Below, one piece after another: positions 1 to 64,000 of a stretch of 64,000 bases of DNA. The position numbers were made by a program, and so were the translations under genes. The stretch spans positions 1,450,588 through 1,514,587 of the forward strand of contig OZ260108.1 of the NCBI GenBank assembly GCA_965284665.1. The letters run 5' to 3'. Numbering within the stretch: the first letter of the stretch is position 1; the number at the start of each line of letters is the position of its first letter. The stretch is from Sphingomonadaceae bacterium. GTDB taxonomy: Bacteria > Pseudomonadota > Alphaproteobacteria > Sphingomonadales > Sphingomonadaceae. The notes below the pieces were generated by a model. It made no database searches. It was not told the DNA's origin and saw nothing but the letters and a program-made list of their open reading frames with translations.

Positions 1-2187
1 GTGGTTGACGGGATTCTCAAGACCAACACCGCCCAGCTGAACCAGGTCCAGGGCACGCTGCGCCAGGTCGAAATCCTGAAAGGTCCGCAGGGCGCGCTCT
101 ATGGCCGCAACGCTGCGGCCGGCGCGATCGTGCTGCAGACGCTGAAGCCCAAGGACGTGGTCGAGGGCGGCGCCAAGATCTCTTACGCCAACGAGAACAC
201 CTGGGATGCCTCGGCCTATATCTCGACCCCGCTGGGCGAAAGCGCCGGCCTGGTGGTGAGCGGCAGCTTCCAGCACACCGATGGCTTCTTCCGCAACATC
301 TTCCTCGGCAACAGCAAGACCGTGGATGACAAGGAATCGTTTAACGTCGACGGCCGCATGGTCGTCAAGGCGGGTGACAATACCGAGTTCGACGTGAAGG
401 TCCGTTATGCTGAATTCCACGGCGCCTCGCTGCCGTTCAACGCCGCGTTCCATCTGCCGAACTTCGCGGCGGTGAACCCGGCGTTCTACCAGGATGTCGA
501 CGCCCACGAGTTTCGCTTCTACAACAATATCCGCGCCACCAATGACCAGAAGAGCTTCGACGCCTCGATCAAGGTCGAGCACAACTTCGAGAGCATGAAG
601 CTGGTCGCCTGGGCGCTCTATTCGGACACCAATCAGGACCTGGTGGCCGATGGCACCTCGGCTGACTTTGCCCGTTACATCAGCGCGGCGCAGCCGGCGG
701 GAGCGGCAACGGTGGCATCGTGCTTCGCCACCACCGCAGCCAACACCGGATATCCGGTCAACCCGCCGGGCGGCATCGGCGCGATCCCGGTGCCGTTCAT
801 CTTCGCCCCGGCCAATGGCTCGACCTTCGGGCCATACAGCAACACCACTTGCGACGGCATCCAGTACCAGCTGCGCAACCAAAAGGACTTCAGTGCCGAA
901 GTGCGGCTGGTTTCGACCGGCGACGGTCCGGTCTCGTGGCAGCTGGGCGCCTATTACCTCAATATCGATCGCCAGACCGGCGTTAGCCTGAGCGGTGATA
1001 CGGGGGCAGGGGTGATCAAGAACCTCTACAATGGCCCGACCAGCGCGAACCCGACCTCGCTGCTGCTGGCTGACCAGTTCGACACCAATGTCTATGCCGC
1101 CTTCGGCTCGCTGGAATTCAAGCCGAACGACCAGTTCAAGGCCGGTCTGGCATTGCGCTATGATATCGAGGACCGTGCTTCCAGCTCGCTGGTGCCGACC
1201 GCGACCGATCCGTTCACCGGCGGCCCGATCAACCCCGGTCAGGCCTTTGGTCCGCTGACGCCGAAGTCCGCATCCTACAAGCAGCTCCAGCCGAAGATCA
1301 CGCTGAGCTACACCCCGTCGAGCGAGCTCAACATCTATGCCAACTGGGGTATCGGCTTCAAATCGGGCGGGTTCAACAACCAGGGTTCGTCGGCGATCAT
1401 CAACGGCAACTTCAACAACGGCGTCACCCCCGGCACGATCAACGCCAACGTCCGGATCAACGACGATTACCGCAAGGAAAAGTCGAGCGCGTTTGAAGCC
1501 GGGATTAAGGGCACGCTGCTCGACAATCGCATCACCTTCGATCTGGCAGGCTATTACACCCGCATCACCGACATGCAGTTCTTCGAATTCTTCGTCGGCA
1601 GCTTTGGCCTGCTGCGTGTGGTTTCGAACATCGACACGGTCGACGTGAAGGGTGCGGAAATCAACCTGACCGCCAAGGTGGTTGATGGGCTGAAGCTGTT
1701 CGGCTCGTTCAATGTGACCGACAGCGAGATCAAGAAGAACTCGTCGCGGCCCTACACCGTGGGCAACAAGTCGCCCTATACGGCTGACTGGACGCTCAAC
1801 GTCGGGGCGGACATCAAGGTGCCGGTCACCGACAGTCTGCGGATCACCGGCCGCGCCGATTACCGCCTGACCGGTCCGACCTGGTTCCACACCGTGCAGG
1901 ATCAGGAACGCCCGACCCTGTTCAGCGGCCTGCTGCCGATCTCGGCGCTGGCGCTGCCGCCCGTGGTCGGCAACGCCCGCTACGACGTGGCCCAGCGTGA
2001 CAAGTTCGGCGTGTTCAATGCCCGCCTGGGCCTTGAAACCGATCGCTACCACCTGGTCGCTTTTGCTGAGAACCTGTTCAACAAGAAGTACATCGCCGAA
2101 GCGATCCCCGCGATCGAGTTTGGCGGCTCGTTCATCTCGCCGGGCGGGCGCCGCCTGATCGGTGTCGAAGCGGGCATGAAGTTCTAA
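1..2187 (+). CDS. TonB-dependent receptor (5' end outside window)
   Basis: Plug motif VEILKGPQGALYGRNAAAGAI at the ORF start, beta-barrel-type repeats, C-terminal GMKF; the ORF begins mid-plug at base 1. Confidence 0.93.
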   Translation: MVDGILKTNTAQLNQVQGTLRQVEILKGPQGALYGRNAAAGAIVLQTLKPKDVVEGGAKISYANENTWDASAYISTPLGESAGLVVSGSFQHTDGFFRNIFLGNSKTVDDKESFNVDGRMVVKAGDNTEFDVKVRYAEFHGASLPFNAAFHLPNFAAVNPAFYQDVDAHEFRFYNNIRATNDQKSFDASIKVEHNFESMKLVAWALYSDTNQDLVADGTSADFARYISAAQPAGAATVASCFATTAANTGYPVNPPGGIGAIPVPFIFAPANGSTFGPYSNTTCDGIQYQLRNQKDFSAEVRLVSTGDGPVSWQLGAYYLNIDRQTGVSLSGDTGAGVIKNLYNGPTSANPTSLLLADQFDTNVYAAFGSLEFKPNDQFKAGLALRYDIEDRASSSLVPTATDPFTGGPINPGQAFGPLTPKSASYKQLQPKITLSYTPSSELNIYANWGIGFKSGGFNNQGSSAIINGNFNNGVTPGTINANVRINDDYRKEKSSAFEAGIKGTLLDNRITFDLAGYYTRITDMQFFEFFVGSFGLLRVVSNIDTVDVKGAEINLTAKVVDGLKLFGSFNVTDSEIKKNSSRPYTVGNKSPYTADWTLNVGADIKVPVTDSLRITGRADYRLTGPTWFHTVQDQERPTLFSGLLPISALALPPVVGNARYDVAQRDKFGVFNARLGLETDRYHLVAFAENLFNKKYIAEAIPAIEFGGSFISPGGRRLIGVEAGMKF

Positions 2188-2197
2188 GACCGCGATT

Positions 2198-2227
2198 GGC
2201 GGCCAGTGGCAGCAGCCATTGGCCGCC
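2198..2227 (+). terminator. Stem-loop after the TonB receptor (terminator-like, no U-tract)
   Basis: GGCGGCCAGTGG-cagcag-CCATTGGCCGCC, 12-bp stem with one G-U pair. Confidence 0.5.
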
Positions 2228-2252
2228 TGTCGATCATAAGGCGAAAGACCGG

Positions 2253-2267
2253 GTTGCATATTGCAAC
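2253..2267. promoter_or_regulatory. Palindromic operator candidate upstream of the RND operon
   Basis: GTTGCA-TAT-TGCAAC perfect inverted repeat ~10 bp before ATG 2278. Confidence 0.5.
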
Positions 2268-2277
2268 TCAATCAGCC

Positions 2278-3339
2278 ATGTCGCGGCAAATGCCTAACAA
2301 ATCGCGCCTTTTCATAGCTCCGCTGATTGCCCTGCTGGCGGCTTGCGGGGCTGAGCAAGTGCCAGAAAAGCCGGCGGATGTTGCCCTGCGGGTCAGTGTC
2401 GCCGTGGTTGGCCAGGAACTGGGCTCACCTTCGATCGAAGCTGCTGGTACCGCTGCGCTGCGCAAGGAAATCCCGCTGGGATTCACCACGCCCGGCCAAG
2501 TCGCGCGGATTTTGGTGCAGGAGGGGGACCGGGTCAGGCGCGGGCAACTGCTGGCCGTGCTCGATACCACCAGCGTTGGGGCCTCGCTTGAGGCGGCCGA
2601 TGCCGAACGCGATCGCGCCGCAGCTGAACTGGGGCGCCTCAAGCAACTCTATGCCCAGGGCTGGATCACCAAGGCGCGGCTTGAAGCGGCCGAGGCAGCC
2701 GCGCGCAGCGCCACCGCCAACCTTGCCGCGCGCCGGTTCTCGCTCGACACCGCGCGCGTTGTGGCCCCGGCCGATGGCATCATCCTGACCCGCGGCGCTG
2801 AGCCGGGGCAGATCGTCGATGCCGGTTCTCCGATTATCACGCTGGGCGATGCCGGCAGCGGTTTTGTCCTGCGCGTGCTGCTGGCAGATCGCGATGCCGT
2901 GCGCCTGCGGGCTGGGATCCCGGCCGAAGTACGCTTTGATGCCCTGCCGGGCGCTGTGCTGGCGGGGCAAGTGATCGAGGTTGGCGGGCGCTCCGATCGC
3001 GGCAGCGGTGCCTTTACCGCCGAAATCGCGCTAGCTCCCGACCAGCGGCTGCGTTCGGGCCTGGTCGGCCGTGCCAGAATCCTCGCCCCGGCAGCCGGTG
3101 GATCAACCCGTCTGGTCATCCCGCCGACCGCGATTTTTGCGGCCCGGGCCGATGAAGGCTTTGTCTTCGTCGTCGATGCCCAGCGCCGGGTGAAGGCCCG
3201 CAGCGTGACGCTTGGCCAGTTGTCCCCCGCGGGGGCGGAGATCCTCTCCGGCCTCAACCGGGGAGAGACCGTGGTCACTTCCGCGCTTGACCGGCTCCGC
3301 GACGGGGCGAAGGTCGACCCGGTTGGTACCCAGCCCTGA
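2278..3339 (+). CDS. RND efflux periplasmic adaptor (membrane fusion) lipoprotein
   Basis: Lipobox LAAC; lipoyl-like G-x-V-x-x-I-x-V-x-EGD-x-V-x-x-GQLLA; coiled coil; adjacent to the AcrB-family gene. Start 2278 or 2290. Confidence 0.92.
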   Translation: MSRQMPNKSRLFIAPLIALLAACGAEQVPEKPADVALRVSVAVVGQELGSPSIEAAGTAALRKEIPLGFTTPGQVARILVQEGDRVRRGQLLAVLDTTSVGASLEAADAERDRAAAELGRLKQLYAQGWITKARLEAAEAAARSATANLAARRFSLDTARVVAPADGIILTRGAEPGQIVDAGSPIITLGDAGSGFVLRVLLADRDAVRLRAGIPAEVRFDALPGAVLAGQVIEVGGRSDRGSGAFTAEIALAPDQRLRSGLVGRARILAPAAGGSTRLVIPPTAIFAARADEGFVFVVDAQRRVKARSVTLGQLSPAGAEILSGLNRGETVVTSALDRLRDGAKVDPVGTQP

Positions 3340-6300
3340 TGGGTTTGGTCTCGATCGCCGTCCGCCGCTGGCAGGTGACCTTTGTCACCTTCCTGTTGCT
3401 GGCGCTGCTCGGCTACAACGCGTTTCGTCAGATTCCCCGCGCGGTCGATCCCTATTTCCCGATCCCCGCAACGCTCGCCATTGTCACCCTGCCAGGGGCT
3501 GATGCGGCCGAGATCGAGGAGACAGTAGCCAAGCCGATCGAGCGCGCGTTGCAAGGGCTCGACAATGTGCGCGACATTCGCTCGACCTCCAGCGACGGTG
3601 TCGCCAACGTCCAGGTTTCGTTCGATTACGGCACCGATGCCGAACAGGCGCTCGACCGTACCGTGCGCGAGGTCAATGCACTGCGCCCGCAATTGCCCAG
3701 CGGCATAACGCGGTTCGACATCCGCCGGCCGCGCACCACCGAGGCGGCGATTTCCCAGATTGCGCTGGTGAGCGAGACCGCTTCATGGCGGCGGATGGAA
3801 AAGTATTCCGAGGATCTGCGCGACCGGCTCTCCGTATTGCGCGGGGTGCGCAACACACAGCTTTACGGGCTGGCTTCGCCCGAAGTGCGCGTGGCGCTTG
3901 ATCCGGCGCGACTGGCCGAGCGCAAACTGGCGCCAGCGGCGGTAGCCAATGCGATATCGCAGGGCGGGGCGGACGTGCCGGCCGGGGCGGTGGCATCGGG
4001 CAATCGCCGCTTCAATGTCCAGGCGGGCGGCGCTTTTCGCAGTCTGGAAGCGATCCGCGCGATCCCGCTGCGCGGCGGCGACGGGCAATTGCTGACCGTA
4101 GGCGACGTGGCCGCGGTCGATTGGGCGGAGGCTGAACGCCAGCACATCACCCGGCTGAACGGCCAGCGCGCGGTCTTCATCGGCGTGCGGCAAAAGGATG
4201 CGACCGATACCCTGGCACTGCGGGATTCGCTGCGCCAGGTGAAGGAGAAGTTTGCCGGCCAGTTGCCGCCCGACATCAAGCTGGTCACCGTCTTCGACCA
4301 GAGCAATGATATCGAGCGCAAACTCAATCAGCTCGCCAAGGATTTCATGATTGCCCTGGCGCTGGTGCTGATCACGCTTTTGCCGCTGGGACCGCGCGCT
4401 TCGCTGGTGGTGATGCTGTCGATCCCAACCTCATTGGCAATCGGCCTTACCGGGCTTGATATTCTGGGCTTCTCGCTCAACCAGCTGACCGTTTCGGGCT
4501 TCATCGTCGCGCTGGGTCTGCTGGTCGACGATTCGATCGTGGTGACCGAGAATATCGAACGCCACATCCGCATGGGTGAAGACCGGATCACGGCCGCGAT
4601 TCAGGGCACCAAGGAAATCACCATGGCGGTGATGGGCTCCACCGGGGTGCTGATCTTTGCCTTCCTGCCGCTGGCCAACCTGCCTGAGACCGCCGGCGAT
4701 TTTACCCGCAGCCTGCCGATGGCGGTGCTGTTAACGGTGGGTGCCTCATTGCTGGTCTCGCTGACGCTGGTCCCCTTTGCGGCGAGCCGGATCCTGCCGC
4801 CGCATGAAACCCACGGCGGCAACCGGTTCCTGCGCTGGGTGACCGAGCGGATCGAGCACTGGTACCGTCCCGCCTTGCATTGGAGCCTGGCCAACCCGCA
4901 CAAGACCGTATGGGGCGCGATGGCGGCCTGTGTGCTGATGTTCTTCACGATCCCGTGGATCGGCTTCAGCCTGTTCCCCAAGGCCGATGTGCCCTATTTC
5001 CTGGTCAGGATCGAAGCCCCGGAAGGTGCCAGCATCGTCGCCACTGACAAGGCGGTGCGCGATATTGCGGCGATCATGGCGAAGAAGCCCGAAGTGCTGG
5101 ACGTGATGGAGAACACCGGGCGTTCCAACCCGCAGATTTACTACAATGCGATCCCGCGTGAGTCCGATGCCCGGTTCGGGGAACTGTTCGTCACGCTGAA
5201 AACCTTTTCGCCCGAGGATACGCCCGCGCTGGTCGAGAAGCTGCGCCAGGAGCTGGAGAAGTATCCCGCAGCGCGCGTTACTGTTGAGCAGTTCGAGCAG
5301 GGGCCACCAGTCGATGCGCCAATCGCGATCCGGATCAGCGGGCCCGAGCTTGACGTGCTGAAGCGGCTTTCGGCCGAATTTGCCCAAACTGTCCGCAAGA
5401 CCGAGGGCACCCGCGACGTGGTCGATCCGCTGGCGATTGACCGGATCGATCTCGATCTGTCGGTCGATCCCGCCAAGGCAGGTCTGCTTAACGTGGCACC
5501 CGATGCTGTCCGCCGGACCCTGCGGCTGGCAATCTCGGGCGAACGAGCCAGCAACCTGCGCGATGCAGAGGGCGATTCCTATCCGGTGGTAGTGCGGATG
5601 CCATTCGAGCAGGAAGTGCCGATCACGGTGCTTGATCAGATCTATGTCAGCTCGCTGTCAGGTGCAGCGATTCCCTTGGCGCAATTGACTGTGCCAAAGC
5701 TGCAATCGGTCCCGTCTTCGATCAACCGATACAAGTTCGAACGTTCAGTGACGGTAACCTCATACGTTCAACAGGGCTTCCTCGCCTCAAAGGTCAACGA
5801 GGACGCCGTAGCGCGGGTTCGCAAGATACCGTTGCCGCCGGGCTATTCGATCAGTATCGGCGGCCAGGCCGAGATATCCGAGCGCAACCGCAGCGGGATC
5901 GGCGGGATCGCCCTGCTGGCGGTGTTCGGGATCCTGTCGGTGCTTGTGCTGGAATTCGGTCGCTTTCGCGAGGTCACCGTGGTGGCTGGCGTGGTTCCGC
6001 TGGGCCTGTTCGGCGGGCTGTGGGCGCTGATCCTGACCGGCAACTCGATGTCCTATCTGGCCACCATCGGGTTCATTGCGTTGATCGGAATCGAGATCAA
6101 GAATTCGATCCTGCTGGTCGATTTCACCACCCAGCTACGCCAGCAGGGGATGGAACTGATGGAGGCGATCGAGCGCGCAGGCGAAATCCGCTTTCTGCCG
6201 GTGCTGCTGACTTCGGTCACGGCGATCGGCGGGCTGCTTCCGCTGGCGCTGTCAGGCTCGCCGCTCTATGCGCCGCTGGCCTGGGTGATCATCGGCGGGC

Positions 6301-6386
6301 TGGTCTCTTCGACCCTGCTCAGCCGGATCGTCATTCCGGCGATGTACCTGCTACTGGTACGCGGCGCACCGCCACCGGAGAGCTGA
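3339..6386 (+). CDS. RND efflux permease, AcrB/AcrD/AcrF family
   Basis: 1015 aa; motifs GLLVDDSIVVTENI, KNSILLVDF, RFLPVLLTS; two TM bundles with large periplasmic loops. Confidence 0.95.
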   Translation: MGLVSIAVRRWQVTFVTFLLLALLGYNAFRQIPRAVDPYFPIPATLAIVTLPGADAAEIEETVAKPIERALQGLDNVRDIRSTSSDGVANVQVSFDYGTDAEQALDRTVREVNALRPQLPSGITRFDIRRPRTTEAAISQIALVSETASWRRMEKYSEDLRDRLSVLRGVRNTQLYGLASPEVRVALDPARLAERKLAPAAVANAISQGGADVPAGAVASGNRRFNVQAGGAFRSLEAIRAIPLRGGDGQLLTVGDVAAVDWAEAERQHITRLNGQRAVFIGVRQKDATDTLALRDSLRQVKEKFAGQLPPDIKLVTVFDQSNDIERKLNQLAKDFMIALALVLITLLPLGPRASLVVMLSIPTSLAIGLTGLDILGFSLNQLTVSGFIVALGLLVDDSIVVTENIERHIRMGEDRITAAIQGTKEITMAVMGSTGVLIFAFLPLANLPETAGDFTRSLPMAVLLTVGASLLVSLTLVPFAASRILPPHETHGGNRFLRWVTERIEHWYRPALHWSLANPHKTVWGAMAACVLMFFTIPWIGFSLFPKADVPYFLVRIEAPEGASIVATDKAVRDIAAIMAKKPEVLDVMENTGRSNPQIYYNAIPRESDARFGELFVTLKTFSPEDTPALVEKLRQELEKYPAARVTVEQFEQGPPVDAPIAIRISGPELDVLKRLSAEFAQTVRKTEGTRDVVDPLAIDRIDLDLSVDPAKAGLLNVAPDAVRRTLRLAISGERASNLRDAEGDSYPVVVRMPFEQEVPITVLDQIYVSSLSGAAIPLAQLTVPKLQSVPSSINRYKFERSVTVTSYVQQGFLASKVNEDAVARVRKIPLPPGYSISIGGQAEISERNRSGIGGIALLAVFGILSVLVLEFGRFREVTVVAGVVPLGLFGGLWALILTGNSMSYLATIGFIALIGIEIKNSILLVDFTTQLRQQGMELMEAIERAGEIRFLPVLLTSVTAIGGLLPLALSGSPLYAPLAWVIIGGLVSSTLLSRIVIPAMYLLLVRGAPPPES

Positions 6387-6429
6387 GCGGAGGCCTTACG
6401 GCAGTTTGTCCATCTGGCGGATGAATTGC

Positions 6430-6458
6430 TTGACTTTGAAGTTGTCCGGACAAATCAT
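6430..6458 (+). promoter_or_regulatory. sigma70-like promoter with palindromic GntR/HutC-type operator TTGTCCGGACAA (6442-6453)
   Basis: TTGACT at 6430-6435; perfect 12-bp palindrome between the -35 and the putative -10; same core recurs at 12167 and 24132. Confidence 0.65.
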
Positions 6459-6505
6459 CCGTGCCAAGGCGGTCGCCACAAGCCCGTCAGGAGCACTCCG
6501 TTCGC

Positions 6506-7318
6506 ATGTTTGCCGCCAATTCCTTCCTGTTCGTGCCTGGCTCGCGGCCTGACCGGTTCGCGAAGGCGCATGGCAGCGGGGCAGGGCTGACGGTGATCGA
6601 CCTGGAAGATGCGGTTCCCGCTGAAGAGAAGGCTGCCGCGCGCAACAACGCGCTCGCGCAGGTCGCCAGCGGCGAGGCGGGCTGGGCGATCCGCATCAAT
6701 GGCCTGGCGACTGCCGCCGGAATTGCCGATCTGGCCGCACTGATCGAGGCCGAACATCTGCCGCCGTTCCTGTTCGTGCCGATGGTCGAAAGCGCGGTGG
6801 AGATCGAGTTCATTGCCCGCGCGCTGGGTGAACCTTGCCCCGAGCTGATCCCGCTGATCGAAACGCCCAAGGGCCTGCGCCAGGCGGTTGCCATCGCTTC
6901 CGCGCCCATGGTCGGCGGCGTGATGTTCGGCGGCGGAGATTTTTCAGGCGAGCTGGGCGTGGCACTGGCCTGGGAGCCGCTGCTCGCCGCGCGCCAGGCA
7001 CTGGTCCTGGCCTGCGCCGAGGCGCGGGTGCCGGCGATCGACGTGCCGTGGATCAGTTTGGATGACGAAACCGGCCTTGCCGACGAGTGCGCCAAGGCCA
7101 AGGCACTGGGCTTTGCTGCCAAGGCTGCGATCCACCCCAGCCAGGTGGCGGCAATCGAAGCCGCCTTTACCCCGACCGCGGCAGAAGTTGCCGAGGCCGA
7201 GGCGGCGCTCGCTGCCTATGAGGCGGCCGGGGGCAAGGTAATCCGTTTCAAGGGCAAGATGCTGGAAGCACCGCTGGTCAAGCGTTACCAGGCCGTGCTC
7301 AGCCGGAAAGGGAACTGA
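6506..7318 (+). CDS. CitE/HpcH-family CoA-ester C-C lyase (citramalyl/malyl-CoA lyase-like, RipC-like)
   Basis: LFVPGSRPDRF, IDLEDAV, IRING, LIET, FGGGD, KAAIHPSQV motifs; RBS AGGAG before ATG 6506. Confidence 0.9.
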   Translation: MFAANSFLFVPGSRPDRFAKAHGSGAGLTVIDLEDAVPAEEKAAARNNALAQVASGEAGWAIRINGLATAAGIADLAALIEAEHLPPFLFVPMVESAVEIEFIARALGEPCPELIPLIETPKGLRQAVAIASAPMVGGVMFGGGDFSGELGVALAWEPLLAARQALVLACAEARVPAIDVPWISLDDETGLADECAKAKALGFAAKAAIHPSQVAAIEAAFTPTAAEVAEAEAALAAYEAAGGKVIRFKGKMLEAPLVKRYQAVLSRKGN

Positions 7319-7320
7319 CA

Positions 7321-7830
7321 ATGCGTGATGGGGCTATCGAAGTCGCACCGGGCCGCTACCGCGAGACCTTTGGTCGCTATTTCGAGGATTTCAACGTCGG
7401 CGACATCTATGAGCATCGCCCGGGCCGCACGATCAGCGAGACTGACAACACCTGGTTCAGCCTGCTGACGATGAACCAGCATCCGGCGCACTGCGATGCC
7501 GAATATGCCAGCAAGACCGAATTCGGAAAGTGCCTCGTCGCCTCGCCGCTGACCGTGGCGATCATGACCGGTCAGTCCGTGTCGGACGTCAGTCAGAAGG
7601 CGGTCGCCAACCTGGGCTGGAAGGAAATCCGGCTGCTGAAGCCGGTCTTTGCCGGGGATACGATCTATTCGGAAACCGAAGTGCTGGAAAAGCGCGAGTC
7701 CGACAAGCGCCCGCAGCAGGGCATCGTGACGATCAAGACCGTGGGCAAGAACCAGCACGGCGATGTCGTCTGCGATTTCGTGCGGATCATGCTGATCTGG
7801 AAGCGCGGCTTCGGGCCTGGTGACGACTAG
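7321..7830 (+). CDS. MaoC-family (R)-enoyl-CoA hydratase/dehydratase (RipB/Ich-like)
   Basis: YFEDFNVGDIYEHRPGRTISETDN, MNQHPAH, PVFAGDT hot-dog fold motifs. Confidence 0.88.
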   Translation: MRDGAIEVAPGRYRETFGRYFEDFNVGDIYEHRPGRTISETDNTWFSLLTMNQHPAHCDAEYASKTEFGKCLVASPLTVAIMTGQSVSDVSQKAVANLGWKEIRLLKPVFAGDTIYSETEVLEKRESDKRPQQGIVTIKTVGKNQHGDVVCDFVRIMLIWKRGFGPGDD

Positions 7831-7853
7831 GGCGACGACTAAGGAGAATACCG

Positions 7854-9041
7854 ATGGCAACCGCCGTGGACATGATGAGCGATCAGGGCCGCACGATCGA
7901 TCCGGCCGAGGAAGAAGCCTTCCTCGATGCGATCGACCGCTGGATCGAGCGTTCGGTCAAGCCGGTGATCCTGCATCACGACCATAACGATATCTGGCCC
8001 GAGCAACTGGTGCACGAGATGGTCGAAATGGGCCTGTTCGGCGCGACCATCGGCCAGGAATTCGGCGGCCTCGGCCTGCCGGCCACGACCTATGCCAAGA
8101 TCGTCATGCGGATCAGCTCCTACTGGATGGCGCTGACCGGCATCTTCAATTCGCACCTGATCATGGCGGCGGCGGTCGAACGCTTTGGCACAACGGCGCA
8201 GAAGGCCAAGTGGCTGCCCAAGTTCGCCAACGGCGAGATCCGCGGCGGCCTGGCCCTGACCGAACCCAATGCCGGGACCGATCTTCAGGCGATCCGCACC
8301 GTCGCCCGCCGCGATGGCGATCACTATGTCATCAACGGCACCAAGACCTGGATCTCCAACGCGCTCAACGGCTCCTGCTTTGCGCTTCTGGTCAAGACCG
8401 ATCCCGATGCCAATCCGCGCTACAAGGGGATGAGCCTGTTCATCGCCGACAAGCGCGAAGGCTTCACCACCGGCAAGAAGTTCGACAAGCTTGGCTACAA
8501 GTCGATCGACAGCGCCGAGCTGATCTTCGAGGACTATCGCATCCCGGCCGACCAGCTGATCGGCGGCGTCGAAGGGCAGGGCTTCTTCCAGGCCACCGGC
8601 GGGCTGGAACTGGGCCGGATCAACGTTGCGGCGCGCGGGGTCGGCCTGTCGGAAGGTTCGCTGCGGCTCGCCACCGAATATGCCCAGCAGCGCCAGACCA
8701 TGGGCAAGCCGATTTCGGAGCACCAGGCGATCCAGCTCAAGATCGGCGAAATGGTTACCCGCGCCCGCGCTGCCCGATTGCTCACGCTCGATGCTGCCGT
8801 GGCCTATGACAAGGGTGAGCGCTGCGACCTTGAAGCCGGCATGGCCAAGTACTTCGCCAGCGAGGCGGCCGTGGCCAACAGCCAGGAAGCCATGCGGATC
8901 TATGGCGGCTACTCCTATTCGAAGGAGTATGACATCGAACGCTTCTACCGCGATTCCATGCTGATGTGCATCGGTGAGGGCACCAACGAGATGCAGCGAA
9001 TGATCATCTCCAAGCAGTGGGTCAAACGGAACCCGGCGTGA
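7854..9041 (+). CDS. Acyl-CoA dehydrogenase
   Basis: ALTEPNAGTD, NGTKTWISN, KLGYK, IYGGYSY, IGEGTNEMQR (catalytic Glu). Confidence 0.95.
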   Translation: MATAVDMMSDQGRTIDPAEEEAFLDAIDRWIERSVKPVILHHDHNDIWPEQLVHEMVEMGLFGATIGQEFGGLGLPATTYAKIVMRISSYWMALTGIFNSHLIMAAAVERFGTTAQKAKWLPKFANGEIRGGLALTEPNAGTDLQAIRTVARRDGDHYVINGTKTWISNALNGSCFALLVKTDPDANPRYKGMSLFIADKREGFTTGKKFDKLGYKSIDSAELIFEDYRIPADQLIGGVEGQGFFQATGGLELGRINVAARGVGLSEGSLRLATEYAQQRQTMGKPISEHQAIQLKIGEMVTRARAARLLTLDAAVAYDKGERCDLEAGMAKYFASEAAVANSQEAMRIYGGYSYSKEYDIERFYRDSMLMCIGEGTNEMQRMIISKQWVKRNPA

Positions 9042-10249
9042 GCGAGCTGCACCTTCCCCTCTCGGGCTTCCGCGTCATCAGCGCCGAACAATACGGCGCG
9101 GGCCCCTATGGCACGATGTTCCTGGCCCAGCTGGGTGCCGAGGTGATCAAGATCGAGCCGCCGCAAAAGGACGGGAAGGGCGGCGGCGATACCGCGCGCG
9201 GCGTTGGGCCGCATTTCACGCGGCCGGGGGAAAGCGTCTATTTCCACGCCTTCAACCTCAACAAGCGCTCGCTCACCCTCGATCTCAATGCGCCCGAAGG
9301 ACAGGCAATCCTCCGCGATCTGGCCGCGACCAGCCATGCCGTCGTCAACAACCTGCGCGGCGATCTGCCGGCCAAGCTGGGCGTGACCTATAACGCCTTG
9401 AAGGACGTCAACCCGGCGATTGTCTGCGCGCACCTGTCGGCCTATGGGCGCGACAACGCGCGGGCCAAGTGGCCGGGTTATGACTACCTGATGCAGGCCG
9501 AGGCGGGCTTTTGCGCGCTGACCGGCGACCCCGACGGTGAGCCGCAGCGGATGGGGCTCTCGATGGTCGATTTCATGACCGGCACGATCATGGCGATTGG
9601 CCTGCTGGCGGCGCTGATCGATGCCCAGCGCAGCGGGCAGGGGCGCGATGTCGATACCGACCTGCTCTCCGCCGCCGTGCACCAGACCAGCTATCCGGCG
9701 TTGTGGTACATGAACAACGGCGACGTCACCGGCCGCACCCCGCGTTCGGCCCATCCCAGCGCCACCCCCAGCCAGATGGTCAAGGCGGCGGATGGCTGGA
9801 TGTTCGTGATGTGCCAGTTGCCCAAGTTCTGGGACATCATGGTCGAACGGATCGGCCACCCTGAACTGGGCCAGGATCCGCGCTTCAAGACCAACCCCGA
9901 TCGGCTGGCCAACCGCGCCGCGCTGACCGAAGTGCTCGATGGCATCTTCTCGCGCCAGCCGATGGCGCATTGGCAGGCGCTGCTGGAGGGCCACGTGCCG
10001 GTAGCGCCGGTCTACCAGCTGGATCAGGCGCTCGATAACCCGTGGCTGCGGACGATCGGCATGCGTGACAGCGTGGCCCATCCCGACAATCCCGATTTCC
10101 AGGTCCTTGCCAGCCCGATCAAGCTTGATGGCCAGCGCCTGCCCAACCGCGCCGGGCCGCTGCTGGGGGCAGACTCCGCCGCTATCCTGGCCGAGCTTGG
10201 CTATGGCGAGGATGACTTTGCCCGGCTACGCTCCGCCGGCGTGGTCTGA
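9038..10249 (+). CDS. CoA-transferase family III (CaiB/BaiF)
   Basis: AGPYGTMFLAQLGAEVIKIE, NLNKRSLTLDL, GYDYLMQAEAG, VDFMTG; GTGA overlap with the ACAD stop. Confidence 0.93.
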   Translation: MSELHLPLSGFRVISAEQYGAGPYGTMFLAQLGAEVIKIEPPQKDGKGGGDTARGVGPHFTRPGESVYFHAFNLNKRSLTLDLNAPEGQAILRDLAATSHAVVNNLRGDLPAKLGVTYNALKDVNPAIVCAHLSAYGRDNARAKWPGYDYLMQAEAGFCALTGDPDGEPQRMGLSMVDFMTGTIMAIGLLAALIDAQRSGQGRDVDTDLLSAAVHQTSYPALWYMNNGDVTGRTPRSAHPSATPSQMVKAADGWMFVMCQLPKFWDIMVERIGHPELGQDPRFKTNPDRLANRAALTEVLDGIFSRQPMAHWQALLEGHVPVAPVYQLDQALDNPWLRTIGMRDSVAHPDNPDFQVLASPIKLDGQRLPNRAGPLLGADSAAILAELGYGEDDFARLRSAGVV

Positions 10250-10260
10250 CCGAGGGGGCG

Positions 10261-11346
10261 ATGGGCAAGCTGAGCGGCATCACCGTTGTCGACCTGACGC
10301 AGTTCCTGCCGGGCCCGGCAATGACCGTAATGATGGCCGATCAGGGCGCGCGGGTGATCAAGATCGAGCCGCGCGGCGGTGAGCCGGTGCGGAGCCAGGC
10401 GCCGTTCGAGAATGGCCAGTCGGTCTGGTTTGCCAATCTCAACCGCGGCAAGGAAAGCCGGGTGCTTGACCTCAAGAGCGACGAGGGCAAGGCGGCGCTG
10501 CGGGCGCTGATCGCCGAGGCCGATGTCTTTGTCGAAGGCTTCCGACCCGGCGTGATGAAGCGGCTGGGGTTCGATTACCCGGCGGTCCGCGCGCTCAATC
10601 GGCGCATCGTTTACTGCTCGATCTCCGCCTTCGGACAAGAGGGTGAGCTGGCGCACCATCCGGCGCATGACATGGCGGTCCAGGCACTCGCCGGGTTCAT
10701 GAGTGTTAATGACGGGTCAGACGGCACGCCAGTGGTACCGGGCGCGCCCAGCGCCGATCTTGCGGCCGGGCTGACCGCGCTTTCGGCCGTGCTGATGGCG
10801 CTGATCGGGCGCGAGCAGACGGGCGAGGGTGACTATATCGATGTCGCCATGTTCGACAGCCTGCTGCCGTGGTGCGCGCATACCGCAGGCAGCGCTATCG
10901 CCGGCGGGCCATCGCCCAAGTCGAGCGAGCAGCGTTCGCTCGGCGGGGCGGGGTTCTACCAGGTCTACAAGACCAGCGACGGCCGCCACGTCGTGCTCGG
11001 CGGGCGCGAGATCAAGTTCGCCACCAACCTGCTGACGGCGCTGGGCCGACCGGATCTGATTGCCCTGGCCGAACAGGATGCGGGGCCCGTCCAGGCGCCG
11101 CTGATCGCCTTCCTGCGCGAAACCTTCCTCACCAGGACCCGCGACGAGTGGGTGGAGTGGTTCCACGACAAGGACGTGGCCTTTGCCCCGGTGCTCGATT
11201 TCCGCGAAGCGCTGGATGAGCCGCATGTCGCCCAGCGCGGCTTGCTGGTTGAGGCCGATGGCCGCCACCATATCGCCCCGCCGATCCGCTTTGCGGGTGA
11301 AGCGCCATGGCAACCTGGCCCGGTGCCCGAACTGGGCGAGGGTTAG
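10261..11346 (+). CDS. CoA-transferase family III (CaiB/BaiF), second paralog
   Basis: DLTQFLPGP, GARVIKIE, NRGKES, EGFRPGVM, HDMAVQALAG, ADLAAG. Confidence 0.93.
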   Translation: MGKLSGITVVDLTQFLPGPAMTVMMADQGARVIKIEPRGGEPVRSQAPFENGQSVWFANLNRGKESRVLDLKSDEGKAALRALIAEADVFVEGFRPGVMKRLGFDYPAVRALNRRIVYCSISAFGQEGELAHHPAHDMAVQALAGFMSVNDGSDGTPVVPGAPSADLAAGLTALSAVLMALIGREQTGEGDYIDVAMFDSLLPWCAHTAGSAIAGGPSPKSSEQRSLGGAGFYQVYKTSDGRHVVLGGREIKFATNLLTALGRPDLIALAEQDAGPVQAPLIAFLRETFLTRTRDEWVEWFHDKDVAFAPVLDFREALDEPHVAQRGLLVEADGRHHIAPPIRFAGEAPWQPGPVPELGEG

Positions 11347-11352
11347 GGGATG

Positions 11353-12096
11353 TCAGCCGTCGACGTCGATATGCATCGAGTAGGCGAAGCGGTCGCCGGG
11401 ATGGTGGCTGACCGAGATTTCGAAAACGCGGCCCTTGGGGTCGATATAGCAGCGCAGAATCCGCAGCACCGGGCTGCCGCGCTTCAGATCCAGCGCCTTG
11501 GCAATATCGGCGCTGGCGGCCACCGCCTGGATATCCTGGGTAACCTTGCCGACGCTGACGCCCGCGAGCTGCTCGATCTGGCTGAACAGCGTGCCCGCGC
11601 CCAGGTCCAGCTTGGCCACGGCGGCATCGACGCTTTCGTGGAAATAGGCATCGGTCGCGGCAATCGGCTGGCCGTCGAGCTGCGGACTGCGCACGCCGCG
11701 GAAGCAGGTCCAGGCGCCGCTGGTGTCCTCGGCAATCTGCTCGGAAATATCGCGCGGCAGATCGCCGCGGCCGCGCGGCTCGTAGGTCACGTGGGTATCA
11801 CGCGCGTACTGCAGGATTTCGCCCACGTTGGAGAGCGGCTGGTGCAGCGTGCCGCCGCGCGCCGAGGCCGGCTGGACCACCGTGCCCGAGCCGCGCTTGC
11901 GGGCAATCAGCCCTTCGTTCTGCAGCCGGCGCAGCGCCTCGCGAATGGTAAAGCGCGACACGCCATAGCGCTGGCACAGGTCGCTCTCGGTCGGAAACTG
12001 ATCGCGCGCGGAAAACTTGCCGGAGAGGATTTCGGCGCGCAGTTCCCCGGCAACTTGCAGATAGCGGGGGGCTTCACGCTCACGCGGAATGGTCAT
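11353..12096 (-). CDS. GntR family regulator, HutC subfamily (wHTH + UTRA)
   Basis: PRYLQVAGELRAEILSG...PTESDLCQRYGVSRFTIREALRRL plus C-terminal UTRA-like domain; likely start ATG 12096. Confidence 0.92.
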   Translation of the reverse strand: MTIPREREAPRYLQVAGELRAEILSGKFSARDQFPTESDLCQRYGVSRFTIREALRRLQNEGLIARKRGSGTVVQPASARGGTLHQPLSNVGEILQYARDTHVTYEPRGRGDLPRDISEQIAEDTSGAWTCFRGVRSPQLDGQPIAATDAYFHESVDAAVAKLDLGAGTLFSQIEQLAGVSVGKVTQDIQAVAASADIAKALDLKRGSPVLRILRCYIDPKGRVFEISVSHHPGDRFAYSMHIDVDG

Positions 12097-12140
12097 GCTG
12101 GCCTTCAATCCTTGCTCCCATCGGCTCCACGGGGGCGCCC

Positions 12141-13373
12141 ATGAGCGAGCCCCTGCTGGTCCAACTTGTCCGGACACTAGCGCGCCCGATCACGGAAAGC
12201 GATAGGGCGCGTGCGCGGCTCCACTTGCTGGACTGGCTCGCCTGTGTCGCGGGCGCGCGCCAGACGCAAGTGGCCAAGGTGCTGTATGAGGCCGACCTGG
12301 GCGGTGCGCGCCGGGCCGGTTGGCTGGGCGGCGTGCTGGAGATGGACGATGTCCACCGCGCCGCACTGCTCCATCCCGGGCCGGTTATCTGGGCTGCGGC
12401 GCTCGAGGCGGCGGGCGATGTCGATGCCGATCTGGACGCCGTGCTTGATGGCGCTGTGCGCGGCTATCAGGCGATGATCGCGATCGGCGCCAGCTTCGAT
12501 GCGCATCACTATGCCCACTATCATAACACCGCGACGGCGGGCTCGTTCGGTGCCGCTGCGGCAGCCGGATCGGTGCTGAGCCTGGACGAAGGGCAGATGG
12601 TTGCGGCGCTCAGCAATGCCGGGTCGACCACTGGCGGCCTCTGGCAGATGCGCCACGAGGCCGGGATGACCAAGCAATGGCACGTCGCCATGGCCGGGAA
12701 CAATGGCTACTTCGCCGCCTATATGGCCTCGCGAGGGCTCTCCGGTACGGCTTCGGTGCTGGACGGGCCGCAAGGCCTTTACGCGGCGACCTGCGATGCG
12801 CCGAAGCCGCTGGAGCTGGGTGAGGGCTGGCGCATTCACGAGGTCAGCTTCAAGCCTTGGGCGGCCTGTCGCCATGCCCACCCGGTGATCGACTGCGCGC
12901 TGGAATTGCGGGCGCAGGGCAAGCTTGTCGCGCCGTTCCGGGTCGAGACTTATGCCGATGCCATCGCCTTCTGCGACCGGCCCAACCCGGTAACCGAGGT
13001 CGATGCCAAGTTCAGCCTGCAGCATGCCGTGGCCGTGATCGCCAGTGGACGCGAGGCGAAGCCGGAAGACTTTACGCCTGAGGCGATTGCCGAGCTGGCC
13101 CCGCTGCGGGCACAGGTTTCGATTTCGGAAGACAAAGCAATTACAGCGCGTTACCCAGCACACTTCGGTGCACGTGTGAATGGACTGGAACTGATCGACA
13201 CTCGCGGCGATCCGGAGCGGCCGGTGGATGAGGCGGCCATTCGGCACAAGATGCATACCCTTGCTGCCTGGGGCGGGCTGCCCGCCGATGAAGCCGAACG
13301 CGCCTGCGCCTTGGCGCTGGATGGCGATGATGCAGCGGCGATCGCTGACCTGCTGGAGGACTGGCTGGGATGA
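12141..13373 (+). CDS. MmgE/PrpD family protein
   Basis: LLDWLAC, LEMDDVH...HPGPV, KPWAACRHAH, AKFSLQ motifs. Confidence 0.9.
   Translation: MSEPLLVQLVRTLARPITESDRARARLHLLDWLACVAGARQTQVAKVLYEADLGGARRAGWLGGVLEMDDVHRAALLHPGPVIWAAALEAAGDVDADLDAVLDGAVRGYQAMIAIGASFDAHHYAHYHNTATAGSFGAAAAAGSVLSLDEGQMVAALSNAGSTTGGLWQMRHEAGMTKQWHVAMAGNNGYFAAYMASRGLSGTASVLDGPQGLYAATCDAPKPLELGEGWRIHEVSFKPWAACRHAHPVIDCALELRAQGKLVAPFRVETYADAIAFCDRPNPVTEVDAKFSLQHAVAVIASGREAKPEDFTPEAIAELAPLRAQVSISEDKAITARYPAHFGARVNGLELIDTRGDPERPVDEAAIRHKMHTLAAWGGLPADEAERACALALDGDDAAAIADLLEDWLG
12166..12177. promoter_or_regulatory. Second copy of the operator (TTGTCCGGACAC), inside the 5' end of the mmgE/prpD CDS and ~70 bp upstream of gntR
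   Basis: 11/12 match to the 6442-6453 palindrome. Confidence 0.55.
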
Positions 13374-13396
13374 ACCTCTTCACCCACCAACTCCAT

Positions 13397-13484
13397 CGTC
13401 GGCCCGTGCTTGACACGGGCCTTGGCTGTTCTTCGCGCAGCGGCGCAGGAAGAAGCCCAGCCCCGTGTCAAGCACGGGGTGACG
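13397..13484. repeat. CGTC-type REP palindrome dimer
   Basis: CGTCGGCCCGTGCTTGACACGGGCC...GCCCCGTGTCAAGCACGGGGTGACG; inverted arms; same unit at 23521-23604. Confidence 0.85.
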
Positions 13485-13500
13485 GAAGGTGGGTAGGGCG

Positions 13501-14778
13501 GTGACTCCCACGCAAGCCATTCTGCAATTTGCTGCCAAGCCTCATGAGCTGCCCGGGACTGTCCGCGCCGATGCGGTGCGATTGCTGGGCGATACCCTGG
13601 CAGTCGGCGCAGCGGGGACGACCGCGCCGGGGGCCGAAGCCATCCTGGCGGCGGCGCGGGCGATGGGCAGCGGCGCCGATGCCCGCCTGATCGGCACGGC
13701 CGAACGCTTGCCCGCACCGGGGGCGGCCTTCGTCAACGGCTATCGGATCCACTGCCTGGAATGGGACGCGGTCCACGAACCGGCCGTGGTTCACGCCATG
13801 AGCGTCGTGACCGCAGCCCTTGGCGCAGCGATTGACCGCAAGGGCGGCTGCGATCCCGAACACGCGCTGGTGGCGCTCGCCATCGGCGTTGATGTCGCTT
13901 CGGGCCTCGGCATTGCCGCGGACTCGGCGCTCAGTTTCTTCCGTCCGGCCACGGCCGGGGTGATCGGGGCAGCGCTGGCCGTGGCGCGGATCGATGGTGC
14001 ACCGCTGGAGCATGCGCTGGGCCTGGCCTATTCGAGCGCAGCCGGGACGATGCAGGCGCACGTCGAAGGCTCGATCACCCTGCCATTCCAGATCGCCAAT
14101 GCCGCCCGCGCGGCGGTGACTGCCAGCGATCTGGCCAAGGCCGGCTTCACCGCGCCGCTCGATCCGCTGGAGGGGCCGTTCGGGTACTTCAAGCTGATCG
14201 ATCAGGGCGACCTGTCGCGCTATACCCGCGAGCTTGGTCAGGTCTGGCGGATTGCCGAGATCAGCACCAAGCCGTTCCCGTCGGGCCGGGCCAGCCATGC
14301 GGCGCTGGGGGCCTTGCAGGCCTTGGCAGGGCGGGGCGTCGAGCGGATCGAACTCGCCTGTCCCCCGCTGATCCACCGTCTGGTCGGGCGGCCTTACAAG
14401 TCTGACATGACGCCTGCTTATGCGAGGCTGTGCCTGCCGTTCCTGGCGGCGCTGATGCTCACCGACGGCCGGATCGACCCGCGCCGCTTCACGGCGGAAA
14501 ACTTCGCCGATCCGGCGCTCGCGGCGCTGGCCGGCAAGGTCGCGCTGGTGGCGGACGGCAATGCCGATCCCAACGCCCTTTTCCCGCAGGAACTGCGCGT
14601 CACGGTGGGCGGCGCCACGCAGACCATCGCCGTGCCGCACACGCTGGGCAGCCCCGATGCGCCGCTTTCGCCGGCCCAGACCCAGGCAAAGCTTGATTTC
14701 GCCCGTGAACTTGCGCCGGCCGGACACGACCCGCGCCTGTTCACCGATCCCCTGGCCTATTTCACGGACCCGACATGA
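13501..14778 (+). CDS. MmgE/PrpD family protein, second divergent paralog
   Basis: LLGDTLAVGAAG, LEWDAVHEPAVVH, KPFPSGRASH; likely GTG start 13501 (ORF opens at 13489). Confidence 0.9.
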   Translation: MTPTQAILQFAAKPHELPGTVRADAVRLLGDTLAVGAAGTTAPGAEAILAAARAMGSGADARLIGTAERLPAPGAAFVNGYRIHCLEWDAVHEPAVVHAMSVVTAALGAAIDRKGGCDPEHALVALAIGVDVASGLGIAADSALSFFRPATAGVIGAALAVARIDGAPLEHALGLAYSSAAGTMQAHVEGSITLPFQIANAARAAVTASDLAKAGFTAPLDPLEGPFGYFKLIDQGDLSRYTRELGQVWRIAEISTKPFPSGRASHAALGALQALAGRGVERIELACPPLIHRLVGRPYKSDMTPAYARLCLPFLAALMLTDGRIDPRRFTAENFADPALAALAGKVALVADGNADPNALFPQELRVTVGGATQTIAVPHTLGSPDAPLSPAQTQAKLDFARELAPAGHDPRLFTDPLAYFTDPT

Positions 14779-16133
14779 GTTTCCCGACTTACTTCGAAGC
14801 CTTCGACATCAAGCAGATGCTGGCCGATTACCCGGTCGGGAATGCCTTTACCGCGCGCTATCGCAATATCAGCCGGGATGAGATCTTCGCGATCCAGGAT
14901 GCCCAGTTCCGGCGGCTGATGCAGCGCGGCTGGCAGATCCCGTTCTACCAGCGCCTGTGGGGCGCGCAGGGGATCGAGCCAGGCGACATCATGGGCCTCG
15001 CCGACATCACCAAGCTGCCGGTCTATGACAAGTCGGACCTGATGGCCTCGGTCAACGAGCACCCGCCCTATGGCGATTTCGACGGGCGTGGCGATACGCC
15101 GGTGGTGTTCCACACCACCAGCGGCACCACTGGCCGACCACAACCGCTGATGTTCGGGCCCAAGGGGCGCGAGGTGACCAACCTGCTGGTCGGGCGGATG
15201 TACCGCTGGATGGGGCTGAAGCCGGAAGACGTGGTCCATTCGGTCTATGGCCACGGCATGATCAACGGCGGGCATTACATCCGCGAGGCGGTGACGCACT
15301 TCACCAATTCGCTGTTCCTGTCCGCCGGGACGGGGATCGAAACACGCTCGGTCAACCAGGTGAACCTGCTGGCGGACTTCGGGGTGACGGTGATGGTCGG
15401 CTTCGTCGATTACATCAGGAAGCTGGCCGAAGTTGCTGAAGCGGAGCAGCTTTTTGACCGGATCAAGCTGCGGATGATCATCGGCCACCTTGGCACCGAA
15501 GACCGCGCCGCGACCGAAGCGGCCTGGCACGGCGCCAAGGCCTATGACTGGTACGGGGTTGGCGATACCGGCTCGATCGCCGGCGAGGGGCCTGACCGCG
15601 ACGGGCTCTATGTCTGGGAAGATGCGCAGTACCTCGAGCTGCTCGATATCGAGAGCGGCACGCCGGTGGCCAGGGGAGAGACCGGGGACATGGTCGTAAC
15701 CTGCCTGTTCAAGGACGACATCGCCCCCTGCATCCGCTTCAACACCCACGACATCACCCATGAGCTCGATGGGCGGGGCGAGCTGGGCTTCAAGCGGATC
15801 GCCGGTTTCAAGGGCCGCAGCGACAACATGGTCAAGCTGCGCGGGATCAACCTGTTCCCCCACGCCATCGCCGCGCTGATCGAGAACCGGCCCGACCTGA
15901 CCGGTGAATATGTCTGCCACCTGCGCCGCGATGCCGCGACCCAGCGCGACGACATGGTGGTGACGATCGAAAGCCGCGGCGGCAGCAACGCGGGCGAACT
16001 GGCCGAAGTGCTGCGCCGGGGCCTGGGCGTGGAAGTGGCGGTTCAGCTCTGCGCGCCGGGCGAAACGGCCGCCGCAACCCAGATTGATACCCGCCAGAAG
16101 CCGATCCGCCTGATCGACGAGCGCGGTGTGTAA
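14775..16133 (+). CDS. Phenylacetate-CoA ligase (PaaK)-like acyl-CoA ligase
   Basis: P-loop HTTSGTTGRP, YGVGD, GRSDNMVKLRGINLFP. Confidence 0.88.
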   Translation: MSFPTYFEAFDIKQMLADYPVGNAFTARYRNISRDEIFAIQDAQFRRLMQRGWQIPFYQRLWGAQGIEPGDIMGLADITKLPVYDKSDLMASVNEHPPYGDFDGRGDTPVVFHTTSGTTGRPQPLMFGPKGREVTNLLVGRMYRWMGLKPEDVVHSVYGHGMINGGHYIREAVTHFTNSLFLSAGTGIETRSVNQVNLLADFGVTVMVGFVDYIRKLAEVAEAEQLFDRIKLRMIIGHLGTEDRAATEAAWHGAKAYDWYGVGDTGSIAGEGPDRDGLYVWEDAQYLELLDIESGTPVARGETGDMVVTCLFKDDIAPCIRFNTHDITHELDGRGELGFKRIAGFKGRSDNMVKLRGINLFPHAIAALIENRPDLTGEYVCHLRRDAATQRDDMVVTIESRGGSNAGELAEVLRRGLGVEVAVQLCAPGETAAATQIDTRQKPIRLIDERGV

Positions 16134-17290
16134 TGTCGGACCGCTGGGGCGCCTTCGTCGATCTCGATCCTGACGCCCGGGGCGGCGAGGGGCCGCTGGC
16201 GGGGCTGACCGTGGGGGTGAAGTCCAACATCATGGTCAAGGGCCTGCCCTGGACCGGCGGAATGGGCCTCTACCGTGACCGGATCGCCAGCCGCGATGCC
16301 GAAGTGGTCACCCGCCTGCGCACCGCCGGGGCGGCGATCCTGGGCACGGTCAACATGCACGAGGCGGCGCTGGGGGCCCATACCGACAATGCCTTCTACG
16401 GCCGCACGCACAATCCGCACCGGCATGACTATACCCCCGGGGGCTCGTCCGGCGGCAGCGGCGCGGCGGTCGCGGCGGGGCTGTGCGACCTGGCCTTGGG
16501 TACCGATACAATGGGTTCGGTTCGGATCCCGGCGGCCTATTGCGGGGTCTATGGTCTTAAGCCGACAAATGGCGCGATCAGCGAGGATGGCCTCGCCTTT
16601 TTGGAGCCCAGCCTCGACTGCATCGGACCGCTCGCCGTCAGCCTCGATGTGCTGGAACAAGCCTGGCCGATCCTGGCCACCGATCCGGGCCATGCGGTCA
16701 CGTTCACGCGCGCCTTCGTGCTGGGTCGCCAAGGCGAAGTTGAGGTTCAGCCTGCCGTCACGGCCGGCTTCGAAGCTGCGCTGCGCGCTCTACCGCTGAC
16801 GCCCACAACGCTCGACTTGCCCGACAGCCTGACCGATATCCGCATGGCCGGACTTGTTGCGGCAGGGCAGTGGTTGATCGCCGATCTCGGCCCCGAATAC
16901 CGCGAGGACAATCCCGGCCTGTCGGACGAGCTCAAGTTCATCCTCAAGATCACCGCCGGGATGGAGCAGCGACCCGCAGTGCTGGCCCGCACCCGCACCG
17001 CCTTGCGCGAGGCGCTGGGCAACGATGCCGTGGTGATCATGCCGACCGCGCCGCAAGTGGCCTTTCCCCATGGCACCCGCGCCCCGTCCAACCAGGCGGA
17101 CTTTACCTGCCTGGCCAACGTCGCCGGGCTGCCCGCGCTGGCGCTGCCGTCAGGGAGGAGCGAGGATGGCCTGCCGGTCAGCGTCCAGCTGGTCGGCCCG
17201 CCGGGCAGCGAGCCGGGGCTGATAGCGCTGGCCCGCCAGCTAGATAACCAGTTGCAAGCTTACCGCCGTCCGCCAAACATCGAGATCTGA
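16133..17290 (+). CDS. Amidase signature family enzyme
   Basis: GVKSN (Lys), PGGSSGGSGAAVAAG, GTDTMGSVRIPAA (Ser-cisSer-Lys triad). Confidence 0.93.
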   Translation: MSDRWGAFVDLDPDARGGEGPLAGLTVGVKSNIMVKGLPWTGGMGLYRDRIASRDAEVVTRLRTAGAAILGTVNMHEAALGAHTDNAFYGRTHNPHRHDYTPGGSSGGSGAAVAAGLCDLALGTDTMGSVRIPAAYCGVYGLKPTNGAISEDGLAFLEPSLDCIGPLAVSLDVLEQAWPILATDPGHAVTFTRAFVLGRQGEVEVQPAVTAGFEAALRALPLTPTTLDLPDSLTDIRMAGLVAAGQWLIADLGPEYREDNPGLSDELKFILKITAGMEQRPAVLARTRTALREALGNDAVVIMPTAPQVAFPHGTRAPSNQADFTCLANVAGLPALALPSGRSEDGLPVSVQLVGPPGSEPGLIALARQLDNQLQAYRRPPNIEI

Positions 17291-17303
17291 AGGGAGAGAA
17301 ACC

Positions 17304-17609
17304 ATGCGCATCGTCTGCCTGTTCAACCTGAAGGAAGGCGCCAGCCGCGAAGCCTATGAAGCCTGGGCGCGGGGGACCGACATTCCCGGCGTCAATGCGC
17401 TCGGCTCGGTCCGCGGCTTCACTGTCCACCGCGCCACCGGCCTGTTCGGTTCGGATGCCAAGCCGCCCTATGATTACATCGAGGTGATCGACATTCACGG
17501 CATGGATGCCTTCGTGGCCGATGTCTCCGATCCCGAATTCCAGAAGGTAGCCGCCGGGTTTGGCGAATTTACCGACAACCCGACCTTCATCCTGACCGAG
17601 GACCTCTGA
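17304..17609 (+). CDS. REDY-like protein HapK / EthD-like dimeric alpha-beta barrel
   Basis: LFNLK...YEAWARGTDIPGVNAL.SV, PPYDYIEVIDI pattern, 101 aa; family recognised from memory. Confidence 0.72.
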   Translation: MRIVCLFNLKEGASREAYEAWARGTDIPGVNALGSVRGFTVHRATGLFGSDAKPPYDYIEVIDIHGMDAFVADVSDPEFQKVAAGFGEFTDNPTFILTEDL

Positions 17610-17611
17610 AA

Positions 17612-18409
17612 ATGGGCCGGTTCGCGGGCAAGACCATCGTCGTTACCGGCTCGGGCAAGGAAAAGGGCCTGGGCCAGGGCATCTTGCGCCGCTTTGCGGA
17701 CGAGGGCGCGAACTGCGTCGTCTCGGACCTGCGGATCGATGCCGAGGCCGAGGGCGTTGCCGATGACCTGCGCGCGCGCGGCGTGAAGGTGGCGACGATT
17801 GCCTGCGACGTGTCCGATCCGGCCCAGTGCCAGGCCCTGGTCGATCAGGCGGTCGCGGCGCTGGGTTCGGTCGATGTCTTCGTCAACAATGCCGGGATCG
17901 GGTTCATGATGAAGCCGATGCTGGAGGTCGATCCGAAAGACTGGGCGACGGTCATCGCGGTGAACCTCTCAGGCGCGTTCTATTGCACCCAGGCGGCGGC
18001 CAAGGCGATGATTGCCGCTGGCAAGGGCGGGCGGATCATCAACATCGCCAGCCAGGCGGCCAAGACCGGCTTCCCGCACCTGCCGGCCTATGTGAGTTCG
18101 AAGCACGGCTTGGTCGGCCTGACCCGCGCGACGGCTGTGGAGCTGGGTGCGCACGGCATCACCGTCAATGCCGTCTGCCCGAACCACGTCACCACTGGCC
18201 TTGGCGCGCAGCAGAACGAGTATTTCTCCAAGCTGCTCGGGTTCGACACGGTCGAGGCCTACCTCAAGAATATGGCCGCCAAGAACCCGATGGGCCGCCC
18301 GGGCCTGCCGAGCGATACGGCCGCCGCTTGCGCCTGGCTCGCCAGCGATGACGCCTTTTACGTCACCGGCGAAGCGCTGAACGTGAGCGGCGGCGAGGAG
18401 ATGCATTGA
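17612..18409 (+). CDS. SDR family NAD(P)-dependent oxidoreductase
   Basis: TGSGKEKGLG, NNAG, NIAS, YVSSK (YxxxK). Confidence 0.94.
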   Translation: MGRFAGKTIVVTGSGKEKGLGQGILRRFADEGANCVVSDLRIDAEAEGVADDLRARGVKVATIACDVSDPAQCQALVDQAVAALGSVDVFVNNAGIGFMMKPMLEVDPKDWATVIAVNLSGAFYCTQAAAKAMIAAGKGGRIINIASQAAKTGFPHLPAYVSSKHGLVGLTRATAVELGAHGITVNAVCPNHVTTGLGAQQNEYFSKLLGFDTVEAYLKNMAAKNPMGRPGLPSDTAAACAWLASDDAFYVTGEALNVSGGEEMH

Positions 18410-19275
18410 TGCGAGAGGAACGGATGGACCTGCCCGGCGGCGCCAGGATGGCGCTGTCGGTCGTGGTCAATGTCGAGGAAGGCAGCGAACAGACCATCGC
18501 CCGCGGCGACAAGGGGATGGAGCCAGTCGACGAGCTGGGCATCTTCATCAAGGCCCCGATCCGCAACTATGCGAACGAGAGCAATTACCTCTACGGGATC
18601 AAGGCGGGCGCGCCGCGCGTGGTCAAGCTGCTGAAAGCTTTCGACATCATGGCGAGCTGGACGGTGGCGGCACTGTCGCTCGAGAACCATCCGGAGATTG
18701 CCGAGGCCATCGTCGAGCTGGGGCACGAGCCGGTCAGCCACGGCTGGCGCTGGGTCCATCAGTTCCGTCTGAACGAGGAGCAGGAGCGCGAGTTCATCCG
18801 CAAGGCCGTGGCGAGCATCGAAAAGACCTGTGGCGTGCGCCCCTATGGCTGGCTGTCGCGCTATATGCTGACCGACAACACCCGCCGCCTGCTGATCGAG
18901 GAGGGCTTCTCCTACCACATGGACGATTACAGCGGCGACGTGCCGTTCTGGGATCGCGAGACGGTAACCGGCAAGCCGATGGTGATTGTGCCCTACCAGC
19001 TCGACAACAATGACATGAAGATGTGGACCGATCCGGCCATGACGCCTGAGCAGTGGTTGGCCTATGCCAAGCGCAACTTCGACCAGGTCTATCGCGAAGG
19101 CGTGGAAGGCAATCCCAAGATGATGAGCCTGGGGCTACACCTGCGGATAATCGGCCGGCCGGGACGGATCTGGGCGCTGGAGGAGTTCTTCAAGCACGTC
19201 CGCCAGCACGACGGGGTCTGGGTGACGACGCGCAAGGCAATTGCCGATCACTATGCCCAGACGGTGCCGGCATGA
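18409..19275 (+). CDS. Polysaccharide deacetylase fold, PuuE/allantoinase-like amidohydrolase
   Basis: VVVNVEEG, HGWRW, GWLSR, GLHLRIIGRPGR match the PuuE-type pattern. Confidence 0.85.
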   Translation: MREERMDLPGGARMALSVVVNVEEGSEQTIARGDKGMEPVDELGIFIKAPIRNYANESNYLYGIKAGAPRVVKLLKAFDIMASWTVAALSLENHPEIAEAIVELGHEPVSHGWRWVHQFRLNEEQEREFIRKAVASIEKTCGVRPYGWLSRYMLTDNTRRLLIEEGFSYHMDDYSGDVPFWDRETVTGKPMVIVPYQLDNNDMKMWTDPAMTPEQWLAYAKRNFDQVYREGVEGNPKMMSLGLHLRIIGRPGRIWALEEFFKHVRQHDGVWVTTRKAIADHYAQTVPA

Positions 19276-20024
19276 CGCTGCGCCTCACCACTGGCCAACA
19301 CGTCGCCCGGCTGTTCATCGACCGGGCGGACAAGCGCAACGCCTTCAACCAGGCGATGTGGGAGCAGCTGCCCGAACTGGTGTTGCAGGCCATGGCCGAT
19401 CCGGCGGTGCGGGTGCTGACGATCGAATCTGCCCATCCCGGCGTGTTCTGCGCCGGGGCGGATATTGCCGAGCTGCTCGCCAACAAGGACGATGCCCAGT
19501 GGCGATCGGCCAATCAGGCCGCAATCAACCGCGCCCAGCACGTGCTGGCCCGCGCGGATAAGCCAGTGATCGCCTATATCGATGGCGATTGCGTCGGCGG
19601 TGGCTGTGGGATTGCCCTGGCGGCCGACATCCGCGTTGCGACGCCGCGCGCGCGGCTGGGGATCACCCCGGCCAAGCTGGGGCTGGTCTATCCGCTGCAT
19701 GACACCAAGCTGCTGGTCGATCTGGTCGGTCCGGGGCATGCCAAGCGCATGCTCTATACCGGGATGCTGCTGGATGCGCATGAAGCGCTGCGGATCGGGC
19801 TGGTCGATGAGATCGCCGATAGCCCCGGCCATCTCGAAGACGTGATCGCCGCCAATTCGCTCCATTCGACCAGCGGCATGAAGCGGTTCGTGCGCCGCGT
19901 GCTCGATGGCCAGGCCGATGACGATGCGGAGACGCTGGAAGTGTTCGCGCAGGCCTTCACCGGGCCGGATTTCCTCGAAGGGACCAGCGCCTTCGTTGCC
20001 AAGCGCAAGCCGGAGTTCAAGTGA
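19272..20024 (+). CDS. Crotonase (enoyl-CoA hydratase/isomerase) superfamily, lacking the canonical Glu pair
   Basis: KRNAF, FCAGADI, GGGCGIALAAD, TPAKLGLVY, FVAKRKPEFK. Confidence 0.9.
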   Translation: MTLRLTTGQHVARLFIDRADKRNAFNQAMWEQLPELVLQAMADPAVRVLTIESAHPGVFCAGADIAELLANKDDAQWRSANQAAINRAQHVLARADKPVIAYIDGDCVGGGCGIALAADIRVATPRARLGITPAKLGLVYPLHDTKLLVDLVGPGHAKRMLYTGMLLDAHEALRIGLVDEIADSPGHLEDVIAANSLHSTSGMKRFVRRVLDGQADDDAETLEVFAQAFTGPDFLEGTSAFVAKRKPEFK

Positions 20025-20920
20025 TGGCCATTCCCCATGGAACGATCATGGGCGGGCTCTCAGTGGTGCCGGACGTGTCCGCTGCGCTCGCCGATTACCA
20101 GGGCGTGTTGCAGCTCGATCTGGTGCACGAAGGCCCGCTGCCGGCTGACCTCGCGGCGAGCTGGGGCTGTCCGGCCAGCGCCGGCGCGCGCCATGCCGTG
20201 TTGCGGCCCAAAAGCGGCAACCCGTGCTGGTTCCGGCTGGTCGAACAGCCCGACCATCCCGAGTTCAAGCCGACCACCACCTTTGGCTGGGGCGCCTTCG
20301 AGTGCACGGTCGAGGACGTGTTCGGCTGGCCCGACCGGCTTCAGGGCAGTGGCTTCACCATCGTGGGTGAACCGCGCGAGCTTCCGGGGATGGATGCCTT
20401 CATCCCAATGCAGGTGCTCGGCACCGGGCGCGAGATGGTTTACCTGAACCAGGTCTTCAACGACATGGCGAACGTCGATCTGCCGCGCGCGCAGTCGATC
20501 ACCGACCGGATCTTCATCGTCATTCTCGGCACGCCGAGCCGGGCGGAATCTTGCCGCTGGTACCAGGAGCGGCTGGGGCTGGAGCCGGTCGATACCTTTG
20601 AACTGCCCTATGCCATGATCAATGACGCCTTCGGTCTGCCGGCGGACTATATCTCCGCGCTGACCATGGTTCAGGCCGGGCGGCTGCCGATTGTCGAGGT
20701 GGACGATTACCCTGAGCAGGCGCGGCCGCGTGCCCGCCATGCCGGGATGCTGCCGCCAGGCAATGCGCTGGTGACGCTGGCGATGCGCGATCTGGCTGCC
20801 TGCCAGGTGGACTGGATTGCGCCCCCGGTGGCCCGCGACGGCGCGCTTTATGAAGGCCGCCGTGCGGGCACCTGCCTGGGCTATGCCGGGGAACTGATCG
20901 AACTGGTTGAGGTGGGTTGA
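20021..20920 (+). CDS. VOC/glyoxalase-like two-domain protein
   Basis: Repeated beta-alpha-beta-beta-beta units, SCRWYQERLG, terminal ELIELVE; translationally coupled. Confidence 0.6.
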   Translation: MMAIPHGTIMGGLSVVPDVSAALADYQGVLQLDLVHEGPLPADLAASWGCPASAGARHAVLRPKSGNPCWFRLVEQPDHPEFKPTTTFGWGAFECTVEDVFGWPDRLQGSGFTIVGEPRELPGMDAFIPMQVLGTGREMVYLNQVFNDMANVDLPRAQSITDRIFIVILGTPSRAESCRWYQERLGLEPVDTFELPYAMINDAFGLPADYISALTMVQAGRLPIVEVDDYPEQARPRARHAGMLPPGNALVTLAMRDLAACQVDWIAPPVARDGALYEGRRAGTCLGYAGELIELVEVG

Positions 20921-21228
20921 TGGCGCTCTATTGCATTCACGCGATTGATGGACCGGATGGTGCGGAAATCCGCCTGCGGCTGATCGGGGCGCACCTTGCC
21001 CATGTCGAGGCGCATATTGATCGCTACTTCGTCGCCGGACCGCTCAAGAATGCAGAGGGGCAGACCATCGGTTCGATGCTGGTGGTCGAGGCGGCGGATG
21101 AGGCCGATGCCCGCGCATTCCTCGATGCGGACCCCTATGCCGGGGCGGGGTTGTGGAGCCAGATCCACGTCGCCGCCTTTGCCGCCGTGGCGGGCACCAG
21201 CGTGGGTGGGGCGGCCTGGAAGAAGTAG
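20920..21228 (+). CDS. YciI family protein
   Basis: R...HLAHV, AGPL, GSMLVVEA, DPY motif. Confidence 0.88.
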   Translation: MALYCIHAIDGPDGAEIRLRLIGAHLAHVEAHIDRYFVAGPLKNAEGQTIGSMLVVEAADEADARAFLDADPYAGAGLWSQIHVAAFAAVAGTSVGGAAWKK

Positions 21229-21232
21229 CCGC

Positions 21233-21249
21233 CCCGGTCCCTTACCGGG
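21233..21249. terminator. Small hairpin between convergent yciI and S46 peptidase genes
   Basis: CCCGGT-ccctt-ACCGGG. Confidence 0.4.
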
Positions 21250-23382
21250 TTACTTGACGCCCATTTCCTTGAGCAGCTCGGTCGCCCCGTCGACCTTTTC
21301 CATGACCCACAGCATGTAGCGGTGGTCGACATGGATGGTGCGGTTGATCGCCGGGTTGAAGCGCCAGTCGGAAATCACCCCGTCCAGCGTGCCGTCGAAG
21401 GCCAGGCCGACCAGCTCGCCCTTGGCGTTGAGCGTGGCCGAGCCGGAATTGCCGCCGGTGATGTCGACTGTGGTCAAGTAGTTGACCGGCAGTGTGCCGA
21501 GTTCGGGCGCGACGTAGCTGCCATAGTCCTTGGCCTTGACCAGTTCGATCGCCTTGTCCGGTGCGTCGAATTCACCCTTGCCGGTGTGCTTGGCGGCCAT
21601 GCCTTCGGCGGTGGTGAAGGCGCTCCAGGTCACGCCGTCCTGCTTGCGGCCGGTGACCTTGCCCCAGGTAATCCGCAGCGAGGAGTTGGCATCGGGATAG
21701 ACCGGCTTGCCCTGTTCGCGCGTGAAGGCCATCCGCCCAGCCATGACCGTGCGCTGGACTTCGTTCAGCTGACCGCCTTCGTCCTTGTCCTCGTCGAGTC
21801 GCTTCTGGCTGTAGGGATAGGCGGCGACCGCCAACTGGATGAACGGATCGCTAGAGGCTTCGAACTCGGCGGCCGGCTTGTCGAGCCAGGCGAGGCGCGT
21901 GGCGGTGTCGGCCAGCTTGGTTTCGGCATAGAGCTTGTCGAGGCCGATCGCGTCGAGCTTGGCCAGCAGGGCATCGTTGCGTTCACCGGCCGGGACGGCG
22001 CGGTAATGGGTCAGCGCCCATTCCATGATCTGGCGATCGACCCCCGCATCAAACCGGCGCTCGATCTGCTTAAGCCCTTCGCTGCGCGGCGTGCGGTCAC
22101 GATCCTGGAAGCCGGCTTCGCGCAGGGCGTCGGGCTTCTCGCGCTCCTTGGCCCAGCGGTAAAGCGCGGTCGCGGCTGAGAGCAGCTGCGCGCGGCCCAA
22201 CTGGCCCATGCGGATGTCGTTCACCGCGCGCTTGTCCTGCGCGGCGAGCAGGGCGTCGAGCTTGATGAGCGCTGGACCATAAGTCGCCTGGCGCTTGGCA
22301 TCGGCGGCGACCCAGGCACGGAAGGCCTTGTCTTCCTCGTCCTTCACCTCGATCAGCCGGATCGCATCGGCTCCGGCCATCTGGCCCAGCAGGTTCTTCT
22401 TGGTGTTGTCCGCACCCTTGACGCTGTTGGCATACTTGATTTCGGCGGCCGGGTTGCCCGCAGTCAGCTTGTTCACCAGGTCCGAATAGTCCGACAGCAG
22501 CTTTTGATTGAGCGGATAGCGATCGGCGAAGACCGACTTGGTCTCGCTCGCCATGCGCCAGCGGTTGGTGTTGCCGGGGAAGCCCGCGAGCATTACGAAA
22601 TCGCCGTCCTTCAGCCCGTCCTTGGCGATCGTCAGCCACGACTTGGGCTGGTAGGGAACATTGTCCTTCGCATAGCTGGCCGAGCTGCCGTCCGGGCCGA
22701 CATAGGCGCGGTAGAAGCCGAAGTCGCCGGTGTGGCGCGGCCACTGCCAGTTGTCGGTCTCCCCGCCGAAATTGCCGATCCCGCCGGCCGGGGCATAGAC
22801 CAGACGCACGTCCTTGATCTCCAGCTGCTGCTGCAGGAAATAGCGCTCGCCGCCGAAATAGCTGCGCACGTCGCAGCGGCGGTTGGGCTGCTTTTCGCAA
22901 GCGGCGATCAGCGCCTTGCGGTTGGCATCCATCCGGTCAAAGCGCTGGCGTCCGGTCATCTTGGGCTTCAGGCCCTTGAGCATGTCGGTGGTGACGTTGC
23001 GCAGGTCCTCGATCACGTAGATCCGGGTGCCGGGCGCGGCGGGCACTTCGGCGCTCTTGTCCTTGGCCAGGAAGCCATCGGTCAGGTAATCTTGCCCCGG
23101 CTTCGAATTGTACTGGATCGAACCATAGACGCAGTGGTGGTTCGAAACGACCAGCCCCTGCGGCGAAACGAACGAGGCCGAGCAACCGCCCAGCGAGACG
23201 ATTGCGTTCATCGGCGCCTTGGTCAGGTCGGTCAGCTGTTCGGGCGGCACCTGCGCGCCGGCTTCCTTCATCTTGGCGGCCACTTCGGCCATCTGGCTCG
23301 GCAACCACATGCCTTCGTCGGCAACGGCCGGAGCGGCCAGGGCAAGCAGTGATGCACCGGCGGCAAACAAGCGAAAGGTCAT
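21250..23382 (-). CDS. S46 family dipeptidyl peptidase (DPP7/DPP11/DAP BII-like)
   Basis: Signal peptide then DEGMW, GCSASFVS, SNHHC, NWQWPRHTGDF, TGGNSGS. Confidence 0.95.
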   Translation of the reverse strand: MTFRLFAAGASLLALAAPAVADEGMWLPSQMAEVAAKMKEAGAQVPPEQLTDLTKAPMNAIVSLGGCSASFVSPQGLVVSNHHCVYGSIQYNSKPGQDYLTDGFLAKDKSAEVPAAPGTRIYVIEDLRNVTTDMLKGLKPKMTGRQRFDRMDANRKALIAACEKQPNRRCDVRSYFGGERYFLQQQLEIKDVRLVYAPAGGIGNFGGETDNWQWPRHTGDFGFYRAYVGPDGSSASYAKDNVPYQPKSWLTIAKDGLKDGDFVMLAGFPGNTNRWRMASETKSVFADRYPLNQKLLSDYSDLVNKLTAGNPAAEIKYANSVKGADNTKKNLLGQMAGADAIRLIEVKDEEDKAFRAWVAADAKRQATYGPALIKLDALLAAQDKRAVNDIRMGQLGRAQLLSAATALYRWAKEREKPDALREAGFQDRDRTPRSEGLKQIERRFDAGVDRQIMEWALTHYRAVPAGERNDALLAKLDAIGLDKLYAETKLADTATRLAWLDKPAAEFEASSDPFIQLAVAAYPYSQKRLDEDKDEGGQLNEVQRTVMAGRMAFTREQGKPVYPDANSSLRITWGKVTGRKQDGVTWSAFTTAEGMAAKHTGKGEFDAPDKAIELVKAKDYGSYVAPELGTLPVNYLTTVDITGGNSGSATLNAKGELVGLAFDGTLDGVISDWRFNPAINRTIHVDHRYMLWVMEKVDGATELLKEMGVK

Positions 23383-23520
23383 TCAGGCACTCTCCGTTAT
23401 TGACTGGCGCACAACGGAATCGCCGGGCGCACCACTGCGGCTCGCCAAAGCGCAAGATCGCGCCGCGCACAAGCCGGATCGTGGGGCAGGGTGTGGTGTT
23501 GGGAGCGAACGAAAAGCCAA

Positions 23521-23604
23521 GCCCCGTGTCAAGCACGGGGCGACGGATTGGTGTTACAATAGCAGATATCAAAAAATTATCGTCGCCCCGTGCTTGACAC
23601 GGGG
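23521..23604. repeat. Two CGTC-type REP units flanking a 35-bp AT-rich spacer
   Basis: GCCCCGTGTCAAGCACGGGGCGACG (23521-23545) and CGTCGCCCCGTGCTTGACACGGGG (23581-23604). Confidence 0.85.
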
Positions 23605-23630
23605 TTGGGCTACCTTCCGTCGGCAGCGCC

Positions 23631-24089
23631 TTAAGGCGCCGGCTTAACATCCGGCGTGGTGTTGTCCATGTCGCGCCACAGCAGCCAGCCTTTGCCCTTG
23701 CGCTTGTAGATCAGCATCGAGCGGCCGGCGCTCTTGATGGCGGGTTTGCCGGGGAGCTGCGCGGTCATCCAGTACTTGGCAACAAGGATCCCCAGCTTGC
23801 CCTCAATCACGATGTGCTCGGGCTCGAAACGGAAGGCGATGGTTGCGCCCTGATCCTTGAAGCGGCGCAGGTAGGCGATGATCGCATCGGCGCCCTTCGC
23901 GGCCGGGGCCTTGTCGGTCATCAGCCAGGCGTCGTCGGTATAGAGCTTGCGCAGCGCCGCCCAGTCGCCGGCGGAATAGGCCGCGTTCCACAGGTCGCCC
24001 TGCGCGGCAATTTCGGCCTGCTGGTCGCGCGCCAGGGCGGCGGTTGGCAGCAGCGCCAGCGCGAGGGCGCATAACAGAGTTCGGATCAT
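23631..24089 (-). CDS. Secreted NTF2/SnoaL-like (DUF4440/YybH) protein
   Basis: Signal peptide; WNAAYSAGDWAAL..LYTDDA, GRSMLIYKR; RBS AGGAG before ATG 24089. Confidence 0.8.
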   Translation of the reverse strand: MIRTLLCALALALLPTAALARDQQAEIAAQGDLWNAAYSAGDWAALRKLYTDDAWLMTDKAPAAKGADAIIAYLRRFKDQGATIAFRFEPEHIVIEGKLGILVAKYWMTAQLPGKPAIKSAGRSMLIYKRKGKGWLLWRDMDNTTPDVKPAP

Positions 24090-24130
24090 CGCAGCGCTCC
24101 TCAGGGGATCAGACGCGCAGCATTGCAAAG

Positions 24131-24142
24131 ATGTCCGGACAA
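24131..24142. promoter_or_regulatory. Third copy of the operator (ATGTCCGGACAA) in the divergent 24089/24175 promoter
   Basis: 14-bp identity TGTCCGGACAAATC with 6443-6456; preceded by TTGCAA (-35-like). Confidence 0.65.
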
Positions 24143-24174
24143 ATCCATAGTCCTTGGCAGCTGAAGGACCTGTC

Positions 24175-24939
24175 ATGCGCTTTCTAGTGATTGCCGCCGC
24201 CTTGCTGGCAGCTATGCCCGTCGCGGCGGAAACACCGCTGCCCGACGCGCGGATGATTATTGCCGAAGCCGCTGAAGTGGCCGGGGGTGAGGCCTGGCTC
24301 AGCCCGGCCACCCTGCGGCTGGAAGGGCGGGCGGAGTTCTATGCGCCCAATCAGCCCGGCGTCATTCGCCGCGCCGAAAGCTATGTGATGTGGCGGGTGC
24401 TCGATCCGAACCGCACCGCGGCCCACGGGCCAGAAGGTAAGGTGCGGATTACGGCGCGCTCGGGCGGCAAGCTGCTGTTCGATGTCGGCTATGATGGAGA
24501 GACGACGTGGAACGAAAAGGGCGTGGTGCCCAAGGCCGAGGCCGATGCCTATTGGGCCGCCAACTTCGGCTTCGGGATCATCCGCATGGCGCTGAAGCAG
24601 GGCTTCAAGCTGGAGCGCGCGCCGGATCGGACGGTGGATGGCCACGCGCTCGACATGGTGCGGATCGTCGATCCCGGCGGGCAGGCCACGCTGTTCGGGA
24701 TCGACGTCAAGAGCCGCTATATCCGCTACATGGGTTTTGCCACGCCCCGCGGCTGGCACGAGCGGGTCTATGACGATTTCGTGTTCTTCCGCAGCCCGCG
24801 CTGGCTGCAGGCGCGCAGCGTCACGCTGTTCTACAACGGGGTACGGCAGAACACCGTCTATTGGGACAAGGCCGTGGTCGGCCAGCCGATCGATCCCGCC
24901 ACCTTCGCCATGCCCGCCAGCTATGGAGCAAAGCCATGA
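24175..24939 (+). CDS. Secreted hypothetical protein, possibly LolA/lipoprotein-sorting-like fold
   Basis: Signal peptide, AGGEAW motif, beta-rich; fold is an inference. Confidence 0.6.
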   Translation: MRFLVIAAALLAAMPVAAETPLPDARMIIAEAAEVAGGEAWLSPATLRLEGRAEFYAPNQPGVIRRAESYVMWRVLDPNRTAAHGPEGKVRITARSGGKLLFDVGYDGETTWNEKGVVPKAEADAYWAANFGFGIIRMALKQGFKLERAPDRTVDGHALDMVRIVDPGGQATLFGIDVKSRYIRYMGFATPRGWHERVYDDFVFFRSPRWLQARSVTLFYNGVRQNTVYWDKAVVGQPIDPATFAMPASYGAKP

Positions 24940-25232
24940 CCGCCTGGATGATCGTTACTGCAAGGATCCATGACCGCGAGAAGTTCATCACCGGCTATGG
25001 GCCAGCGGCGGCCAAGTTGATCGGCCAGTTCGGGGGCAAGTACATCGTCCGCGCGCCCGGCGCCGAAGTGCTGGAGGGCGAGGGTTGGCCGGGCGCCTCG
25101 GTTGTCATCTCCGAGTGGCCCGACAAGGCCGCGATCATGGCCTTCTGGAACTCGCCCGAATATGCCGAGGTGAAGAAGCTGCGCGAGGGGCTGGCCGATG
25201 TCTCGATCCAGGTGATCGAGCAGCCGGGCTAG
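24936..25232 (+). CDS. DUF1330 family protein
   Basis: FGGKYIVR, EVLEG, VISEWP, FWNSPEYAEVKKLR. Confidence 0.88.
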   Translation: MTAWMIVTARIHDREKFITGYGPAAAKLIGQFGGKYIVRAPGAEVLEGEGWPGASVVISEWPDKAAIMAFWNSPEYAEVKKLREGLADVSIQVIEQPG

Positions 25233-26323
25233 AGCAGCAGCACCGCAAAGCCGAGGGCAGTGAGGAAACTGGCGAGGGTGGCGGTCACCACCGGGATCGT
25301 CGCGCGCCAGCCCATTTCGAGCAGCAGGTCCATCCGGCTGCGCATCGCCGTGGCGGTGACCGCCAGCAGCAGCAGGCCCTTGGAGGTGATCAGGGCATAG
25401 TGGCTGACTACCTGCGGGACAGACACCACACTGTTGAGTACGACCGTCGCCAGGAAGGCGGTGATGAACCAGGGCAGGGCAAGGCGTTTCCACACTGGCT
25501 GGGCAACGCCGCCGGCGGTGCCGCCGCGCAGCATCAGGCTGACCAGCACGACAATTGGGGCGAGCAGGGCGACGCGGGCCAGCTTGACGATCGTGGCATA
25601 GGAACCCGCCGCATCGGAAAAGGCATAGCCGCCGCCGATCGCCTGGGCGACATCGTGGATCGAGGCGCCGATCAGAAAGCCGGCTTGCTGGTCAGTCAGG
25701 TTCAGTTCCGCCGCCAGCACCGGATAGACCGACATGGCAAAGGCGCTGGCGAGACTCACCCCGACCAGGGTCAGCGCGAACTGCGCCTGGCTGAGCCGCT
25801 CCTTGCCGATCACGCCGTAGAGCGCGAGTGCGGCGCTGGCCCCGCAGATTGCGGTCGATCCGCCGGCCAGCATCCCGGCGTACCTGGACTGTGTGGCAAA
25901 GCGCGCCCCGGCGATCCCGGCAAAGAAGGTCGCCGCCATGACCACTAGCAGCGCCAGGAACGGCGCGGCGCCCAGCGCGGTGATCTGTTCGATCGTCACC
26001 TGCAGCCCCAGCACCACGATCCCGACCCGCAGGCACGTGCGCGAAGCAAAGTCGAGCCCCGGGTGCGAGCGCGGCTCACGCGCGATGAAGTTGAGCGAGA
26101 GACCGATCAGCAGGCCCAGCAGGATAATCGGAAAGCCATAGTGCTCCGACAGCCAGGCCGCCGCTGCCGCCGCGACGCCGCAGATGGCGAGACCCGGGAA
26201 CAGGCTGGCCTTCTTGCTGTCGGCCTGGGCGGTCAGTTCCGCCAGGTGCAGCTCGCCGTAGAGGTCGCCGCCGTGGGGCAGGGCATCCCAGTCGATCGCG
26301 GGGCGGGGTGGCGGCTGGTTCAT
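25229..26323 (-). CDS. YeiH/UPF0324 putative sulfate/sulfite exporter (PSE family)
   Basis: LRVGIVVLG, GSTAICGASAALA, IGASIHDVAQA, VKLARV; start ATG 26323. Confidence 0.9.
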   Translation of the reverse strand: MNQPPPRPAIDWDALPHGGDLYGELHLAELTAQADSKKASLFPGLAICGVAAAAAAWLSEHYGFPIILLGLLIGLSLNFIAREPRSHPGLDFASRTCLRVGIVVLGLQVTIEQITALGAAPFLALLVVMAATFFAGIAGARFATQSRYAGMLAGGSTAICGASAALALYGVIGKERLSQAQFALTLVGVSLASAFAMSVYPVLAAELNLTDQQAGFLIGASIHDVAQAIGGGYAFSDAAGSYATIVKLARVALLAPIVVLVSLMLRGGTAGGVAQPVWKRLALPWFITAFLATVVLNSVVSVPQVVSHYALITSKGLLLLAVTATAMRSRMDLLLEMGWRATIPVVTATLASFLTALGFAVLLL

Positions 26324-26331
26324 GGGCGGGC

Positions 26332-27567
26332 TTAGCGGGCCTGTTCGGGACGACGGATGACCGGCATTAGCAAATGCAGCCAGCCCAGCGCCACCAGATA
26401 GGACACGGCGGCAAACAGGAACAGCGGGGTAAAGCCCAGCCCGGCGGTCAGCACCGCGCCGGTCACCAGCTGGATCAGCGCCCCGCCCATGTTGCCCATA
26501 AAGGCCCCGAAGGCGGTGACCCGGCCAACCTTGCTGCGCGGCACCACATCGGTGATCGTCGAGAAGATCGACAGCGAGAAGCCCTGGTGCCCGGCCATGA
26601 CCAGCCCCATCATTACCGCAACCGGCCAGAAGGAATTGAGCTGCAGCACCAGCGGCAGCGGCAGAACCACCAGCGCCGAACACAGCATCACGGTCTTGCG
26701 CACGCGGTTCGGGTTCCAACCCTGTTCGAGCAGGCGCGTGGAAATCCAGCCCGCAAACAGCGCCCCGCCGCCCGATCCCAGGAAGGCGATCGCCAGCGGC
26801 ACGGCCAGCTCTTCGGTCGTCAGGCCATAGGTCTTGCGGTAGAAATCGGGCAGCCAGAAGTTGATCAGCCACCAGGTTGCGTCCGACAGCGCCTTGGCGA
26901 TCACGATCGCCCAGGTGCGGCGGTCACGCAGGATCGGGCCATAGGGCGCGCCATCGTCGGAATAGTCGCGCTGCTCGTCCTCGGCGCTATCGTCAAAGGT
27001 GACGCGGCGGGCGAACCACAGCCACAGCGCAAGGGTGACAAAGCCGGCAATCCCGCCGGTGATCAGCGCCCCGCGCCAGCCGAACTGCGCGGCCAGGAGC
27101 GGAATGAAGAACGGCAGTGACAGCGTGCCCAGCCCGGCAATGGCCGTGCCGACGCCGAAGGCAAAGCTGCGTTTGTCAGGCGGGAACAGCGTCGCCACGG
27201 TCTTGATCGTCAGTGGCGTCTGGACCGCTTCGGTTGCGCCGAGGCCAATCCGCGCGGCCACCACGTGCCAGGCCGATACGGCCCAGCCATGGGCCATGGC
27301 CGCCAGGCTCCAGGTGGAGACCCCCGTCACCATCGAGCGCCAGACGCCCAGCTTGTCGACCAGCCAACCGGTGAACAGGAAAGAGAAGGCGGCCGCCATC
27401 TGCGTGACGAACGCCAGCCGCCCGAAATCGGCATCGGTCCAGCCGAAATCGGCGGACATGTCGGGCTTGAGGATGGCGATGATCGGCCGGTCCATCGCGT
27501 TGAACACGCCGGCAATGGCCAGCAGGATGAACAGCGTCCAGCTGAGCCGGCTATTGATCTTTTGCAC
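26332..27567 (-). CDS. MFS transporter, ExuT/anion:cation symporter-like
   Basis: NAMDRPII, GWLVDKLG, LSDATWWLINFWLPD, GGALFAGWIS; GTG start 27567 with RBS GGGGAGAG. Confidence 0.9.
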   Translation of the reverse strand: MQKINSRLSWTLFILLAIAGVFNAMDRPIIAILKPDMSADFGWTDADFGRLAFVTQMAAAFSFLFTGWLVDKLGVWRSMVTGVSTWSLAAMAHGWAVSAWHVVAARIGLGATEAVQTPLTIKTVATLFPPDKRSFAFGVGTAIAGLGTLSLPFFIPLLAAQFGWRGALITGGIAGFVTLALWLWFARRVTFDDSAEDEQRDYSDDGAPYGPILRDRRTWAIVIAKALSDATWWLINFWLPDFYRKTYGLTTEELAVPLAIAFLGSGGGALFAGWISTRLLEQGWNPNRVRKTVMLCSALVVLPLPLVLQLNSFWPVAVMMGLVMAGHQGFSLSIFSTITDVVPRSKVGRVTAFGAFMGNMGGALIQLVTGAVLTAGLGFTPLFLFAAVSYLVALGWLHLLMPVIRRPEQAR

Positions 27568-27597
27568 CCGGTCTCTCCCCACCCAAGCGAAAACAAA

Positions 27598-27630
27598 AGG
27601 GGCCTCCGCCACGCGGCGAAGGCCCCTCGA
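27598..27630 (-). terminator. Rho-independent terminator-like hairpin between the TonB receptor and the MFS gene
   Basis: AGGGGCCT...AGGCCCCT stem followed by TTTTGTTTT on the minus strand. Confidence 0.6.
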
Positions 27631-27653
27631 TTGTCAGGTCTATCCCATCCGGA

Positions 27654-30041
27654 TCAGAAGCTGAACCGGCCGGTCACACCCCAGTAGCGATCCGCATCGC
27701 GCGGGATCTGGTAGCGGTAGGAACCGCTGACGCCGCCGTTGATGATCGCCGCAGCATAGCCTTGGTCGAACAGGTTGCGAACCACGAAGGCCAGCTTCCA
27801 CTTGTCGTCCGGATCCACCAGCGCGATATTGGCGTTGACCAGCGCATAGGCCGGGATCGTGCCCAGGCGGCGCTGCACGGCGTCAGCCGCGAACAGCGAG
27901 AGCTGGCTCGACTGGAAGTTCATCGAAGCGCCCAGTGCGACATTGGCGAAGCCGCCGGTTTCGATGGTGTGATCCAGCGCCATCGAGCCCTTCCAGACCG
28001 GGGCATAGCCCAGCTTGGTACCGGCCGGGATCGAAGCCGCGCCCAGCGGAGCCTTGAAGTCCACGACGTGCGCGTCGTTGATCGACAGACCAGCGGTGAG
28101 GTTGGTGTTGCGGCCCAGGCGCCAGGCCAGGTCCATTTCGATGCCCTTGGTCGAGATCGTGCCCGCGTTGGTAAAGCGGGTCACCACCACGCCAGCCACC
28201 AGATCCGGGTTGTTGGCCTGGAAGTTCTTGTAGCGGGCATAATAGCCAGCGATGTTAAAGGTCAGCGCGCCGTCGAGCAGCGTGTTCTTCAGACCGATTT
28301 CGATCGAGTTCGAGGTTTCCGGCTCGATCACGTTGGTGCCGGTGCCGGTCAGGTTGAAGAAGACGTTATAAGCGGGCCCCTTGTAACCACGAGCATAGCT
28401 GACATAGGCCATGGTGTCTTCGTTCAGGTCGAACTGGAACGCGGCCTTGCCCGACAGGTTGTCGTTGCTGGTTTCAGACGTCCACGGAACCCCGTTCGAC
28501 AGTGCGGCAGCGGCAGTGGCGGCTGCGCCCGGCGCAGTGCCGAGGCCGACCAGACGGACGTATTCGTTATAGACGCCCTGGTCGAAGTTCGGCTGGATCC
28601 CCGGACCGGTCAGCGGCGAGCGGCGGCTGTGGAAGACCGACAGGTTGTCGTGCGTATAGCGCAGGCCAGCGATGAAGCGGGCTGTATCGGACAGCTTGTA
28701 GGTCGCCTGACCGAACAAGGCGATGTTCTTGAAGGTCGAACCGAAGGTGGCCGAACCCGACGGGGTGGTCGAAGGATTGGCGTTGGCGCTGCCGCAAGGA
28801 ATCAATACCCCGGTCGGTGCCGTAGCCGTGGCGGTGCACTGAATGACGTTGCGGGTGAAGGTCCGCTCGGATTCAGCACGCGAGTAAAACGCGCCAAGCA
28901 CATAGGACAGCGTCTGATCGGCGGGCGAGGTCAGGCGCAGTTCCTGCGTGAAGGTGTTCGAGGTCTGCGGGCCGCTGTCGTGCAGCTGGGCAAAGCCGAC
29001 ATAGGCGCGATCGAGCCAGTCACCGTCACGGATTTCCGTGTTGTCCCAGCCACGATAGGCGGTGATGCTGGTCACGGTGTGTTCGCCCAGTGCGAAGTCG
29101 CCCTGGAATGACACACCCCAGCCTTCTTCCTTGGTCGCAGTGACCAGGTTCTGCGCGACCGCGCGGGTGTTCTTGCCTGCGGGGGTAGGCAGAACGTTGA
29201 AGCCCAGGCTGGTGGTGTTGGCACCGGTCGCCGTCAGCGGGCCGCTGCCGATGATGTCAGCGCAGCAATCGTCGTCGTTCTTGTAGTAATCGGCGGCGAG
29301 GTAGAGGCGCAGATCGTCGCTCGGCTCGTACAGGAACTGGCCGCGAACGCCCCAGTGCTTGTAGCCGTTGACCCACTCGTTGGTGGTGGTGTTGCGGATG
29401 TTGCCATCATACTCGCCATAGAAGGCGGTCAGGCGGGCAGCGAGGTCCTGGCCCAGCGGCAGGTTGACCGCGCCCTTCAGGCGGAACTCGTTGCGATCAA
29501 AGTAGCTGGCTTCGAGATTGCCGCCGAATTCCATCTTCGGCATCTGGGTGGTGATGTTGATCACGCCGGCCGAGGCGTTCTTGCCGAACAGCGTGCCCTG
29601 GGGGCCGCGCAGCACTTCCATCTGGGCCACGTCGACCATGTCAGAGAAGGCTTCGCCCGAACGCGAATAGACCACGCCGTCAACCACGGTCGAGACCGAA
29701 GGCTCACCCGCAATCGAGAAGGTGGCGGTACCGACACCGCGCAGGAAGATCGTCTGGTTCAGCGTCGTGCCCGACTTCAGGAAGTTGAGCGAAGGCACCA
29801 TCTGGCTGGCGCTTTCGATCGAGGGGCGCGAGGCTTCAGCCAGGCGCTCGCCGCTGAGAACCGAGACCGCGACCGGCACGTCCTGCACGTTTTCCGAACG
29901 CTTCTGGGCGGTGACGACGATTTCGCCGGGGGCGTTCTCGTCTTCATTGGCCGTGTCCTGGGCATAGGCCGGACCAGCGAAAGCAACCAGGGCCAGCGCT
30001 GCCAGGGGCAGGGCCGACGAGGTGCGAAGCATCGACTTCAT
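27654..30041 (-). CDS. TonB-dependent receptor (candidate sulfoquinovose/sulfoquinovoside uptake)
   Basis: Signal peptide, EIVVTAQKR TonB-box region, EVLRGPQGTLFGKNASAG, terminal FSF. Confidence 0.95.
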   Translation of the reverse strand: MKSMLRTSSALPLAALALVAFAGPAYAQDTANEDENAPGEIVVTAQKRSENVQDVPVAVSVLSGERLAEASRPSIESASQMVPSLNFLKSGTTLNQTIFLRGVGTATFSIAGEPSVSTVVDGVVYSRSGEAFSDMVDVAQMEVLRGPQGTLFGKNASAGVINITTQMPKMEFGGNLEASYFDRNEFRLKGAVNLPLGQDLAARLTAFYGEYDGNIRNTTTNEWVNGYKHWGVRGQFLYEPSDDLRLYLAADYYKNDDDCCADIIGSGPLTATGANTTSLGFNVLPTPAGKNTRAVAQNLVTATKEEGWGVSFQGDFALGEHTVTSITAYRGWDNTEIRDGDWLDRAYVGFAQLHDSGPQTSNTFTQELRLTSPADQTLSYVLGAFYSRAESERTFTRNVIQCTATATAPTGVLIPCGSANANPSTTPSGSATFGSTFKNIALFGQATYKLSDTARFIAGLRYTHDNLSVFHSRRSPLTGPGIQPNFDQGVYNEYVRLVGLGTAPGAAATAAAALSNGVPWTSETSNDNLSGKAAFQFDLNEDTMAYVSYARGYKGPAYNVFFNLTGTGTNVIEPETSNSIEIGLKNTLLDGALTFNIAGYYARYKNFQANNPDLVAGVVVTRFTNAGTISTKGIEMDLAWRLGRNTNLTAGLSINDAHVVDFKAPLGAASIPAGTKLGYAPVWKGSMALDHTIETGGFANVALGASMNFQSSQLSLFAADAVQRRLGTIPAYALVNANIALVDPDDKWKLAFVVRNLFDQGYAAAIINGGVSGSYRYQIPRDADRYWGVTGRFSF

Positions 30042-30150
30042 GGATGTTCCTCCCTTGCACCGGGGGCATCCTGCCCCGCGGCGTAATTCTCCTCTGCCGG
30101 AGGGATTCCCCCTTCCGGTTGGTGCTTGAATTGCGGTGAGACGGTCGATA

Positions 30151-30210
30151 TGTCAAGCGGTGTCATACGGGACAGACGTGGATCGCAGGCCGCTTGTGAC
30201 ATTGTCGCAA
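30151..30210. promoter_or_regulatory. Divergent promoter with LacI-type operator candidates
   Basis: Minus-strand TGACACCGC-TTGACA (30151-30165); imperfect palindrome TTGTGACA-T-TGTCGCAA (30194-30210). Confidence 0.4.
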
Positions 30211-30234
30211 CAGCACGGACGAGAGGCTGGGGGA

Positions 30235-32232
30235 ATGGAGTTGGAAGCCGGGTTTTCGGCGGTTGACGGCGGTTTTGACCTGCACTTTGCAGGGCGGCTG
30301 GTGCTGCGCCACCGAGCCGAAACGCCGGTTCTCGACTCCGCCTGCGGCAATCCGACGGTCCTGATGTACCGGGGCAACTTCAAGATCGACGATGCGCCGG
30401 AAGGGCAGATCGCGCCGCGCGATTGTGCGGTTGAGGATGGCAGCGTCATGCTGTCGCATGATGGCACTCCCGTCGCCCGGCTGGAGCTGTCGGACAACCG
30501 CCTGACCGTCACCCTGCTGACCCCGGGGCATGACCGTATCCGCCTGCGCTGGCATGGCGAGTCGGGCGAGGCCGTGTGGGGCGGGGGTGAGCAGATGAGT
30601 TACCTTTCGCTCTGTGGCCGATCCTTCCCGATGTGGACCAGCGAGCCCGGCGTTGGCCGCGACAAGTCGACCGAGCTGACCCGGAAAATGGACCTCGATG
30701 GCATGGCCGGGGGCGATTACTATCACACCAATTACCCGCAGCCGACGATCCTGACCTCACGCTGGCTGGCGCTGCATCTCGATGCCGCCTGCTACAGCGT
30801 GATCGACTGCACCGATGCGGCCCATCACGCTTTTGAAGTGTGGAGCAGCACGGCCAGCTTCGAACTCTATGCCGCTGATGGCCCGCTTGATCTGGTCGGC
30901 CAGCTCTCCACCCGCTTTGGCCGCCAGCCGCCATTGCCCAACTGGGCGATCGGCGGGGCGATCGTTGGCCTGAAGGACGGGACCCGCAGCTTCGAGCGGC
31001 TCGAAGGCTTTATCAAGGCCGGCACCGCCGTCTCAGGCCTGTGGTGCGAGGACTGGGCCGGGATCCGCGAGACCAGCTTCGGCCGCCGCCTGTTCTGGGA
31101 CTGGCGGCGCGACAACCAGCGCTATGCCGACCTGCCGCAGCGGATTGCCGCGCTTCAGGCGCGCGGCATCCGCTTCCTGGCCTATGCCAACCCCTATCTG
31201 TGCAACGACGGCATCCTCTATGAAGAGGCGTTGGAAGGCGGGCATTTCTGCCTGAAGCCCGATAGCGACGAAGTCTATCTGGTCGACTTCGGTGAGTTCG
31301 ACTGCGGGGTGCTCGATTTCACCCGCAAGGCAACCCGTGACTGGTTCGCCGAAAAGGTGCTGGGCCGGGAAATGCTCGATATCGGTATCTCGGGCTGGAT
31401 GGCCGATTTCGGGGAATACCTGCCGACCGACGTGCGGCTGGCCGATGGCTCCGACCCGATGGAAGCGCACAACCGCTGGCCGGTGCTATGGGCCGAGGTC
31501 AATGCCCAGGCGGTCGCGAGCCGCGACAAGACCGGCGATGCCGTGTTTTTCATGCGCGCCGGTTTTTCGGGCGTGCAGGGCCATTGCCCACTGCTCTGGG
31601 CCGGGGACCAGTCGGTCGATTTCACCCGGCATGACGGGATCGGCACGGTCATCACCGCCGCCCTGTCAGCCGGGCTGGTCGGCAATGCCTACAGCCATTC
31701 GGACTGCGGCGGCTACACTTCGATCCTCGGCAATGTCCGCACGGTCGAGCTGATGGAGCGGTGGTGCGAGCTCTCCGCCTTCGCCCCGGTCATGCGCAGC
31801 CACGAGGGCAACCGGCCGGATGACAACCTGCAGTATGACTCGACGCCCGAACTGCTGGCCTGCTTTGCGCGCTGGAGCCGGGTCCACGCGCACCTGGCGC
31901 CCTATGTCCGCCACCTTTGCGACGAGGCGGCCGAACTTGGCCTGCCCGCGCAGCGCCCAATGTTCCTGCACAATGCCGACGATGCCAGCCTCTACGCGGT
32001 GCAGGACCAGTATCTCTACGGCGCCGACCTGGTTGTCGCCCCGGTGATCGAAGACGGCGCGCGCGAGCGCGAGGTGATCCTGCCGGGGGCAGGCGAGTGG
32101 GTCCACGCCTTCACTGGTGAGGCCTTTGCGGCCGGCACCCATATGGTCGCCGCGCCGATCGGCAGCCCGCCGGTTTTCTATTCTGCGCAAAGCAGTTACG
32201 CTGAACTCTTTGCAGGATTGCGTAGCTTATGA
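30235..32232 (+). CDS. yihQ: GH31 sulfoquinovosidase
   Basis: GWMADFGEY nucleophile; sulfonate-binding KERWY pattern (GLKDG, WCEDW, GRRLFW, DCGGY); MRSHEGNRP. Confidence 0.9.
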   Translation: MELEAGFSAVDGGFDLHFAGRLVLRHRAETPVLDSACGNPTVLMYRGNFKIDDAPEGQIAPRDCAVEDGSVMLSHDGTPVARLELSDNRLTVTLLTPGHDRIRLRWHGESGEAVWGGGEQMSYLSLCGRSFPMWTSEPGVGRDKSTELTRKMDLDGMAGGDYYHTNYPQPTILTSRWLALHLDAACYSVIDCTDAAHHAFEVWSSTASFELYAADGPLDLVGQLSTRFGRQPPLPNWAIGGAIVGLKDGTRSFERLEGFIKAGTAVSGLWCEDWAGIRETSFGRRLFWDWRRDNQRYADLPQRIAALQARGIRFLAYANPYLCNDGILYEEALEGGHFCLKPDSDEVYLVDFGEFDCGVLDFTRKATRDWFAEKVLGREMLDIGISGWMADFGEYLPTDVRLADGSDPMEAHNRWPVLWAEVNAQAVASRDKTGDAVFFMRAGFSGVQGHCPLLWAGDQSVDFTRHDGIGTVITAALSAGLVGNAYSHSDCGGYTSILGNVRTVELMERWCELSAFAPVMRSHEGNRPDDNLQYDSTPELLACFARWSRVHAHLAPYVRHLCDEAAELGLPAQRPMFLHNADDASLYAVQDQYLYGADLVVAPVIEDGAREREVILPGAGEWVHAFTGEAFAAGTHMVAAPIGSPPVFYSAQSSYAELFAGLRSL

Positions 32233-33242
32233 GCGAGCGTTCCAATATCCGCGATGTCGCCGCGCGGGCCGGGGTTGCGGTGAAGACCGTCAGCCGCGTG
32301 CTCAACGGCCATCCCTATGTCTCGGCCGATACCAAGGCGCGGGTCGAAGAGGCGATGAAGGCGCTCGACTTCCGTCCTTCCGTTGCGGCGCGGATCCTCT
32401 CGGGCGCGAAGAGCAACCAGGTCGCGCTGATCTATGACAATCACAGCCCCTATTACATGTTCCAGATCCAGACCGGCTGCTGGGACGTCTGCCGCGCCAA
32501 GGGCATTCGTCTGCTGGCCCAGCCGGTCGATGTCGCGGATCCCGATGTTGGCGATCAGGTGCGCGGCCTCGTTACCGAAACCCAGGTCGACGGGATCATC
32601 CTGTCATCGCCGGTGACCGATTGCGAGCCGGTGCTGCGCGCGCTGGAGGCGATGGACATTCCCTTTGTGCGCATCTCGCCCGGCACCAATCACGCGCTGA
32701 CCAGTTCGGTCTTCATGGACGACGCCCAGGCGGCCGATGACATGACGACCCACCTGATCAACGCCGGCCACCGCCGGATCGGGTTCATCAAGGGCCACCC
32801 CAACCACAAGGGATCGGAAGACCGTCTGGCCGGCTATCGCCGCGCGCTTGACCGGGCCGGGATCGCCTTCGATTCCGCGCTGGTCTGCGATGGCGAGTTC
32901 GATTTCGATTCCGGCGTGCGCGGCGCGGGCCACCTGCTCGACCTGCCTGAGCCGCCGACCGCGATCTTCGCCTCGAACGACGATATGGCCGCCGGGGTCC
33001 TCGCCGTCGCGCACGATCGCAACATCGATCTGCCGGGTGAACTGTCGGTCGCCGGGTTCGACGATACCACGCTGGCCCGCACCGTCTGGCCGCCGCTAAC
33101 CACGATCCACCAGCCGATGGCCGAACTGGCCCAGACGGCCGCCGAAATCCTCATCGAAGGGGGCGACATCACCCATCGCCGCCTGCCGCACCAACTCATC
33201 GAGCGCGCATCGGTCGCGCCGCCATACAGGAAGATATCATGA
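32229..33242 (+). CDS. LacI family transcriptional regulator
   Basis: IRDVAARAGVAVKTVSRVLN, IFASNDDMAAG, SVAGFDD, PLTTIHQP. Confidence 0.95.
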   Translation: MSERSNIRDVAARAGVAVKTVSRVLNGHPYVSADTKARVEEAMKALDFRPSVAARILSGAKSNQVALIYDNHSPYYMFQIQTGCWDVCRAKGIRLLAQPVDVADPDVGDQVRGLVTETQVDGIILSSPVTDCEPVLRALEAMDIPFVRISPGTNHALTSSVFMDDAQAADDMTTHLINAGHRRIGFIKGHPNHKGSEDRLAGYRRALDRAGIAFDSALVCDGEFDFDSGVRGAGHLLDLPEPPTAIFASNDDMAAGVLAVAHDRNIDLPGELSVAGFDDTTLARTVWPPLTTIHQPMAELAQTAAEILIEGGDITHRRLPHQLIERASVAPPYRKIS

Positions 33243-34153
33243 GCGAATTGCCTCTCCCGCCCGCCGCCCGCCAGCTTGGCACCAGCGGGATCGAAGTCTC
33301 CCCGATCGCCTGGGGCATGTGGCGCCTGGCCGAGAATGGGCGTAGCGCTGCCGATGCCGCCAAGCTGGTCCATGCCGCGCTCGATGCCGGGATCACCTTT
33401 CTCGACACGGCTGACATCTATGGCTTCAACGGCAGCGGCGGGTTCGGCGATGCCGAGGCGCTGCTGGGCGAAGTTCTGGCCGCCGAACCGGGCCTGCGCG
33501 GCCGCATGGTGCTGGCCACCAAGGGCGGGATCATGCCGCCGCTGCCCTATGACCAGAGCGCGGACTACCTGCGCGCGGCGATCGATGCTTCGCTGGCCCG
33601 GCTTAAGACCGACAGCGTCGAGCTGTGGCAGGTCCATCGGCCGGATATCCTCGCTCACCCGCAGGAAGTCGCCCGCGTGCTGGATGATGCCGTGGCGGCC
33701 GGCAAGATCCGCACCCTCGGCGTCTCCAACTTCACCCAGGCCCAGACTGCCGCGCTCAACCACTTCCTCGGCCACAAGCTGGTTTCGACCCAGCCCGAGA
33801 TCAGCCCGCTGCGGATCGACTGTTTCGAGAATGGCGAGCTGGATCAGGCGATGATGCTGGGCCTGACCCCGCTGGCCTGGTCGCCGCTCGGCGGCGGACG
33901 CCTCGCCAAGCCGGAAAGCGCGCGCGATCACGCGATCTGCGCCGCGCTCGACAAGGTGGCGGGCGAGGCCGGCGTCTCGCGCTCGGTCGCGGCCTATTCG
34001 TGGCTGATGGCGCACCCGGCCGGGATTATCCCGATCATCGGCTCGCAGCAGGCAGAGCGGATTGCCGAAGGCGCCGCCGCGCTGACGGTACACTGGACCC
34101 GGACCGACTGGTACGCCGTACTGGTCGCCGCGCGCGGCGTGCCGCTGCCTTGA
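33239..34153 (+). CDS. smoB: Aldo-keto reductase, probable 6-oxo(dehydro)-glucose reductase
   Basis: DTADIYG, LATKGG, QVHRPD, GVSNF, WSPLGGG; sits between the SQase and the SQ monooxygenase. Confidence 0.78.
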   Translation: MSELPLPPAARQLGTSGIEVSPIAWGMWRLAENGRSAADAAKLVHAALDAGITFLDTADIYGFNGSGGFGDAEALLGEVLAAEPGLRGRMVLATKGGIMPPLPYDQSADYLRAAIDASLARLKTDSVELWQVHRPDILAHPQEVARVLDDAVAAGKIRTLGVSNFTQAQTAALNHFLGHKLVSTQPEISPLRIDCFENGELDQAMMLGLTPLAWSPLGGGRLAKPESARDHAICAALDKVAGEAGVSRSVAAYSWLMAHPAGIIPIIGSQQAERIAEGAAALTVHWTRTDWYAVLVAARGVPLP

Positions 34154-34225
34154 GCTGAATCAAGGCGGGCCGGGGCGCAATCGTCCAGAGGCCCGCCTCA
34201 AGACTGACCTGACGGAGAGACTGCC

Positions 34226-35317
34226 ATGACCGCCCACAACCCGCCCGAAATCGCCTGGTTCTCGGCCCTGTGCGATGACGATTACGAGTTCCTCGGCGTC
34301 CCCGATCAGTACCTCAAATCGAGCTGGGAGCATTGCCGCAACATCGTGCTGCGCGCCGAAGAGGGCGGGTTTGACAATATCCTGCTGCCCTCGGGCTATG
34401 AGCTGGGGGTCGATGCCACAGCCTTCGCCGCCGCCGTCGCCACCCAGGTCAAGCGGATCAAGCTGCTCTGGGCGACCCGCATGGGTGAGGACTGGCCGCC
34501 GCAGCTGGCCCGCCGCATCGCCACGATCGATCGCATCCTGGGCCCCAACGCCGCCGGTACGGGCGGGCGCCTTAACGTCAACATCATCTCCTCGCCCATG
34601 CCGGGCGAGACGATGGACAGCGCCCCGCGCTACCGCCGCGGGACCGAGGTGATGAAGATCATCCGCACGCTGCTCAATGGCGAGCACCTCGATTTCCAGG
34701 GCGAGTTCTACCAGCTCAAGCTCGATCCGGCGCGGATCAGCACGATCTCGGGCAAGTGCCCCAATCTCTACTTCGGCGGCCTCAGCCACGAAGCGCGCGA
34801 ATGCGCCGCCGAAGCGGCCGACGTCTACCTGATGTGGCCCGACAAGATGGAGAACGTCCGCGAGGTCGTCACCGACATGAAGGCCCGCGCCGCCGCAAAG
34901 GGCCGCACCCTCAAGTTCGGCTACCGCGCCCACGTGATCGTGCGCGAGACCGAGGACGAGGCCCGCCAATATGCCGACCGGCTGCTGTCCAAGCTGGATG
35001 ATGAAATGGGCCGCGCGATCCGCGAAAAGAGCCTCGATGCCAACAACTACGGCGTCCAGCGCCAGCAGGAACTGCGCAGCGCCGCCGATGGCGACGGCTT
35101 TGTCGAGGAGAACCTGTGGACCGGCATCGGCCGCGCCCGCTCCGGCTGCGGCGCGGCGATCGTCGGCAACCCGGACCAGGTAATCGCCAAGCTGCGCGCC
35201 TACCAGGACGCAGGGATGGAAGCCTTCATCCTCTCCGGCTACCCGCACATGCAGGAATGCGACATGTTCGCGCGCTATGTGCTGCCGCAGATCCAACACG
35301 CGCCGATCGCGGGGTAG
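34226..35317 (+). CDS. smoC: LLM-class flavin-dependent sulfoquinovose monooxygenase (SsuD-like)
   Basis: WFSALCDDDY.FLGVPD, SSWEHC, NIISS, YFGGLS, AFILSGYPH; recalled resemblance to Agrobacterium SmoC plus context. Confidence 0.82.
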   Translation: MTAHNPPEIAWFSALCDDDYEFLGVPDQYLKSSWEHCRNIVLRAEEGGFDNILLPSGYELGVDATAFAAAVATQVKRIKLLWATRMGEDWPPQLARRIATIDRILGPNAAGTGGRLNVNIISSPMPGETMDSAPRYRRGTEVMKIIRTLLNGEHLDFQGEFYQLKLDPARISTISGKCPNLYFGGLSHEARECAAEAADVYLMWPDKMENVREVVTDMKARAAAKGRTLKFGYRAHVIVRETEDEARQYADRLLSKLDDEMGRAIREKSLDANNYGVQRQQELRSAADGDGFVEENLWTGIGRARSGCGAAIVGNPDQVIAKLRAYQDAGMEAFILSGYPHMQECDMFARYVLPQIQHAPIAG

Positions 35318-35348
35318 GGGGAGCAAGAAACCTTCGCAAAACCCTCAA

Positions 35349-35668
35349 TGTCACCCCGGACCTGTTCCGGGGCGATGCTGCCTTTCTGCGATCTGGAAGA
35401 AGCAAAGCCTTGGCCCGGAACAGGTCCGGGCTGACAGCATGAGGTGGCTTGTCACCCCGGACTCCGTCAGCCCTGAAACTATCACCGCCACCCAGAACCC
35501 AATACCGTCACCCCGGACTTGATCCGGGGTCCCAACAGCGAGCAGGCCCGGCAGCAGCAGGCCGAGCGCCGCTTCGCAGTCCTCGCGCCGGTCTGGTCAG
35601 CGCCGAGTGGGTGGCAGACTGGACCCTGGAACGATAGTCACCACGGGTGAAACAAGTTCAGGGTGACG
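35349..35668. repeat. Cluster of CGTC/TGTC-type REP palindromes, including truncated and interrupted copies
   Basis: TGTCACCCCGGACCTGTTCCGGGG / GCCCGGAACAGGTCCGGGCTGACA (35349-35436); partial copy 35450-35463; CGTCACCCCGGACTTGATCCGGGGTCC (35506-35532) paired with GGACCCT[21-nt insert]GAAACAAGTTCAGGGTGACG (35621-35668). Confidence 0.85.
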
Positions 35669-35932
35669 AGGCGCGAGGGGGGAAGGGGCGCGCATTTTCC
35701 TACATCGCCGCCATCCGCTACATTCGCGGCGGCTCTTTCTTATCGTCGGGTGCAGCAGGCGTCGTTGGTGCGGGCGGAATTTTTTTCGTCCCAGCGCGCG
35801 CATAGGCCTGTTTTACGGATAACCAGCTGAAACCAAACGGAAAAGCAATGTTGGAAGAAGCGGACTCGGTGTCAACTGTGTCAACCTGAGCGTAACGCTG
35901 CCCGGTCGGCGGGGTCTGGCCCCTGATCTGGC

Positions 35933-37336
35933 CTAGCCCCTGATCTGGTATGCCACCTCGAAATCGCCCCAGCGGCGGCCCTGGACCACGACGGGGGAGT
36001 AGACGTTGCGGACGGTGATGTAGTTGGTGCCGTCGCCTTCCTGGCGGTAGACCGACATGAAGAACGGGGCCTGGCTGGCCTTGGCGGCCTTGTCGACGTC
36101 ATCGAGCAGGATGCGGCCGTTGCGGCAGTACTTGGTGTCGTGGGCCAGCTCGCCGATCGGGGCGCGCGAGTGTTCGGTGACATGGGTCGGCAGGAAGCCG
36201 TTCATGTCGGCGGCGCTGCACATGATGACGCTGGCGTGGGTCACGCGCAGGCGATCGAACAGCGGGCGCCAGTTGGCATCGGCCCAGTCGCTGAGGCCGG
36301 TGCGGTACAGCTCCGGGTTGGTGCCGGGGACGAGGCGGTAATTGGTGTCGAACAGCTGGTCGATCCGCAGTTCGCCGCTGGCCAGCGCCGCTTCGGTCAC
36401 GGCGACGAGCTCGTCGCGGAAGGAGGCTGCAAGCTCGACGATCTCGGTATCGCGGGGCGAAACGCCGGCGCTGATGACGGCGTTGAACAGGCTGTTGGAG
36501 GTGGTCTCCATGGTCAGGATGTTGCCGCGAGTGGCATCGAGCAGCACGGCATTGTCGCGGACCGAGCCGATGACAGTGTCGAGCGCCTCGCGTACGGCGA
36601 CGCCCTTGGCGTGGACTTCGGCGGAGTGGCGGGCAACCCGCTCGCCGGTCTCGTCCAGCTGGGAGACCAGCCGGGTGGTTTCGGCGAGGACGTCGGTGAC
36701 GGTTTCGAGCCGTTCCTCGGCCTTGCTTGACTGGTCGACGCCGGACTGGATCTCGGTGACGAGGCCGGCGGCTTCATCGACCAGCTTGCCGACGGCCTGG
36801 CGGATCTCCTCGGCCGCGGCGGAGGTGTTCTGGGCGAGCTTCTTCACCTCGCTCGCCACCACGGCGAAGGTCTTGCCGGCCTCACCGGCGCGGGCGGCCT
36901 CGATCGTGGCGTTGAGCGCGAGCATGTTGGTGGTGCGGGCGATGGTCTCGATCCCCTTCGAGACCTGCTGGACCTGCTCCATCACGGTCGCGAAATTGGT
37001 GACGTGGAGGCCGAGCCGCGAGATCAGGTTGATGATCGAGCGGAACTCGACCACGGCGGCGCCGACCCGCTCGGTGCCCTTGCCCAGCCGGTCATAGGCC
37101 TGGGCCGAGAGCAGCTTCGCCTCGTCGGCGGATTCGGCGATGTGGCGCTGGTCGAGTTCGAGCGCGCCGGCAATCTCGTCGAGCTCGGCGAGGTCGGAGA
37201 TCTGGCGCTGCATCTGGTCGGTGGCGCGCTCAATCTGGCCGGCAGCTTCGGTGCAGCCAACGGCGAGCTCACCGCAATGGGTGGCGGCGGACTGGTCAAG
37301 GAGGGGAAGTCCGGCGGGAATGGGTTCGACGTACAT
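35933..37336 (-). CDS. Cytoplasmic methyl-accepting chemotaxis protein with C-terminal sensor-like domain
   Basis: [37 protein letters not shown] hairpin; no TM segments; C-terminal GFLPTH...RNGRI...WGDFEVAY domain. Confidence 0.92.
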
Positions 37337-37377
37337 GCAAGAAGCCCCGGTTGGTCGCCCGGACTGGCTAACTTGCA

Positions 37378-37450
37378 ATGGTTAACAGGTGGTCAACCGG
37401 CGGGAACCCGGCTGGTCGCAGCGAGGAGGCAGGAATAACCCGCAATTAAC
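37378..37450. promoter_or_regulatory. CtrA-like boxes in the divergent mcp/cheA promoter
   Basis: TTAACCAT on the minus strand (37378-37385) and ATAA-N7-TTAAC (37435-37450). Confidence 0.6.
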
Positions 37451-37488
37451 TATCTTGCGCCATAGCCAGCGCCGGAGACTTGCGGCCC

Positions 37489-39756
37489 ATGGATGACCTG
37501 ATCACCGAATTCATCGCCGAAACGCGCGAGATGCTGCAGGCCCTCGAACGCGGGCTGGTGGCGTGGGAGCGCGATCCGGGCGACCGTGAGCAGCTGTCCG
37601 AGATCTTCCGCTTCGTCCACACGGTGAAGGGAAACTGCGGCTTTTTCGATCTGCCGCGGCTTGAGGCCCTGGCTCATGCGGCCGAAGATGCCCTGGGCGA
37701 TGTGCGGGCCGGCAAGCGCGCGATCGATAGCGGTCTGGTCAATGCGGTGCTCGCCGTGCTCGACCGGATCGGCGAGATGGTCGAAGCCATCGCGGCGGGA
37801 GAGGACATCTCTGGCTGCGATGACAGCGAGCTGATCGCGCGTCTCTCCGTGGTCGAACGCGAGGTTGTCGCGGCCCAGCCGGCGGCAACCCTGGCCAAGG
37901 CTGCACCGGCGCGCGAACCGTTCCGTTCGGTCCGCCTGCCGACCAGCCTGGTCGACCGGGTGATGAGCGGTGTGTCGGATATGATCCTGGTGCGCAACGA
38001 GCTGGAACGGCAATTGCGCCACAGCGATGGCGACGCGGCGCTGATCGCCAACTTCGGGCGGCTGTCCGCGCTGCTGTCGGAAATGCAGGCGGCGATGGCG
38101 CGGGTGCGGATGCAGCCGATCGGCACGCTGTTCGATGGCTATCAGCGGATGATCCGCGACCTGTCGGCCGAACTGGGCAAGGCGGTCGAGGTCGAGATCG
38201 AGAGCGGTCAGGTCGAGCTTGACCGCGAGATGATCGAGCTGCTGCGCGACCCACTGTTGCACGTGATCCGTAATGCGATCGATCACGGGATCGAGAGCCC
38301 GGCCGAGCGCCGGGACACCGGCAAGCGCAGCGCAGGTCGGCTGATGCTCTCGGCCCGGCAGACCGGCAACGAGATCCGCATTGCCATCCTCGATGACGGT
38401 CGCGGGATCGATGCCGACAAGGTTGTCGCGTGGGCCATCGAACGCGGGATTGTGGCGGCCGAGCAGGCCGCGCGGATGGACGCGGCCCAGAAGCTGATGC
38501 TGATCTGCGAGCCGGGTCTGTCAACTGCACGCGAGGTTACGGCAATCTCCGGCCGCGGCGTCGGCATGGACGTGGTTCGCGCCAGTATCGAGCGGATCGG
38601 AGGCAAGCTGCGGATTGTCAGCACGCCGGGTGAAGGCACGCGCTTCCTGCTTTACGTGCCGCTGACGCTCAGCATCGTCCCCTCGATCACGGTCGAGACG
38701 GGCGGACAGGTCTTTGCCCTGCCGCGGTCCTATGTCCGCGAGATCGTCCGCAATGGCCGCGACGTGGAAGTCGATCCGATCGGCAGCATGCGCCATGTCC
38801 GGGTGCGCGGCGAACTCTATCCGTGCCTGGGGCTGGGTGATCTGTTCGGCTTGCCATGCCAGACCGATCCAGAGCGGCAAGTGCTGGTGATGGTAACGAT
38901 GATCGATGGCTCGGTCTTCGCGCTTTGCGTCGATGACATCGCCGATCACTGCGATCTGGTGATCCGTCCCGTCGCTCCGCAGGTGATCGCCACCGGCCTC
39001 TATGTCGGCGTCGCTCAGCTCAACGATGGCAAACCCGCCCTGATGCTGGACCTGGTTGGACTGGCGCAGCTCGGGGGCATGGAGCTGGGGGGCATCGGCG
39101 CAGACAAGCAGCTCCGCATTGCCAACCAGCCGCAGGTCGCGGCGGAGGAGCGCGAGCTGACGCAGATGATTATCTTCCTGGGCCTCGACGGCATTCGCCG
39201 CGCCTTGCCGCTTGGTCAGGTTGAACGGCTGATCGAGGTTGCGGCTAGCGAGATCGGACAGGGCGGCGGGCAGGCCCATATCGTTTTCGAAGAGGCGATC
39301 GTGCCGCTGTATGGCCTTGAGGGCGCGCAGTCGCTCGAATCCTTCGATGTTCTGGTCCTGTCGGACGGCGGTGGTCGGCTGGCCTATGTCACTGCCGGGG
39401 CGGTCGACACCGCCGATATCGATCTGGCGACGGTCAGCCTGGCAACCGGCCGGAGCCTGGCATTGCTGGATGGGCAGTCGATCGAGCTGCTCGATCTGGC
39501 CAGCCTGGGCAGCGGCGCGCCGACCTGCCGACTGCCCGGAGACGATGCCTGGACTCGTGAGTTCCTGCGGCCGCTGGTCGAAAGTGCGGGCTACCGCGTC
39601 GTCGATGGCCCCGGCGCTGCCGACCTTGAGATCACCCGCGAAGCCGACGGGAGCGAGTGCCGGTTGATCGGGCCGAGCGGCGAAGTGGTCGCCAGCACCG
39701 ACGCGGCGGCTTTGCGCGCTGCGCTCCGGACCGCCGCCTTGCGGAGGGCATCATGA
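37489..39756 (+). CDS. cheA: Chemotaxis histidine kinase CheA
   Basis: Hpt HTVKG, HVIRNAIDHG, DDGRG, SGRGVGMDVV, CheW-like domains. Confidence 0.93.
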   Translation: MDDLITEFIAETREMLQALERGLVAWERDPGDREQLSEIFRFVHTVKGNCGFFDLPRLEALAHAAEDALGDVRAGKRAIDSGLVNAVLAVLDRIGEMVEAIAAGEDISGCDDSELIARLSVVEREVVAAQPAATLAKAAPAREPFRSVRLPTSLVDRVMSGVSDMILVRNELERQLRHSDGDAALIANFGRLSALLSEMQAAMARVRMQPIGTLFDGYQRMIRDLSAELGKAVEVEIESGQVELDREMIELLRDPLLHVIRNAIDHGIESPAERRDTGKRSAGRLMLSARQTGNEIRIAILDDGRGIDADKVVAWAIERGIVAAEQAARMDAAQKLMLICEPGLSTAREVTAISGRGVGMDVVRASIERIGGKLRIVSTPGEGTRFLLYVPLTLSIVPSITVETGGQVFALPRSYVREIVRNGRDVEVDPIGSMRHVRVRGELYPCLGLGDLFGLPCQTDPERQVLVMVTMIDGSVFALCVDDIADHCDLVIRPVAPQVIATGLYVGVAQLNDGKPALMLDLVGLAQLGGMELGGIGADKQLRIANQPQVAAEERELTQMIIFLGLDGIRRALPLGQVERLIEVAASEIGQGGGQAHIVFEEAIVPLYGLEGAQSLESFDVLVLSDGGGRLAYVTAGAVDTADIDLATVSLATGRSLALLDGQSIELLDLASLGSGAPTCRLPGDDAWTREFLRPLVESAGYRVVDGPGAADLEITREADGSECRLIGPSGEVVASTDAAALRAALRTAALRRAS

Positions 39757-40187
39757 ACAATGACCTGTTGATTGCCCGGGTTGCCGGGGAACGCATCGCC
39801 ATGGCCGCGACCGAGGTCCAGTCGGTGATCGAACTGGGCGAGATCGTGCCGGTGCCATTGGCGCCGCAACTGGTTGCAGGCCTCGCCACGCAGCGCAGCC
39901 GCACGCTGACGGTGATAGACGTAGCCAAGGCGCTTGAGCTTCCGGTGTGCGGCGGCAATGCCCGCTTCGCCGTGGTAGTCGAGATCGAAGGGGTAGGTTA
40001 CGCCCTGGCCGTGGAAGCGGTCGAAAATGTCATTTCGGCGCAGGGCGAGGTCCAGCCGGTCAAGGTAAAGTTGGCACCTGGCTGGGCTCGCAGCGCGGTC
40101 GGCATGGTCGATACCGTCATCGGCACAGTCCTGCTGGTCGATCTGACCCGGCTGGTCGGTGGCGAAGTCCAGCAGAAGGCAGCTTGA
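39753..40187 (+). CDS. cheW: Chemotaxis protein CheW
   Basis: VQSVIE..IVPVPLAP..VAGL..QRS..LTVID. Confidence 0.88.
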   Translation: MNNDLLIARVAGERIAMAATEVQSVIELGEIVPVPLAPQLVAGLATQRSRTLTVIDVAKALELPVCGGNARFAVVVEIEGVGYALAVEAVENVISAQGEVQPVKVKLAPGWARSAVGMVDTVIGTVLLVDLTRLVGGEVQQKAA

Positions 40188-40237
40188 CGATGAACGCAGT
40201 AACCGGTCCCTTGTCGGGCCAACCCGTGGAGAGTGGC

Positions 40238-40612
40238 ATGACCGGTCTGACTTGTCTGATCGTAGAGGATTCGCGCGTCATTCGGCGCGTCTCGCGTCAT
40301 ATCGTTGAGAGCCTGGGCATGACCGCGCTGGAGGCCGAGGACGGTGTCCAGGCGCTGGCAGCCTGCGATCAGGCGATGCCTGACCTGATCCTGCTCGACT
40401 GGAACATGCCGGTGATGGATGGCCTGGAATTCTTGCGCGCCTTGCGTGCTCGGCCTGATGGCGCCGGGCCGAAGGTGGTGTTCTGCACCACCGAATATGA
40501 GGCAGGCCATATCCGCGAGGCTATCGCCGCTGGCGCTGACGAATATGTCATGAAGCCGTTCGATCACGAGACCCTGCTGCTTAAGCTGCAACTGATCGGG
40601 ATCCTGCCGTGA
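40238..40612 (+). CDS. cheY: CheY-like response regulator
   Basis: LIVEDS, LLDWNMP, FCTT, MKPF; RBS GGAGAG before ATG 40238 (alternative start 40190). Confidence 0.88.
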   Translation: MTGLTCLIVEDSRVIRRVSRHIVESLGMTALEAEDGVQALAACDQAMPDLILLDWNMPVMDGLEFLRALRARPDGAGPKVVFCTTEYEAGHIREAIAAGADEYVMKPFDHETLLLKLQLIGILP

Positions 40613-41709
40613 ACATGATTGCCCCGCGGCATGACCCCGGTGGCAGCACTCAATCCGGCCCGGCGTCCGGCGTGATCCGGGTCTTCGTTATCGATGATTC
40701 GAGTGTCGTCCGCGCGATCCTGACACGGCTGGTGGAAGATGCGCCCGGGTTGGCACTGGCCGGCACGGCTGCCTCGGCCGAGGCAGCGCTGGAGCAACTT
40801 GCGACTCTCCCAGTCGATGTTGTCCTGCTGGATCTGGAAATGCCGGGCATGGGCGGGATGCGGGCCCTGCCGGAGATCATCCGGCGGTCGGCCCAGGCCC
40901 GGGTCATGGTGGTTTCCAGCCTTACCAGTGAAGGGGCGGAGCATACTGTTCAGGCCCTGGCCCTGGGCGCGGCCGACGCCCTGCTCAAGCCGGGTGCCGG
41001 CGGCTTTGACCAGGCCTATCGCGAGCGACTGATCGACCGGATCATGAGTCTGGGCGGGCACCGCGCTGTTACTACGGGGCCAAGGCTTCGTGCTGCGGCC
41101 GTAACGCCGGCGCGCCGCGCGCAGTGTGCGACGCGGCCGCAGGTGCTGGCCATCGGCGCCTCGACCGGGGGGATCCACGCGACGGGTCAGTTGCTGGGCG
41201 CGCTGCCAGCCTCGCTTGGCATACCGATCATCATTACACAGCATCTGCCGACCGAGTTCAGCCAGCCTTATGCCCGCCAGCTGCGCGAGCTTTCGGGGCG
41301 CGAGGTTGTGCTCGCACAGGATGGCGACGCGCTACGTGCTGACTGCATTCATCTTGCCCCCGGCGATGCCCATCTGACCGTGGTTCGCCGCGGCGAGGCC
41401 GTGATCATTCGCCTTGACCGTCAGGCGGCATCAAGCGGGTGCATGCCGTCGGTCGATCCGATGTTTTCTGCTTTGGCTAAGGTTTATGGTGCCGGCGTGT
41501 TGGGCATCGTGCTGACCGGCATGGGGCGCGACGGCACCGAAGGGGCGCGGCGCCTGGTCGATGCCGGCGGCAATGTCCTGGTTCAGGATGAGGCGAGTTC
41601 CGCCGTCTGGGGTATGCCCGGATCAATTGCGCGCGCCGGGCTGGCCGCTGCGGCACTGCCGCCGCGCGATCTGGCGCTGCGCATCGCTGCTTCGCTGGGC
41701 CGGGGCTGA
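40609..41709 (+). CDS. cheB: Chemotaxis methylesterase CheB
   Basis: Receiver (IDDS, LDLEMP) plus GASTGG, TQH, PSVD, LTGMGRDG. Confidence 0.94.
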   Translation: MNMIAPRHDPGGSTQSGPASGVIRVFVIDDSSVVRAILTRLVEDAPGLALAGTAASAEAALEQLATLPVDVVLLDLEMPGMGGMRALPEIIRRSAQARVMVVSSLTSEGAEHTVQALALGAADALLKPGAGGFDQAYRERLIDRIMSLGGHRAVTTGPRLRAAAVTPARRAQCATRPQVLAIGASTGGIHATGQLLGALPASLGIPIIITQHLPTEFSQPYARQLRELSGREVVLAQDGDALRADCIHLAPGDAHLTVVRRGEAVIIRLDRQAASSGCMPSVDPMFSALAKVYGAGVLGIVLTGMGRDGTEGARRLVDAGGNVLVQDEASSAVWGMPGSIARAGLAAAALPPRDLALRIAASLGRG

Positions 41710-41716
41710 ACAAGGG

Positions 41717-42559
41717 GTGGAACAGGCGATCCATCAACACGCGATCGGCATCATCGCCAGATTGCTGCGCGACCGGACTGGCCAGGTGATCAGCGATGAT
41801 CGTCGTTGGCGGATCGATCGCGCGATCGAAATGGTGCTGCGTCAGCGCGGCGTCAATGGCAGCACGGATATCCTGACCCTCCTCACGCAGCCTGATGCGG
41901 CGGCGGTCGAGCGCGATCTGATCGAGGCCATGCTCAACAACGAGACCTACTTCTTCCGTGACCGGCAGGTCTTCACGCAGATCGCCGGAGCGGTTCTGCC
42001 CGCGCTGTGCCGCGCCCGTGGAGGCGAGCGCACCCTGCGAATCTGGTCAGCCGGCTGCTCGACCGGGCAGGAGCCACTGTCGCTGGCGATCATGCTGATC
42101 GAGCAGGGACTGACGCCCGGAAACGGCTGGGCGGTGGATCTGGTCGCGACCGATGTGTCCGCTGCGGCAATCGAGACGGCCCGGGCGGGATGCTACTCAC
42201 GCTTCGAGATCCAGCGCGGTCTGGGAGTGGGGCAGATGCTGCGCCATTTCGAGGAAACGCCCGATGGCTGGCAGGCTTCGCGCCAGCTGCTGGGCATGGT
42301 CCGTTATCAAGTGTCGAACCTGCTGGATGGGCCGCCGCCCGGCCCGCCATTCGACCTGATCCTGTGCCGCAACCTGATGATCTACTTCGACGATCAGGCC
42401 AAACGTCTGGCCTGCACGCAACTGCGTCAGGCGCTGGCGCCACATGGCCGGCTGCTGCTCGGCCGGGGCGAGGGGACGCTTGATCCGGGGAGCGGGCTGG
42501 TGGCGGCCGCGCATAATTGTGCGCTTTACCGCCCAGCCAGTGGGGCGATTGCCGCCTGA
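41717..42559 (+). CDS. cheR: Chemotaxis methyltransferase CheR
   Basis: NNETYFFRD, RIWSAGCSTGQEP, FDLILCRN; GTG start 41717. Confidence 0.93.
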   Translation: MEQAIHQHAIGIIARLLRDRTGQVISDDRRWRIDRAIEMVLRQRGVNGSTDILTLLTQPDAAAVERDLIEAMLNNETYFFRDRQVFTQIAGAVLPALCRARGGERTLRIWSAGCSTGQEPLSLAIMLIEQGLTPGNGWAVDLVATDVSAAAIETARAGCYSRFEIQRGLGVGQMLRHFEETPDGWQASRQLLGMVRYQVSNLLDGPPPGPPFDLILCRNLMIYFDDQAKRLACTQLRQALAPHGRLLLGRGEGTLDPGSGLVAAAHNCALYRPASGAIAA

Positions 42560-42572
42560 CGCGGGCGTCTGG

Positions 42573-42588
42573 TTAGCCCGATCTTAAC
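42573..42588 (+). promoter_or_regulatory. CtrA-like box upstream of the GGDEF-EAL gene
   Basis: TTAG-cccgatc-TTAAC (TTAA-N7-TTAA with one mismatch). Confidence 0.55.
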
Positions 42589-42631
42589 GCTAAACACCTA
42601 AGGTGCTCCGGAACGATCCGGGGACCAAGCC

Positions 42632-44170
42632 TTGCGCAGGATTACCGAAATTGCAGTTTCGACGCGTCTGGCGCTGCTATTTGGTGCGCCGGTTGCGATC
42701 TTGCTGGCAATGCTGCTGGCGGACCGAAGCGGCATTTTGACCGTGGCCGGGCGCGATGCGATCCTGCTGGGCGGGATTGTACTGTATGCTGTGGCCGCGG
42801 CTGCCTTTGTCTGGCACGAGTGGCGCAGCCGCCTTCAGCTTGAGCGGCTTGCGCTGAGTGATGCCTTGTGCGGCTTGCCCAATCGCCGCGCGCTTCATGC
42901 TGACAGCCAAGGTGCAGTGGCCCCAGGCAGCGAGCTGGCGGTGGCCCTGCTCGACCTAGATGGGTTCAAGCTGATCAACGATTTCTATGGCCATTCGGTC
43001 GGCGATCGGACCATCAAGGCTTTCGCTGCGCTGCTTACCGAGCTGTGCGGCGACAGTGCCCGCCCCTATCGCCTGGGTGGCGATGAATTCGCGATTGTTG
43101 CCTCCGGACCGCTTGCGGGCAACATCCTTGAGGGCGTCTGCCGGCGGCTGCTGGCGCGGCTTGAGAGTCCTCTGATGGTCGAGGACCGGGCTATCGGGCT
43201 GGGTGCCAGCGTCGGTCTGGCCCGGGCCCAGGCCGGCGAAGGGGCGACCTCGTCCATGCTCTTGCGCCAGGCCGACGTGGCAACTGGCGTGGCCAAGCTG
43301 CGCGGCAAGGGGCGACTTACCTGGTTCAACGACGAGTTCGACCGCGATCGCGCCGCGCTGCAGGCCATCGATCTCGATCTGCGCGCCGCGCTGGCCCGCG
43401 AAGAATTGCAGGTCCACTACCAGCCGCTGATCGACAGCGCCACCGGGCGGGTCTGCGCGGTCGAGGCGCTGCTGCGCTGGGAGCGACCGGATGGCCAGAA
43501 AGTCGGCCCGGACAAGTTCATTCCGGTGGCCGAGGAGACCGGTCTGATTGAGGCGATCGGCTTGTGGGTCCTGCGCCGGGCTTGCCGTGATGCGCGCGAA
43601 TGGGACGGGATCAAGGTTTCGGTCAATGTCTCGGTCGCCCAACTGCGCAACACCCAGTTTCCGCTGCAATTGGGCCAGATCCTGGAAGAGACCGGTTTTC
43701 CGCCCGAGCGGCTGGAGCTGGAATTGACCGAGACTTTCCTGGTCGGCGATCCGCAGATTGCGGGCCGCAACCTTGAAATGCTCCGCGATTTCGGCGTGGG
43801 CATCGTTCTGGACGATTACGGCACCGGCTATGCCTCGATCGGCTTCCTACGCCGCTTCCGCTTTGAAAAGCTCAAGCTCGACCGCTCGCTGATTGTCGAT
43901 GCTGCCGATGATGCAGCGACGCGGACCGTCATGTCATCGAGCGTAACCATGGCCAAGGCCCTGGGCATGCAGGTCACTGCCGAGGGGATCGAAACCGAGA
44001 TCCAGGCCAACATGGCCCGCTCTGCCGGCTGCGACCAGATGCAGGGCTGGCTCTATTCGAAGGCCGTGCCTGCTGCCGAGCTGGAGCGGCAACTGGCTGC
44101 TCAGAACGAACAACTTGCCAAGATTGAACATCTTCCCCTGCGGCCGGATGCCGCGAAGAAGCTAGGATGA
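42632..44170 (+). CDS. Membrane-anchored diguanylate cyclase/phosphodiesterase (GGDEF-EAL)
   Basis: Two N-terminal TMs, LDLDGFK, RLGGDEF, EALLRW, DDYGTGY, KLDRS, AEGIE. Confidence 0.94.
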
Positions 44171-45444
44171 GTGACATGTCTGCCAATTCCAGTGCCATGA
44201 GCTGGTTTGTCAATCTCACTGTAGCGGCAAAGCTGCGGGTCCTGATCATCGCCTCGAACATTGTGACGGTGATCGTCGGCGGTGTTTGCGCCGGCACCTT
44301 GGTGGCGATGGGAGCGCACTGGGGCGTGATCGCGCTGCCGCTGACCGTTGCTGGCTTGAGCGTGATCTATGGCTTCAGCATGGGCAAGTATGTTGCACAG
44401 AACGTCATCAAGCCGTTTGAGGACCTTACCGACGGGATGAACAAGATCGCCGACGGCATCTATGACCTCGAGGTGCGTCATACCGAGCGCGAGGACGAGA
44501 TCGGCCAGATGTGCCGATCGCTGGAAAAGGCCAAGAAGGCATCATTCCTGCTCAAGGAATTGCGTGAGGATGGGCAGCGCCAGAAGGAACTGCATGATCG
44601 CCAGCTGGCCGAATTGGCGGCCCGCTTCGAGCGCCAGATCAGCGATATCGTCAACGGTGTCGCCGCTGCGTCCTCGCAGCTCGAATCGACGGCGACAGCC
44701 ATGGCCGAGACGGCCGAAGTATCGGCCAGCCAGTCCGGCACCGTGGCCGAGGCCATGGACAGCGCCGCCGCCGGTGTGACTGCTGCGGCTGCCGCCACAG
44801 ACGAGTTCTCGCTGTCGATCAATGAAATCAGCCGCCAGGCCTCCGGCTCGGCCGAACTGGCGCGCAAGGCAGCCGAATCAACCCGCCATGCCGATGCCAC
44901 GATTGGCGCGTTGGCCGATTCCGCTGCCGAAGTTGGGCAGATCGTCGAGCTGATCTCGTCGATCGCGCAGCGCACCAACCTGCTGGCGCTCAATGCCTCG
45001 ATCGAGGCGGCGCGCGGTGGTGAGGCCGGGCGCGGCTTTGCGGTGGTTGCGGCCGAAGTGAAGGAACTGGCCGCCCAGACCGCCAAGGCGACCGAACGCG
45101 TCGCGGTCCAGATCCAGAAGATCCAGGAAGATACCGGCAGCAGCGTCACCTCGCTCAAGGCGATCGCCCGCCAGATCAGCGATCTTGAAGTGACTTCGGT
45201 CTCGATCGCCGCAGCGGTTGATCAACAGTCTGCTGCTGGCAAGGATCTGGCGCGCAGCATCGATCTGGCCGCGCGCAGCACTGAACGGGTCTCGACATCG
45301 ATTAGCCAGGTCCGGACCGGTTCGATTGCGACCGGCGCGGCAGCGGCCCAGGTGCTCACCTCGTCCAGCGAGCTCAAGCACCAGTCGGCCGCTCTGCGCA
45401 GCCAGGTTGATGATTTCCTCAATCACGTGCGCAAGGCAGCCTGA
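44167..45444 (+). CDS. Methyl-accepting chemotaxis protein (2 TM + HAMP, no periplasmic domain)
   Basis: TM hairpin, [48 protein letters not shown]. Confidence 0.93.
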
Positions 45445-45481
45445 GGCCATCTCCCGATCGTGATCCAGCGGTTTGGGGGAG

Positions 45482-45557
45482 TGGTGCCCGGAGGCGGATT
45501 CGAACCACCGACACGCGGATTTTCAATCCGCTGCTCTACCAACTGAGCTATCCGGGC
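45482..45557 (-). tRNA. tRNA-Phe (GAA)
   Basis: Reverse complement GCCCGGATAGCTCAGTTGGTAGAGCAGCGGATTGAAAATCCGCGTGTCGGTGGTTCGAATCCGCCTCCGGGCACCA; cloverleaf, anticodon GAA, encoded CCA. Confidence 0.97.
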
Positions 45558-45605
45558 AACGCATCCTGAAGTGACCATGGTGGCCGCTTCGCGTCAGGAA
45601 GCGCG

Positions 45606-45634
45606 CCTATGGCGAAGCGAAGGCTGCTTGGCAA
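45606..45634 (-). promoter_or_regulatory. sigma70-type promoter for tRNA-Phe
   Basis: TTGCCA-N17-CATAGG followed by a GC-rich discriminator GCGCGC. Confidence 0.5.
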
Positions 45635-45641
45635 GAGCCTT

Positions 45642-45812
45642 TCAGGCCTTTCCTTCTTCCTCGTCGAGCGCGGGCGGGCCGGGCAGGGCATAGCCATCCT
45701 GCAGCCATTGCAGCAGATCCCGGTCCTTGCAGCGGGTCGAGCAGAACGGCGCGTGTTCAGCGCTGCGGGGCTTGCCACAAACAGGACACTTGCGGACGGT
45801 CGAGTTGGTCAT
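45642..45812 (-). CDS. yacG: DNA gyrase inhibitor YacG
   Basis: CPVCGK...[16 protein letters not shown] zinc-finger motif; start ATG 45812. Confidence 0.92.
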
Positions 45813-46759
45813 GCTTGCAGCGCCTGGGCGAAACCACCGTCCAGTGCAAGAGCGGCATCTTCGTGCCAGCGGACCCGGCGCCCGGTCCGGCGTGCCAGTT
45901 CGGCCTCCCAATCGGCAGTCACGGCAGCGCGCACCGCCGGGTGGGCTGTTACCAGCAGTTCAGAGCCAGGTTCGGCCACGCGCTCAGCCCGGCGCAGCAG
46001 CATCCGTGCCGCTGCGCTCGACCGGTTGAAGGTAAGCCGGTGCAAAAGGGAAGGACGCTCAAGCCGGGCAACCAGCTGGACCAGGCCAAAGCCGTTCATC
46101 GCCGTGCGCTCATGCGGCCAGCCGGATAGCGCAGCACCGAGCGCGGCATCGACAGCCTGACGATCGGCCTTGTCCGACAGGGTGGGAAAATCGATCGTGA
46201 TCGATCCGGCCAGGTCCATGCGGCGAATGGCGCTGGCGAGCGCTGGCACAGCGGCAAGGGCCAGCGCTCGGGCCGGCAGGTCACCATCGATGTCGATCAC
46301 GGTCATGGCCGGAGTGGGGGTGACCGTAAGGCTGCCGCCGGCAAAGGCCACTGCGCCATGCCAGGCTTCATCCCAGACCTCTTGCCAGAGCCCATCCGGA
46401 AAACCTGGGACCGTCCTGCCGTCCGGCCCGAGCGCGGGGCAGGGGACATCCTTGGTTGGCCGGGCCTGGGCGCGCTTCAGCCGCCCGGCCTCGGCCATGG
46501 CGGCACGCAGCACCTTGAGGCGGATCGGGGCACCTTCGCGCGCATCCTGCGGCAGCTGATCAACCAAGGCTTCCTCTCCGCTCGCAAAGCGGGCGGTGCC
46601 GCGTCGCGATCCCGTAGCGCGAGCGATCAGCACGGCATCCTCTACCTGGCCAGACGCCAGCGATCCGGGCCAGTCGAGCCGCGCGGCCAGCACGTGATCG
46701 GCCTCGACCAGGATTGCACGGGTCTCGCCAATCCCGCGCTCGATCAGCCATTCAGCCAA
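45809..46759 (-). CDS. Short ribonuclease E/G family protein
   Basis: [31 protein letters not shown]; between maf and yacG. Confidence 0.8.
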
Positions 46760-47330
46760 GGGGATAGCCCGCCGAGCGCAGCAAGGCGCGGGTTTCGAAC
46801 AGTGGCAGACCGATAACGCCGGAGTGGCTACCCGAAACGAACCGGATCAGTGCTTCGGCCCGGCCCTGGATCGCATAGCCGCCGGCCTTGCCGAGCCCTT
46901 CGCCGCTGGCGACGTAGGCGTCGATCTCGTCAGCCGACAATCGCTTGAAGGCGACGACGGTTTCGACGGTGCGGGTCCGCTGCACGCCAGCCCGGTCGAT
47001 CACGCAGATTGCGGAGATGCACTGGTGGCGGCGGCCAGAGAGGAGGGCCAGCAACTCGCGCTGCACCGTCTCGTCATCGGCAGGTGGAAGGATGCGGCGG
47101 CCGAGCGCGACCGTGGTGTCGCCCGCCAGGACAATCTCGTCTGTTCCCCGCACAACGGCCGCAGCCTTGGCCTGGGCCAGGCGCAGCGCATATGCACGCG
47201 GCAATTCGCCCTTCAGCGGTGTTTCATCGATGTCTGGGCTGGCAATCCGGCTGGGGACAGCGCCGATCCGGGCGAGCAGGTCGCGCCGACGCGGCGATGA
47301 TGAGGCCAGGACCAGTTGCGGAGCGGTCAC
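46752..47330 (-). CDS. maf: Maf family nucleoside triphosphate pyrophosphatase
   Basis: [35 protein letters not shown]. Confidence 0.94.
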
Positions 47331-47339
47331 CCGCAGGGC

Positions 47340-47588
47340 TTAGCCAAACTGGCCAGGGCCGCCGCGGCCGGGCATGAAGCGGTAGGTAATGCGACCCTTG
47401 GTCAGGTCATAAGGCGTCAGTTCGACCAGTACCTCATCGCCCACCAGCACACGGATGCGGTTCTTGCGCATCTTGCCGGCGGTGTGGCCGAGAATCTCGT
47501 GATCATTTTCCAGGCGGACGCGGAACATCGCGTTCGGCAGTAGTTCCACTACCGTCCCGCGCATTTCGAGGAGTTCTTCTTTCGCCAT
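47340..47588 (-). CDS. infA: Translation initiation factor IF-1
   Basis: [24 protein letters not shown]...[14 protein letters not shown]...[10 protein letters not shown]. Confidence 0.98.
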
Positions 47589-47809
47589 CCGGGCCTAGAT
47601 TCCGTTGTTGTTCGCCGACAATGCGGCGCGCCATAGCGACGGAAGGTTAAAAAGGAAAGCCTTCGGCGCTGGTCCCGTCGTGATGGCAGTTCGTCGACTT
47701 GCGACATTATGTTACCTTAGAACGTCTTGCCATCGCCGTGACGACAGACCATTTGCGCAGCCGGGTAGGGGATACCAGATCGTAATTGTTGAGCGATCAC
47801 GGAGTATTA

Positions 47810-50332
47810 ATGCGCAATTTCTCTCTCCTCCCGCTTCCGTTGATCATGCTGGCTGCTCCGGCGCTCGCCGTCGGTGAGAGCGAAATGCAGGCAACACCGC
47901 CGGCCACGCAAGATGCGGAACCTGGCGATACCGAGCGCCATGGCAACGAGATCCTGGTGGTCGCTGAGCGGATTCGCGGGCAGGTGGAAAGTCCGGCCCC
48001 GCCGATCGCCGTGCTGGACGAGAAGGACATCCAGGCGCTGGGCGCGACGACCCTGGCCGATGTGCTGACCCAGCTGGCACCGCAGACCGGCTCAGGGCGT
48101 GGGCGCGTCAGCGGCCCGCCGGTTGTGCTGATCAACGGGCAGCGGATCGGCAACTTCCGCGAAATGCGCAATTTCCCGCAGGAAGCCATCCGCCGGGTTG
48201 AGATTCTGCCCGAGGAAGTGGCGCTGCGGTTCGGCTTTCCGGCCAACACCCGCGTCGTCAACATGATCCTAAAGGACAACTTCTCCTCGAAGACCGTCGA
48301 GGCGGAGACCGCCTTTCCAACGCGCGGCGGCTTCCAGACCTACGAGGTGGAAGCGACTGCACTGCGCATCAACGGACCGCAGCGCTTCAGCGTGACTGCA
48401 AGGATCGACGACACGTCCGAGCTGACCGAGGCTGAGCGCGGGGTGATCCAAACCCCGGGCTCGGTTCCGACCGTATCGACGGATCCCAATCCGGCCGAGT
48501 TTCGCTCGTTGATCGCCGATAGCCGCGAACTTAGCCTCAACGCTTCTTTCGCCCGCGGCCTGGGCAAGGATGGGTTGGGCGGCAACTTCAGCCTGAACGG
48601 CAATCTGACGCGGACCGACAGCCGCCGCAATTCGGGGCTCGACGTAGTCGTGCTGACCGCTCCTGGTGGCGCGACGGCAGTCCGCGCTCTTGGGGACCCG
48701 CTTGAACGGACCAGCCGCACCACCTCGGCGCAGGGCGGCGCGGCGCTCAATACCCGGCTCGGCGATTGGCAGCTCAATGCCACCCTGGATGGCAACCATA
48801 CCGAAAGCCGGACATTGATCGACCGCCGCGCCAACACCTCGGCGCTGGTTGCGGCGGCAGCGGCAGGCACCTTGGCGATCAATGGCGCTTTGCCGGCTGT
48901 GGCCAGTGCCGGGCAGGACCTGGCGCTATCCAATTCCGACCGGCTTGACGGCCTTGCCACGTTGATCGGCCGACCTACTCGTCTGCCGGGCGGCGAAGTA
49001 ACCGCGACGCTGCGCATGGGCTTTACCTTCCTGTCGTTCGATACGGAAGACACGCGCAGCGCTGTCGGCAAGGTAAACCTCAATCGCAATCGCTTCACGG
49101 CCGGTGGCAATGTGGGCGTGCCGATCACGAGCCGGCGTGAAAACTTCGGGGCTGGCCTCGGCGACCTCTCGGCCAACTTCAGCCTTGGCTATGATCACCT
49201 TTCCGATTTTGGTTCGGTAATGGACTGGAGCGCCGGCCTGACCTGGTCGCCTTTCAAGTTCGAGAAGCTGAGCCTCAGCGCCAGTTACTTGGTCAACGAA
49301 CAGGCACCCGGACTTTCGGAGCTTGGCAATCCGATCGCCACTACGCTCAACGTGCCGATCTTCGATCTGGTGCGGGGGGAAACGGTGCTCGCGACCGTCA
49401 TTAGTGGCGGCAATCCGGCGCTGCGCAAGGAGCAACAGCGCGACCTGAAGTTCGGGGCGAACTGGCAGTTGCCGTTCCTGCAGAATTCCAGCCTGGTGAT
49501 CGAATACTTCCGCAACCGTTCGGACGATGTGACTGCCAGTTTCCCGCTGCTGACGCCTGAGATAGAGGCAGCTTTTCCGGGCCGCGTGACGCGCGATGCC
49601 AGTGGACGCCTGGTTTCGGTCGATCAGCGCCCCGTCACCTTCGCCGAGCAGCGCGCGGCGCGCCTGCGCTGGGGGCTCAATCTGTCAGGCCAGCTTGGCA
49701 AAGCTCCGGCTGGCGGCGGGTTCATGGGGATGATGGGCGGCGGCGCGCCGCAGCGTCCGGCCGGTGCTGGAACGCCGCCCGCTGGTCCGCGTCCGCAGGG
49801 TGGCGGCGCTGGCCGCGGCGGCGGTGGCGGCGGGATGATGGCGATGATGGGCGGCGGGCGTGGTCCCGGCCGCTGGAGCCTGGGTGTGTTCCACACCGCG
49901 CAGTTCGACAGCACGGTACAGATCGCACCGGGCGGGCCCGTGCTTGATCTGCTGGACGGGGATTCGCTTTCGTCGACCGGGTCACCGCGCCACTCGATCG
50001 AGTTCAATGGCGGCCTGTTCAAGAATGGCTTCGGCACCTTCTTCAACGGTACCTGGACCGGTCCGTCGCGGCTGACCGGCGCTACCAACCTGCGCTTTGG
50101 CAGCGTGACGCGGATGAACATCAACTTCTTCGCGGCGCTCGGCCAGCAGCAGAAGCTTGTGAAGAAGGTACCCTTCTTCAAGGGCTCGCAGGTCTCACTG
50201 CGGTTCGAGAACCTGTTCGACAGCCGCCAGAAGGTGACTGACGGGACGGGTGCCGTGCCGATCGGCTACCAGGCCGACCTGATCGACCCGCGCGGACGCC
50301 TGATCGAGGTCGAGTTCCGCAAGATGTTCTGA
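47810..50332 (+). CDS. TonB-dependent receptor-like outer membrane protein with Gly/Met-rich insertion
   Basis: Signal peptide, EILVVAER, plug VVLINGQR...RVEILPEEVALRFG, terminal RKMF. Confidence 0.85.
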   Translation: MRNFSLLPLPLIMLAAPALAVGESEMQATPPATQDAEPGDTERHGNEILVVAERIRGQVESPAPPIAVLDEKDIQALGATTLADVLTQLAPQTGSGRGRVSGPPVVLINGQRIGNFREMRNFPQEAIRRVEILPEEVALRFGFPANTRVVNMILKDNFSSKTVEAETAFPTRGGFQTYEVEATALRINGPQRFSVTARIDDTSELTEAERGVIQTPGSVPTVSTDPNPAEFRSLIADSRELSLNASFARGLGKDGLGGNFSLNGNLTRTDSRRNSGLDVVVLTAPGGATAVRALGDPLERTSRTTSAQGGAALNTRLGDWQLNATLDGNHTESRTLIDRRANTSALVAAAAAGTLAINGALPAVASAGQDLALSNSDRLDGLATLIGRPTRLPGGEVTATLRMGFTFLSFDTEDTRSAVGKVNLNRNRFTAGGNVGVPITSRRENFGAGLGDLSANFSLGYDHLSDFGSVMDWSAGLTWSPFKFEKLSLSASYLVNEQAPGLSELGNPIATTLNVPIFDLVRGETVLATVISGGNPALRKEQQRDLKFGANWQLPFLQNSSLVIEYFRNRSDDVTASFPLLTPEIEAAFPGRVTRDASGRLVSVDQRPVTFAEQRAARLRWGLNLSGQLGKAPAGGGFMGMMGGGAPQRPAGAGTPPAGPRPQGGGAGRGGGGGGMMAMMGGGRGPGRWSLGVFHTAQFDSTVQIAPGGPVLDLLDGDSLSSTGSPRHSIEFNGGLFKNGFGTFFNGTWTGPSRLTGATNLRFGSVTRMNINFFAALGQQQKLVKKVPFFKGSQVSLRFENLFDSRQKVTDGTGAVPIGYQADLIDPRGRLIEVEFRKMF

Positions 50333-50377
50333 TTAAGGCTGCCCCGGCCGGTGCACGACCAGCCGGGGCGCTTGGCA

Positions 50378-50815
50378 TCAGGCGGAGTGGAACACCGCCA
50401 GGATCAGGTGCAGCGTTAGCGCCATCAGCGCGAAGCTCGACAGGGCGAACAGCAGGAAGCGGACCATGACCCGGTTCCACACTGCCTGCACGATTGAGTG
50501 CGAAATACGCAGGCTGACATAGGCCCAAGCAATCTGGCCGTTCAGCCCATCGCCCTGGCCAATCAGCGCCAGCGCCAGCGCCACGGCATAGAACACGGTC
50601 GGCGCTTCGTGCAGGTGGTTGTAGTTGTGCGCGATCCACTGAACGTTGGAGGGCAGGACCTGATCAAGCGATTGCCCGGTCCCACCGACCAGGTTCTTGG
50701 TGTCAATCTTGGCCTTGCCCATTGCCGGGATGCGCGTGACGTACATCCACAGCCACATGATCATGGTCCAGCCGGCCAAAACGGCGACCGGTTTCAGAAT
50801 TTCCATACCAATCAT
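50378..50815 (-). CDS. MAPEG family membrane protein
   Basis: HNYNHLHEAPTVFY, AWAYVSLRISHS. Confidence 0.88.
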   Translation of the reverse strand: MIGMEILKPVAVLAGWTMIMWLWMYVTRIPAMGKAKIDTKNLVGGTGQSLDQVLPSNVQWIAHNYNHLHEAPTVFYAVALALALIGQGDGLNGQIAWAYVSLRISHSIVQAVWNRVMVRFLLFALSSFALMALTLHLILAVFHSA

Positions 50816-50831
50816 TGTATTCTCTCCCCGG

Positions 50832-51263
50832 TTATGCAGGCATCAAGGTCAGCTTGGCGGCATGCAGTGCCAGCATCAATAGGCACAACGTCGAAAGCAG
50901 GAACAGCGTGAAACGCACTGGTACCTTGTTGACCGTCGCCTGCCAGATCGAGTGGACGATCCGCAGCACGACATAGGCCCAGGCGAACAATACGTCGTGC
51001 TCCACAGGCCCTATGATCGCCAGGATCGCCACCGTGGCATAAAACAGCGTCGGCTGCTCCATCAGATGGGTGTAGTTGTGGGCCTTCCAGTTGATCTGGT
51101 CTGGGATCACCCCTTCCAGGTCCTGACCGCGCCCGCCGGGCTTGGCTGCCCCCAGGCCGCCGCCTTTGGCCATCGCCGGCAGCCGCGTGCCCGCCATCCA
51201 GAACAACATGACAATTGACCACAGTACCAGCACAGCCGCTGGAGCAAGAATCTGAGCCTGCAT
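50832..51263 (-). CDS. MAPEG family membrane protein (tandem paralog)
   Basis: HNYTHLMEQPTLFY, AWAYVVLRIVHS; start ATG 51263. Confidence 0.88.
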   Translation of the reverse strand: MQAQILAPAAVLVLWSIVMLFWMAGTRLPAMAKGGGLGAAKPGGRGQDLEGVIPDQINWKAHNYTHLMEQPTLFYATVAILAIIGPVEHDVLFAWAYVVLRIVHSIWQATVNKVPVRFTLFLLSTLCLLMLALHAAKLTLMPA

Positions 51264-51334
51264 TTTCTCCCCCTTCGTTCCGTTGAACGCGAGGGCGGCA
51301 GGTTGTTCCGGCGGAAACCGATTGTCAAATGCAA

Positions 51335-52312
51335 CTAATCGTTGCTGCTGAGCACCTTGGCAAAGCTGGCGGGATCGGTGTTGCTGCCGGTCAGCATGAT
51401 CACCGTGCGTCCGTCGAGCGGCACCTTGCCGGCCAGCGCCGCCGCCAGCGCCGCCGCGCCGCCGGGCTCCAGCACCAGATGCAGCCTGGAAAAGGCAAAG
51501 CGCTGCGCCGCGCGCACCTCGGCCGGGGTGACGACCAGGCCATAGGCACAACGCTCCTTCAGGATCGCGAAGTTGATTGGCCATGTTGCGGGAGTCTGTA
51601 GCGCATCGCATTCCGTCGGCGGCGCATCCTTGGCGACGCGCTGGATTTCGCCCGTCGCCAGACTGCGCGCCACGTCATCCCAGCCTTCGGGCTCGACCGG
51701 CACGATCTCGGCCTCCGGGCAGGCGAGGGCGAGGCCAGCGGTCAGCCCCCCGCCGCCGCAGCAGGCGACGATCCGGGTTGAACCATCCAGCCCGCGCGCG
51801 CGCAACTGAGCAATAATCTCGATCCCGGCCGAACCCTGGCCCTCGATCACCCAGGGATCGCCATAGGCATGGACCAGCGTAGCGCCGGTCTGGTCGATCA
51901 GCCGCTGGGCCACGGCATCGCGGTCCTCGCCGCCGGGACGGTCATAGAGCACGACATCGGCGCCCATTGCCCGGGTGGCATCAAGCTTCACCTGCGGCGC
52001 ATCGACCGGCATGACGATCGTGGCCGGAATGCCCAGCCGCGCTGCTGCCCAGGCGACGCCCTGCGCATGGTTGCCGCTCGAAACACCGACCACGCCGCGC
52101 TGGCGCTCGTCTTCCGACAGGTCCGAGAGCCGGTGCCAGGCACCGCGGATCTTGAAGGCGCCGATCGGCTGGAGGCTATCTGCCTTGCACCACACTTTTG
52201 CCCCGTTGACCTCGGTCTCGAGGAGTGGTGTCTGCACCAGCAGTTCGGCGATCTTGGCGGCGGCGCGGGCCACGCCTTCGCTGGTCGGAGCGCGCATCGG
52301 TTGTGTCGTCAT
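51335..52312 (-). CDS. PLP-dependent threonine/serine dehydratase (racemase-like) family
   Basis: SLQPIGAFKIRGA, SSGNHAQG, CGGGGL, EPGGA. Confidence 0.92.
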   Translation of the reverse strand: MTTQPMRAPTSEGVARAAAKIAELLVQTPLLETEVNGAKVWCKADSLQPIGAFKIRGAWHRLSDLSEDERQRGVVGVSSGNHAQGVAWAAARLGIPATIVMPVDAPQVKLDATRAMGADVVLYDRPGGEDRDAVAQRLIDQTGATLVHAYGDPWVIEGQGSAGIEIIAQLRARGLDGSTRIVACCGGGGLTAGLALACPEAEIVPVEPEGWDDVARSLATGEIQRVAKDAPPTECDALQTPATWPINFAILKERCAYGLVVTPAEVRAAQRFAFSRLHLVLEPGGAAALAAALAGKVPLDGRTVIMLTGSNTDPASFAKVLSSND

Positions 52313-52361
52313 AAAACCAGCCTATATGCGCGCCTTCGCCGCGGTCAAAGGAGAGATAGAG

Positions 52362-53573
52362 GTGAGCAAGGTTCTGGTGATCGGTGCGGGCGGCGTCAGC
52401 TCGGTCTGCGTCCACAAGATGGCGATGAACGCCGGGATTTTCAGCGAAATCCATCTCGCCAGCCGGACCAAGGCAAAGTGCGATGCGATCGCCGCTTCGG
52501 TGAAGGAGCGCACCGGCGTTACCGTTTCGACCTATGAGATCGATGCAGAGGAAGTGCCCGCGCTGACCCGCCTGATCCAGCAGATCGGCCCCAAGCTGGT
52601 AGTCAATCTGGCGCTGCCGTACCAGGACCTGCCAATCATGGATGCCTGCCTTGCCGCCGGCGTCGATTACCTCGACACCGCGAACTATGAGCCGAAGGAC
52701 GAGGCCAAGTTCGAATACAAGTGGCAGTGGGCCTATCAGGACCGCTTCAAGGAAAAGGGCCTGATGGCGCTGCTCGGTTCGGGTTTCGATCCGGGCGTCA
52801 CTTCGGTCTTCGCGATGTGGCTCAAGAAGCACAAGCTCAAGACCATCCGCACGCTCGACATCCTCGATTGCAACGGCGGCGATCACGGCCAGGCCTTTGC
52901 CACCAACTTCAACCCGGAAATCAACATCCGCGAAGTGACAGCGTCGGCGCGCCACTGGAACCAGGGCGTGTGGGTCGAGACCCCGGCGATGACGATCCGG
53001 CAGAACTTCGATTTCGAAGCCGTTGGCCCCAAGAACATGTACCTGATGTATCATGAGGAGCTGGAAAGCCTGGCCAAGTTCCTGCCCGAGCTGGAGCGCG
53101 GCCGCTTCTGGATGACCTTTGGCGATGCCTACATCAACCACCTGACCGTGCTGCAGAATGTCGGCATGACCGGGATCGAGCCGATCGTGTACCAGGGCAA
53201 GGAAATCGTCCCGCTGCAGTTCCTCGCCGCCGTACTGCCCAAGCCCGAAACGCTGGGTCCGACCACCACCGGCAAGACCAATATCGGCGATATCGCGACC
53301 GGCATGGCGCTCGATGGCTCGGGCGAAAAGACCTATTACATCTACAACATCTGCGACCATGAAGAGGCGTTCCACGAAACCGGGAACCAGGCGATCAGCT
53401 ATACCACCGGCGTTCCGGCGATGATCGGCGCGGCGATGATGCTGACCGGCGCCTGGCGGGGTGAGGGCGTGTTCAACATGGAGCAGCTGGATCCCGATCC
53501 CTACATGGACATGCTCAACACGCAGGGTCTGCCGTGGCAGGTCAAGGAACTGGCCGGGCCGCTTGAGTTTTGA
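52362..53573 (+). CDS. Carboxy(nor)spermidine dehydrogenase (saccharopine dehydrogenase family)
   Basis: IGAGGV, NLALPYQDL, YLDTANYEP, GFDPGV, DCNGGDHG..FATNFNPEINIRE; upstream of nspC; GTG start 52362. Confidence 0.92.
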   Translation: MSKVLVIGAGGVSSVCVHKMAMNAGIFSEIHLASRTKAKCDAIAASVKERTGVTVSTYEIDAEEVPALTRLIQQIGPKLVVNLALPYQDLPIMDACLAAGVDYLDTANYEPKDEAKFEYKWQWAYQDRFKEKGLMALLGSGFDPGVTSVFAMWLKKHKLKTIRTLDILDCNGGDHGQAFATNFNPEINIREVTASARHWNQGVWVETPAMTIRQNFDFEAVGPKNMYLMYHEELESLAKFLPELERGRFWMTFGDAYINHLTVLQNVGMTGIEPIVYQGKEIVPLQFLAAVLPKPETLGPTTTGKTNIGDIATGMALDGSGEKTYYIYNICDHEEAFHETGNQAISYTTGVPAMIGAAMMLTGAWRGEGVFNMEQLDPDPYMDMLNTQGLPWQVKELAGPLEF

Positions 53574-53947
53574 GGCCGGCTTGCTCCGTACTGGCGGGCG
53601 CTGCGGCACTTGTCTTGCTGGGCGCTACCGCTCCGCGCGCGGCGGTGGTCCCCCCTGAGTTTCGCGGGGAATGGACCAACGAGCCGCGCTATTGCGGGGT
53701 TGAGGGGGACGGTCTTGATTCCGTACTGACGGTGACGGACGGCTCGGTCGGCTATTTCGAAAACCAATGGCGTGTGAAGTCGGTGCGGCGGACCGGTAAG
53801 GGGATCGCGATCCGCTATCACCTGCGCGCCGATTTCGATATGTATGCGCCTAATTACCTGCGCCTGTCGGCCGACCGGCAGCGCATCTATACCAGCGATG
53901 ACCGGCGCGACACCGGCTACAAGCGCTGCCCGAGGAAAACGCGATAA
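53570..53947 (+). CDS. Small secreted hypothetical protein
   Basis: Signal peptide, FRGEW...C...YKRCP; overlaps both neighbours' stop/start codons. Confidence 0.65.
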   Translation: MRPACSVLAGAAALVLLGATAPRAAVVPPEFRGEWTNEPRYCGVEGDGLDSVLTVTDGSVGYFENQWRVKSVRRTGKGIAIRYHLRADFDMYAPNYLRLSADRQRIYTSDDRRDTGYKRCPRKTR

Positions 53948-55146
53948 TGGAAACCAGAGCCGGCGATCCGGGCGCGTTCGCCCAATTCGATCTCTCCCGC
54001 GTCGACAGTCCCGCCTTCGTGGTCGATGCCGCGAAGCTGCGCGCGAACCTCGCCGTGCTGGCAGACGTACGCGACCGCGCCGGGATCAAGGTGCTGGCGG
54101 CTCTCAAGGCCTTCTCGATGTGGTCTGTCGCGCCGATCGTGGGTGAGTATCTCGACGGCGTCTGTACGTCAGGCCTGTGGGAAGCGCGGCTTGCCTCCGA
54201 GTTCTACGACGGCGAGATCGCGACCTATTGCGCCGCCTACAAGCCGGAAGACCTCGACGATATCCTGCGCCTGTCGGACCATGTGATCTTCAATTCGCCG
54301 CAGCAGATCGTCCGCTGCTCGGCCATCATCGAGGCGGCGCGGGCGAGGGGGGAAAGCTTTGACATCGGCCTGCGGATCAACCCGCTGCATCCCGAAGGCG
54401 AGGTGCCGCGCTATGATCCTTGCGCGCCGCACTCGCGGCTCGGCTTCCCGATTGACCAGCTGACGGCAGAGCACATGGCCCTGGTCGACGGGATCCACAT
54501 GCACACCCTGTGCGAGCAGGATCTGGAGCCGTTGAAGCGCACCTGGGACGTGGCTTTCGATTGCCTCGAGCCCTATTTTGGCGAGATCAAGTGGATCAAC
54601 CTGGGCGGCGGGCATCACATTACCCGGGCCGATTACCAGCGCGACGAACTGGTCGAATTCCTGCAGGACCTGAAGGACGATACCGGGGCCGAGGTCTATC
54701 TTGAGCCGGGTGAAGCCGTAGCGCTCGATGCCGGGATCCTGGTTGGCACCGTGCTCGACCTGGGCGAGAACGGCATGCCGGTGGCGATCGTTGACATTTC
54801 CGCGACCTGCCACATGCCGGACGTGATTGAGGCGCCCTATCGTCCGGCGATGCTGGGTGAGCTGCCGCAGGTGGGCACTGATGTGGACGAGGGCGCGGGC
54901 GGCGCCGTGCGGCTCGGCGGGCCGTCGTGCCTCGCCGGCGACGTGATCGGCGACTATCGCTTTGCCGAAGGCCCGCGCGTCGGCCAGCGTTTCGCTTTCC
55001 TCGACCAGGCGCATTACTCGATGGTCAAGACGACGACCTTCAACGGCGTGCCGTTGCCTTCGATCTGGCTGTGGGACAGCGAGACCGACCAGCTCGAATG
55101 CGTGAAGCGGTTCGGTTACGAGGACTTCCGCGACCGGCTTTCCTGA
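53947..55146 (+). CDS. nspC: Carboxy(nor)spermidine decarboxylase
   Basis: ALKAFS, SGLWEA, GLRINP, HMHTLCEQ, GGGHHIT, EPGEA, YSMVKTTTFNG. Confidence 0.93.
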   Translation: METRAGDPGAFAQFDLSRVDSPAFVVDAAKLRANLAVLADVRDRAGIKVLAALKAFSMWSVAPIVGEYLDGVCTSGLWEARLASEFYDGEIATYCAAYKPEDLDDILRLSDHVIFNSPQQIVRCSAIIEAARARGESFDIGLRINPLHPEGEVPRYDPCAPHSRLGFPIDQLTAEHMALVDGIHMHTLCEQDLEPLKRTWDVAFDCLEPYFGEIKWINLGGGHHITRADYQRDELVEFLQDLKDDTGAEVYLEPGEAVALDAGILVGTVLDLGENGMPVAIVDISATCHMPDVIEAPYRPAMLGELPQVGTDVDEGAGGAVRLGGPSCLAGDVIGDYRFAEGPRVGQRFAFLDQAHYSMVKTTTFNGVPLPSIWLWDSETDQLECVKRFGYEDFRDRLS

Positions 55147-55182
55147 GGCACAGTCCCCGGCATAACAAAGCCGGAGAGCGCA

Positions 55183-56427
55183 GTGCCTGACAAGATCCTT
55201 GATGCCCATTCGTCGGACCCCGTCACCATGGGCTGGATGGAGGGACTTCCGCCCGCGCCGGACAAGCGGCTGGCCTGGGAGCGGGCGGATCACATGCGTT
55301 TTCCGACCCACCGCTATGCCTATTCGCACATGCGCGAGTTCCTGCCGACTGCGCGCGTCTCGCGCGGAACGGGGCCAGTCTGGAACCTGCCGGTGGCACT
55401 GCGCGACGATATCGACGCGATCACCTTCAAGGCGATGGATGATGGCCGCGAGCTGACCTGGGCGGAATCGCTCGCGGTAAACTTTACCGATGCCGTGCTG
55501 GTGCTGCACCGGGGCACGATCGTTTACGAGCGCTACCTGGGCGTCACGCGACCGGATACACCCCATATCGCCTTCTCGGTGACCAAGAGTTTCGTCGGCA
55601 CCTTGGCCGAGATGCTGGTGCGCGAAGGCCGGCTTGATCCGCAGGCACCGATTGCGGACCTGCTGCCCGAAATGGCCGGGAGCGGCTTTGCCGATGCCAC
55701 GCTGGCGCAAGTCATGGACATGACCACTGCGCTCGATTTCTCGGAAGAGTACACCGATCCCTCGTCGGGTATCGGGGCGATGAGCAATGCCCTGGGGCTG
55801 ACCCCGCGCGCGCCGGGCTACACGGGGCCGGGTGATGTCTATGCCTTCCTCCCCTCGATCCGCAAAAACGGTGAGCATGGCGAGCGATTCACCTATCGCA
55901 CCTGCAACACCGAAGTGCTCGGCTGGATCTTCGCCCGGACCGAAGGCAAGCGAATCGATCAGGTATTGTCAGAGCGAATCTGGGCGCCGCTGGGGATGGA
56001 GCAGGATGCCGATTTCCTGATCGATTCGACCGGAATGCCCTTCGCTGGCGGGGGACTTAATCCCGTACTGCGCGACATGGCCCGATTCGGCGAAACCATG
56101 CGCTGCGATGGGTACGGCAATGGCGGACAGAACATTGCCCGCGAAGTGGTCGCCGCAGTCAAGGCGGGAGGCAGCAAGGCGGCCTTCGCGCCGGCCGGGT
56201 ACCAGTGGCTGAAGGACGGTTCCTACACCCGCCAATGGTGGATAATGCCCGGAAATCACGGCGCTTTTTCCGCGCGCGGGATTCACGGCCAGGCGATCTA
56301 TATTGATCCGGTGGCAGAGGTGGTGATCGCCCGGTTTGGCTCCCATCCCATCGCTGCGAACACCGCCTTCGACCCCACCTCGCTGCCCGCGTTCCGGGCA
56401 GTCGCGGAGCACCTCGCCAGGGGGTGA
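55183..56427 (+). CDS. Serine hydrolase, beta-lactamase class C / 6-aminohexanoate-dimer hydrolase (NylB)-like
   Basis: FSVTKS (SxxK), FTYRTCNT, ARGIHGQ. Confidence 0.88.
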   Translation: MPDKILDAHSSDPVTMGWMEGLPPAPDKRLAWERADHMRFPTHRYAYSHMREFLPTARVSRGTGPVWNLPVALRDDIDAITFKAMDDGRELTWAESLAVNFTDAVLVLHRGTIVYERYLGVTRPDTPHIAFSVTKSFVGTLAEMLVREGRLDPQAPIADLLPEMAGSGFADATLAQVMDMTTALDFSEEYTDPSSGIGAMSNALGLTPRAPGYTGPGDVYAFLPSIRKNGEHGERFTYRTCNTEVLGWIFARTEGKRIDQVLSERIWAPLGMEQDADFLIDSTGMPFAGGGLNPVLRDMARFGETMRCDGYGNGGQNIAREVVAAVKAGGSKAAFAPAGYQWLKDGSYTRQWWIMPGNHGAFSARGIHGQAIYIDPVAEVVIARFGSHPIAANTAFDPTSLPAFRAVAEHLARG

Positions 56428-56470
56428 TTTTCACTTGCGATTAAGGCGCGAATCTTTATAGCCCGCCCCC

Positions 56471-56555
56471 GCTGCCCCAAGGGGACTTCCAATAACCGCA
56501 AGGCAGCCTCGTCTTCGTGTTACCTGGCCGGAAGGCCTATTGGGGGTCCCTTGAG
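56471..56555 (+). ncRNA. Structured 5' leader (candidate cis-regulatory RNA) of the ornithine decarboxylase
   Basis: ~16-bp helix 56478-56494/56538-56553 covering the SD; alternative GCUGCC/GGCAGC helix; GGCC-GGAA-GGCC hairpin; promoter-like TTGCGA-N16-TATAGC at 56435-56462. Confidence 0.55.
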
Positions 56556-57746
56556 TTGCACCAGTATCCTGACGCTCTGTCCGTAGTTCGCGCGCTCGCG
56601 CCCGACGAACCGGTCATCCTGAACCGCCCGCACGCCGCCACGCGCGCCGCCCGCTTCTTCGTTGAGAAGTTTCCGGGCAAGTCGCTCTATGCGGTGAAGG
56701 CCAATCCCTCGCCGGACCTGCTCAAGGTCCTGTGGGACGCCGGCGTGACGCATTTCGACGTCGCCTCGATTGCCGAAGTGCGGCTGGTCCGGGCTACCCT
56801 GCCCGAGGCCGTGCTGTGCTTCATGCACCCGGTTAAGACCCCCGGCGCGATTGCCGAGGCCTATCACCAGCATGGCGTACGCGTGTTCAGCCTCGATTCG
56901 ACCGAAGAGCTCGAAAAGATCGTCGCGGCAACGGATGGCGCCGAGGACCTGTCGCTCTGCGTGCGTCTGCGCGTTTCGTCGGACTATTCGGAGCTGAGCC
57001 TCGCTTCGAAGTTCGGGGTCGACCTGGCCGATGCCGCTCCGCTGCTCCAGGCCGCCCGCCAGGTCGCGGACAGCCTTGGCATCTGCTTCCACGTCGGCAG
57101 CCAGGCGATGACGCCTTTTGCCTATGTCCAGGCGATGGAACGCGTCCGCGCCGCGATTGTCGATGCCTCGGTCACGATCGACATCATCGATGTCGGTGGC
57201 GGCTTCCCGTCGATCTACCCGGGCATGGAACCGCCGCCGCTGGAAGACTACTTCGGCGTAATCCACCGCGCGGCCGAATCGCTGCCGGTGTCCTATTCGT
57301 CGGAACTGTGGTGCGAACCCGGCCGGGCGCTCTGCGCTGAATACAACTCGCTGATCGTCCGCGTCGAAAAGCGCCGCGGGAACGAGCTGTACATCAACGA
57401 CGGGGCCTATGGTGCGCTCTACGATGCCGCGCATGTCGGCTGGCGCTTCCCCGTGCAGTGCCTGACTGAAGGCGGCAGCGAAGGTGGAGAGGGCTTTGCC
57501 TTCTATGGCCCGACCTGTGATGATGCCGACTATATGGAAGGTCCCTTCCAGCTGCCGGCTGACATCAAGGCCGGTGACTATATCGAGATCGGCATGCTGG
57601 GCGCTTATGGTGCGGCGATGAAGACGGCCTTCAACGGCTTCGGCCAGGCCCAGGCGATCGGTGCGATGGACGAGCCGATGGCCAGCCTTTATCGCGGCGA
57701 TCGTGCCGATCCGCGCCAGAGCGACAACGTCGTCAGCCTGCGCTGA
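56556..57746 (+). CDS. Type III PLP ornithine/lysine decarboxylase
   Basis: YAVKANP, FDVAS, FHVGSQ, DVGGGFP, EPGRAL, GPTCD, GAYG; TTG start 56556. Confidence 0.93.
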   Translation: MHQYPDALSVVRALAPDEPVILNRPHAATRAARFFVEKFPGKSLYAVKANPSPDLLKVLWDAGVTHFDVASIAEVRLVRATLPEAVLCFMHPVKTPGAIAEAYHQHGVRVFSLDSTEELEKIVAATDGAEDLSLCVRLRVSSDYSELSLASKFGVDLADAAPLLQAARQVADSLGICFHVGSQAMTPFAYVQAMERVRAAIVDASVTIDIIDVGGGFPSIYPGMEPPPLEDYFGVIHRAAESLPVSYSSELWCEPGRALCAEYNSLIVRVEKRRGNELYINDGAYGALYDAAHVGWRFPVQCLTEGGSEGGEGFAFYGPTCDDADYMEGPFQLPADIKAGDYIEIGMLGAYGAAMKTAFNGFGQAQAIGAMDEPMASLYRGDRADPRQSDNVVSLR

Positions 57747-57767
57747 GCGTCTGAGAACCGGAAAAGC

Positions 57768-57803
57768 GAAAGGGCGGCCTCACCTGGGTGAGGCCGCCCT
57801 TTC
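57768..57803. terminator. Bidirectional terminator between odc and hemA
   Basis: Perfect 16-bp stem GAAAGGGCGGCCTCAC-ctgg-GTGAGGCCGCCCTTTC. Confidence 0.85.
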
Positions 57804-57831
57804 CGCACTCTGAGGCGCCAGCTAGCTAGTC

Positions 57832-59046
57832 TCAGGCGGCCAGCTTCAGTTCCAGACGTTCCCAGATCTCGACCAGCGCTGCGGTCAGTTCGCGCATCAT
57901 CGCTTCGGTATGGGCCGGGCCAGGAGTGAAGCGCAGCCGCTCGGTTCCGCGCGGCACGGTCGGGAAGTTGATCGGCTGCACGTAGACGCCATATTCGGCC
58001 AGCAGGATGTCGCTGATCTGCTTGGCGCGGACCGGATCGCCAACCATCAGCGGAACGATATGGGTAGTGCTGGGCATGACGGGCAGGCCAGCCTCGGCCA
58101 AGGACTGCTTGAGGAAGGCGGCTGCGGCCTGCTGGCCTTCGCGCTCAATGCTCGACTGCTTGAGGTGGCGGACCGAGGCGAGCACCCCAGCAACCAGTAC
58201 CGGCGAGAGCGAGGTCGTGAAGATGAAGCCGGGGGCGTATGAGCGGATCACGTCGATGATCTTCGAATCGGCCGCGATATAGCCGCCCATCACCCCAAAT
58301 GCCTTGCCCAGCGTGCCCTCGATGATGGTGATGCGGCTGGCCGCTTCGTCACGCTCGGAAATGCCGCCACCGCGTGCACCGTACATGCCGACCGCGTGGA
58401 CTTCGTCGATATAGGTCAGCGCATTGTACTTGTCGGCCAGGTCGCAGATCGCGTGGATCGGGGCGACATCGCCGTCCATCGAATAGACGCTTTCGAAGGC
58501 GATCAGCTTGGGGAGCGCCGGATCGGTTTCGGCCAGCAGCTCTTCCAGGTGCGCGATATCGTTGTGTCGGAACACCTTCTTTTCCGCGCCGGAATTGCGG
58601 ATCCCCGCGATCATGCTGGCGTGGTTGAGCTCGTCCGAAAAGATCACGCAGCCTGGCAGGATCTTGGCCAGGGTCGATAGCGTGGCATCGTTCGAGACAT
58701 AGCCCGAAGTGAACAGCAGCGCCCCGTCCTTGCCGTGCAGGTCGGCCAGTTCGCGCTCCAGATCGACGTGGTAATGGGTGTTGCCGCCGATGTTGCGGGT
58801 GCCGCCCGATCCGGCGCCGACGTCGTGCAGCGCCTCTTCCATCGCGGTGATGACCTTGGGGTGCTGACCCATCGCCAGGTAGTCGTTGGAACACCAGACA
58901 GTGATCGGCTTGGGGCCGTTGTGCCCGGCAAAACAGCGGGCGTTGGGGTATGCGCCCTTGTTGCGCAGGATGTCGATGAACACCCGATAGCGGCCTTCCG
59001 AATGCAGCCGGTCGATCGCCTGGTCGAAAATCTGTTCGTAGTTCAC
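57832..59046 (-). CDS. hemA: 5-aminolevulinate synthase
   Basis: [47 protein letters not shown]. Confidence 0.97.
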
Positions 59047-59110
59047 TAGCGGGTTCCGCTTCCTGCTTTCCCGGCGCCTCTAGCCCAAGCGCCTTTCCGG
59101 CGCCAGCAAC

Positions 59111-60025
59111 TTATTGCCGGAAGCCGGTCTGGACCAGAGTCCGGGCGGCCTTGTCGTTTATGATCCATTCGTAGTCATGGCCGGGAAGGACCACCAGGCC
59201 CGGAGCCTGCGCTTTGAGCGCGCGGATCGTGCGCAGCCAGGCGAAGACCTCGCGGCGGTCCTCGGGCGCGAAATGGTTGCCAATCAATCGTGAGCGGGCG
59301 CGCAGCTCCTGCCAGCTGGCAGCCAGCGTGGCGATATCCCCGGCAAACAGGACTTCGCGGCCATCGGCCAGGCGGACGTAGATCATTTGCGAGCCAGGCG
59401 TGTGGCTGGGCGCCGGGATCACCACAACGCCCGGGGCAACGGCTTGAGGTCCGCCATCGCTCAGGCTGGCGGCGGGCGGCGATCCGTTCCAGGCGAGCGC
59501 GGCGGCGTAAGTAGAGGGCGGCAGTTGCCCGCGATTGAGTCGGGCCACAGCGGTCAATGGCGCCCCGCCATTGCGGGCCAGGGCGCCAAGGTGGTCGGGA
59601 TGCTCGTGAGTCGCCAGGATCAGGCCAGCGACCGCCATGGCGCGATCGACCTTGGCCTGCCCTTCGGGCCAATACTGGTCCATCCCCATCGCGGCGGCAT
59701 CGATCCGGTGCAGGCCGGTGTCGATGATGATGGGCTTGCCCCCCGATACCGGCAGGCGCCAGGCCATTACCCCGATCAGCGCGCGCTTCATGCCTTGGCC
59801 AGCGGCGAAGAAATTGCGGGGGAGGTGCCGCTGCGCGACGAGTTCGAGCTCGACCGCGCCGGGGGCCGCGCCGGGGATTGATCCGGCCAGGCCGCGGAGT
59901 TGTTCGATCGTGATCGGCTTCGGTTCCGCTTTGCCCGGCCGGTTGTCCAGCAGCAGCCAGTAGTAAGGCAGGCCGATCAGCAGGATCAGCACCAGCAACG
60001 TCAGGTTGATCTTGCGACGCATCAC
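59111..60025 (-). CDS. Metallo-beta-lactamase fold hydrolase, N-terminally anchored
   Basis: THEHPDH, HTPGS, FAGD, PGHD; N-terminal TM. Confidence 0.88.
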   Translation of the reverse strand: MMRRKINLTLLVLILLIGLPYYWLLLDNRPGKAEPKPITIEQLRGLAGSIPGAAPGAVELELVAQRHLPRNFFAAGQGMKRALIGVMAWRLPVSGGKPIIIDTGLHRIDAAAMGMDQYWPEGQAKVDRAMAVAGLILATHEHPDHLGALARNGGAPLTAVARLNRGQLPPSTYAAALAWNGSPPAASLSDGGPQAVAPGVVVIPAPSHTPGSQMIYVRLADGREVLFAGDIATLAASWQELRARSRLIGNHFAPEDRREVFAWLRTIRALKAQAPGLVVLPGHDYEWIINDKAARTLVQTGFRQ

Positions 60026-60825
60026 AGCACCTCCATCCGGGTCAGGCCATAGCGCACCAGGGCCGGAGCCAGAGCGGCCAAATCGGCGTCCGCGCGGGTA
60101 AACAAGGCCAAGTCTGGCGCCGGACGGATCATGGCCTGACTTTCGGTCAGCCGGGCAATCCGCCGGGCAATGCCGGCTGCGCCGTGGACGAAAGCCACGC
60201 CAGGCCCAAAGGCCTCGGCCAGCTCTGCTTCCACCAGCGGGAAGTGGGTGCAGGCAAGCACGACCGTATCGATCTGCGCACCGCCGGGCTGATCGCGCAA
60301 GGCCGCCGCGGCGCGGCGATAGACCGCGGGATCGACCGGATCGCCGCGCAGCTTGGCCTCGGCCGCACCGACCAGTTCGGGGGCAGCGGCCCTCAGCAGG
60401 GTCTTGCCTTGCGCAAACTCGGCCTCAAGCCGGTCAACATAGGGTTGGCGGATCGTCGCGGCTGTCCCCAGCAGGCCGATCGTACCGCTGCGGGTCTGCT
60501 CGGCGGCCAGCTTGATCGCGGGAACGGTGCCGACAATCGGAATCTCGAGTACGTCGCGCACCATGCCGAGCGCGATGGTCGAGGCGGTGTTGCAGGCGAT
60601 GCAGATCAGGCGAGGGCGGTAACGCTCGGCCATGCGGCCCAGCAGCCCGCAGACCCGCGCCGCCACTTCGGCTTCGGTCTTCGGGCCATAGGGCAGGCCG
60701 CCGTTGTCGGCCGCGTAGATCACCGGCGCATCGGGCAGGAGCGCACGCACTTCGGCCAGCACCGACAGGCCGCCGACCCCGGAATCGAACAGGAGCAAGG
60801 GTGCAGCAGGATCGATTTCGGACAT
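60022..60825 (-). CDS. murI: Glutamate racemase
   Basis: FDSGVGGLSV, IACNTAS, VVLACTHFP; start ATG 60825. Confidence 0.96.
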   Translation of the reverse strand: MSEIDPAAPLLLFDSGVGGLSVLAEVRALLPDAPVIYAADNGGLPYGPKTEAEVAARVCGLLGRMAERYRPRLICIACNTASTIALGMVRDVLEIPIVGTVPAIKLAAEQTRSGTIGLLGTAATIRQPYVDRLEAEFAQGKTLLRAAAPELVGAAEAKLRGDPVDPAVYRRAAAALRDQPGGAQIDTVVLACTHFPLVEAELAEAFGPGVAFVHGAAGIARRIARLTESQAMIRPAPDLALFTRADADLAALAPALVRYGLTRMEVL

Positions 60826-60900
60826 ATTCCCCCGGGCCGGTCTTGCCGGTGAGCCGTCCTTGTAGCTACGATCAGGGCGCAAAGGGAAGGGATCGTTCGG

Positions 60901-61482
60901 ATGGAAAACCTGATCGCACTCGCGCTGGGCTATGCGCTGGGGTCGATCCCCTTTGGCCTGATCCTGACGAGCCTGTCGGGCGCCGGGGACCTGCGGAACA
61001 TTGGCTCGGGCAATATCGGCGCCACCAATGTGCTGCGGACCGGGCGCAAGGGCATTGCGGCGGCAACCCTGCTGCTCGATCTGCTCAAGGCACTGGCGGC
61101 CGTGCTGCTGGTCCGGGCATACTGGCCGGGGCATGAAGCGCTGGCCGCGCTCGGCGCGATCCTGGGGCACTGCTTCCCGGTCTGGCTGCGGTTCAAGGGC
61201 GGCAAGGGCGTCGCTTCGATGATGGGCGCCTCGCTGGCGCTCGCCTGGCCGATCGGCCTTGCCTATGCGGTCACCTGGCTGGGCTTGCTGGCGGTCACCC
61301 GGATTTCCTCGCTGGCGGGAATGGTCGCGGCGATAGTCGCCCCGATTGCCGCCTGGTGGCTGGGCCTGACGGACTATGCTCTGGTGCTGGCCGTCATCGC
61401 CGTGCTGGTGCTGATCCTCCATCGCGGCAACATCCAGCGGCTGCTGGCCGGTACCGAACCGCGCGTCGGCAGCAAGGCCTGA
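60901..61482 (+). CDS. plsY: Glycerol-3-phosphate acyltransferase PlsY
   Basis: GSIPFG, GSGNIGATNVLR, GHCFP, FKGGKGVA, HRGNIQRL. Confidence 0.97.
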   Translation: MENLIALALGYALGSIPFGLILTSLSGAGDLRNIGSGNIGATNVLRTGRKGIAAATLLLDLLKALAAVLLVRAYWPGHEALAALGAILGHCFPVWLRFKGGKGVASMMGASLALAWPIGLAYAVTWLGLLAVTRISSLAGMVAAIVAPIAAWWLGLTDYALVLAVIAVLVLILHRGNIQRLLAGTEPRVGSKA

Positions 61483-62567
61483 TGGAAGCGCTCAGCCAGG
61501 CGGAGGCCTTCGCGCGCATCCGCCTGCTGCGCTCGCCCAATGTCGGTCCGGTTTCCTATCGCCAGCTGCTGCATCGCTTCGGCTCGGCGGAGGCTGCGCT
61601 GGCGGCCTTGCCCGACCTCGTCCAGCGTGGCGGCGGTGGCTATCAGCCCGCCAGTGAAGAGCGGGTGTCAGCGGAAGTGCAGGCAGTCCGATCGGCCGGG
61701 GCGCGTTACCTGTTCCACGATTCGCCGGACTATCCGCCTTTGCTGGCCGAACTGGAAGGTGCACCGCCAATCCTGACCTGCCGAGGCGACACTGCGCTGG
61801 GTCAGCGACCTGCCGTGGCAATCGTCGGCGCGCGCAATGCCTCGGCCGCTGCGGTCAAGCTGGCGCGGATGTTTGCGGGCGAACTTGCCGAGGCGGGTTT
61901 CGTGGTGGTTTCGGGCCTGGCCCGCGGGATCGACGGGGCGGCGCATCAGGCCAGCCTCTCCGGCGGCACGATCGGGGTGATCGCCAGCGGGATCGAGATC
62001 GCCTATCCACCCGAACATGCCGAACTACAGGAAGCGGTGGCGACGCAGGGCCTGTTGCTGGCCGAACAGCCGCCGGGGACCGAGCCGCTGGCGCGTCACT
62101 TCCCGTCGCGCAACCGGATCATCGCCGGGATCGCGGCGGGCACCCTGATTGTTGAGGCGGCGCCCAAGTCCGGCTCGCTGATCACCGCGCGGCTGGCGGG
62201 GGAGGCGGGGCGTGAGGTGATGGCCGTGCCTGGCTCACCGCTCGATAGCCGCTCGCAGGGCTGCAATCAGCTGATCCGCGACGGAGCAACGCTGGTCCAG
62301 CGGACCGAGGACGTGATCGAGCTGCTGACCAGCTTTCAGGGCCAGCCGCGCTCGGTCCTGCGCGAAAGTGCGGCAGACTGGGACTACCCGGAACCGGTCG
62401 GTGATCCAGCCGATATCGCCAGCCTGCTGACTACTGCCCCGGTGGCAGTCGATGAACTGGTCCGGCAAAGCGGATCGAGTGCCGGGGCGGTACAACTGGC
62501 GCTGCTGGAGATGGAGCTGGCTGGCAGCCTGGTCCGTCACGCCGGCGGCCGGGTCAGCCGCACCTGA
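61482..62567 (+). CDS. dprA: DNA-processing protein DprA
   Basis: VAIVGAR, SGLARGID, FPSRNRII, SGSLITA, VPGSP; start ATG 61482. Confidence 0.96.
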   Translation: MEALSQAEAFARIRLLRSPNVGPVSYRQLLHRFGSAEAALAALPDLVQRGGGGYQPASEERVSAEVQAVRSAGARYLFHDSPDYPPLLAELEGAPPILTCRGDTALGQRPAVAIVGARNASAAAVKLARMFAGELAEAGFVVVSGLARGIDGAAHQASLSGGTIGVIASGIEIAYPPEHAELQEAVATQGLLLAEQPPGTEPLARHFPSRNRIIAGIAAGTLIVEAAPKSGSLITARLAGEAGREVMAVPGSPLDSRSQGCNQLIRDGATLVQRTEDVIELLTSFQGQPRSVLRESAADWDYPEPVGDPADIASLLTTAPVAVDELVRQSGSSAGAVQLALLEMELAGSLVRHAGGRVSRT

Positions 62568-62587
62568 CCGTGGATGGAGGAGCACGC

Positions 62588-62950
62588 ATGACCGATCTCG
62601 TCTTCCCGCGCCGGATGTTCCGCTGGGCCGCGATTTATGGCGTGATTGTGCTCGCTCCGCTCTACTTCACGCCGCTGCCGCCGGTCTTGGCTGAGACGTT
62701 CCTGGGCTTCGTCGGCCTGGCTCTGGTGTTCCAGGCCGTATTCTGGATCATCGGCGGCGATCCGGTGAAGTACCGGGCGTTGATGCTGCCAGCCGTGGCT
62801 GAGAAGCTGGTGTTCGGCCTGCCTGCCCTGGCATTGTTCGCTCAGGGCTATCCCGTGCCTCCGCCAGTTGCTGGCTTTGCGGCGATCGACGTGGCTTTGG
62901 GGCTGGGCTTCTGGTTGGCCTGGCGCCAGACCCGCTCATCCCCCGGCTAG
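62588..62950 (+). CDS. Small membrane protein of unknown function
   Basis: Four hydrophobic segments; RBS GGAGGAG before ATG 62588. Confidence 0.7.
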   Translation: MTDLVFPRRMFRWAAIYGVIVLAPLYFTPLPPVLAETFLGFVGLALVFQAVFWIIGGDPVKYRALMLPAVAEKLVFGLPALALFAQGYPVPPPVAGFAAIDVALGLGFWLAWRQTRSSPG

Positions 62951-63504
62951 TCGTTCCGGTCGCAGGGCGGATCCATATCGCCGCCGCGGCAGATCACCGA
63001 GCCGCTGAGCACGGCCTCGGCCCATTGCACGTCATCCTCGGTCGGCACGCTGCGGATGGCCACCTGGCGCGCCATCAGGTCCTGCTCGCCAGTCACCAGT
63101 AGCAGGAAGAAGGTTTCCGGCTTGCCAGTGGCAGGAAGCGCCGCACAATCGATCCGGACCTGCACCGCCGGCCGGCCGGAAACGGTCAGCTCATTTGGCG
63201 TGGTGCTGGTAGCCCCGGGGCAGGATTGAGCGACGCCCCGGATCATCAATCGCGCGAAGTCGGCCGGGGCGATCCGCGCGGCCAGCCCGGCGAAGCGCTG
63301 CGTCGTGATCATCCGCGACCAGCGCTGGACCGTCTCGCCCTGCGGCACCTCCTCGCGGATCGAGCGCTGCTGATCGCCCGCCTTGTAGCCCACGACATAG
63401 CCCGGCAGCAGCGCGCCCTCCAGCCGTTCCGGCCCGGTGGTCTGTGCCGAGAGACTGGACGAAGCCATTGCCAGCACCAGTCCCAGCTTGCCCCAAAACC
63501 GCAC
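62947..63504 (-). CDS. Secreted hypothetical protein with four Cys
   Basis: Signal peptide after GTG 63504 (RBS AAGGGGGA); ETVQRWSRMITTQRF. Confidence 0.65.
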   Translation of the reverse strand: MRFWGKLGLVLAMASSSLSAQTTGPERLEGALLPGYVVGYKAGDQQRSIREEVPQGETVQRWSRMITTQRFAGLAARIAPADFARLMIRGVAQSCPGATSTTPNELTVSGRPAVQVRIDCAALPATGKPETFFLLLVTGEQDLMARQVAIRSVPTEDDVQWAEAVLSGSVICRGGDMDPPCDRND

Positions 63505-63585
63505 CCTTGATCCCCCTTGACGGCGGGCCAGCCGCGCCGCCACCCTCGCGTGTACGTATACGCGTAAGGATTGCAATCACCCGTC

Positions 63586-64000
63586 ATGCAACTTGTCATC
63601 GTTGAATCCCCGGCCAAGGCCAAGACCATCGAGAAGTATCTGGGCAAGGATTTCACCGTCCTCGCCTCCTATGGTCACATCCGCGATCTGCCGCCCAAGG
63701 ACGGCTCGGTCCGCCCGGATGAAGACTTCGCGATGGATTGGGAACTCTATGGCGACAAGGCCAGCCGGGTGAAGGCGATCACCGATGCGGCCAAGTCGGC
63801 CGACCGCCTGATTCTCGCGACCGACCCTGACCGTGAGGGTGAGGCGATCTCGTGGCACGTCCAGGAACTGCTGGCCAAGCGCAAGGCCCTGCCCAAGGAT
63901 GTTCAGCGCGTCACCTTCAACGCGATCACCAAGGATGCCGTGACCACGGCGATGACCCAGCCGCGTGCGCTGGATCATGACCTGATCGATGCCTACCTCG
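63586..64000 (+). CDS. topA: DNA topoisomerase I (partial, runs off the window; absent from the ORF track)
   Basis: ATG 63586 reads MQLVIVESPAKAKTIEKYLG...ASYGHIRDLP...LATDPDREGEAISWH (TOPRIM). Confidence 0.97.
   Translation, partial: MQLVIVESPAKAKTIEKYLGKDFTVLASYGHIRDLPPKDGSVRPDEDFAMDWELYGDKASRVKAITDAAKSADRLILATDPDREGEAISWHVQELLAKRKALPKDVQRVTFNAITKDAVTTAMTQPRALDHDLIDAYL

What the first reader, a model, noticed from the sequence alone, without database searches (positions are those of the whole stretch)
1..25232. About 20-gene GntR-controlled CoA-dependent pathway of unknown substrate (best novel-system candidate)
Seen: a tightly coupled gene run (many ATGA/GTGA overlaps) encoding TonB import, a CitE-like lyase, MaoC hydratase, acyl-CoA dehydrogenase, two family III CoA-transferases, two MmgE/PrpD proteins, a PaaK-like ligase, amidase, PuuE-like hydrolase, SDR, atypical crotonase and several small cofactor-free proteins, with one HutC-type regulator. 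Known: each family is characterised, but I recognise no described pathway with this full combination. Inference: uptake, ring or amide opening with N release, CoA activation, then C-C cleavage of a branched dicarboxylate. Speculative substrates are cyclic imides/lactams (e.g. methylsuccinimide, or maleimides from tetrapyrrole breakdown) or amides of C5-C6 di/tricarboxylates. A biosynthetic role is less likely but possible, given the RND exporter and HapK.
Basis: partly seen in the sequence, partly recalled or inferred. Interest (0 to 1): 0.85.

Follow-up and report, generated by a model that had tools for sequence, protein, structure and literature searches.

The report
Conserved GntR-regulated orphan acid-catabolism gene cluster
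A 16-gene block that keeps the same order in dozens of Sphingomonadales species, and shares one predicted repressor site, most likely breaks down an unidentified nitrogen-containing organic acid; its second half resembles the known itaconate/methylsuccinate pathway and its first half matches no described pathway.

Summary
The conserved core is window 6430-21228: operon A (Ccl-like lyase, Ich-like MaoC hydratase, acyl-CoA dehydrogenase, two family III CoA-transferases), a HutC-type gntR on the minus strand, and operon B (two MmgE/PrpD, PaaK-like ligase, amidase, HapK-like, SDR, PuuE-like hydrolase, crotonase lacking both catalytic Glu, VOC, YCII).

All 15 genes are colinear in 43 of the 49 Sphingomonadales loci that span the block. 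Sub-blocks (PrpD-ligase-amidase; ACAD-CoAT-CoAT-MaoC-lyase) recur in distant Proteobacteria. The RND pump and the S46 peptidase do not belong.

The palindrome TTGTCCGGACAA lies in a promoter-like spacer before operon A, perfect in 58 of 58 loci. It recurs at gntR/PrpD1, and before a satellite set (secreted SnoaL-like protein, secreted 261-aa protein, DUF1330). In other genomes it precedes TonB receptors, TRAP binding proteins and DUF1838.

Operon A maps by family onto the itaconate/methylsuccinate module but fails the equivalog cut-offs. Operon B has no described counterpart in the libraries searched.

Most likely: hydrolytic N release from a cyclic or amide-bearing carboxylate, then CoA-dependent cleavage of a substituted succinate. 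The substrate is unknown. New variant of a known kind.

The parts
1..2187 (+). TonB-dependent receptor (TBDR1), cut at its 5' end by the window edge; membership uncertain
   Evidence: Pfam TonB_dep_Rec_b-barrel + Plug. Conserved upstream of CitE only in close Novosphingobium relatives L003, L008, L016. TonB receptors carry the operator in 17 other loci. Its own upstream region lies outside the window.
2206..6386 (+). HlyD membrane-fusion protein + AcrB/RND pump: NOT part of the system (lineage-specific insertion)
   Evidence: Pfam. RND is found only in L002, L006, L007 and L010, and MFP gave no tblastn hit in any locus. In L003 and L016, TBDR1 abuts CitE.
6430..6458 (+). Promoter-like site of operon A: -35 TTGACT, 17-nt spacer, -10 AATCAT
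   Evidence: Consensus scan. This is a consensus match only; its weight comes from the operator lying inside it.
6442..6453 (.). Operator O1, perfect palindrome TTGTCCGGACAA, in the spacer and -10 of the operon A promoter
   Evidence: A perfect copy lies within 200 nt upstream of CitE in 58 of 58 Sphingomonadales loci, and 11 loci have two copies there (<=1 mismatch).
6506..7318 (+). CitE/HpcH-type acyl-CoA lyase, Ccl-like (the ORF opens at GTG 6461; ATG 6506 has an AGGAG Shine-Dalgarno site)
   Evidence: PF03328. Best NCBIfam hit is RipC/Ccl, E 3e-67, 227 bits, below the cut-off of 375.
7321..7830 (+). MaoC-type (R)-specific enoyl-CoA hydratase, Ich-like
   Evidence: PF01575/PF19315. Best NCBIfam hit is RipB/Ich, E 4e-67, 225 bits, below the cut-off of 340.
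7854..9041 (+). Acyl-CoA dehydrogenase
   Evidence: Three ACAD domains. 63-73% identical to ACADs in MaoC/CoA-transferase/lyase/GntR clusters of Variovorax, Tistrella, Aminobacter and Pseudosulfitobacter.
9038..10249 (+). Family III CoA-transferase 1 (GTGA overlap with the ACAD stop)
   Evidence: PF02515, E 1e-106. An Asp conserved between the two paralogs is taken as the catalytic Asp.
10261..11346 (+). Family III CoA-transferase 2 (32% identical to CoAT1; always paired with it)
   Evidence: PF02515, E 4e-104. The same conserved Asp is present. The pair is kept in Tistrella, Variovorax and metagenome loci.
11353..12096 (-). HutC-subfamily GntR regulator (247 aa), convergent with operon A and divergent from operon B
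   Evidence: PF00392 + PF07702 UTRA. Start ATG 12096.
12166..12177 (.). Operator O2, TTGTCCGGACAC (1 mismatch), in codons 9-13 of PrpD1 and 70 nt from the gntR start
   Evidence: A site with <=2 mismatches is present in 28 of 69 Sphingomonadales loci against a 3% background, and is absent in most Erythrobacter-type loci. In distant taxa it lies upstream of PrpD1.
12141..13373 (+). MmgE/PrpD protein 1, with the canonical Asp/His/His/Lys/Lys/His set
   Evidence: PF03972 + PF19305. Residue-by-residue alignments to IDS epimerase and B. subtilis IRG1-like protein.
13489..14778 (+). MmgE/PrpD protein 2, divergent active site (His->Arg, Lys->Leu and His->Gly at three conserved positions); ATGA overlap with the ligase
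14775..16133 (+). PaaK-like adenylate-forming ligase of a narrow, highly conserved family
   Evidence: TIGR02155, 161 bits, below the cut-off of 646. PDB PaaK E 6e-44 and 2-hydroxyisobutyryl-CoA synthetase 3e-31. The 80 Sphingomonadales loci kept are 79-98% identical. Only 124 hits reach E<=1e-30 among 1.84 billion representatives.
16133..17290 (+). Short (385 aa) amidase-signature amidase; Lys / cis-Ser / Ser triad present
   Evidence: PF01425. Aligns full length to malonamidase E2. Motifs GVKSNI, GGSSGGS and GTDTMGSVRIPA.
17304..17609 (+). HapK/EthD-like small protein
   Evidence: PF11639, E 1e-11, and PF07110.
17612..18409 (+). Classical SDR oxidoreductase, overlapping the start of the PuuE-like gene
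   Evidence: PF13561/PF00106; junction.
18406..19275 (+). PuuE-like cyclic amidohydrolase (polysaccharide deacetylase fold)
   Evidence: PDB PuuE allantoinase 3cl6, E 3e-67. TIGR03212, 248 bits, below the cut-off of 425.
19272..20024 (+). Crotonase-fold protein lacking both catalytic glutamates (not a canonical hydratase)
   Evidence: PF00378. Sequence GGGCGIALAADI and GITPAKLG. ATGA overlap with the PuuE-like gene.
20024..20920 (+). Two-module VOC (glyoxalase-fold) protein
   Evidence: PF00903. No PDB sequence match. AlphaFold2 model pLDDT 93.6; best folds are two-module glyoxalase I, GLOD4 and PcpA, TM about 0.6, 10-14% identity.
20920..21228 (+). YCII-like small protein (present in about half of the related loci)
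   Evidence: PF03795. Found in 34 of 80 loci.
23631..24089 (-). Secreted SnoaL/DUF4440 (NTF2-fold) protein, predicted regulon member
   Evidence: Pfam. Signal peptide and ATG 24089. Operator-linked in 33 loci.
24131..24142 (.). Operator O3, ATGTCCGGACAA (1 mismatch), in the divergent SnoaL / hyp261 spacer
   Evidence: The same position is occupied in many loci.
24175..24939 (+). Secreted 261-aa protein with no Pfam family (hyp261), predicted regulon member
   Evidence: Operator-linked in 29 loci. The single-sequence structure model was unusable.
24936..25232 (+). DUF1330 small protein, ATGA-coupled to hyp261
   Evidence: PF07045. Start. Operator-linked on its own in 8 loci.

Best explanation
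This is one co-regulated catabolic system, chromosomally conserved in Sphingomonadales, for a small nitrogen-containing organic acid. The window comes from a freshwater-type Novosphingobium. SHOWN: there is a 16-gene core in two operons around a HutC-type repressor gene, and a 12-bp palindrome, TTGTCCGGACAA. The palindrome lies in the promoter-like region of operon A, at the gntR/operon B junction, and before a satellite pair of secreted proteins plus DUF1330. In other genomes the same site precedes TonB receptors, TRAP binding proteins, DUF1838 and a DUF2269-like membrane protein. INFERRED mechanism: the substrate, an anionic carboxylate, enters through a TonB receptor or, in other lineages, a TRAP system. 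In the upper pathway (operon B) the SDR oxidises a ring CH-OH to give an imide- or ureide-type ring. The PuuE-like enzyme opens that ring. The Ser-cisSer-Lys amidase releases ammonia from the resulting half-amide, leaving a 2,3-substituted succinate. PrpD1, which has the canonical active site, epimerises, dehydrates or decarboxylates this product; PrpD2 is a divergent partner. The PaaK-like ligase makes a CoA thioester. The Glu-less crotonase, the VOC protein and the small HapK, YCII and DUF1330 proteins isomerise, epimerise or decarboxylate CoA esters. In the lower pathway (operon A) the paired family III CoA-transferases place CoA on the correct carboxyl. The ACAD introduces the double bond, the MaoC hydratase adds water, and the Ccl-like lyase cleaves the product to acetyl-CoA and a 2-oxo acid (pyruvate if the branch is a methyl group). 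This mirrors the Ict/Mcd/Ich/Ccl route for itaconate and methylsuccinate. The inducer is probably an intermediate of the lower module, because the same operator also precedes clusters that have only the lower module.
For: Gene families and catalytic motifs. Translational coupling. Synteny: the ligase has 387 relatives in GTDB species genomes, and the best 80 are all Sphingomonadales-type loci with an identical gene order (one is labelled a Synechococcus MAG); all 15 genes are colinear in 43 of 49 loci that span the block. Deep conservation of sub-blocks at 49-60% ligase identity, in loci with G+C from 42 to 72%: PrpD-ligase-amidase is almost always together, and is often joined by ACAD-CoAT-CoAT-MaoC-lyase, PDA, SDR, HapK, ECH, VOC and DUF1330. 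In Tistrella mobilis pTM2 the set is split into two loci, each with its own GntR and operator. Operator: perfect in 58 of 58 loci upstream of CitE; 90 perfect copies against about 0.1 expected; it lies inside the -35/-10 spacer in the window; it fits the HutC GT-N4-AC architecture (consensus quoted in bioRxiv 10.1101/2025.08.21.671446). Lower module: the best curated families are RipC/Ccl and RipB/Ich. The ACAD is 63% identical to the ACAD of a Pseudosulfitobacter cluster with the five-family itaconate/methylsuccinate composition, and that cluster carries the same operator. Functions of Ict, Mcd, Msi, Ich and Ccl come from PMC12290011. Precedent for SDR, then PuuE-type imidase, then amidase: HxnW/HxnM/HxnN (PMC9304392). 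PuuE acts on a small cyclic imide (PMC3084791). TRAP transporters in distant loci indicate a carboxylate substrate.
Against: There are no expression or biochemical data. The only RNA-labelled runs are metagenomic contigs 85-95% alike that cover gntR as evenly as the operons, so they show nothing about co-transcription. No gene reaches an equivalog cut-off, so every specific activity is an inference. In about 40 of 69 Sphingomonadales loci no operator is seen at gntR/PrpD1, so control of operon B by the same repressor is not general. The PuuE-like gene, SDR and HapK are missing from many distant loci that keep PrpD-ligase-amidase; there a CN-hydrolase, a FAD oxidase and an aldehyde dehydrogenase appear instead. 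Ring opening by an imidase therefore cannot be the universal first step. The order of steps, and which carboxylate the ligase activates, are guesses.
Confidence: 0.55

Rival explanations
1. It is just the already described itaconate / methylsuccinate / mesaconate utilisation pathway, and the additional genes are dispensable accessories. The set would then map fully onto known biology.
For: All six P. aeruginosa gene families (Ich, ACAD/Mcd, VOC, MmgE/PrpD, Ict, Ccl) have counterparts here (PMC12290011). The same operator precedes a five-family cluster in Pseudosulfitobacter.
Against: The Ccl and Ich equivalog cut-offs are not met: 227 against 375 bits and 225 against 340 bits. The window PrpDs are only 28% identical to the PrpD of the five-family cluster and are not next to the ACAD. 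The published survey found methylsuccinate isomerase in only 2 Sphingomonadales species, whereas this block is in at least 80. The described clusters use LysR regulators. Nine further genes, including the amidase and the PuuE-like hydrolase, are as strictly conserved as the lower module, and the ligase is the best conserved gene of all. PrpD-ligase-amidase also occurs without the lower module beside it.
Confidence: 0.12
2. Two independent pathways are merely neighbours. Operon A is a branched-dicarboxylate module. Operon B is an unrelated amide or heterocycle pathway with its own logic.
For: The two operons are separated by a gene on the other strand. In Tistrella the genes lie in two loci 450 kb apart. 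Variovorax and Aminobacter have the lower module alone. Many Erythrobacter-type loci lack an operator at operon B.
Against: The adjacency and order are unchanged in 43 of 49 species loci across at least nine genera. In distant taxa the genes are shuffled yet stay together. In Tistrella both loci carry a HutC-type regulator and the same operator, and the family members are divided across the loci: a PrpD is in each, PDA and YciI sit with the ACAD and CoATs.
Confidence: 0.12
3. It is a biosynthetic or detoxification/export cluster. A PaaK-like ligase with a GatA-like amidase would make an amide, HapK would act as in prodigiosin clusters, and the RND pump would export the product.
For: HapK-like protein, PaaK-like ligases of benzoxazole pathways among distant PDB hits, and an RND pump upstream.
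Against: The RND/MFP pair is a lineage-specific insertion. There is no carrier protein, PKS/NRPS or tailoring set. Lyase, hydratase, ACAD and CoA-transferases are catabolic, and their best family matches are catabolic. Uptake systems (TonB receptors, TRAP) are operator-linked. HutC-type local repressors typically control catabolic operons (general knowledge).
Confidence: 0.04

Closest known systems
Itaconate / methylsuccinate degradation cluster of P. aeruginosa (PA0878-PA0883) and C. necator: Ict, Ich, Ccl, Mcd, Msi, plus a VOC 'Rdo' (PMC12290011, PMC9875883, PMC13491972)
   Same: The same protein families are present: family III CoA-transferase, MaoC hydratase, CitE-like lyase, ACAD, MmgE/PrpD and a two-module VOC. 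The best curated family hits of the lyase and hydratase are RipC/Ccl and RipB/Ich. The expected chemistry is the same: substituted succinyl-CoA to enoyl-CoA to 3-hydroxy-3-carboxyacyl-CoA to acetyl-CoA plus a 2-oxo acid.
   Different: Scores fall below the equivalog cut-offs. There are two paired CoA-transferases instead of one. The PrpD proteins are only 28% identical to a PrpD from a cluster with the five-family composition (not itself shown to be Msi) and are not next to the ACAD. The regulator is a HutC-type GntR with its own operator, not a LysR ItcR. Nine further conserved genes (a second PrpD, ligase, amidase, HapK, SDR, PuuE-like, Glu-less crotonase, VOC, YCII) have no role in that pathway.
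Cyclic-imide route: SDR HxnW, imidase HxnM and amidase HxnN of Aspergillus nidulans nicotinate catabolism (PMC9304392); bacterial imidase plus half-amidase (from my own knowledge: Ogawa and Shimizu, Blastobacter)
   Same: An SDR, a PuuE/HpPgdA-type cyclic amidohydrolase and an amidase-signature amidase are encoded together. The SDR and hydrolase genes overlap. The expected product is a dicarboxylate plus ammonia.
   Different: There are no ring hydroxylases or ene-reductase here. The hydrolase is nearer to PuuE allantoinase (E 3e-67) than to the HpPgdA/imidase branch (E 3e-19). The products feed a CoA-dependent pathway. The imidase is absent from many distant versions of the cluster.
PuuE allantoinase (PDB 3cl6; TIGR03212)
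   Same: Full-length similarity and the same fold family, which acts on small cyclic imide/ureide rings.
   Different: 248 bits against a cut-off of 425. No other purine-catabolism genes are nearby.
Benzylsuccinate beta-oxidation (BbsEF heteromeric family III CoA-transferase, BbsG ACAD, BbsH, BbsCD, BbsAB). This is recalled from memory: a lead, not a test.
   Same: Two adjacent, paralogous family III CoA-transferase genes followed or preceded by an ACAD acting on a 2-substituted succinate. An SDR and a crotonase are in the same system.
   Different: There is no thiolase; cleavage would be by a CitE-type lyase after MaoC hydration. The setting is aerobic and nitrogen-releasing.
HutC-subfamily GntR repressors (NagR/DasR dre sites; consensus NyGTMTAKACNy)
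   Same: GntR HTH plus UTRA domains. A palindromic operator with a GT-N4-AC core overlaps a promoter. The regulator is autoregulated from a divergent site.
   Different: The core is GTCCGGAC, not GTMTAKAC. The effector is unknown. This regulator-operator pair has not been described for any catabolic cluster in the library searched.

Membership tests
Itaconate/methylsuccinate degradation cluster (Ict-Ich-Ccl-Mcd-Msi) | (S)-citramalyl-CoA lyase equivalog (NCBIfam NF038242 RipC_Ccl, cut-off 375 bits) | tested here: not met
   It is the best hit, but scores only 227 bits.
Itaconate/methylsuccinate degradation cluster (Ict-Ich-Ccl-Mcd-Msi) | Itaconyl-CoA hydratase equivalog (NF038241 RipB_Ich, cut-off 340 bits) | tested here: not met
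   It is the best hit, but scores only 225 bits.
Itaconate/methylsuccinate degradation cluster (Ict-Ich-Ccl-Mcd-Msi) | Methylsuccinate isomerase (MmgE/PrpD) encoded next to the methylsuccinyl-CoA dehydrogenase | tested here: not met
   The PrpD genes lie in the other operon. They are 28% identical to the PrpD of a five-family cluster. The published HMM and context survey lists only 2 Sphingomonadales species.
Itaconate/methylsuccinate degradation cluster (Ict-Ich-Ccl-Mcd-Msi) | ACAD of the methylsuccinyl-C4-CoA dehydrogenase type | tested here: inconclusive
   63% identity to the ACAD that sits beside a PrpD in the Pseudosulfitobacter five-family cluster. No characterised Mcd sequence or curated model was available.
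Itaconate/methylsuccinate degradation cluster (Ict-Ich-Ccl-Mcd-Msi) | Growth on, and enzyme activity with, itaconate or methylsuccinate | not testable with these tools
   Needs cultures or enzymes.
Cyclic-imide catabolism (imidase + half-amidase) | PuuE/HpPgdA-type cyclic amidohydrolase | tested here: met
   PF01522; PuuE 3cl6 E 3e-67, HpPgdA 3qbu E 3e-19. This is family level only.
Cyclic-imide catabolism (imidase + half-amidase) | Amidase-signature enzyme with an intact Lys / cis-Ser / Ser triad in the same operon | tested here: met
   Motifs GVKSNI, GGSSGGS and GTDTMGSVRIPA; aligns full length to malonamidase E2.
Cyclic-imide catabolism (imidase + half-amidase) | Hydrolysis of a cyclic imide to a half-amide and then to a dicarboxylate | not testable with these tools
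   Needs an enzyme assay.
PuuE allantoinase | TIGR03212 equivalog score of at least 424.6 bits | tested here: not met
   248.1 bits.
Phenylacetate-CoA ligase PaaK | TIGR02155 equivalog score of at least 646 bits; paaABCDE neighbours | tested here: not met
   160.8 bits; about 30% identity to annotated PaaK genes; no paa oxygenase genes in the window.
Canonical enoyl-CoA hydratase (crotonase) | Two catalytic glutamates (GGG-x-E and P-E motifs; positions recalled from rat ECH) | tested here: not met
   GGGCG and TPAKLG stand in their place.
HutC-subfamily GntR regulator | N-terminal GntR winged helix plus C-terminal UTRA domain | tested here: met
   PF00392 E 4.5e-21 and PF07702 E 4.3e-19.
HutC-subfamily GntR regulator | Palindromic operator with a GT-N4-AC core at regulated promoters | tested here: met
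   TTGTCCGGACAA at three window sites and 90 perfect copies in related loci. Binding itself was not tested.
MmgE/PrpD family | Conserved carboxylate-binding and catalytic residues (Asp, His, His, Lys, Lys, His) | tested here: met
   Met for PrpD1. PrpD2 has three of these positions replaced.

The most novel reading that the evidence does not exclude
Operon B encodes an undescribed upper pathway that mineralises cyclic imide or lactam carboxylates that are abundant in sunlit waters. Examples are monopyrrolic oxidation products of chlorophyll, bilins and haem (methyl-vinyl or methyl-ethyl maleimide, hematinic acid, BOX-type ylidene-acetamides). Amidase and ligase would give an acetyl-CoA side chain. 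Crotonase, VOC and the small HapK, YCII and DUF1330 proteins would rearrange it. SDR and imidase would open the ring. The two PrpD proteins would set the two stereocentres of the resulting 2,3-disubstituted succinate. Operon A would then cleave it. The regulator-operator pair would define a Proteobacteria-wide 'substituted succinate' regulon. No bacterial pathway for these compounds turned up in the literature searched.
Probability: 0.1. Interest if true: 0.85.

Novelty: new variant of a known kind. Interest (0 to 1): 0.58.

Why it matters
The block is one of the most rigidly conserved accessory gene clusters seen in these aquatic Sphingomonadales loci. Its ligase is 79-98% identical across the 80 kept loci, which carry at least nine genus labels. 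Yet none of its genes reaches a curated functional assignment.

If the model holds, it adds a nitrogen-releasing feeder route to branched-dicarboxylate metabolism. That area currently draws interest because of itaconate. It would also assign work to orphan families: divergent MmgE/PrpD proteins, a Glu-less crotonase, HapK, YCII, DUF1330, DUF1838 and a family-less secreted protein.

The predicted regulator-operator pair makes the question directly testable. The 12-bp operator can be used to read out the regulon and to screen for the inducer, which would identify the substrate.

Tried and rejected
(1) RNA evidence. Only metagenomic 'RNA-Seq' contigs 85-95% alike were found. They cover gntR and both operons evenly, and one contig spans CoAT2-gntR-PrpD1, so DNA carry-over cannot be excluded. 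Inconclusive.

(2) Literature. Searches for the gene combination, for cyclic-imide or half-amidase pathways, for bacterial maleimide or hematinic-acid catabolism, and for MmgE together with sphingomonad genera found no description of this cluster.

(3) Operator in the literature. The exact string occurs as 'box2' of M. smegmatis MscA (PMC11711680), but that paper does not state the protein's family. The operator of the nearest curated regulator family (Rv0792c/MoyR) is different. Neither supports the assignment.

(4) Structure of the 261-aa secreted protein. The single-sequence model has pLDDT 45 and is unusable.

(5) VOC fold search. It confirms a two-module VOC, but at TM about 0.6 and 10-14% identity it does not separate dioxygenase from isomerase or epimerase. 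An H-E-H-E type metal site is only my reading of the invariant columns.

(6) Riboswitches and RNA genes. None in the cluster.

(7) Candidate pathways considered and set aside for lack of the required enzymes: phenylacetate (no PaaABCDE), purine/allantoin (no other ureide genes), aerobic nicotinate, picolinate and isonicotinate routes (no molybdenum hydroxylases or ring oxygenases), carnitine (no Cai-specific set), and DMSP/acrylate (no sulfur-handling steps).

(8) RND pump and S46 peptidase as members. Rejected on synteny.

Full report
**What is in the window.**
- On the plus strand: a TonB-dependent receptor cut by the window edge (1-2187), an HlyD fusion protein (2206-3339), an AcrB-type RND pump (3339-6386), a CitE/HpcH lyase (ORF 6461-7318), a MaoC hydratase (7321-7830), an acyl-CoA dehydrogenase (7854-9041), and two family III CoA-transferases (9038-10249 and 10261-11346).
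- Further on the plus strand: two MmgE/PrpD proteins (12141-13373 and 13489-14778), a PaaK-like ligase (14775-16133), an amidase (16133-17290), a HapK/EthD-like protein (17304-17609), an SDR (17612-18409), a PuuE-like polysaccharide-deacetylase-fold protein (18406-19275), a crotonase (19272-20024), a two-module VOC protein (20024-20920) and a YCII protein (20920-21228).
- The plus-strand ORF at 11350-12144 has no family. The real gene there is on the minus strand: a GntR HTH + UTRA (HutC-type) regulator, 11353-12096.
- The run is therefore two transcription units: operon A (lyase to CoAT2) and operon B (PrpD1 to YCII). The regulator is convergent with A and divergent from B.
- Within each operon the genes are joined by ATGA/GTGA-type overlaps or gaps of at most 23 nt. 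The exception is a 115-nt PrpD1-PrpD2 spacer that holds a REP-like hairpin pair.
- Downstream lie a minus-strand S46 peptidase (21250-23382), a secreted SnoaL/DUF4440 protein (23631-24089, minus strand), a secreted 261-aa protein without any Pfam family (24175-24939), and a DUF1330 protein (24936-25232) that is ATGA-coupled to it.
- Beyond 25.2 kb the genes are unrelated: an MFS transporter, a sugar locus, chemotaxis genes and a tRNA-Phe.

**Is the block real?** The ligase was used as an anchor. It has 387 relatives among one-genome-per-species GTDB contigs.
- The 80 best loci carry Sphingomonadales-type blocks (one is labelled a Synechococcus MAG). Novosphingobium is at 95-98%, which is evidently the source genus. 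The others include Sphingopyxis, Erythrobacter, Sphingorhabdus, Sandarakinorhabdus, Blastomonas, Altererythrobacter, Parasphingopyxis and Pacificimonas.
- tblastn of all window proteins against these loci shows one invariant order and strand pattern from the lyase to the VOC.
- Of 49 loci long enough to span the block, 43 have all 15 genes colinear. The other six miss one gene at my thresholds. YCII is present in 34 of 80 loci.
- TBDR1 is conserved only in the closest Novosphingobium relatives, RND only in L002, L006, L007 and L010, and S46 only in the closest relatives; MFP gave no hit in any locus. In L003 and L016, TBDR1 abuts the lyase gene, so the pump is an insertion.
- The ligase family is narrow. 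Against 1.84 billion cluster representatives only 124 proteins reach E<=1e-30. The full-length neighbours are at 60, 57 and 42% identity, then at the roughly 30-35% level of ordinary PaaK.

**Deep conservation.** An alignment of those distant ligases was used to fetch metagenome loci. I also fetched annotated plasmid records.
- At 49-60% ligase identity, in DNA with G+C from 42 to 72%, the neighbours are shuffled but stay the same families. A PrpD gene lies directly before the ligase and, in most loci, an amidase directly after it.
- These loci often also carry ACAD-CoAT1-CoAT2-MaoC-lyase, and variably the PuuE-like gene, SDR, HapK, crotonase, VOC and DUF1330.
- In Tistrella mobilis pTM2 the set is divided over two loci. 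One holds GntR, an acetyl-CoA hydrolase/transferase, PrpD, ligase and amidase. The other holds a UTRA regulator, YciI, polysaccharide deacetylase, a TRAP transporter, PrpD, ACAD, CoAT and CoAT.
- Extra recurrent families in the distant loci are TRAP transporters, a CN-hydrolase, a FAD_binding_4 oxidase, an aldehyde dehydrogenase and an aconitase-like protein.
- The lower module also exists alone, in Variovorax and Aminobacter. In Pseudosulfitobacter pSMR1-4 it forms a five-family set: TRAP, CaiB-type transferase, MaoC, MmgE/PrpD, ACAD, GntR and CoA ester lyase.

**The regulator's predicted operator.** Reading the two intergenic regions showed the same palindrome.
- TTGTCCGGACAA occurs three times in the 64-kb window with at most 1 mismatch: at 6442, 12166 and 24131.
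- Site 1 lies in the spacer and -10 of a promoter-like TTGACT-17-AATCAT before the lyase gene, the classical position for a repressor. This makes ATG 6506, which has an AGGAG Shine-Dalgarno site, the likely start.
- Site 2 lies 70 nt from the gntR start, inside the first codons of PrpD1.
- Site 3 lies midway in the 85-nt divergent spacer between the SnoaL-like gene and the 261-aa protein gene.
- In the related loci a perfect copy precedes the lyase gene in 58 of 58 cases, and 11 loci have two copies there (<=1 mismatch). In all there are 90 perfect copies in 1.40 Mb against about 0.1 expected from composition.
- Sorting the genes directly downstream of all sites with at most 1 mismatch gives a regulon by family. 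The counts are: lyase operon 65 loci, secreted DUF1838 36, SnoaL-like 33, PrpD1 31, the 261-aa protein 29, gntR 22, a DUF2269-like membrane protein 18, TonB receptors 17, DUF1330 8, acetyl-CoA transferase 6 and TRAP binding protein 6.
- The same site stands before PrpD1, ACAD, MaoC, the PuuE-like gene, crotonase and CoAT genes in distant loci. These include Tistrella, Aminobacter and the Pseudosulfitobacter five-family cluster.
- Its GT-N4-AC core has the architecture of the HutC consensus NyGTMTAKACNy (quoted).
- Caveat: at gntR/PrpD1 a site with at most 2 mismatches is present in only 28 of 69 Sphingomonadales loci (background 3%). It is missing in most Erythrobacter-type loci. Binding itself is untested.

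**What the enzymes look like.**
- Lyase and hydratase: the best curated families are RipC/Ccl (227 bits, cut-off 375) and RipB/Ich (225 bits, cut-off 340), well ahead of citE and mesaconyl-CoA hydratase.
- ACAD: 63-73% identical to the ACADs of the lower-module clusters named above.
- CoA-transferases: both share an invariant Asp that I take to be the catalytic one, and they are 32% identical to each other. They always occur as a pair.
- PrpD1 keeps the canonical Asp/His/His/Lys/Lys/His set. In PrpD2 three of these positions are replaced. Both are only distantly related to solved members (E about 1e-17).
- All characterised MmgE/PrpD enzymes act on a succinate backbone substituted at C2/C3 (PMC12290011).
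- Ligase: it has the PaaK P-loop, and PaaK and 2-hydroxyisobutyryl-CoA synthetase are its nearest solved relatives.
- Amidase: short (385 aa), aligns full length to malonamidase E2, and has the Lys / cis-Ser / Ser triad.
- PuuE-like protein: matches PuuE allantoinase at E 3e-67 but stays below the PuuE cut-off. PuuE-type enzymes open small cyclic imide/ureide rings.
- Crotonase: lacks both catalytic glutamates.
- VOC: models confidently (pLDDT 93.6) as a two-module glyoxalase-fold protein, with no close structural relative.

**Most likely mechanism.** The paragraphs above are shown; the following is inferred.
- A carboxylate-bearing, nitrogen-containing compound is taken up by a TonB receptor or a TRAP system.
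- The SDR creates, and the PuuE-like enzyme opens, an imide- or ureide-type ring.
- The amidase releases ammonia from the half-amide. The closest precedent is HxnW/HxnM/HxnN.
- The product is a substituted succinate. The PrpD proteins process it, and the ligase and the CoA-transferase pair activate it.
- ACAD, MaoC hydratase and the Ccl-like lyase then cleave it to acetyl-CoA and a 2-oxo acid, as in the Ict/Mcd/Ich/Ccl route.
- The Glu-less crotonase, the VOC and the small HapK, YCII and DUF1330 proteins would isomerise, epimerise or decarboxylate CoA esters.
- Lower-module-only clusters carry the same operator, so the inducer is probably an intermediate of the lower module.
- I put 0.55 on this overall picture. 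I put about 0.7 on 'one co-regulated catabolic system with an itaconate-like lower module', and about 0.35-0.4 on a cyclic imide or ureide as the entry compound. Many distant versions replace the imidase, SDR and HapK genes with a CN-hydrolase, an oxidase and an aldehyde dehydrogenase.

**Comparison with what is known.**
- Family for family, operon A plus a PrpD and the VOC reproduce the six-gene P. aeruginosa cluster.
- Membership fails on the tested features. The equivalog cut-offs are not met. The PrpDs are 28% identical to that of a five-family cluster and are not adjacent to the ACAD. The published survey lists only two Sphingomonadales with methylsuccinate isomerase. The described regulators are LysR-type.
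- So this system probably works like that pathway in its second half, but it is not a member of it.
- For operon B, and for the regulator-operator pair, I found no description.
- The paired CoA-transferases followed by an ACAD recall the BbsEF/BbsG steps of benzylsuccinate oxidation. That is a lead from memory and was not tested.

The claim of complete novelty does not: half of the set maps onto a described pathway.
- The upper half, the satellite secreted proteins and the operator are new.
- I rate it a new variant of a known kind, with interest 0.58. It is a well-defined, widely conserved orphan pathway with a ready experimental handle, but the evidence so far points to nothing mechanistically unprecedented.

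Noticed in passing
window 13403-13478 and 23523-23603: A REP-like hairpin, CCCGTGCTTGACACGGG, occurs as inverted pairs about 60 bp apart in two intergenic spacers (PrpD1/PrpD2 and S46/SnoaL). There are 4 exact copies against 0.03 expected. It lengthens the PrpD1-PrpD2 spacer to 115 nt, compared with about 69 nt in relatives.
   Followed up: partly
window 2206-6386: The HlyD + AcrB/RND pair sits between TBDR1 and the lyase gene in the window; RND is also seen before CitE in four close relatives (L002, L006, L007, L010). In L003 and L016 the receptor abuts the lyase gene. This looks like a recent insertion, and no outer-membrane factor gene accompanies it.
   Followed up: partly
PMC11711680 (M. 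smegmatis Ms5630 / MscA): The exact 12-mer TTGTCCGGACAA is reported as the main binding box of the Cu-responsive regulator MscA in mycobacteria. The paper does not name the protein's family, so I could not tell whether this is homology or coincidence.
   Followed up: partly
L081 and L163 (Tistrella mobilis pTM2, 184 kb and 640 kb): The same gene families are split over two loci about 450 kb apart on one megaplasmid. Each locus has its own HutC-type regulator and operator, and the second has a TRAP transporter.
   Followed up: yes
L024 (contig labelled Synechococcus sp. UW140 MAG): This contig carries the complete sphingomonad-type block with 84% ligase identity. It is probably a mis-binned contig.
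   Followed up: no
window 47786-50332: An 848-aa plus-strand ORF with no Pfam family at E<=1e-5.
   Followed up: no
window 27654-34153 and 35933-45444: There are two unrelated neighbouring loci. One is a sugar locus: TonB receptor (minus strand), GH31 glycosidase, LacI regulator and aldo-keto reductase. The other is a chemotaxis / c-di-GMP group: MCP, CheA-like kinase, CheB, a GGDEF-EAL protein and a second MCP. A tRNA-Phe lies at 45482-45557.
   Followed up: no
flanks of L001-L080: Recurrent flank genes that are absent from the window: a Zn-ADH/quinone oxidoreductase (29 loci), an AhpD/CMD-like protein (13 loci) and a TAT-signal flavin amine oxidase (8 loci). The Zn-ADH carries the operator in 4 loci.
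   Followed up: partly

Follow-up and report, generated by a model that had tools for sequence, protein, structure and literature searches.

A 10-bp sequence, TGTCCGGACA, occurs three times in the window (the whole 64-kb stretch of DNA analysed here, from a freshwater Novosphingobium), and we consider it likely that this sequence is the core of an 18-bp operator, bound by the GntR-family protein encoded at 11353–12096, which would govern the genes at all three sites. What is observed are the sites, how they are conserved, their position relative to promoter elements and, for the regulator, its family and the residues with which it would read DNA; binding by this protein, the sign of regulation and the effector we infer.

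A palindromic core is over-represented in the window and in related loci

Exact copies of TGTCCGGACA were found at 6443–6452, 12167–12176 and 24132–24141 when both strands of the window were searched. In 100 dinucleotide-preserving shuffles of the window the sequence occurred 0.08 times on average and at most twice; no shuffle reached three copies. The preliminary description had reported three copies and no fourth, and this is borne out, as are the 12-mers quoted there for each site and the 14 bp, TGTCCGGACAAATC, that the first and third sites have in common. Allowing one mismatch adds a single match, TGTCCGGCCA at 20168, within a glyoxalase-family gene, and at this level the number of matches (four, against 1.9 expected) is that of chance. 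A relaxed scan for the 18-mer with up to five mismatches returned two extra matches, at 43501 and 49679, which we treat as noise because each has two mismatches in the core.

Comparison with 80 loci that carry an orthologue of the regulator gene (L001–L080; 57–100% protein identity) shows that TGTCCGGACA is the middle of an 18-bp perfect palindrome made up of the halves AATTTGTCC and GGACAAATT. The 1.34 Mb surrounding the 80 gntR orthologues contain 150 exact cores and 157 copies of the 18-mer with up to four mismatches, compared to 2 in shuffled DNA; given that these loci were chosen for the presence of gntR, the co-occurrence of regulator and motif among them is partly by design. Core variants with one mismatch, such as TGTCCAGACA and TGTCTGGACA, are also present. 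A crude GC3-based gene caller labelled 34 of the 157 sites as deep coding, which is not evidence of intragenic sites: we discounted the label because nearly all of the 34 are positional homologues of intergenic sites lying under spurious long ORFs. The footprinting proposed in the preliminary description thus finds the motif kept at orthologous promoters in several genera, and copies scattered at random positions are absent from the window and from the ~1.3 Mb of related loci. With its high information content, the 18-bp motif is usable for genome-wide prediction of the regulon in Sphingomonadales.

Across the 80 gntR loci, and a further set retrieved with a secreted protein (below), the motif stands in front of genes that are not homologous to one another: the lyase operon, a DUF1838 gene, two TonB receptors, a membrane protein, a 208-aa secreted protein, the secreted protein of 24175–24939, and gntR itself. 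The shared ancestry of one promoter therefore cannot account for the copies. It is also conceivable that the three copies are due to chance, or that they form a repeat without regulatory function (an RNA hairpin, for instance, or a restriction/modification site); the core does include the palindrome TCCGGA, but nothing else speaks for this explanation, and the outcome of the shuffles, together with the conservation of the positions across genera, leaves it with almost no probability. The hairpin version was rejected because predicted folding is no better than that of shuffled sequence (z-scores of −0.65 to +0.96). Text matches to TGTCCGGACA across 8.3 million papers were restricted to p53 and unrelated primer sequences.

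The proposed regulator is a HutC-type GntR protein

The gntR gene (11353–12096, minus strand) encodes a proposed repressor of 247 aa. As the preliminary description had it, the protein belongs to the HutC subfamily: an N-terminal GntR winged helix-turn-helix (Pfam, 4.5e-21) is followed by a C-terminal UTRA effector domain of the chorismate-lyase fold (4.3e-19), and the match to NagR/YvoA is full-length (E 5e-19). HutC operators follow the rule GT-N4-AC, with the consensus GTMTAKAC (PMC4494728). The operator described here reads T-GT-CCGG-AC-A within its 18-bp perfect dyad, so that GT and AC stand four nucleotides apart as in the HutC rule; the M and K positions fit (C and G, respectively), but the central TA is replaced by CG. 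The centre is CG in 150 of 150 exact-core copies, a set that was itself selected on that core. A CG-centred HutC operator is not unprecedented. Predicted sites of the actinobacterial, HutC-type IolR share a CG-centred core, as in ATGTCCGGACAT and TTGTCCGAACAT of Beutenbergia IolR_BCV1 (Suvorova et al. 2015, PMC4494728, supplementary file 2), and because of this predicted precedent we regard the CG centre as a variant and not as grounds for exclusion from HutC. The likeness to IolR goes no further: the protein lineages are unrelated (recognition helix SRPTARRAL in IolR, SRFTIREAL here), the IolR regulon is one of inositol, and the flanks of the sites differ.

The closest characterised systems are NagR/YvoA of Bacillus subtilis and DasR of Streptomyces, with their dre operators, HutC repressors for which DNA complexes have been solved. 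In the NagR–DNA structure the G at −4 is read by Arg48, the G at −5 by Arg38, and the minor groove by the wing carrying Gly69 (PMC4333415). Among the 80 GntR orthologues R48 and G69 are invariant, as is the G at −4 of the operator, whereas position 38 is Ser or Thr and base −5 is T, not G; residue 38 and the base that it would read have changed as a consistent pair. Our protein shares with NagR and DasR the GntR winged helix-turn-helix joined to UTRA, the palindrome with GT and AC four apart, and Arg48 and Gly69 with their G. It differs from them in the CG centre, in the T at −5, in Ser/Thr for Arg38, and in Phe/Tyr in place of Met at position 49, and its putative regulon is an acyl-CoA/dicarboxylate-type catabolic cluster as opposed to amino-sugar use. 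The orthologues offer a natural pair of changes for the study of GntR specificity: Arg38 to Ser/Thr with G−5 to T, and Phe/Tyr49 with the CG centre.

A GntR dimer would sit on the full palindrome with one winged helix-turn-helix to each half-site, and we expect GntR to leave the DNA when a metabolite of the pathway, perhaps a branched C5-type dicarboxylate or its CoA ester, occupies the UTRA domain.

The palindrome could instead be a real operator of some other regulator, encoded elsewhere in the genome. Consistent with this, some of the loci retrieved with the secreted protein carry the motif with no gntR within a 6-kb flank, and the association across L001–L080 is, as noted, partly built into the sample. 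Nonetheless we give this alternative little credence. The GT-N4-AC geometry and the 18-bp dyad suit a HutC dimer, the reading residues fit the half-site (R48 with G−4, Ser/Thr38 with T−5), and the motif adjoins gntR in ~30 loci; gntR, whose synteny with the operon that starts at mmgE (12141–21228) is retained in most of the 80 loci, is the sole regulator gene conserved across them; and in one locus (L071) a 60% orthologue lies in a different, dicarboxylate-type cluster and retains the same motif.

Site 1 occupies the promoter of the lyase operon

The first operator, AAGTTGTCCGGACAAATC (6439–6456; core 6443–6452), has two mismatches to the 18-bp consensus AATTTGTCCGGACAAATT. It had been placed between TTGACT and the −10 of the lyase operon, and a promoter scan confirms the placement: TTGACT-N17-AATCAT is the sole promoter-like match in 6300–6600. 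This promoter (6430–6458, plus strand) comprises the −35 hexamer TTGACT at 6430–6435, a 17-nt spacer and the −10-like hexamer AATCAT at 6453–6458; the operator core lies inside the spacer, and AATCAT overlaps the right flank of the operator.

A positional homologue of site 1 is present in 58 of the 80 orthologous loci. Of 39 sequences, 38 have TTGACT or TTGACA at a fixed spacing from the core; 3′ of the core comes AATTGT, AATTAT or AATCAT, giving a conserved promoter of the form TTGACT-N17-AATNNT (39 sequences). Between the −35 and about +20 identity is 80–100%, against 30–40% elsewhere, and the flanks of this block have diverged to random level. Since the operator fills the space between the −35 and −10-like hexamers, bound GntR would be expected to block RNA polymerase at this promoter. 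A relic half-site, AGTTTGTCC, is found 36 bp upstream of site 1 (6403–6411); at the same position other genera have a full second operator, serving a divergent DUF1838 gene.

Downstream lies target operon 1 (6506–11346, plus strand; assigned with Pfam, NCBIfam and the public gene calls in L081), which encodes a Ccl/RipC-like HpcH lyase (6506–7318), an Ich/RipB-like MaoC hydratase (7321–7830), an acyl-CoA dehydrogenase (7854–9041) and two family III CoA-transferases (9038–10249 and 10261–11346).

Site 3 lies between two divergent units

The third operator, AAGATGTCCGGACAAATC (24128–24145; core 24132–24141), lies in the middle of an 85-bp gap between the ATG of a DUF4440 gene (24089, minus strand) and that of a secreted-protein gene (24175), that is, in the divergent promoter region to which it had been assigned. 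Target operon 3 (24175–25232, plus strand) consists of the gene for this 254-aa secreted protein, which has no Pfam family (24175–24939), and a DUF1330 gene (24936–25232); stop and start overlap as ATGA, the two genes are translationally coupled, and the pair is conserved in L083–L097. On the minus side the putative target encodes a DUF4440/SnoaL-like secreted protein (23631–24089). Independently of gntR, 22 loci were collected through the secreted protein alone: in 20 of these the site lies 14–43 nt upstream of the secreted-protein start, and the two that lack it have the secreted-protein gene in an internal position of an operon. In other genera the operator and the 208-aa secreted protein lead an operon in which DUF4440 comes second. 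These independent loci support the earlier suggestion that the regulon reaches the DUF4440, secreted-protein and DUF1330 genes, and one central operator could serve both divergent units.

The same suggestion had the regulon extend past the S46 peptidase, whose gene follows DUF4440. Two hairpins, each the reverse complement of the other (23586–23604 and 23521–23541, minus strand), the second followed by a T-run, lie 3′ of the DUF4440 stop and probably end its transcript ahead of the peptidase gene. Because these terminator-like hairpins come after DUF4440, the regulon probably does not include the S46 peptidase.

A consensus promoter scan returned no hexamers above threshold at site 3 or at site 2, and with promoter elements unclear at both, GntR might bind and yet activate transcription at one or more of the sites, or play a dual role there. 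We think this improbable. The operator of the lyase promoter takes up the −35/−10 spacer and overlaps the −10-like hexamer (38 of 39 sequences), a position that excludes RNA polymerase; the core of site 3 ends just 33 nt from the secreted-protein ATG; and the characterised HutC members NagR and DasR are repressors released by their effectors (PMC4333415). Repression by GntR is the reading that we retain. By eye, a promoter-like arrangement, TTGCAA-N17-CATAGT (24123–24151; score 8/12), can be seen near site 3. A general search for sequencing runs of this organism, meant for mapping transcription starts, listed none labelled as RNA; the runs listed were guessed to be DNA or had no determined type.

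Site 2 lies within the coding sequence of mmgE

The second operator, AACTTGTCCGGACACTAG (12163–12180; core 12167–12176), had been placed between gntR and mmgE. The true intergenic gap is 12097–12140, and the site falls within mmgE, at codons 9–12. Its core is 27–36 nt past the conserved mmgE ATG (12141) and 71–80 nt upstream of the gntR ATG (12096). Together, sites 2 and 1 place an operator beside the regulator's own gene and another at the adjacent catabolic promoter. At ~75 nt upstream of gntR, site 2 would most likely mediate negative autoregulation, and we regard it as the probable autoregulatory operator of gntR; it may also hinder transcription of the mmgE operon, for which a role as roadblock is possible. 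That the site lies 3′ of the mmgE start codon is, as a position for repression, weak.

A core with no more than one mismatch is found at this position in 29 loci and one with two mismatches in 3 more; elsewhere it is absent (~30 of 79 keep it). With the site kept in only about 30 orthologous loci, we are less sure that it controls the mmgE operon, and as about half show nothing recognisable as a site where gntR and mmgE meet, neither autoregulation nor mmgE control is universal.

Could site 2 alone be a by-product of the Leu-Val-Arg-Thr that mmgE encodes here, leaving a regulon of sites 1 and 3 only? Its location in an ORF, its absence from about half of the orthologous loci and an outer flank (CTAG) that deviates from the consensus would all be in keeping with this, but we consider it unlikely. 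The residues are dispensable: lineages that lack the site have AAS, GRR, SAH or SER there. The codons (CTT GTC CGG ACA) include two rare ones, CTT, used for 8% of Leu, and ACA, used for 3.4% of Thr, and the joint chance of the four from codon usage is 3e-4. Variants of the site differ by one CpG transition each; the resulting amino acid change is radical (Arg to Gln or Trp), yet nine of the ten core bases remain. The spacing between site and gntR start is likewise conserved, at ~80 nt. Site 2, taken as an operator, would be an example of a regulatory site in coding sequence that is held by rare codons.

The possible target operon 2 (12141–21228, plus strand), direct control of which we infer solely from site 2, encodes two MmgE/PrpD proteins, a PaaK-like CoA ligase, an amidase, a HapK/EthD-like protein, an SDR, a PuuE-like deacetylase, an enoyl-CoA hydratase, a two-domain glyoxalase-family protein and a YCII protein.

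A putative catabolic regulon of Sphingomonadales

The comparisons above support a view of the operator as an ordinary type of switch that would tie a putative catabolic cluster and genes of unknown function into one Sphingomonadales regulon. The mechanism itself is textbook, a palindromic operator served by a HutC-type repressor encoded nearby; the value is in the linkage of a conserved cluster from freshwater and marine Sphingomonadales to TonB-dependent receptors and to some six proteins that are secreted or membrane-bound, a linkage which places DUF1838, DUF4440 and DUF1330 in a testable functional context. A broader reading strikes us as plausible, if somewhat short of probable. It would make this a Sphingomonadales-wide and undescribed regulon for the TonB-dependent uptake of an amide- or imide-bearing compound and its breakdown into an itaconate/methylsuccinate-like CoA module; it would give a first functional context to the three DUF families and to three families without a Pfam model, define a reading head of Ser/Thr38 and Phe/Tyr49 that recognises a HutC operator with a CG centre, and include one operator in the codons of a target gene, where selection on DNA overrides protein sequence. 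Literature searches on DUF1838, and on this combination of genes in sphingomonads, returned nothing relevant. A site had also been suggested upstream of the TonB receptor 5′ of the first base of the window; none was found there on the source contig (L081), where this receptor has a FadR-type TTGTATACAA box instead of the operator.

The itaconate/methylsuccinate cluster of Pseudomonas and Cupriavidus encodes Ict, Ich, Ccl, a methylsuccinyl-CoA dehydrogenase and an MmgE/PrpD methylsuccinate isomerase (PMC12290011). Similarly, HpcH lyase, MaoC hydratase, acyl-CoA dehydrogenase, family III CoA-transferase and MmgE/PrpD genes all lie in 6506–14778 of the window. The lyase scores 227 bits against the Ccl/RipC equivalog NF038242 (cut-off 375) and the hydratase 225 bits against the Ich/RipB equivalog NF038241 (cut-off 340; both NCBIfam); on these sub-threshold scores the two are homologues of RipC and RipB, not confidently isofunctional with them. 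In contrast to the known cluster there are two CoA-transferases and two MmgE/PrpD proteins here, and an extra module of CoA ligase, amidase, PuuE-like hydrolase, SDR, enoyl-CoA hydratase and glyoxalase-family protein; related loci add TonB receptors and secreted DUF proteins to the regulon. The regulators differ as well: RipR of Salmonella is a LysR-type regulator, whereas the one here is a GntR of the HutC type.

A palindrome at three sites of the window and in gntR loci of many genera: a probable operator

The 10-mer TGTCCGGACA occurs in the 64-kb window, both strands considered, only at 6443, 12167 and 24132 (sites 1, 2 and 3); 100 dinucleotide-preserving shuffles contained a mean of 0.08 copies and none of the 100 held three. 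The preliminary description had reported just these three copies, and had noted that sites 1 and 3 share 14 identical bp: on re-reading, the quoted sequences are correct and the common stretch is TGTCCGGACAAATC. Allowing one mismatch adds a single match, at 20168 within a gene, which is a number at chance level. Considered as RNA, the palindrome folds no better than shuffled sequence.

The proposed regulator is encoded at 11353-12096 (- strand) and is assigned to the HutC subfamily of GntR proteins by its UTRA domain. A scan of a genome collection with this protein as query gave 80 loci (57-100% identity) from Novosphingobium, Sphingopyxis, Erythrobacter, Altererythrobacter, Sandarakinorhabdus, Blastomonas, Parasphingopyxis and others. 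Together these loci comprise 1.34 Mb and contain 150 exact copies of the 10-mer, compared to about 2 expected. When aligned, the copies extend symmetrically around the core into an 18-bp perfect palindrome, AATTTGTCC-GGACAAATT, matched with up to four mismatches 157 times, against twice after shuffling of the loci. The window contributes exactly sites 1, 2 and 3, which differ from the 18-mer at 2, 5 and 3 positions, respectively. The motif precedes genes that are not homologous to one another: the lyase operon (58 of 80 loci); a divergent DUF1838 gene, at which two operators spaced by 37-40 bp are frequent; the genes of two TonB-dependent receptors and of a membrane protein of 224-259 aa, the latter with operators in pairs at a distance of 42 bp; the gene of a secreted protein of 208 aa that has DUF4440 after it; and gntR itself. 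This comparative evidence makes it likely that TGTCCGGACA is the operator of a shared regulon. The kind of regulator/operator pair is already well known; the main interest lies in the uncharacterised genes that the predicted operator links.

Variants of the core are mostly single CpG transitions, and at least 15 loci have one of them, TGTCCAGACA, as the fixed form before a particular TonB-receptor gene. The operator of this gene, AATTTGTCCAGACAAATT with its single CpG transition, lies at about 19.3 kb in loci between L013 and L077 of the gntR set (e.g., 19385 in L018), and may be a deliberately weaker site.

The proposed regulator compared to the HutC family

HutC operators conform to GTMTAKAC, in which four bases separate GT from AC (PMC4494728). 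The operator described here reads GTC-CG-GAC, which bears out the earlier remark that the spacing is of the HutC type but the centre is CG; a predicted precedent for CG-centred HutC sites is ATGTCCGGACAT, attributed to IolR of Beutenbergia. In NagR-DNA structures the bases G-4 and G-5 are read by Arg48 and Arg38, respectively, and the minor groove is contacted by the wing with Gly69 (PMC4333415). The window GntR aligns to NagR without gaps across the DNA-binding domain. As in NagR, R48 and G69 are invariant among the 80 orthologues; however, position 38 is Ser or Thr, never Arg, and position 49 is Phe or Tyr rather than the Met of NagR. The operator likewise keeps G at -4 but has T at -5, a substitution that matches the loss of Arg38.

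Site 1 and the lyase promoter

The lyase operon (6506-11346, +) encodes, according to Pfam and NCBIfam, a Ccl/RipC-like HpcH lyase, an Ich/RipB-like MaoC hydratase, an acyl-CoA dehydrogenase and two family III CoA-transferases. Public gene calls for the 3.1-Mb Novosphingobium chromosome to which the window belongs (GCA_965284625.1) place its ATG at 6506 and that of mmgE at 12141; a search for RNA-seq runs of this organism yielded none labelled as RNA. When 39 lyase-promoter sequences were anchored on the operator, column identity was 80-100% from the -35 to approximately 20 nt beyond the centre of the dyad, and 30-40% outside this block. In 38 of the 39, TTGAC[T/A] precedes the core by 7 nt, and the hexamer immediately after the core (AATTGT, AATTAT or AATCAT) is -10-like, with 17-nt spacing. 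Site 1 had been placed between TTGACT and the -10, and this geometry is thus widely kept. With the two hexamers at this spacing, the operator fills the spacer and overlaps the -10, a placement typical of steric repression.

At 6403-6411, 36 bp upstream of site 1, there is a perfect left half-site, AGTTTGTCC, whose right half is destroyed. It occupies the place of the second operator that serves the divergent DUF1838 gene in other genera, and looks like a relic of it.

Site 2 and the gntR/mmgE junction

The mmgE operon (12141-21228, +) encodes two MmgE/PrpD proteins, a PaaK-like ligase, an amidase, a HapK-like protein, an SDR, a PuuE-like deacetylase, an enoyl-CoA hydratase, a glyoxalase-family protein and a YCII protein. 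The ATG and N-terminus of mmgE are conserved, and therefore site 2 falls in codons 9-12 (CTT GTC CGG ACA), at a distance of 71-80 nt upstream from the ATG of gntR. Among the gntR loci it is kept with at most one core mismatch in 29 and with two in 3 more; the rest have none. Where it is absent MmgE reads AAS, GRR, SAH or SER, and so Val-Arg-Thr is not required; where it is present rare codons are kept (CTT makes up 8% of the Leu codons, ACA 3.4% of the Thr codons; joint chance 3e-4), and variants that differ by one base have Gln or Trp in place of Arg. Site 2 is, on this codon evidence, under selection at the level of DNA. The preliminary description took it to be a regulon site at the junction. 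Its position suits an operator of the gntR promoter; control of mmgE could be exerted only downstream of the start codon, which makes the mmgE operon the weakest link in the proposed regulon.

The adjoining bases 12177-12184 (CTA GCG CG, Leu-Ala-Arg of MmgE) include a very rare Leu codon (CTA 1.6%, TTA 0.3%), and (C/T)TA GCG CG is kept in nearly all 80 loci, including those without site 2. This may be a second DNA-level signal, such as a -10 element for gntR, which would read CTAnTG on the strand of that gene.

Site 3, the secreted protein and DUF4440

Site 3 lies between DUF4440 (23631-24089, -) and a 254-aa secreted protein without family (24175-24939, +), whose gene overlaps DUF1330 (24936-25232, +) by ATGA. 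The flanks of the first set of loci stop short of this site; a metagenome scan used the secreted protein alone as query. Of the retrieved loci, 22 extend far enough upstream, and in 20 of these a gap of 14-43 nt separates the end of the motif from the start codon; secreted-protein identity in loci with the motif is 51-96%. In the two exceptions the gene is operon-internal, one of the two operons being itself headed by the motif. The pairing with DUF1330 is conserved. Close relatives have DUF4440 as the divergent partner; elsewhere its place is taken by the 208-aa protein plus DUF1838. The proposed reach of the regulon to the DUF4440, secreted-protein and DUF1330 genes is supported by these loci.

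Two terminator-like hairpins follow the DUF4440 stop codon, and the S46 peptidase (21250-23382, -) is therefore probably not co-transcribed with DUF4440. The S46 gene is restricted to close relatives within Novosphingobium; other genera have the secreted-protein and DUF4440 genes right at the end of the mmgE operon. The hairpins (23521-23541 and 23586-23604, -), located between the DUF4440 and S46 genes, GC-rich and mutual reverse complements (CCCCGTG-TCAAG-CACGGGG and CCCCGTG-CTTGA-CACGGGG), may be a terminator pair or the scar of the S46 insertion.

The upstream boundary

The TonB receptor running into base 1 (1-2187) had been suggested as a further place for the motif, yet its upstream region in the source contig contains no such operator. 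A different palindrome, TTGTATACAA, is present there (6207-6323 of that contig, approximately 340-455 nt before base 1), and the genes divergent from the receptor encode an FCD-type GntR, of the FadR subfamily, and an operon of HMGL-like, hydantoinase A/B and CoA-transferase proteins. This is probably a regulon of its own, with an operator of FadR type. Between receptor and lyase operon lies an RND pump pair (HlyD-type adaptor and AcrB, 2206-6386). In L001, the locus whose GntR is 96% identical, the lyase promoter directly follows the receptor, and the pump pair consequently looks like a lineage-specific insertion.

Possible pathway and effector

In its set of enzymes the regulon is similar to the cluster for itaconate/methylsuccinate in Pseudomonas and Cupriavidus (PMC12290011), but the lyase and hydratase here fall below equivalog cut-offs and a large extra module is present. 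The MmgE/PrpD proteins are only distant relatives of IRG1 and IDS epimerase. In Sphingomonas rustica (L071) a GntR orthologue of 60% identity stands in a different cluster with the same motif, exact at 3961, 10827 and 12948, alongside aconitase-like large and small subunits, an HMGL-like lyase and a family III CoA-transferase. This is, as we read it, the same regulator/operator pair recruited to another dicarboxylate-type pathway, and the enzymes of that cluster hint at a branched dicarboxylate or its CoA ester as effector.

The HapK/EthD-like (17304-17609), YCII (20917-21228) and DUF1330 proteins all belong to what we take to be dimeric alpha/beta-barrel-type families. Together with the SnoaL-like DUF4440 these three small proteins of the proposed regulon hint that a hydrophobic substrate undergoes reactions of the isomerase or oxygenase type.

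Follow-up and report, generated by a model that had tools for sequence, protein, structure and literature searches.

A five-gene module related to itaconate and methylsuccinate breakdown lies within a putative HutC-type regulon of a sphingomonad

The window (the whole 64,000-nucleotide stretch of Sphingomonadaceae DNA analysed here) carries at positions 6506–11346 five plus-strand genes, encoding a CitE-type lyase, a MaoC-type hydratase, an acyl-CoA dehydrogenase (ACAD) and two family III CoA-transferases (CT1 and CT2). By sequence comparison, this module is akin to the pathway by which bacteria break down itaconate and methylsuccinate, and strict membership of either the Rip or the Pseudomonas cluster type fails. 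Two versions of that pathway have been described, one with three genes in pathogens and one with five in soil bacteria. The module blends both, joining a Yersinia-like lyase and hydratase to an ACAD and a family III transferase from families present in the Pseudomonas cluster, plus a second transferase. The operon probably encodes a CoA-dependent, beta-oxidation-like cleavage route in which a methylsuccinate-like 2-substituted succinate would be converted to acetyl-CoA and a 2-oxoacid.

The positions of the five genes agree with those given in the preliminary description, and Pfam domains bear out the family set claimed there. At the head of the module stands a RipC-like CoA-ester lyase of the CitE/HpcH type (6506–7318, 270 aa; HpcH_HpaI, E = 4e-29, also C-C_Bond_Lyase), followed by a RipB-like, single-domain MaoC (R)-hydratase (7321–7830, 169 aa; MaoC, E = 2e-20, and MC_hydratase, E = 4e-23) and the ACAD (7854–9041, 395 aa; three ACAD domains, E = 1e-43, 3e-25 and 2e-22). 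The last two genes encode CT1 (9038–10249, 403 aa; CoA_transf_3, E = 1e-106) and its divergent paralogue CT2 (10261–11346, 361 aa; CoA_transf_3, E = 4e-104). The CT1 start was taken as the GTG at 9038, which overlaps the ACAD stop codon in a GTGA, and the four junctions in order measure +2, +23, -4 and +11 nt. The sole sigma-70-like promoter within 6300–12300 is found at 6430–6458 on the plus strand (TTGACT-17-AATCAT), and its spacer contains a palindrome, TGTCCGGACA, at 6443–6452. This arrangement predicts that the five genes form one co-transcribed, repressible operon behind one promoter.

The palindrome is a putative operator that recurs in the window at 12167–12176, at the start of a nine-gene operon, and at 24132–24141, near a SnoaL/DUF4440 gene on the minus strand (23631–24311). 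Sphingomonad loci repeatedly have a SnoaL homologue downstream of the cluster. The genome as a whole contains 11 copies of TGTCCGGACA, all inside 107 kb, and their neighbours include more PuuE-like hydrolases, an isochorismatase-family hydrolase, an FAD monooxygenase and TonB-dependent receptors. Nearly all related loci have the same 10-mer 50–60 nt upstream of the lyase gene, and it precedes lyase and PrpD1 genes over a range extending from sphingomonads to Burkholderiales and Wenzhouxiangella. A GntR/HutC-family regulator (GntR HTH plus UTRA domains) is encoded on the minus strand at 11353–12096, pointing towards CT2 and away from the PrpD operon, and it keeps this position in most related loci. 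A 264-aa plus-strand reading frame at 11350–12144 was rejected as a shadow ORF of this regulator gene. With TGTCCGGACA in its own promoter and again before partner operons, the module is predicted to belong to a large regulon controlled by a HutC-type repressor.

The order lyase-hydratase-ACAD-CT1-CT2, in identical orientation, recurs in 49 of 80 related loci and therefore far exceeds chance; 47 of these 49 also have the PaaK-like ligase described below. The module loci span sphingomonads to Hyphomonadaceae and Rhodobacterales, and their nearly constant neighbours are the HutC-type regulator, two MmgE/PrpD proteins, the PaaK-like ligase and an amidase, often with a PuuE-type ring hydrolase. 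Catalytic motifs are kept among 29–51 orthologues per protein, and 10 of 12 ligase-positive Alphaproteobacteria also carry the hydratase. The five-gene unit of Hyphomonadaceae-type genomes and of genome G175 has HapK-SDR-PuuE-like genes fused to its front end; in G175 the ligase is encoded on a different contig. Burkholderiales and Wenzhouxiangella loci contain PrpD1-PrpD2-ligase-amidase with the five genes absent within 10 kb, and the two halves of the cluster are therefore separable. A search of 24 genomes from the same genus yielded no module orthologue.

The divergent partner operon (12141–20920, plus strand) comprises nine co-regulated genes: PrpD1, PrpD2, the PaaK-like ligase, the amidase, a HapK/EthD-like protein, an SDR, a PuuE-type hydrolase, a crotonase and a 299-aa VOC-like protein. 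The suggestion that an extra upper pathway feeds the module fits these genes well, as they are tied to it by a common operator, a regulator and co-inheritance. The PuuE-type hydrolase retains its Glu/His/Trp and His259 catalytic motifs, and cyclic imides are hydrolysed by PuuE-family enzymes (PMC11424739). The two PrpD proteins match known PrpD structures weakly, at no more than 67 bits.

In the Yersinia pestis ripABC operon, encoding the CoA-transferase RipA, RipB/Ich and RipC/Ccl, the lyase and hydratase genes are likewise adjacent. Among characterised proteins, the module lyase and hydratase are most closely related to RipC and RipB, respectively, as their preliminary Rip-like labels implied, but both fall short of the curated equivalog cut-offs. 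The lyase scores 227 bits against RipC_Ccl (NCBIfam NF038242; cut-off 375), and the hydratase 225 bits (E = 4e-67) against RipB_Ich (NF038241; cut-off 340), its second-best model being 2-methylfumaryl-CoA hydratase at 84 bits. The NF038242 cut-off was reached in none of 400 sampled Pseudomonadota genomes; four matched the model at E = 1e-60 or better (218–231 bits), and all four bear the same kind of module. The Yersinia-type set of RipA, hydratase and lyase in three genes without an ACAD is not what the window contains. Here the gene order runs from lyase to hydratase, an ACAD is added, and two family III transferases replace RipA, no AcetylCoA_hyd_C (family I, RipA-type) protein being found in Pfam scans of the cluster genes. 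The module is also predicted to share a HutC-type repressor with hydrolase genes, and its hosts are environmental sphingomonads, whereas those of ripABC are pathogens.

Among solved structures, the lyase gives 196 bits with Y. pestis RipC (3qll; roughly 48% identity, estimated by eye from the alignment), 109 with CLYBL, 97 with 8khl and 87 with Mcl (4l9y). From its deposited name ('probable acyl-CoA lyase beta chain') we take 8khl to be PA0883, and at 97 bits, against 196 for RipC, we rejected identity of the module lyase with a PA0883-type (S)-citramalyl-CoA lyase. The HpcH_HpaI fold, the LEDAV, VES, GGxD and IHP motifs common to RipC, and an acidic residue in the C-terminal loop place the protein in the CitE/HpcH-HpaI superfamily. 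That residue is Glu, where RipC, CLYBL and 8khl have Asp. The best solved relatives of the hydratase are beta-methylmalyl/mesaconyl-CoA hydratases, and 54 of its 169 positions are invariant across 41 orthologues.

The best solved relative of the ACAD is Mycobacterium smegmatis FadE3 (4iv6; 399 bits), itself uncharacterised, while (2S)-methylsuccinyl-C1-CoA dehydrogenase (8ciw) gives just 149 bits; no Mcd model was matched in an NCBIfam search. The ACAD retains a GEGT segment, the usual site of the ACAD catalytic Glu, and shows 80–98% identity among sphingomonads. Both transferases have full-length CoA_transf_3 domains and the conserved Asp in what we take to be the G-(Y/H)-D...Q-A motif, and are assigned to family III. 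They are 29% identical. CT1 has its best matches, all below threshold, to succinate-glutarate and succinyl-CoA:mesaconate CoA-transferase models, and its PGYDYLMQAEAG motif is invariant in orthologues. The best model for CT2 is CoA:oxalate CoA-transferase (224 bits, below threshold).

The chemistry already described for these families is that of Ict, Ich and Ccl together with a methylsuccinyl-C4-CoA dehydrogenase (PMC12290011). It is represented by the five-gene cluster of Pseudomonas aeruginosa (PA0878–PA0883) and Cupriavidus necator, encoding Ich, Mcd, Msi, Ict and Ccl (PMC12290011, PMC9875883). Both systems combine a family III CoA-transferase with an ACAD, a hydratase, a CitE-type lyase and MmgE/PrpD proteins, and they would share the logic of dehydrogenating a saturated branched diacid, then hydrating and cleaving it. 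The proposed likeness to the Pseudomonas cluster thus holds for the family set and breaks down elsewhere. The lyase is far from 8khl, the presumed PA0883; the locus encodes a pair of transferases and a pair of PrpD proteins that are very divergent; and a ligase, an amidase and a PuuE-type hydrolase are linked to the module. In the known cluster the gene for the MmgE/PrpD methylsuccinate isomerase adjoins that for methylsuccinyl-C4-CoA dehydrogenase (PMC12290011), whereas here the ACAD gene lies between those for hydratase and CT1, and the PrpD pair lies beyond CT2 and the regulator, in the divergent operon. The C. necator cluster is reported to have a LysR-type regulator (PMC13491972), in contrast to the GntR/HutC type found here. 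A further parallel had been drawn to the P. aeruginosa glyoxalase-family protein, but the 299-aa VOC-like protein (20021–20920) resembles PA0880, which has 127 aa (PMC9875883), at the superfamily level only.

Outside the regulon, the module is closest in sequence to uncharacterised stand-alone hydratase-(PrpD)-ACAD-transferase units of other Alphaproteobacteria (genomes G446, G614, G656, G505 and G587, among others). The module shares 59–66% identity with them in the hydratase, 59–73% in the ACAD and 49–53% in CT1, the counterpart of their single transferase; of 300 sampled Alphaproteobacteria, 48 have a hydratase homologue that is 53–67% identical. Most stand-alone units are without the lyase, CT2, the TGTCCGGACA operator and the ligase, and their ACADs fall mostly on the opposite side of the ACAD tree from the regulon copies. 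The preliminary description had noted the two CoA-transferases, and CT2 is, by this comparison of gene content, the gene that distinguishes the module from the simpler units. Two transferase polypeptides are also a feature of benzylsuccinate beta-oxidation (BbsEF, BbsG, BbsH, BbsCD, BbsAB), where a CoA-transferase of two different family III subunits activates a substituted succinate and an ACAD forms an itaconyl-CoA-type product. This is an analogy only, since the module has a MaoC-type hydratase rather than a crotonase, a CitE-type lyase in place of thiolysis, and aerobic hosts; the cluster showed neither a thiolase nor glycyl-radical genes.

Our direct observations cover gene content, operon structure, the common operator, conservation and co-inheritance; from here on we infer the catalytic steps, the direction of flux and the substrate. 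CT1 would place CoA on the free diacid, and CT2 could re-position the CoA, accept a second acid or stereoisomer, or hetero-oligomerise with CT1, a role at which we can only guess. The ACAD would then form the 2,3 double bond of a mesaconyl-C4-CoA-type enoyl-CoA, to which the RipB-like hydratase would add water, giving a citramalyl-CoA-type 3-hydroxy-3-carboxyacyl-CoA. Finally, the RipC-like, Mg-dependent lyase would release a 2-oxoacid together with acetyl-CoA or some other short acyl-CoA; the 2-oxoacid would be pyruvate if the substituent is methyl. The preliminary prediction of pyruvate plus an acyl-CoA may therefore describe one outcome only, the 2-oxoacid depending on the substituent and glyoxylate being the alternative product of C1-type chemistry. 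The diacid is probably not imported as such and may be made in the cell by imide or amide hydrolysis, with the PuuE-type cyclic amide/imide hydrolase, the amidase, the PaaK-like ligase and the two MmgE/PrpD isomerase/dehydratase-type enzymes as candidate upper steps.

The module could instead be a plain operon for itaconate or other C5-branched dicarboxylates (mesaconate, citraconate, methylsuccinate), acting on the Yersinia and Pseudomonas substrates with the hydrolase operon an unrelated neighbour. We regard this as a tentative possibility, clearly behind the cleavage route for a 2-substituted succinate. RipB and RipC are indeed the closest characterised families, the family set equals that of the known pathway (PMC12290011), and the 49–73% identity of hydratase, ACAD and CT1 is to stand-alone units that look methylsuccinate-type because a PrpD gene adjoins the ACAD. 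An unrelated neighbour would hardly share its operator and regulator with the module across several bacterial classes, nor contribute the HapK-SDR-PuuE-like genes fused to it in other taxa. The extra CT2, the sub-threshold scores and the absence of an orthologue from the 24 same-genus genomes also argue against it, as does the tendency of the regulon ACADs to separate in the tree (SH-aLRT 93, not decisive).

The regiochemistry may be of the C4 type, yielding a 2-oxoacid and acetyl-CoA, or of the C1 type, yielding glyoxylate and a longer acyl-CoA. In the latter case, which recalls the ethylmalonyl-CoA pathway or methylaspartate cycle and which we judge improbable, a mesaconyl-C1-CoA-type enoyl-CoA would pass through a beta-substituted malyl-CoA to glyoxylate and, for example, propionyl-CoA or, with a tricarballylate-like acid as the source, succinyl-CoA. 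The solved relatives of the hydratase and its MC_hydratase match are consistent with this, as are the malyl/beta-methylmalyl-CoA lyases among CitE-type lyases and the roughly 190 bits of each transferase against the succinyl-CoA:mesaconate model, though CT2 is closest to CoA:oxalate. The hydratase nevertheless matches RipB_Ich far better than its next model (225 against 84 bits) and the lyase RipC far better than Mcl (196 against 87 bits), 8ciw matches the ACAD poorly, and no crotonyl-CoA carboxylase or mutase is found among the annotated cluster genes. Least probable of all, and very unlikely in our estimate, is a CLYBL-like thioesterase or synthase that releases or forms a free hydroxy-diacid with no C–C cleavage in vivo, so that the module merely interconverts diacids. 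CLYBL-type enzymes do have such side activities, and the lyase departs from RipC, CLYBL and 8khl in its C-terminal loop Glu. However, Glu and Asp alternate at this site among clear orthologues (Glu in 46 of 155 family representatives), the RipC-shared motifs are intact, and the lyase gene is strictly conserved as the operon head.

On the preferred reading, with the module as a cleavage route for a 2-substituted succinate, the whole gene set probably digests a small nitrogen-containing ring compound, a nitrogen heterocycle that would enter via TonB-dependent receptors. More speculatively, and at long odds, the regulon could be an undescribed pathway mineralising natural cyclic imides, such as a dioxopiperidine-carboxylate or the maleimide/succinimide fragments that oxidation of bilins, haem or chlorophyll leaves behind. 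Ring opening by PuuE-type hydrolases and the amidase would yield a substituted succinate or maleate with two or three carboxyl groups, which the module would convert to acetyl-CoA and a 2-oxoacid other than pyruvate, CT2 being needed because the acid is unsymmetrical. Knowing the substrate would point to a natural origin of branched dicarboxylates of C5 or larger size in water and soil, would give two orphan MmgE/PrpD clades, a clade of PaaK-like ligases and DUF1838 their functions, and would enlarge the enzyme toolbox for branched-diacid conversion. Carriers of the regulon gene set include many Alphaproteobacteria from freshwater and the sea, along with some Beta- and Gammaproteobacteria, and some distant versions of the cluster, in Hyphomonadaceae and Rhodobacterales, include a RipA-like family I CoA-transferase.

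The five genes encoding the lyase, the hydratase, the acyl-CoA dehydrogenase (ACAD), and two family III CoA-transferases (CT1 and CT2) lie on the + strand at 6506–11346, exactly where the preliminary description had placed them, and their Pfam families agree with it. The lyase (6506–7318, 270 aa) carries HpcH_HpaI and C-C_Bond_Lyase, the hydratase (7321–7830, 169 aa) MaoC and MC_hydratase, the ACAD (7854–9041, 395 aa) all three ACAD domains, and CT1 (9038–10249, 403 aa) and CT2 (10261–11346, 361 aa) CoA_transf_3 (E about 1e-105 for both). We place the start of CT1 at the GTG at 9038, where it overlaps the ACAD stop codon as GTGA, and the successive intergenic distances from lyase to CT2 are 2, 23, −4, and 11 nt. 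The sole sigma-70-like promoter in 6300–12300 is TTGACT-17-AATCAT (6430–6458), and its spacer contains the perfect palindrome TGTCCGGACA (6443–6452), which is the classic position of a repressor site. The GC content of the window is approximately 65%, and its nearest relatives are Novosphingobium metagenome-assembled genomes, in which the cluster proteins are 90–99% identical.

Downstream of CT2, a GntR/HutC regulator with GntR and UTRA effector domains is encoded on the − strand (11353–12096). A 264-aa ORF on the opposite strand (11350–12144, +), rich in Ala, Gly, and Arg, was rejected as a gene given its shadow-frame composition, the GntR/UTRA gene opposite it, and the absence of any family match. 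Divergent from the regulator runs a nine-gene + strand operon (12141–20920) encoding two very divergent MmgE/PrpD proteins (PrpD1 and PrpD2, 27% identical to each other), a PaaK-like adenylating ligase, an amidase-signature enzyme, a HapK/EthD-like protein, an SDR, a PuuE-type deacetylase-fold hydrolase, a crotonase, and a VOC-like protein of 299 aa. A protein-atlas search placed the ligase only in the “phenylacetate-CoA ligase family.” The start codons of the regulator and PrpD1 are just 44 nt apart, and a second copy of the palindrome (12167–12176) lies 27 nt within the longest reading frame of PrpD1, whereas in non-Novosphingobium loci it lies upstream of PrpD1. A third copy (24132) is found near a SnoaL-like gene. 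A peptidase S46 gene of the dipeptidyl-peptidase 7/11 type (21250–23382, −) bounds the cluster downstream and is conserved there only among close relatives in Novosphingobium. Directly upstream of the five genes, window positions 1–6386 (+) encode a TonB-dependent receptor that is truncated at the window edge, together with an HlyD-type membrane-fusion protein and an AcrB-type RND pump; these genes were left out of the unit, as they have no exact operator and share their placement with none but the closest Novosphingobium relatives.

The putative operator defines a much larger set of genes. Exact TGTCCGGACA occurs 11 times in the 3.1-Mb genome, always inside a single 107-kb region (G000:C1:1367883–1474728, comprising loci L106–L110 and window 1–24141), compared with one occurrence of the reversed control pattern in the same genome. 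The eight sites outside the window adjoin three more TonB-dependent receptors, two more PuuE-like hydrolases, an isochorismatase-family hydrolase, a large (478-aa) alpha/beta hydrolase, an FAD monooxygenase, two SAM methyltransferases of roughly 400 aa, a DUF1330 gene, and two DUF1838 genes with an MFS transporter. Across classes, nearly all related loci have TGTCCGGACA, usually followed by A, 50–60 nt 5′ of the lyase gene, as well as a copy just 5′ of PrpD1; further copies precede TonB-dependent receptor, DUF1838, SnoaL, and amine oxidase units. Given these shared and clustered copies, the five-gene module is a single operon within a large catabolic regulon.

A PrpD1 scan of species-representative genomes yielded 80 loci, 49 of which contain all five genes in identical order and orientation within 4.7–5.7 kb, and the ligase is also present in 47 of these 49. 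Carriers include Novosphingobium, Erythrobacter, Sphingorhabdus, Parasphingorhabdus, Sphingopyxis, Hyphomonas, and Henriciella, as well as Parvularculaceae, Rhodobacterales, and Hyphomicrobiaceae. Across 29–51 orthologues, numerous positions are invariant in every one of the five proteins, including the segments presumed to be catalytic. Among 24 congeneric genomes, none has a lyase orthologue (identities up to 38%), and thus the cluster is accessory in this lineage. In Burkholderiales and Wenzhouxiangella, only the regulator, PrpD1, PrpD2, ligase, and amidase are kept within 10 kb. Genes for DUF1838, a small cytochrome c, and a flavin amine oxidase adjoin the PrpD1-PrpD2-ligase-amidase core under the same operator, both in these groups (L069, L074, L078, and L094) and in loci L037 and L038, a layout reminiscent of cytochrome-c-linked amine oxidases such as NicA2/CycN. 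Besides the family III enzymes, three loci from Rhodobacterales and Parvularculaceae (L067, L091, and L093) encode a RipA-like family I CoA-transferase (AcetylCoA_hyd_C), its gene lying between those of the regulator and PrpD1.

The preliminary description regarded the module as resembling the itaconate genes of Yersinia and Pseudomonas and as possibly fed by an upper pathway. The resemblance to Rip enzymes holds: the lyase has RipC_Ccl as its top NCBIfam model and Y. pestis RipC (3qll) as its top solved structure (196 bits, full-length identity about 48% as estimated by eye), with the motifs common to both intact in the printed alignment, and the best model for the hydratase is RipB_Ich, followed at a distance by one scoring 84 bits. 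However, both proteins fall outside the Rip equivalogs (227 bits for the lyase, where the cut-off is 375, and 225 for the hydratase, where it is 340), and the module is not a Pseudomonas-type cluster. Similarity of the lyase is lower to human CLYBL (109 bits), to 8khl (97 bits; a “probable acyl-CoA lyase beta chain” that we take to be PA0883), to the M. tuberculosis Rv2498c-type CitE (~97 bits), and to malyl-CoA lyase (~87 bits). An acidic residue in its C-terminal loop is Glu, where RipC, CLYBL, and 8khl have Asp; both residues alternate among clear orthologues, and consequently we give this Glu no weight as a functional switch. The RipC_Ccl model, run against 400 Pseudomonadota genomes, gave nothing above the cut-off, a plasmid tblastn search for named references returned no match, a cluster look-up at 90% identity yielded generic names alone, and NCBI names the orthologues just “CoA ester lyase.” A search for relatives supplied 150 unnamed representatives, and a quick tree of such representatives was a poorly resolved star in which cluster lyases of different taxa did not form one clade. 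Literature searches retrieved no paper on the cluster, and those on DUF1838, or on Rip names in combination with Sphingomonas or Novosphingobium, gave no relevant result.

Among the remaining enzymes, the ACAD has the uncharacterised M. smegmatis FadE3 as its top solved relative (399 bits) and scores merely 149 bits against the (2S)-methylsuccinyl-CoA dehydrogenase of the ethylmalonyl-CoA pathway (8ciw). Membership of that pathway was rejected on this weak similarity, the single-domain hydratase, and the lack of a carboxylase or mutase among the annotated cluster genes. CT1 and CT2 resemble dicarboxylate CoA-transferases (succinate-glutarate, succinyl-CoA:mesaconate, and CoA:oxalate), with all scores far below the cut-offs.

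In most known substrates of CitE-type lyases, the hydroxyl-bearing carbon carries a carboxylate, which favors a 2-oxoacid as one product. The known chemistry of the module's families yields a coherent route (PMC12290011). A 2-substituted succinate would receive CoA by transfer, dehydrogenation would give a mesaconyl-C4-CoA-type enoyl-CoA, (R)-specific hydration would lead to a citramalyl-CoA-type 3-hydroxy-3-carboxyacyl-CoA, and Mg-dependent retro-aldol cleavage would release acetyl-CoA and the 2-oxoacid, which is pyruvate only where the substituent is methyl. On balance we favor this sequence of CoA transfer, dehydrogenation, hydration, and cleavage as the general mechanism, with substrate and products predicted from protein families. 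CT2 could move CoA between carboxyl groups, as does mesaconyl-CoA C1-C4 transferase, serve a second acid, or pair with CT1 in the manner of BbsE and BbsF. A narrower view, toward which the kinship with RipB and RipC would lean, confines the true substrates to the C5 acids already known; with both enzymes outside the Rip equivalogs, we consider it rather unlikely.

That the module is fed from an upper pathway, the other part of the preliminary description to stand, is supported by the common operator and by linkage to hydrolase genes. In three Hyphomonadaceae-type genomes and in G175, a genome of another class with a 60% identical ligase on a separate contig, the HapK, SDR, and PuuE-like genes lie directly 5′ of the five genes as one unit. 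A ligase orthologue is present in 12 of 300 evenly sampled Alphaproteobacteria, 10 of which also have the hydratase. The PuuE-like protein of the window retains the Glu/His/Trp triad and the His259 motif of metal-independent PuuE, and cyclic imides are hydrolysed by members of the PuuE family, BpIH among them (PMC11424739). These upstream enzymes point to an intracellular origin of the diacid from a cyclic amide or imide, whose ring would be opened before the amide is hydrolysed; CoA ligation and isomerisation or dehydration of the PrpD type would take place en route.

Hydratase homologues (53–67% identity) are more widespread, with 48 carriers in that 300-genome sample, fourfold the ligase count. 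In 20 such genomes (L120–L139), the hydratase often belongs to a stand-alone unit with an ACAD (59–73% identical), one CT1-like transferase (49–53%), and frequently a PrpD. Since PrpD beside ACAD is the signature by which Gonner et al. recognise methylsuccinate clusters (PMC12290011), these units may be alphaproteobacterial methylsuccinate-type clusters. A candidate PA0883-type lyase in one of them (L123) was discarded, as the ORF after the transferase encodes an alpha/beta hydrolase. The ACAD tree puts regulon and stand-alone copies largely on opposite sides with a few exceptions (SH-aLRT 93, not decisive). Most stand-alone units lack the lyase, CT2, and the operator, and the regulon version is therefore marked by three features: CT2, the RipC-like lyase, and the operator.
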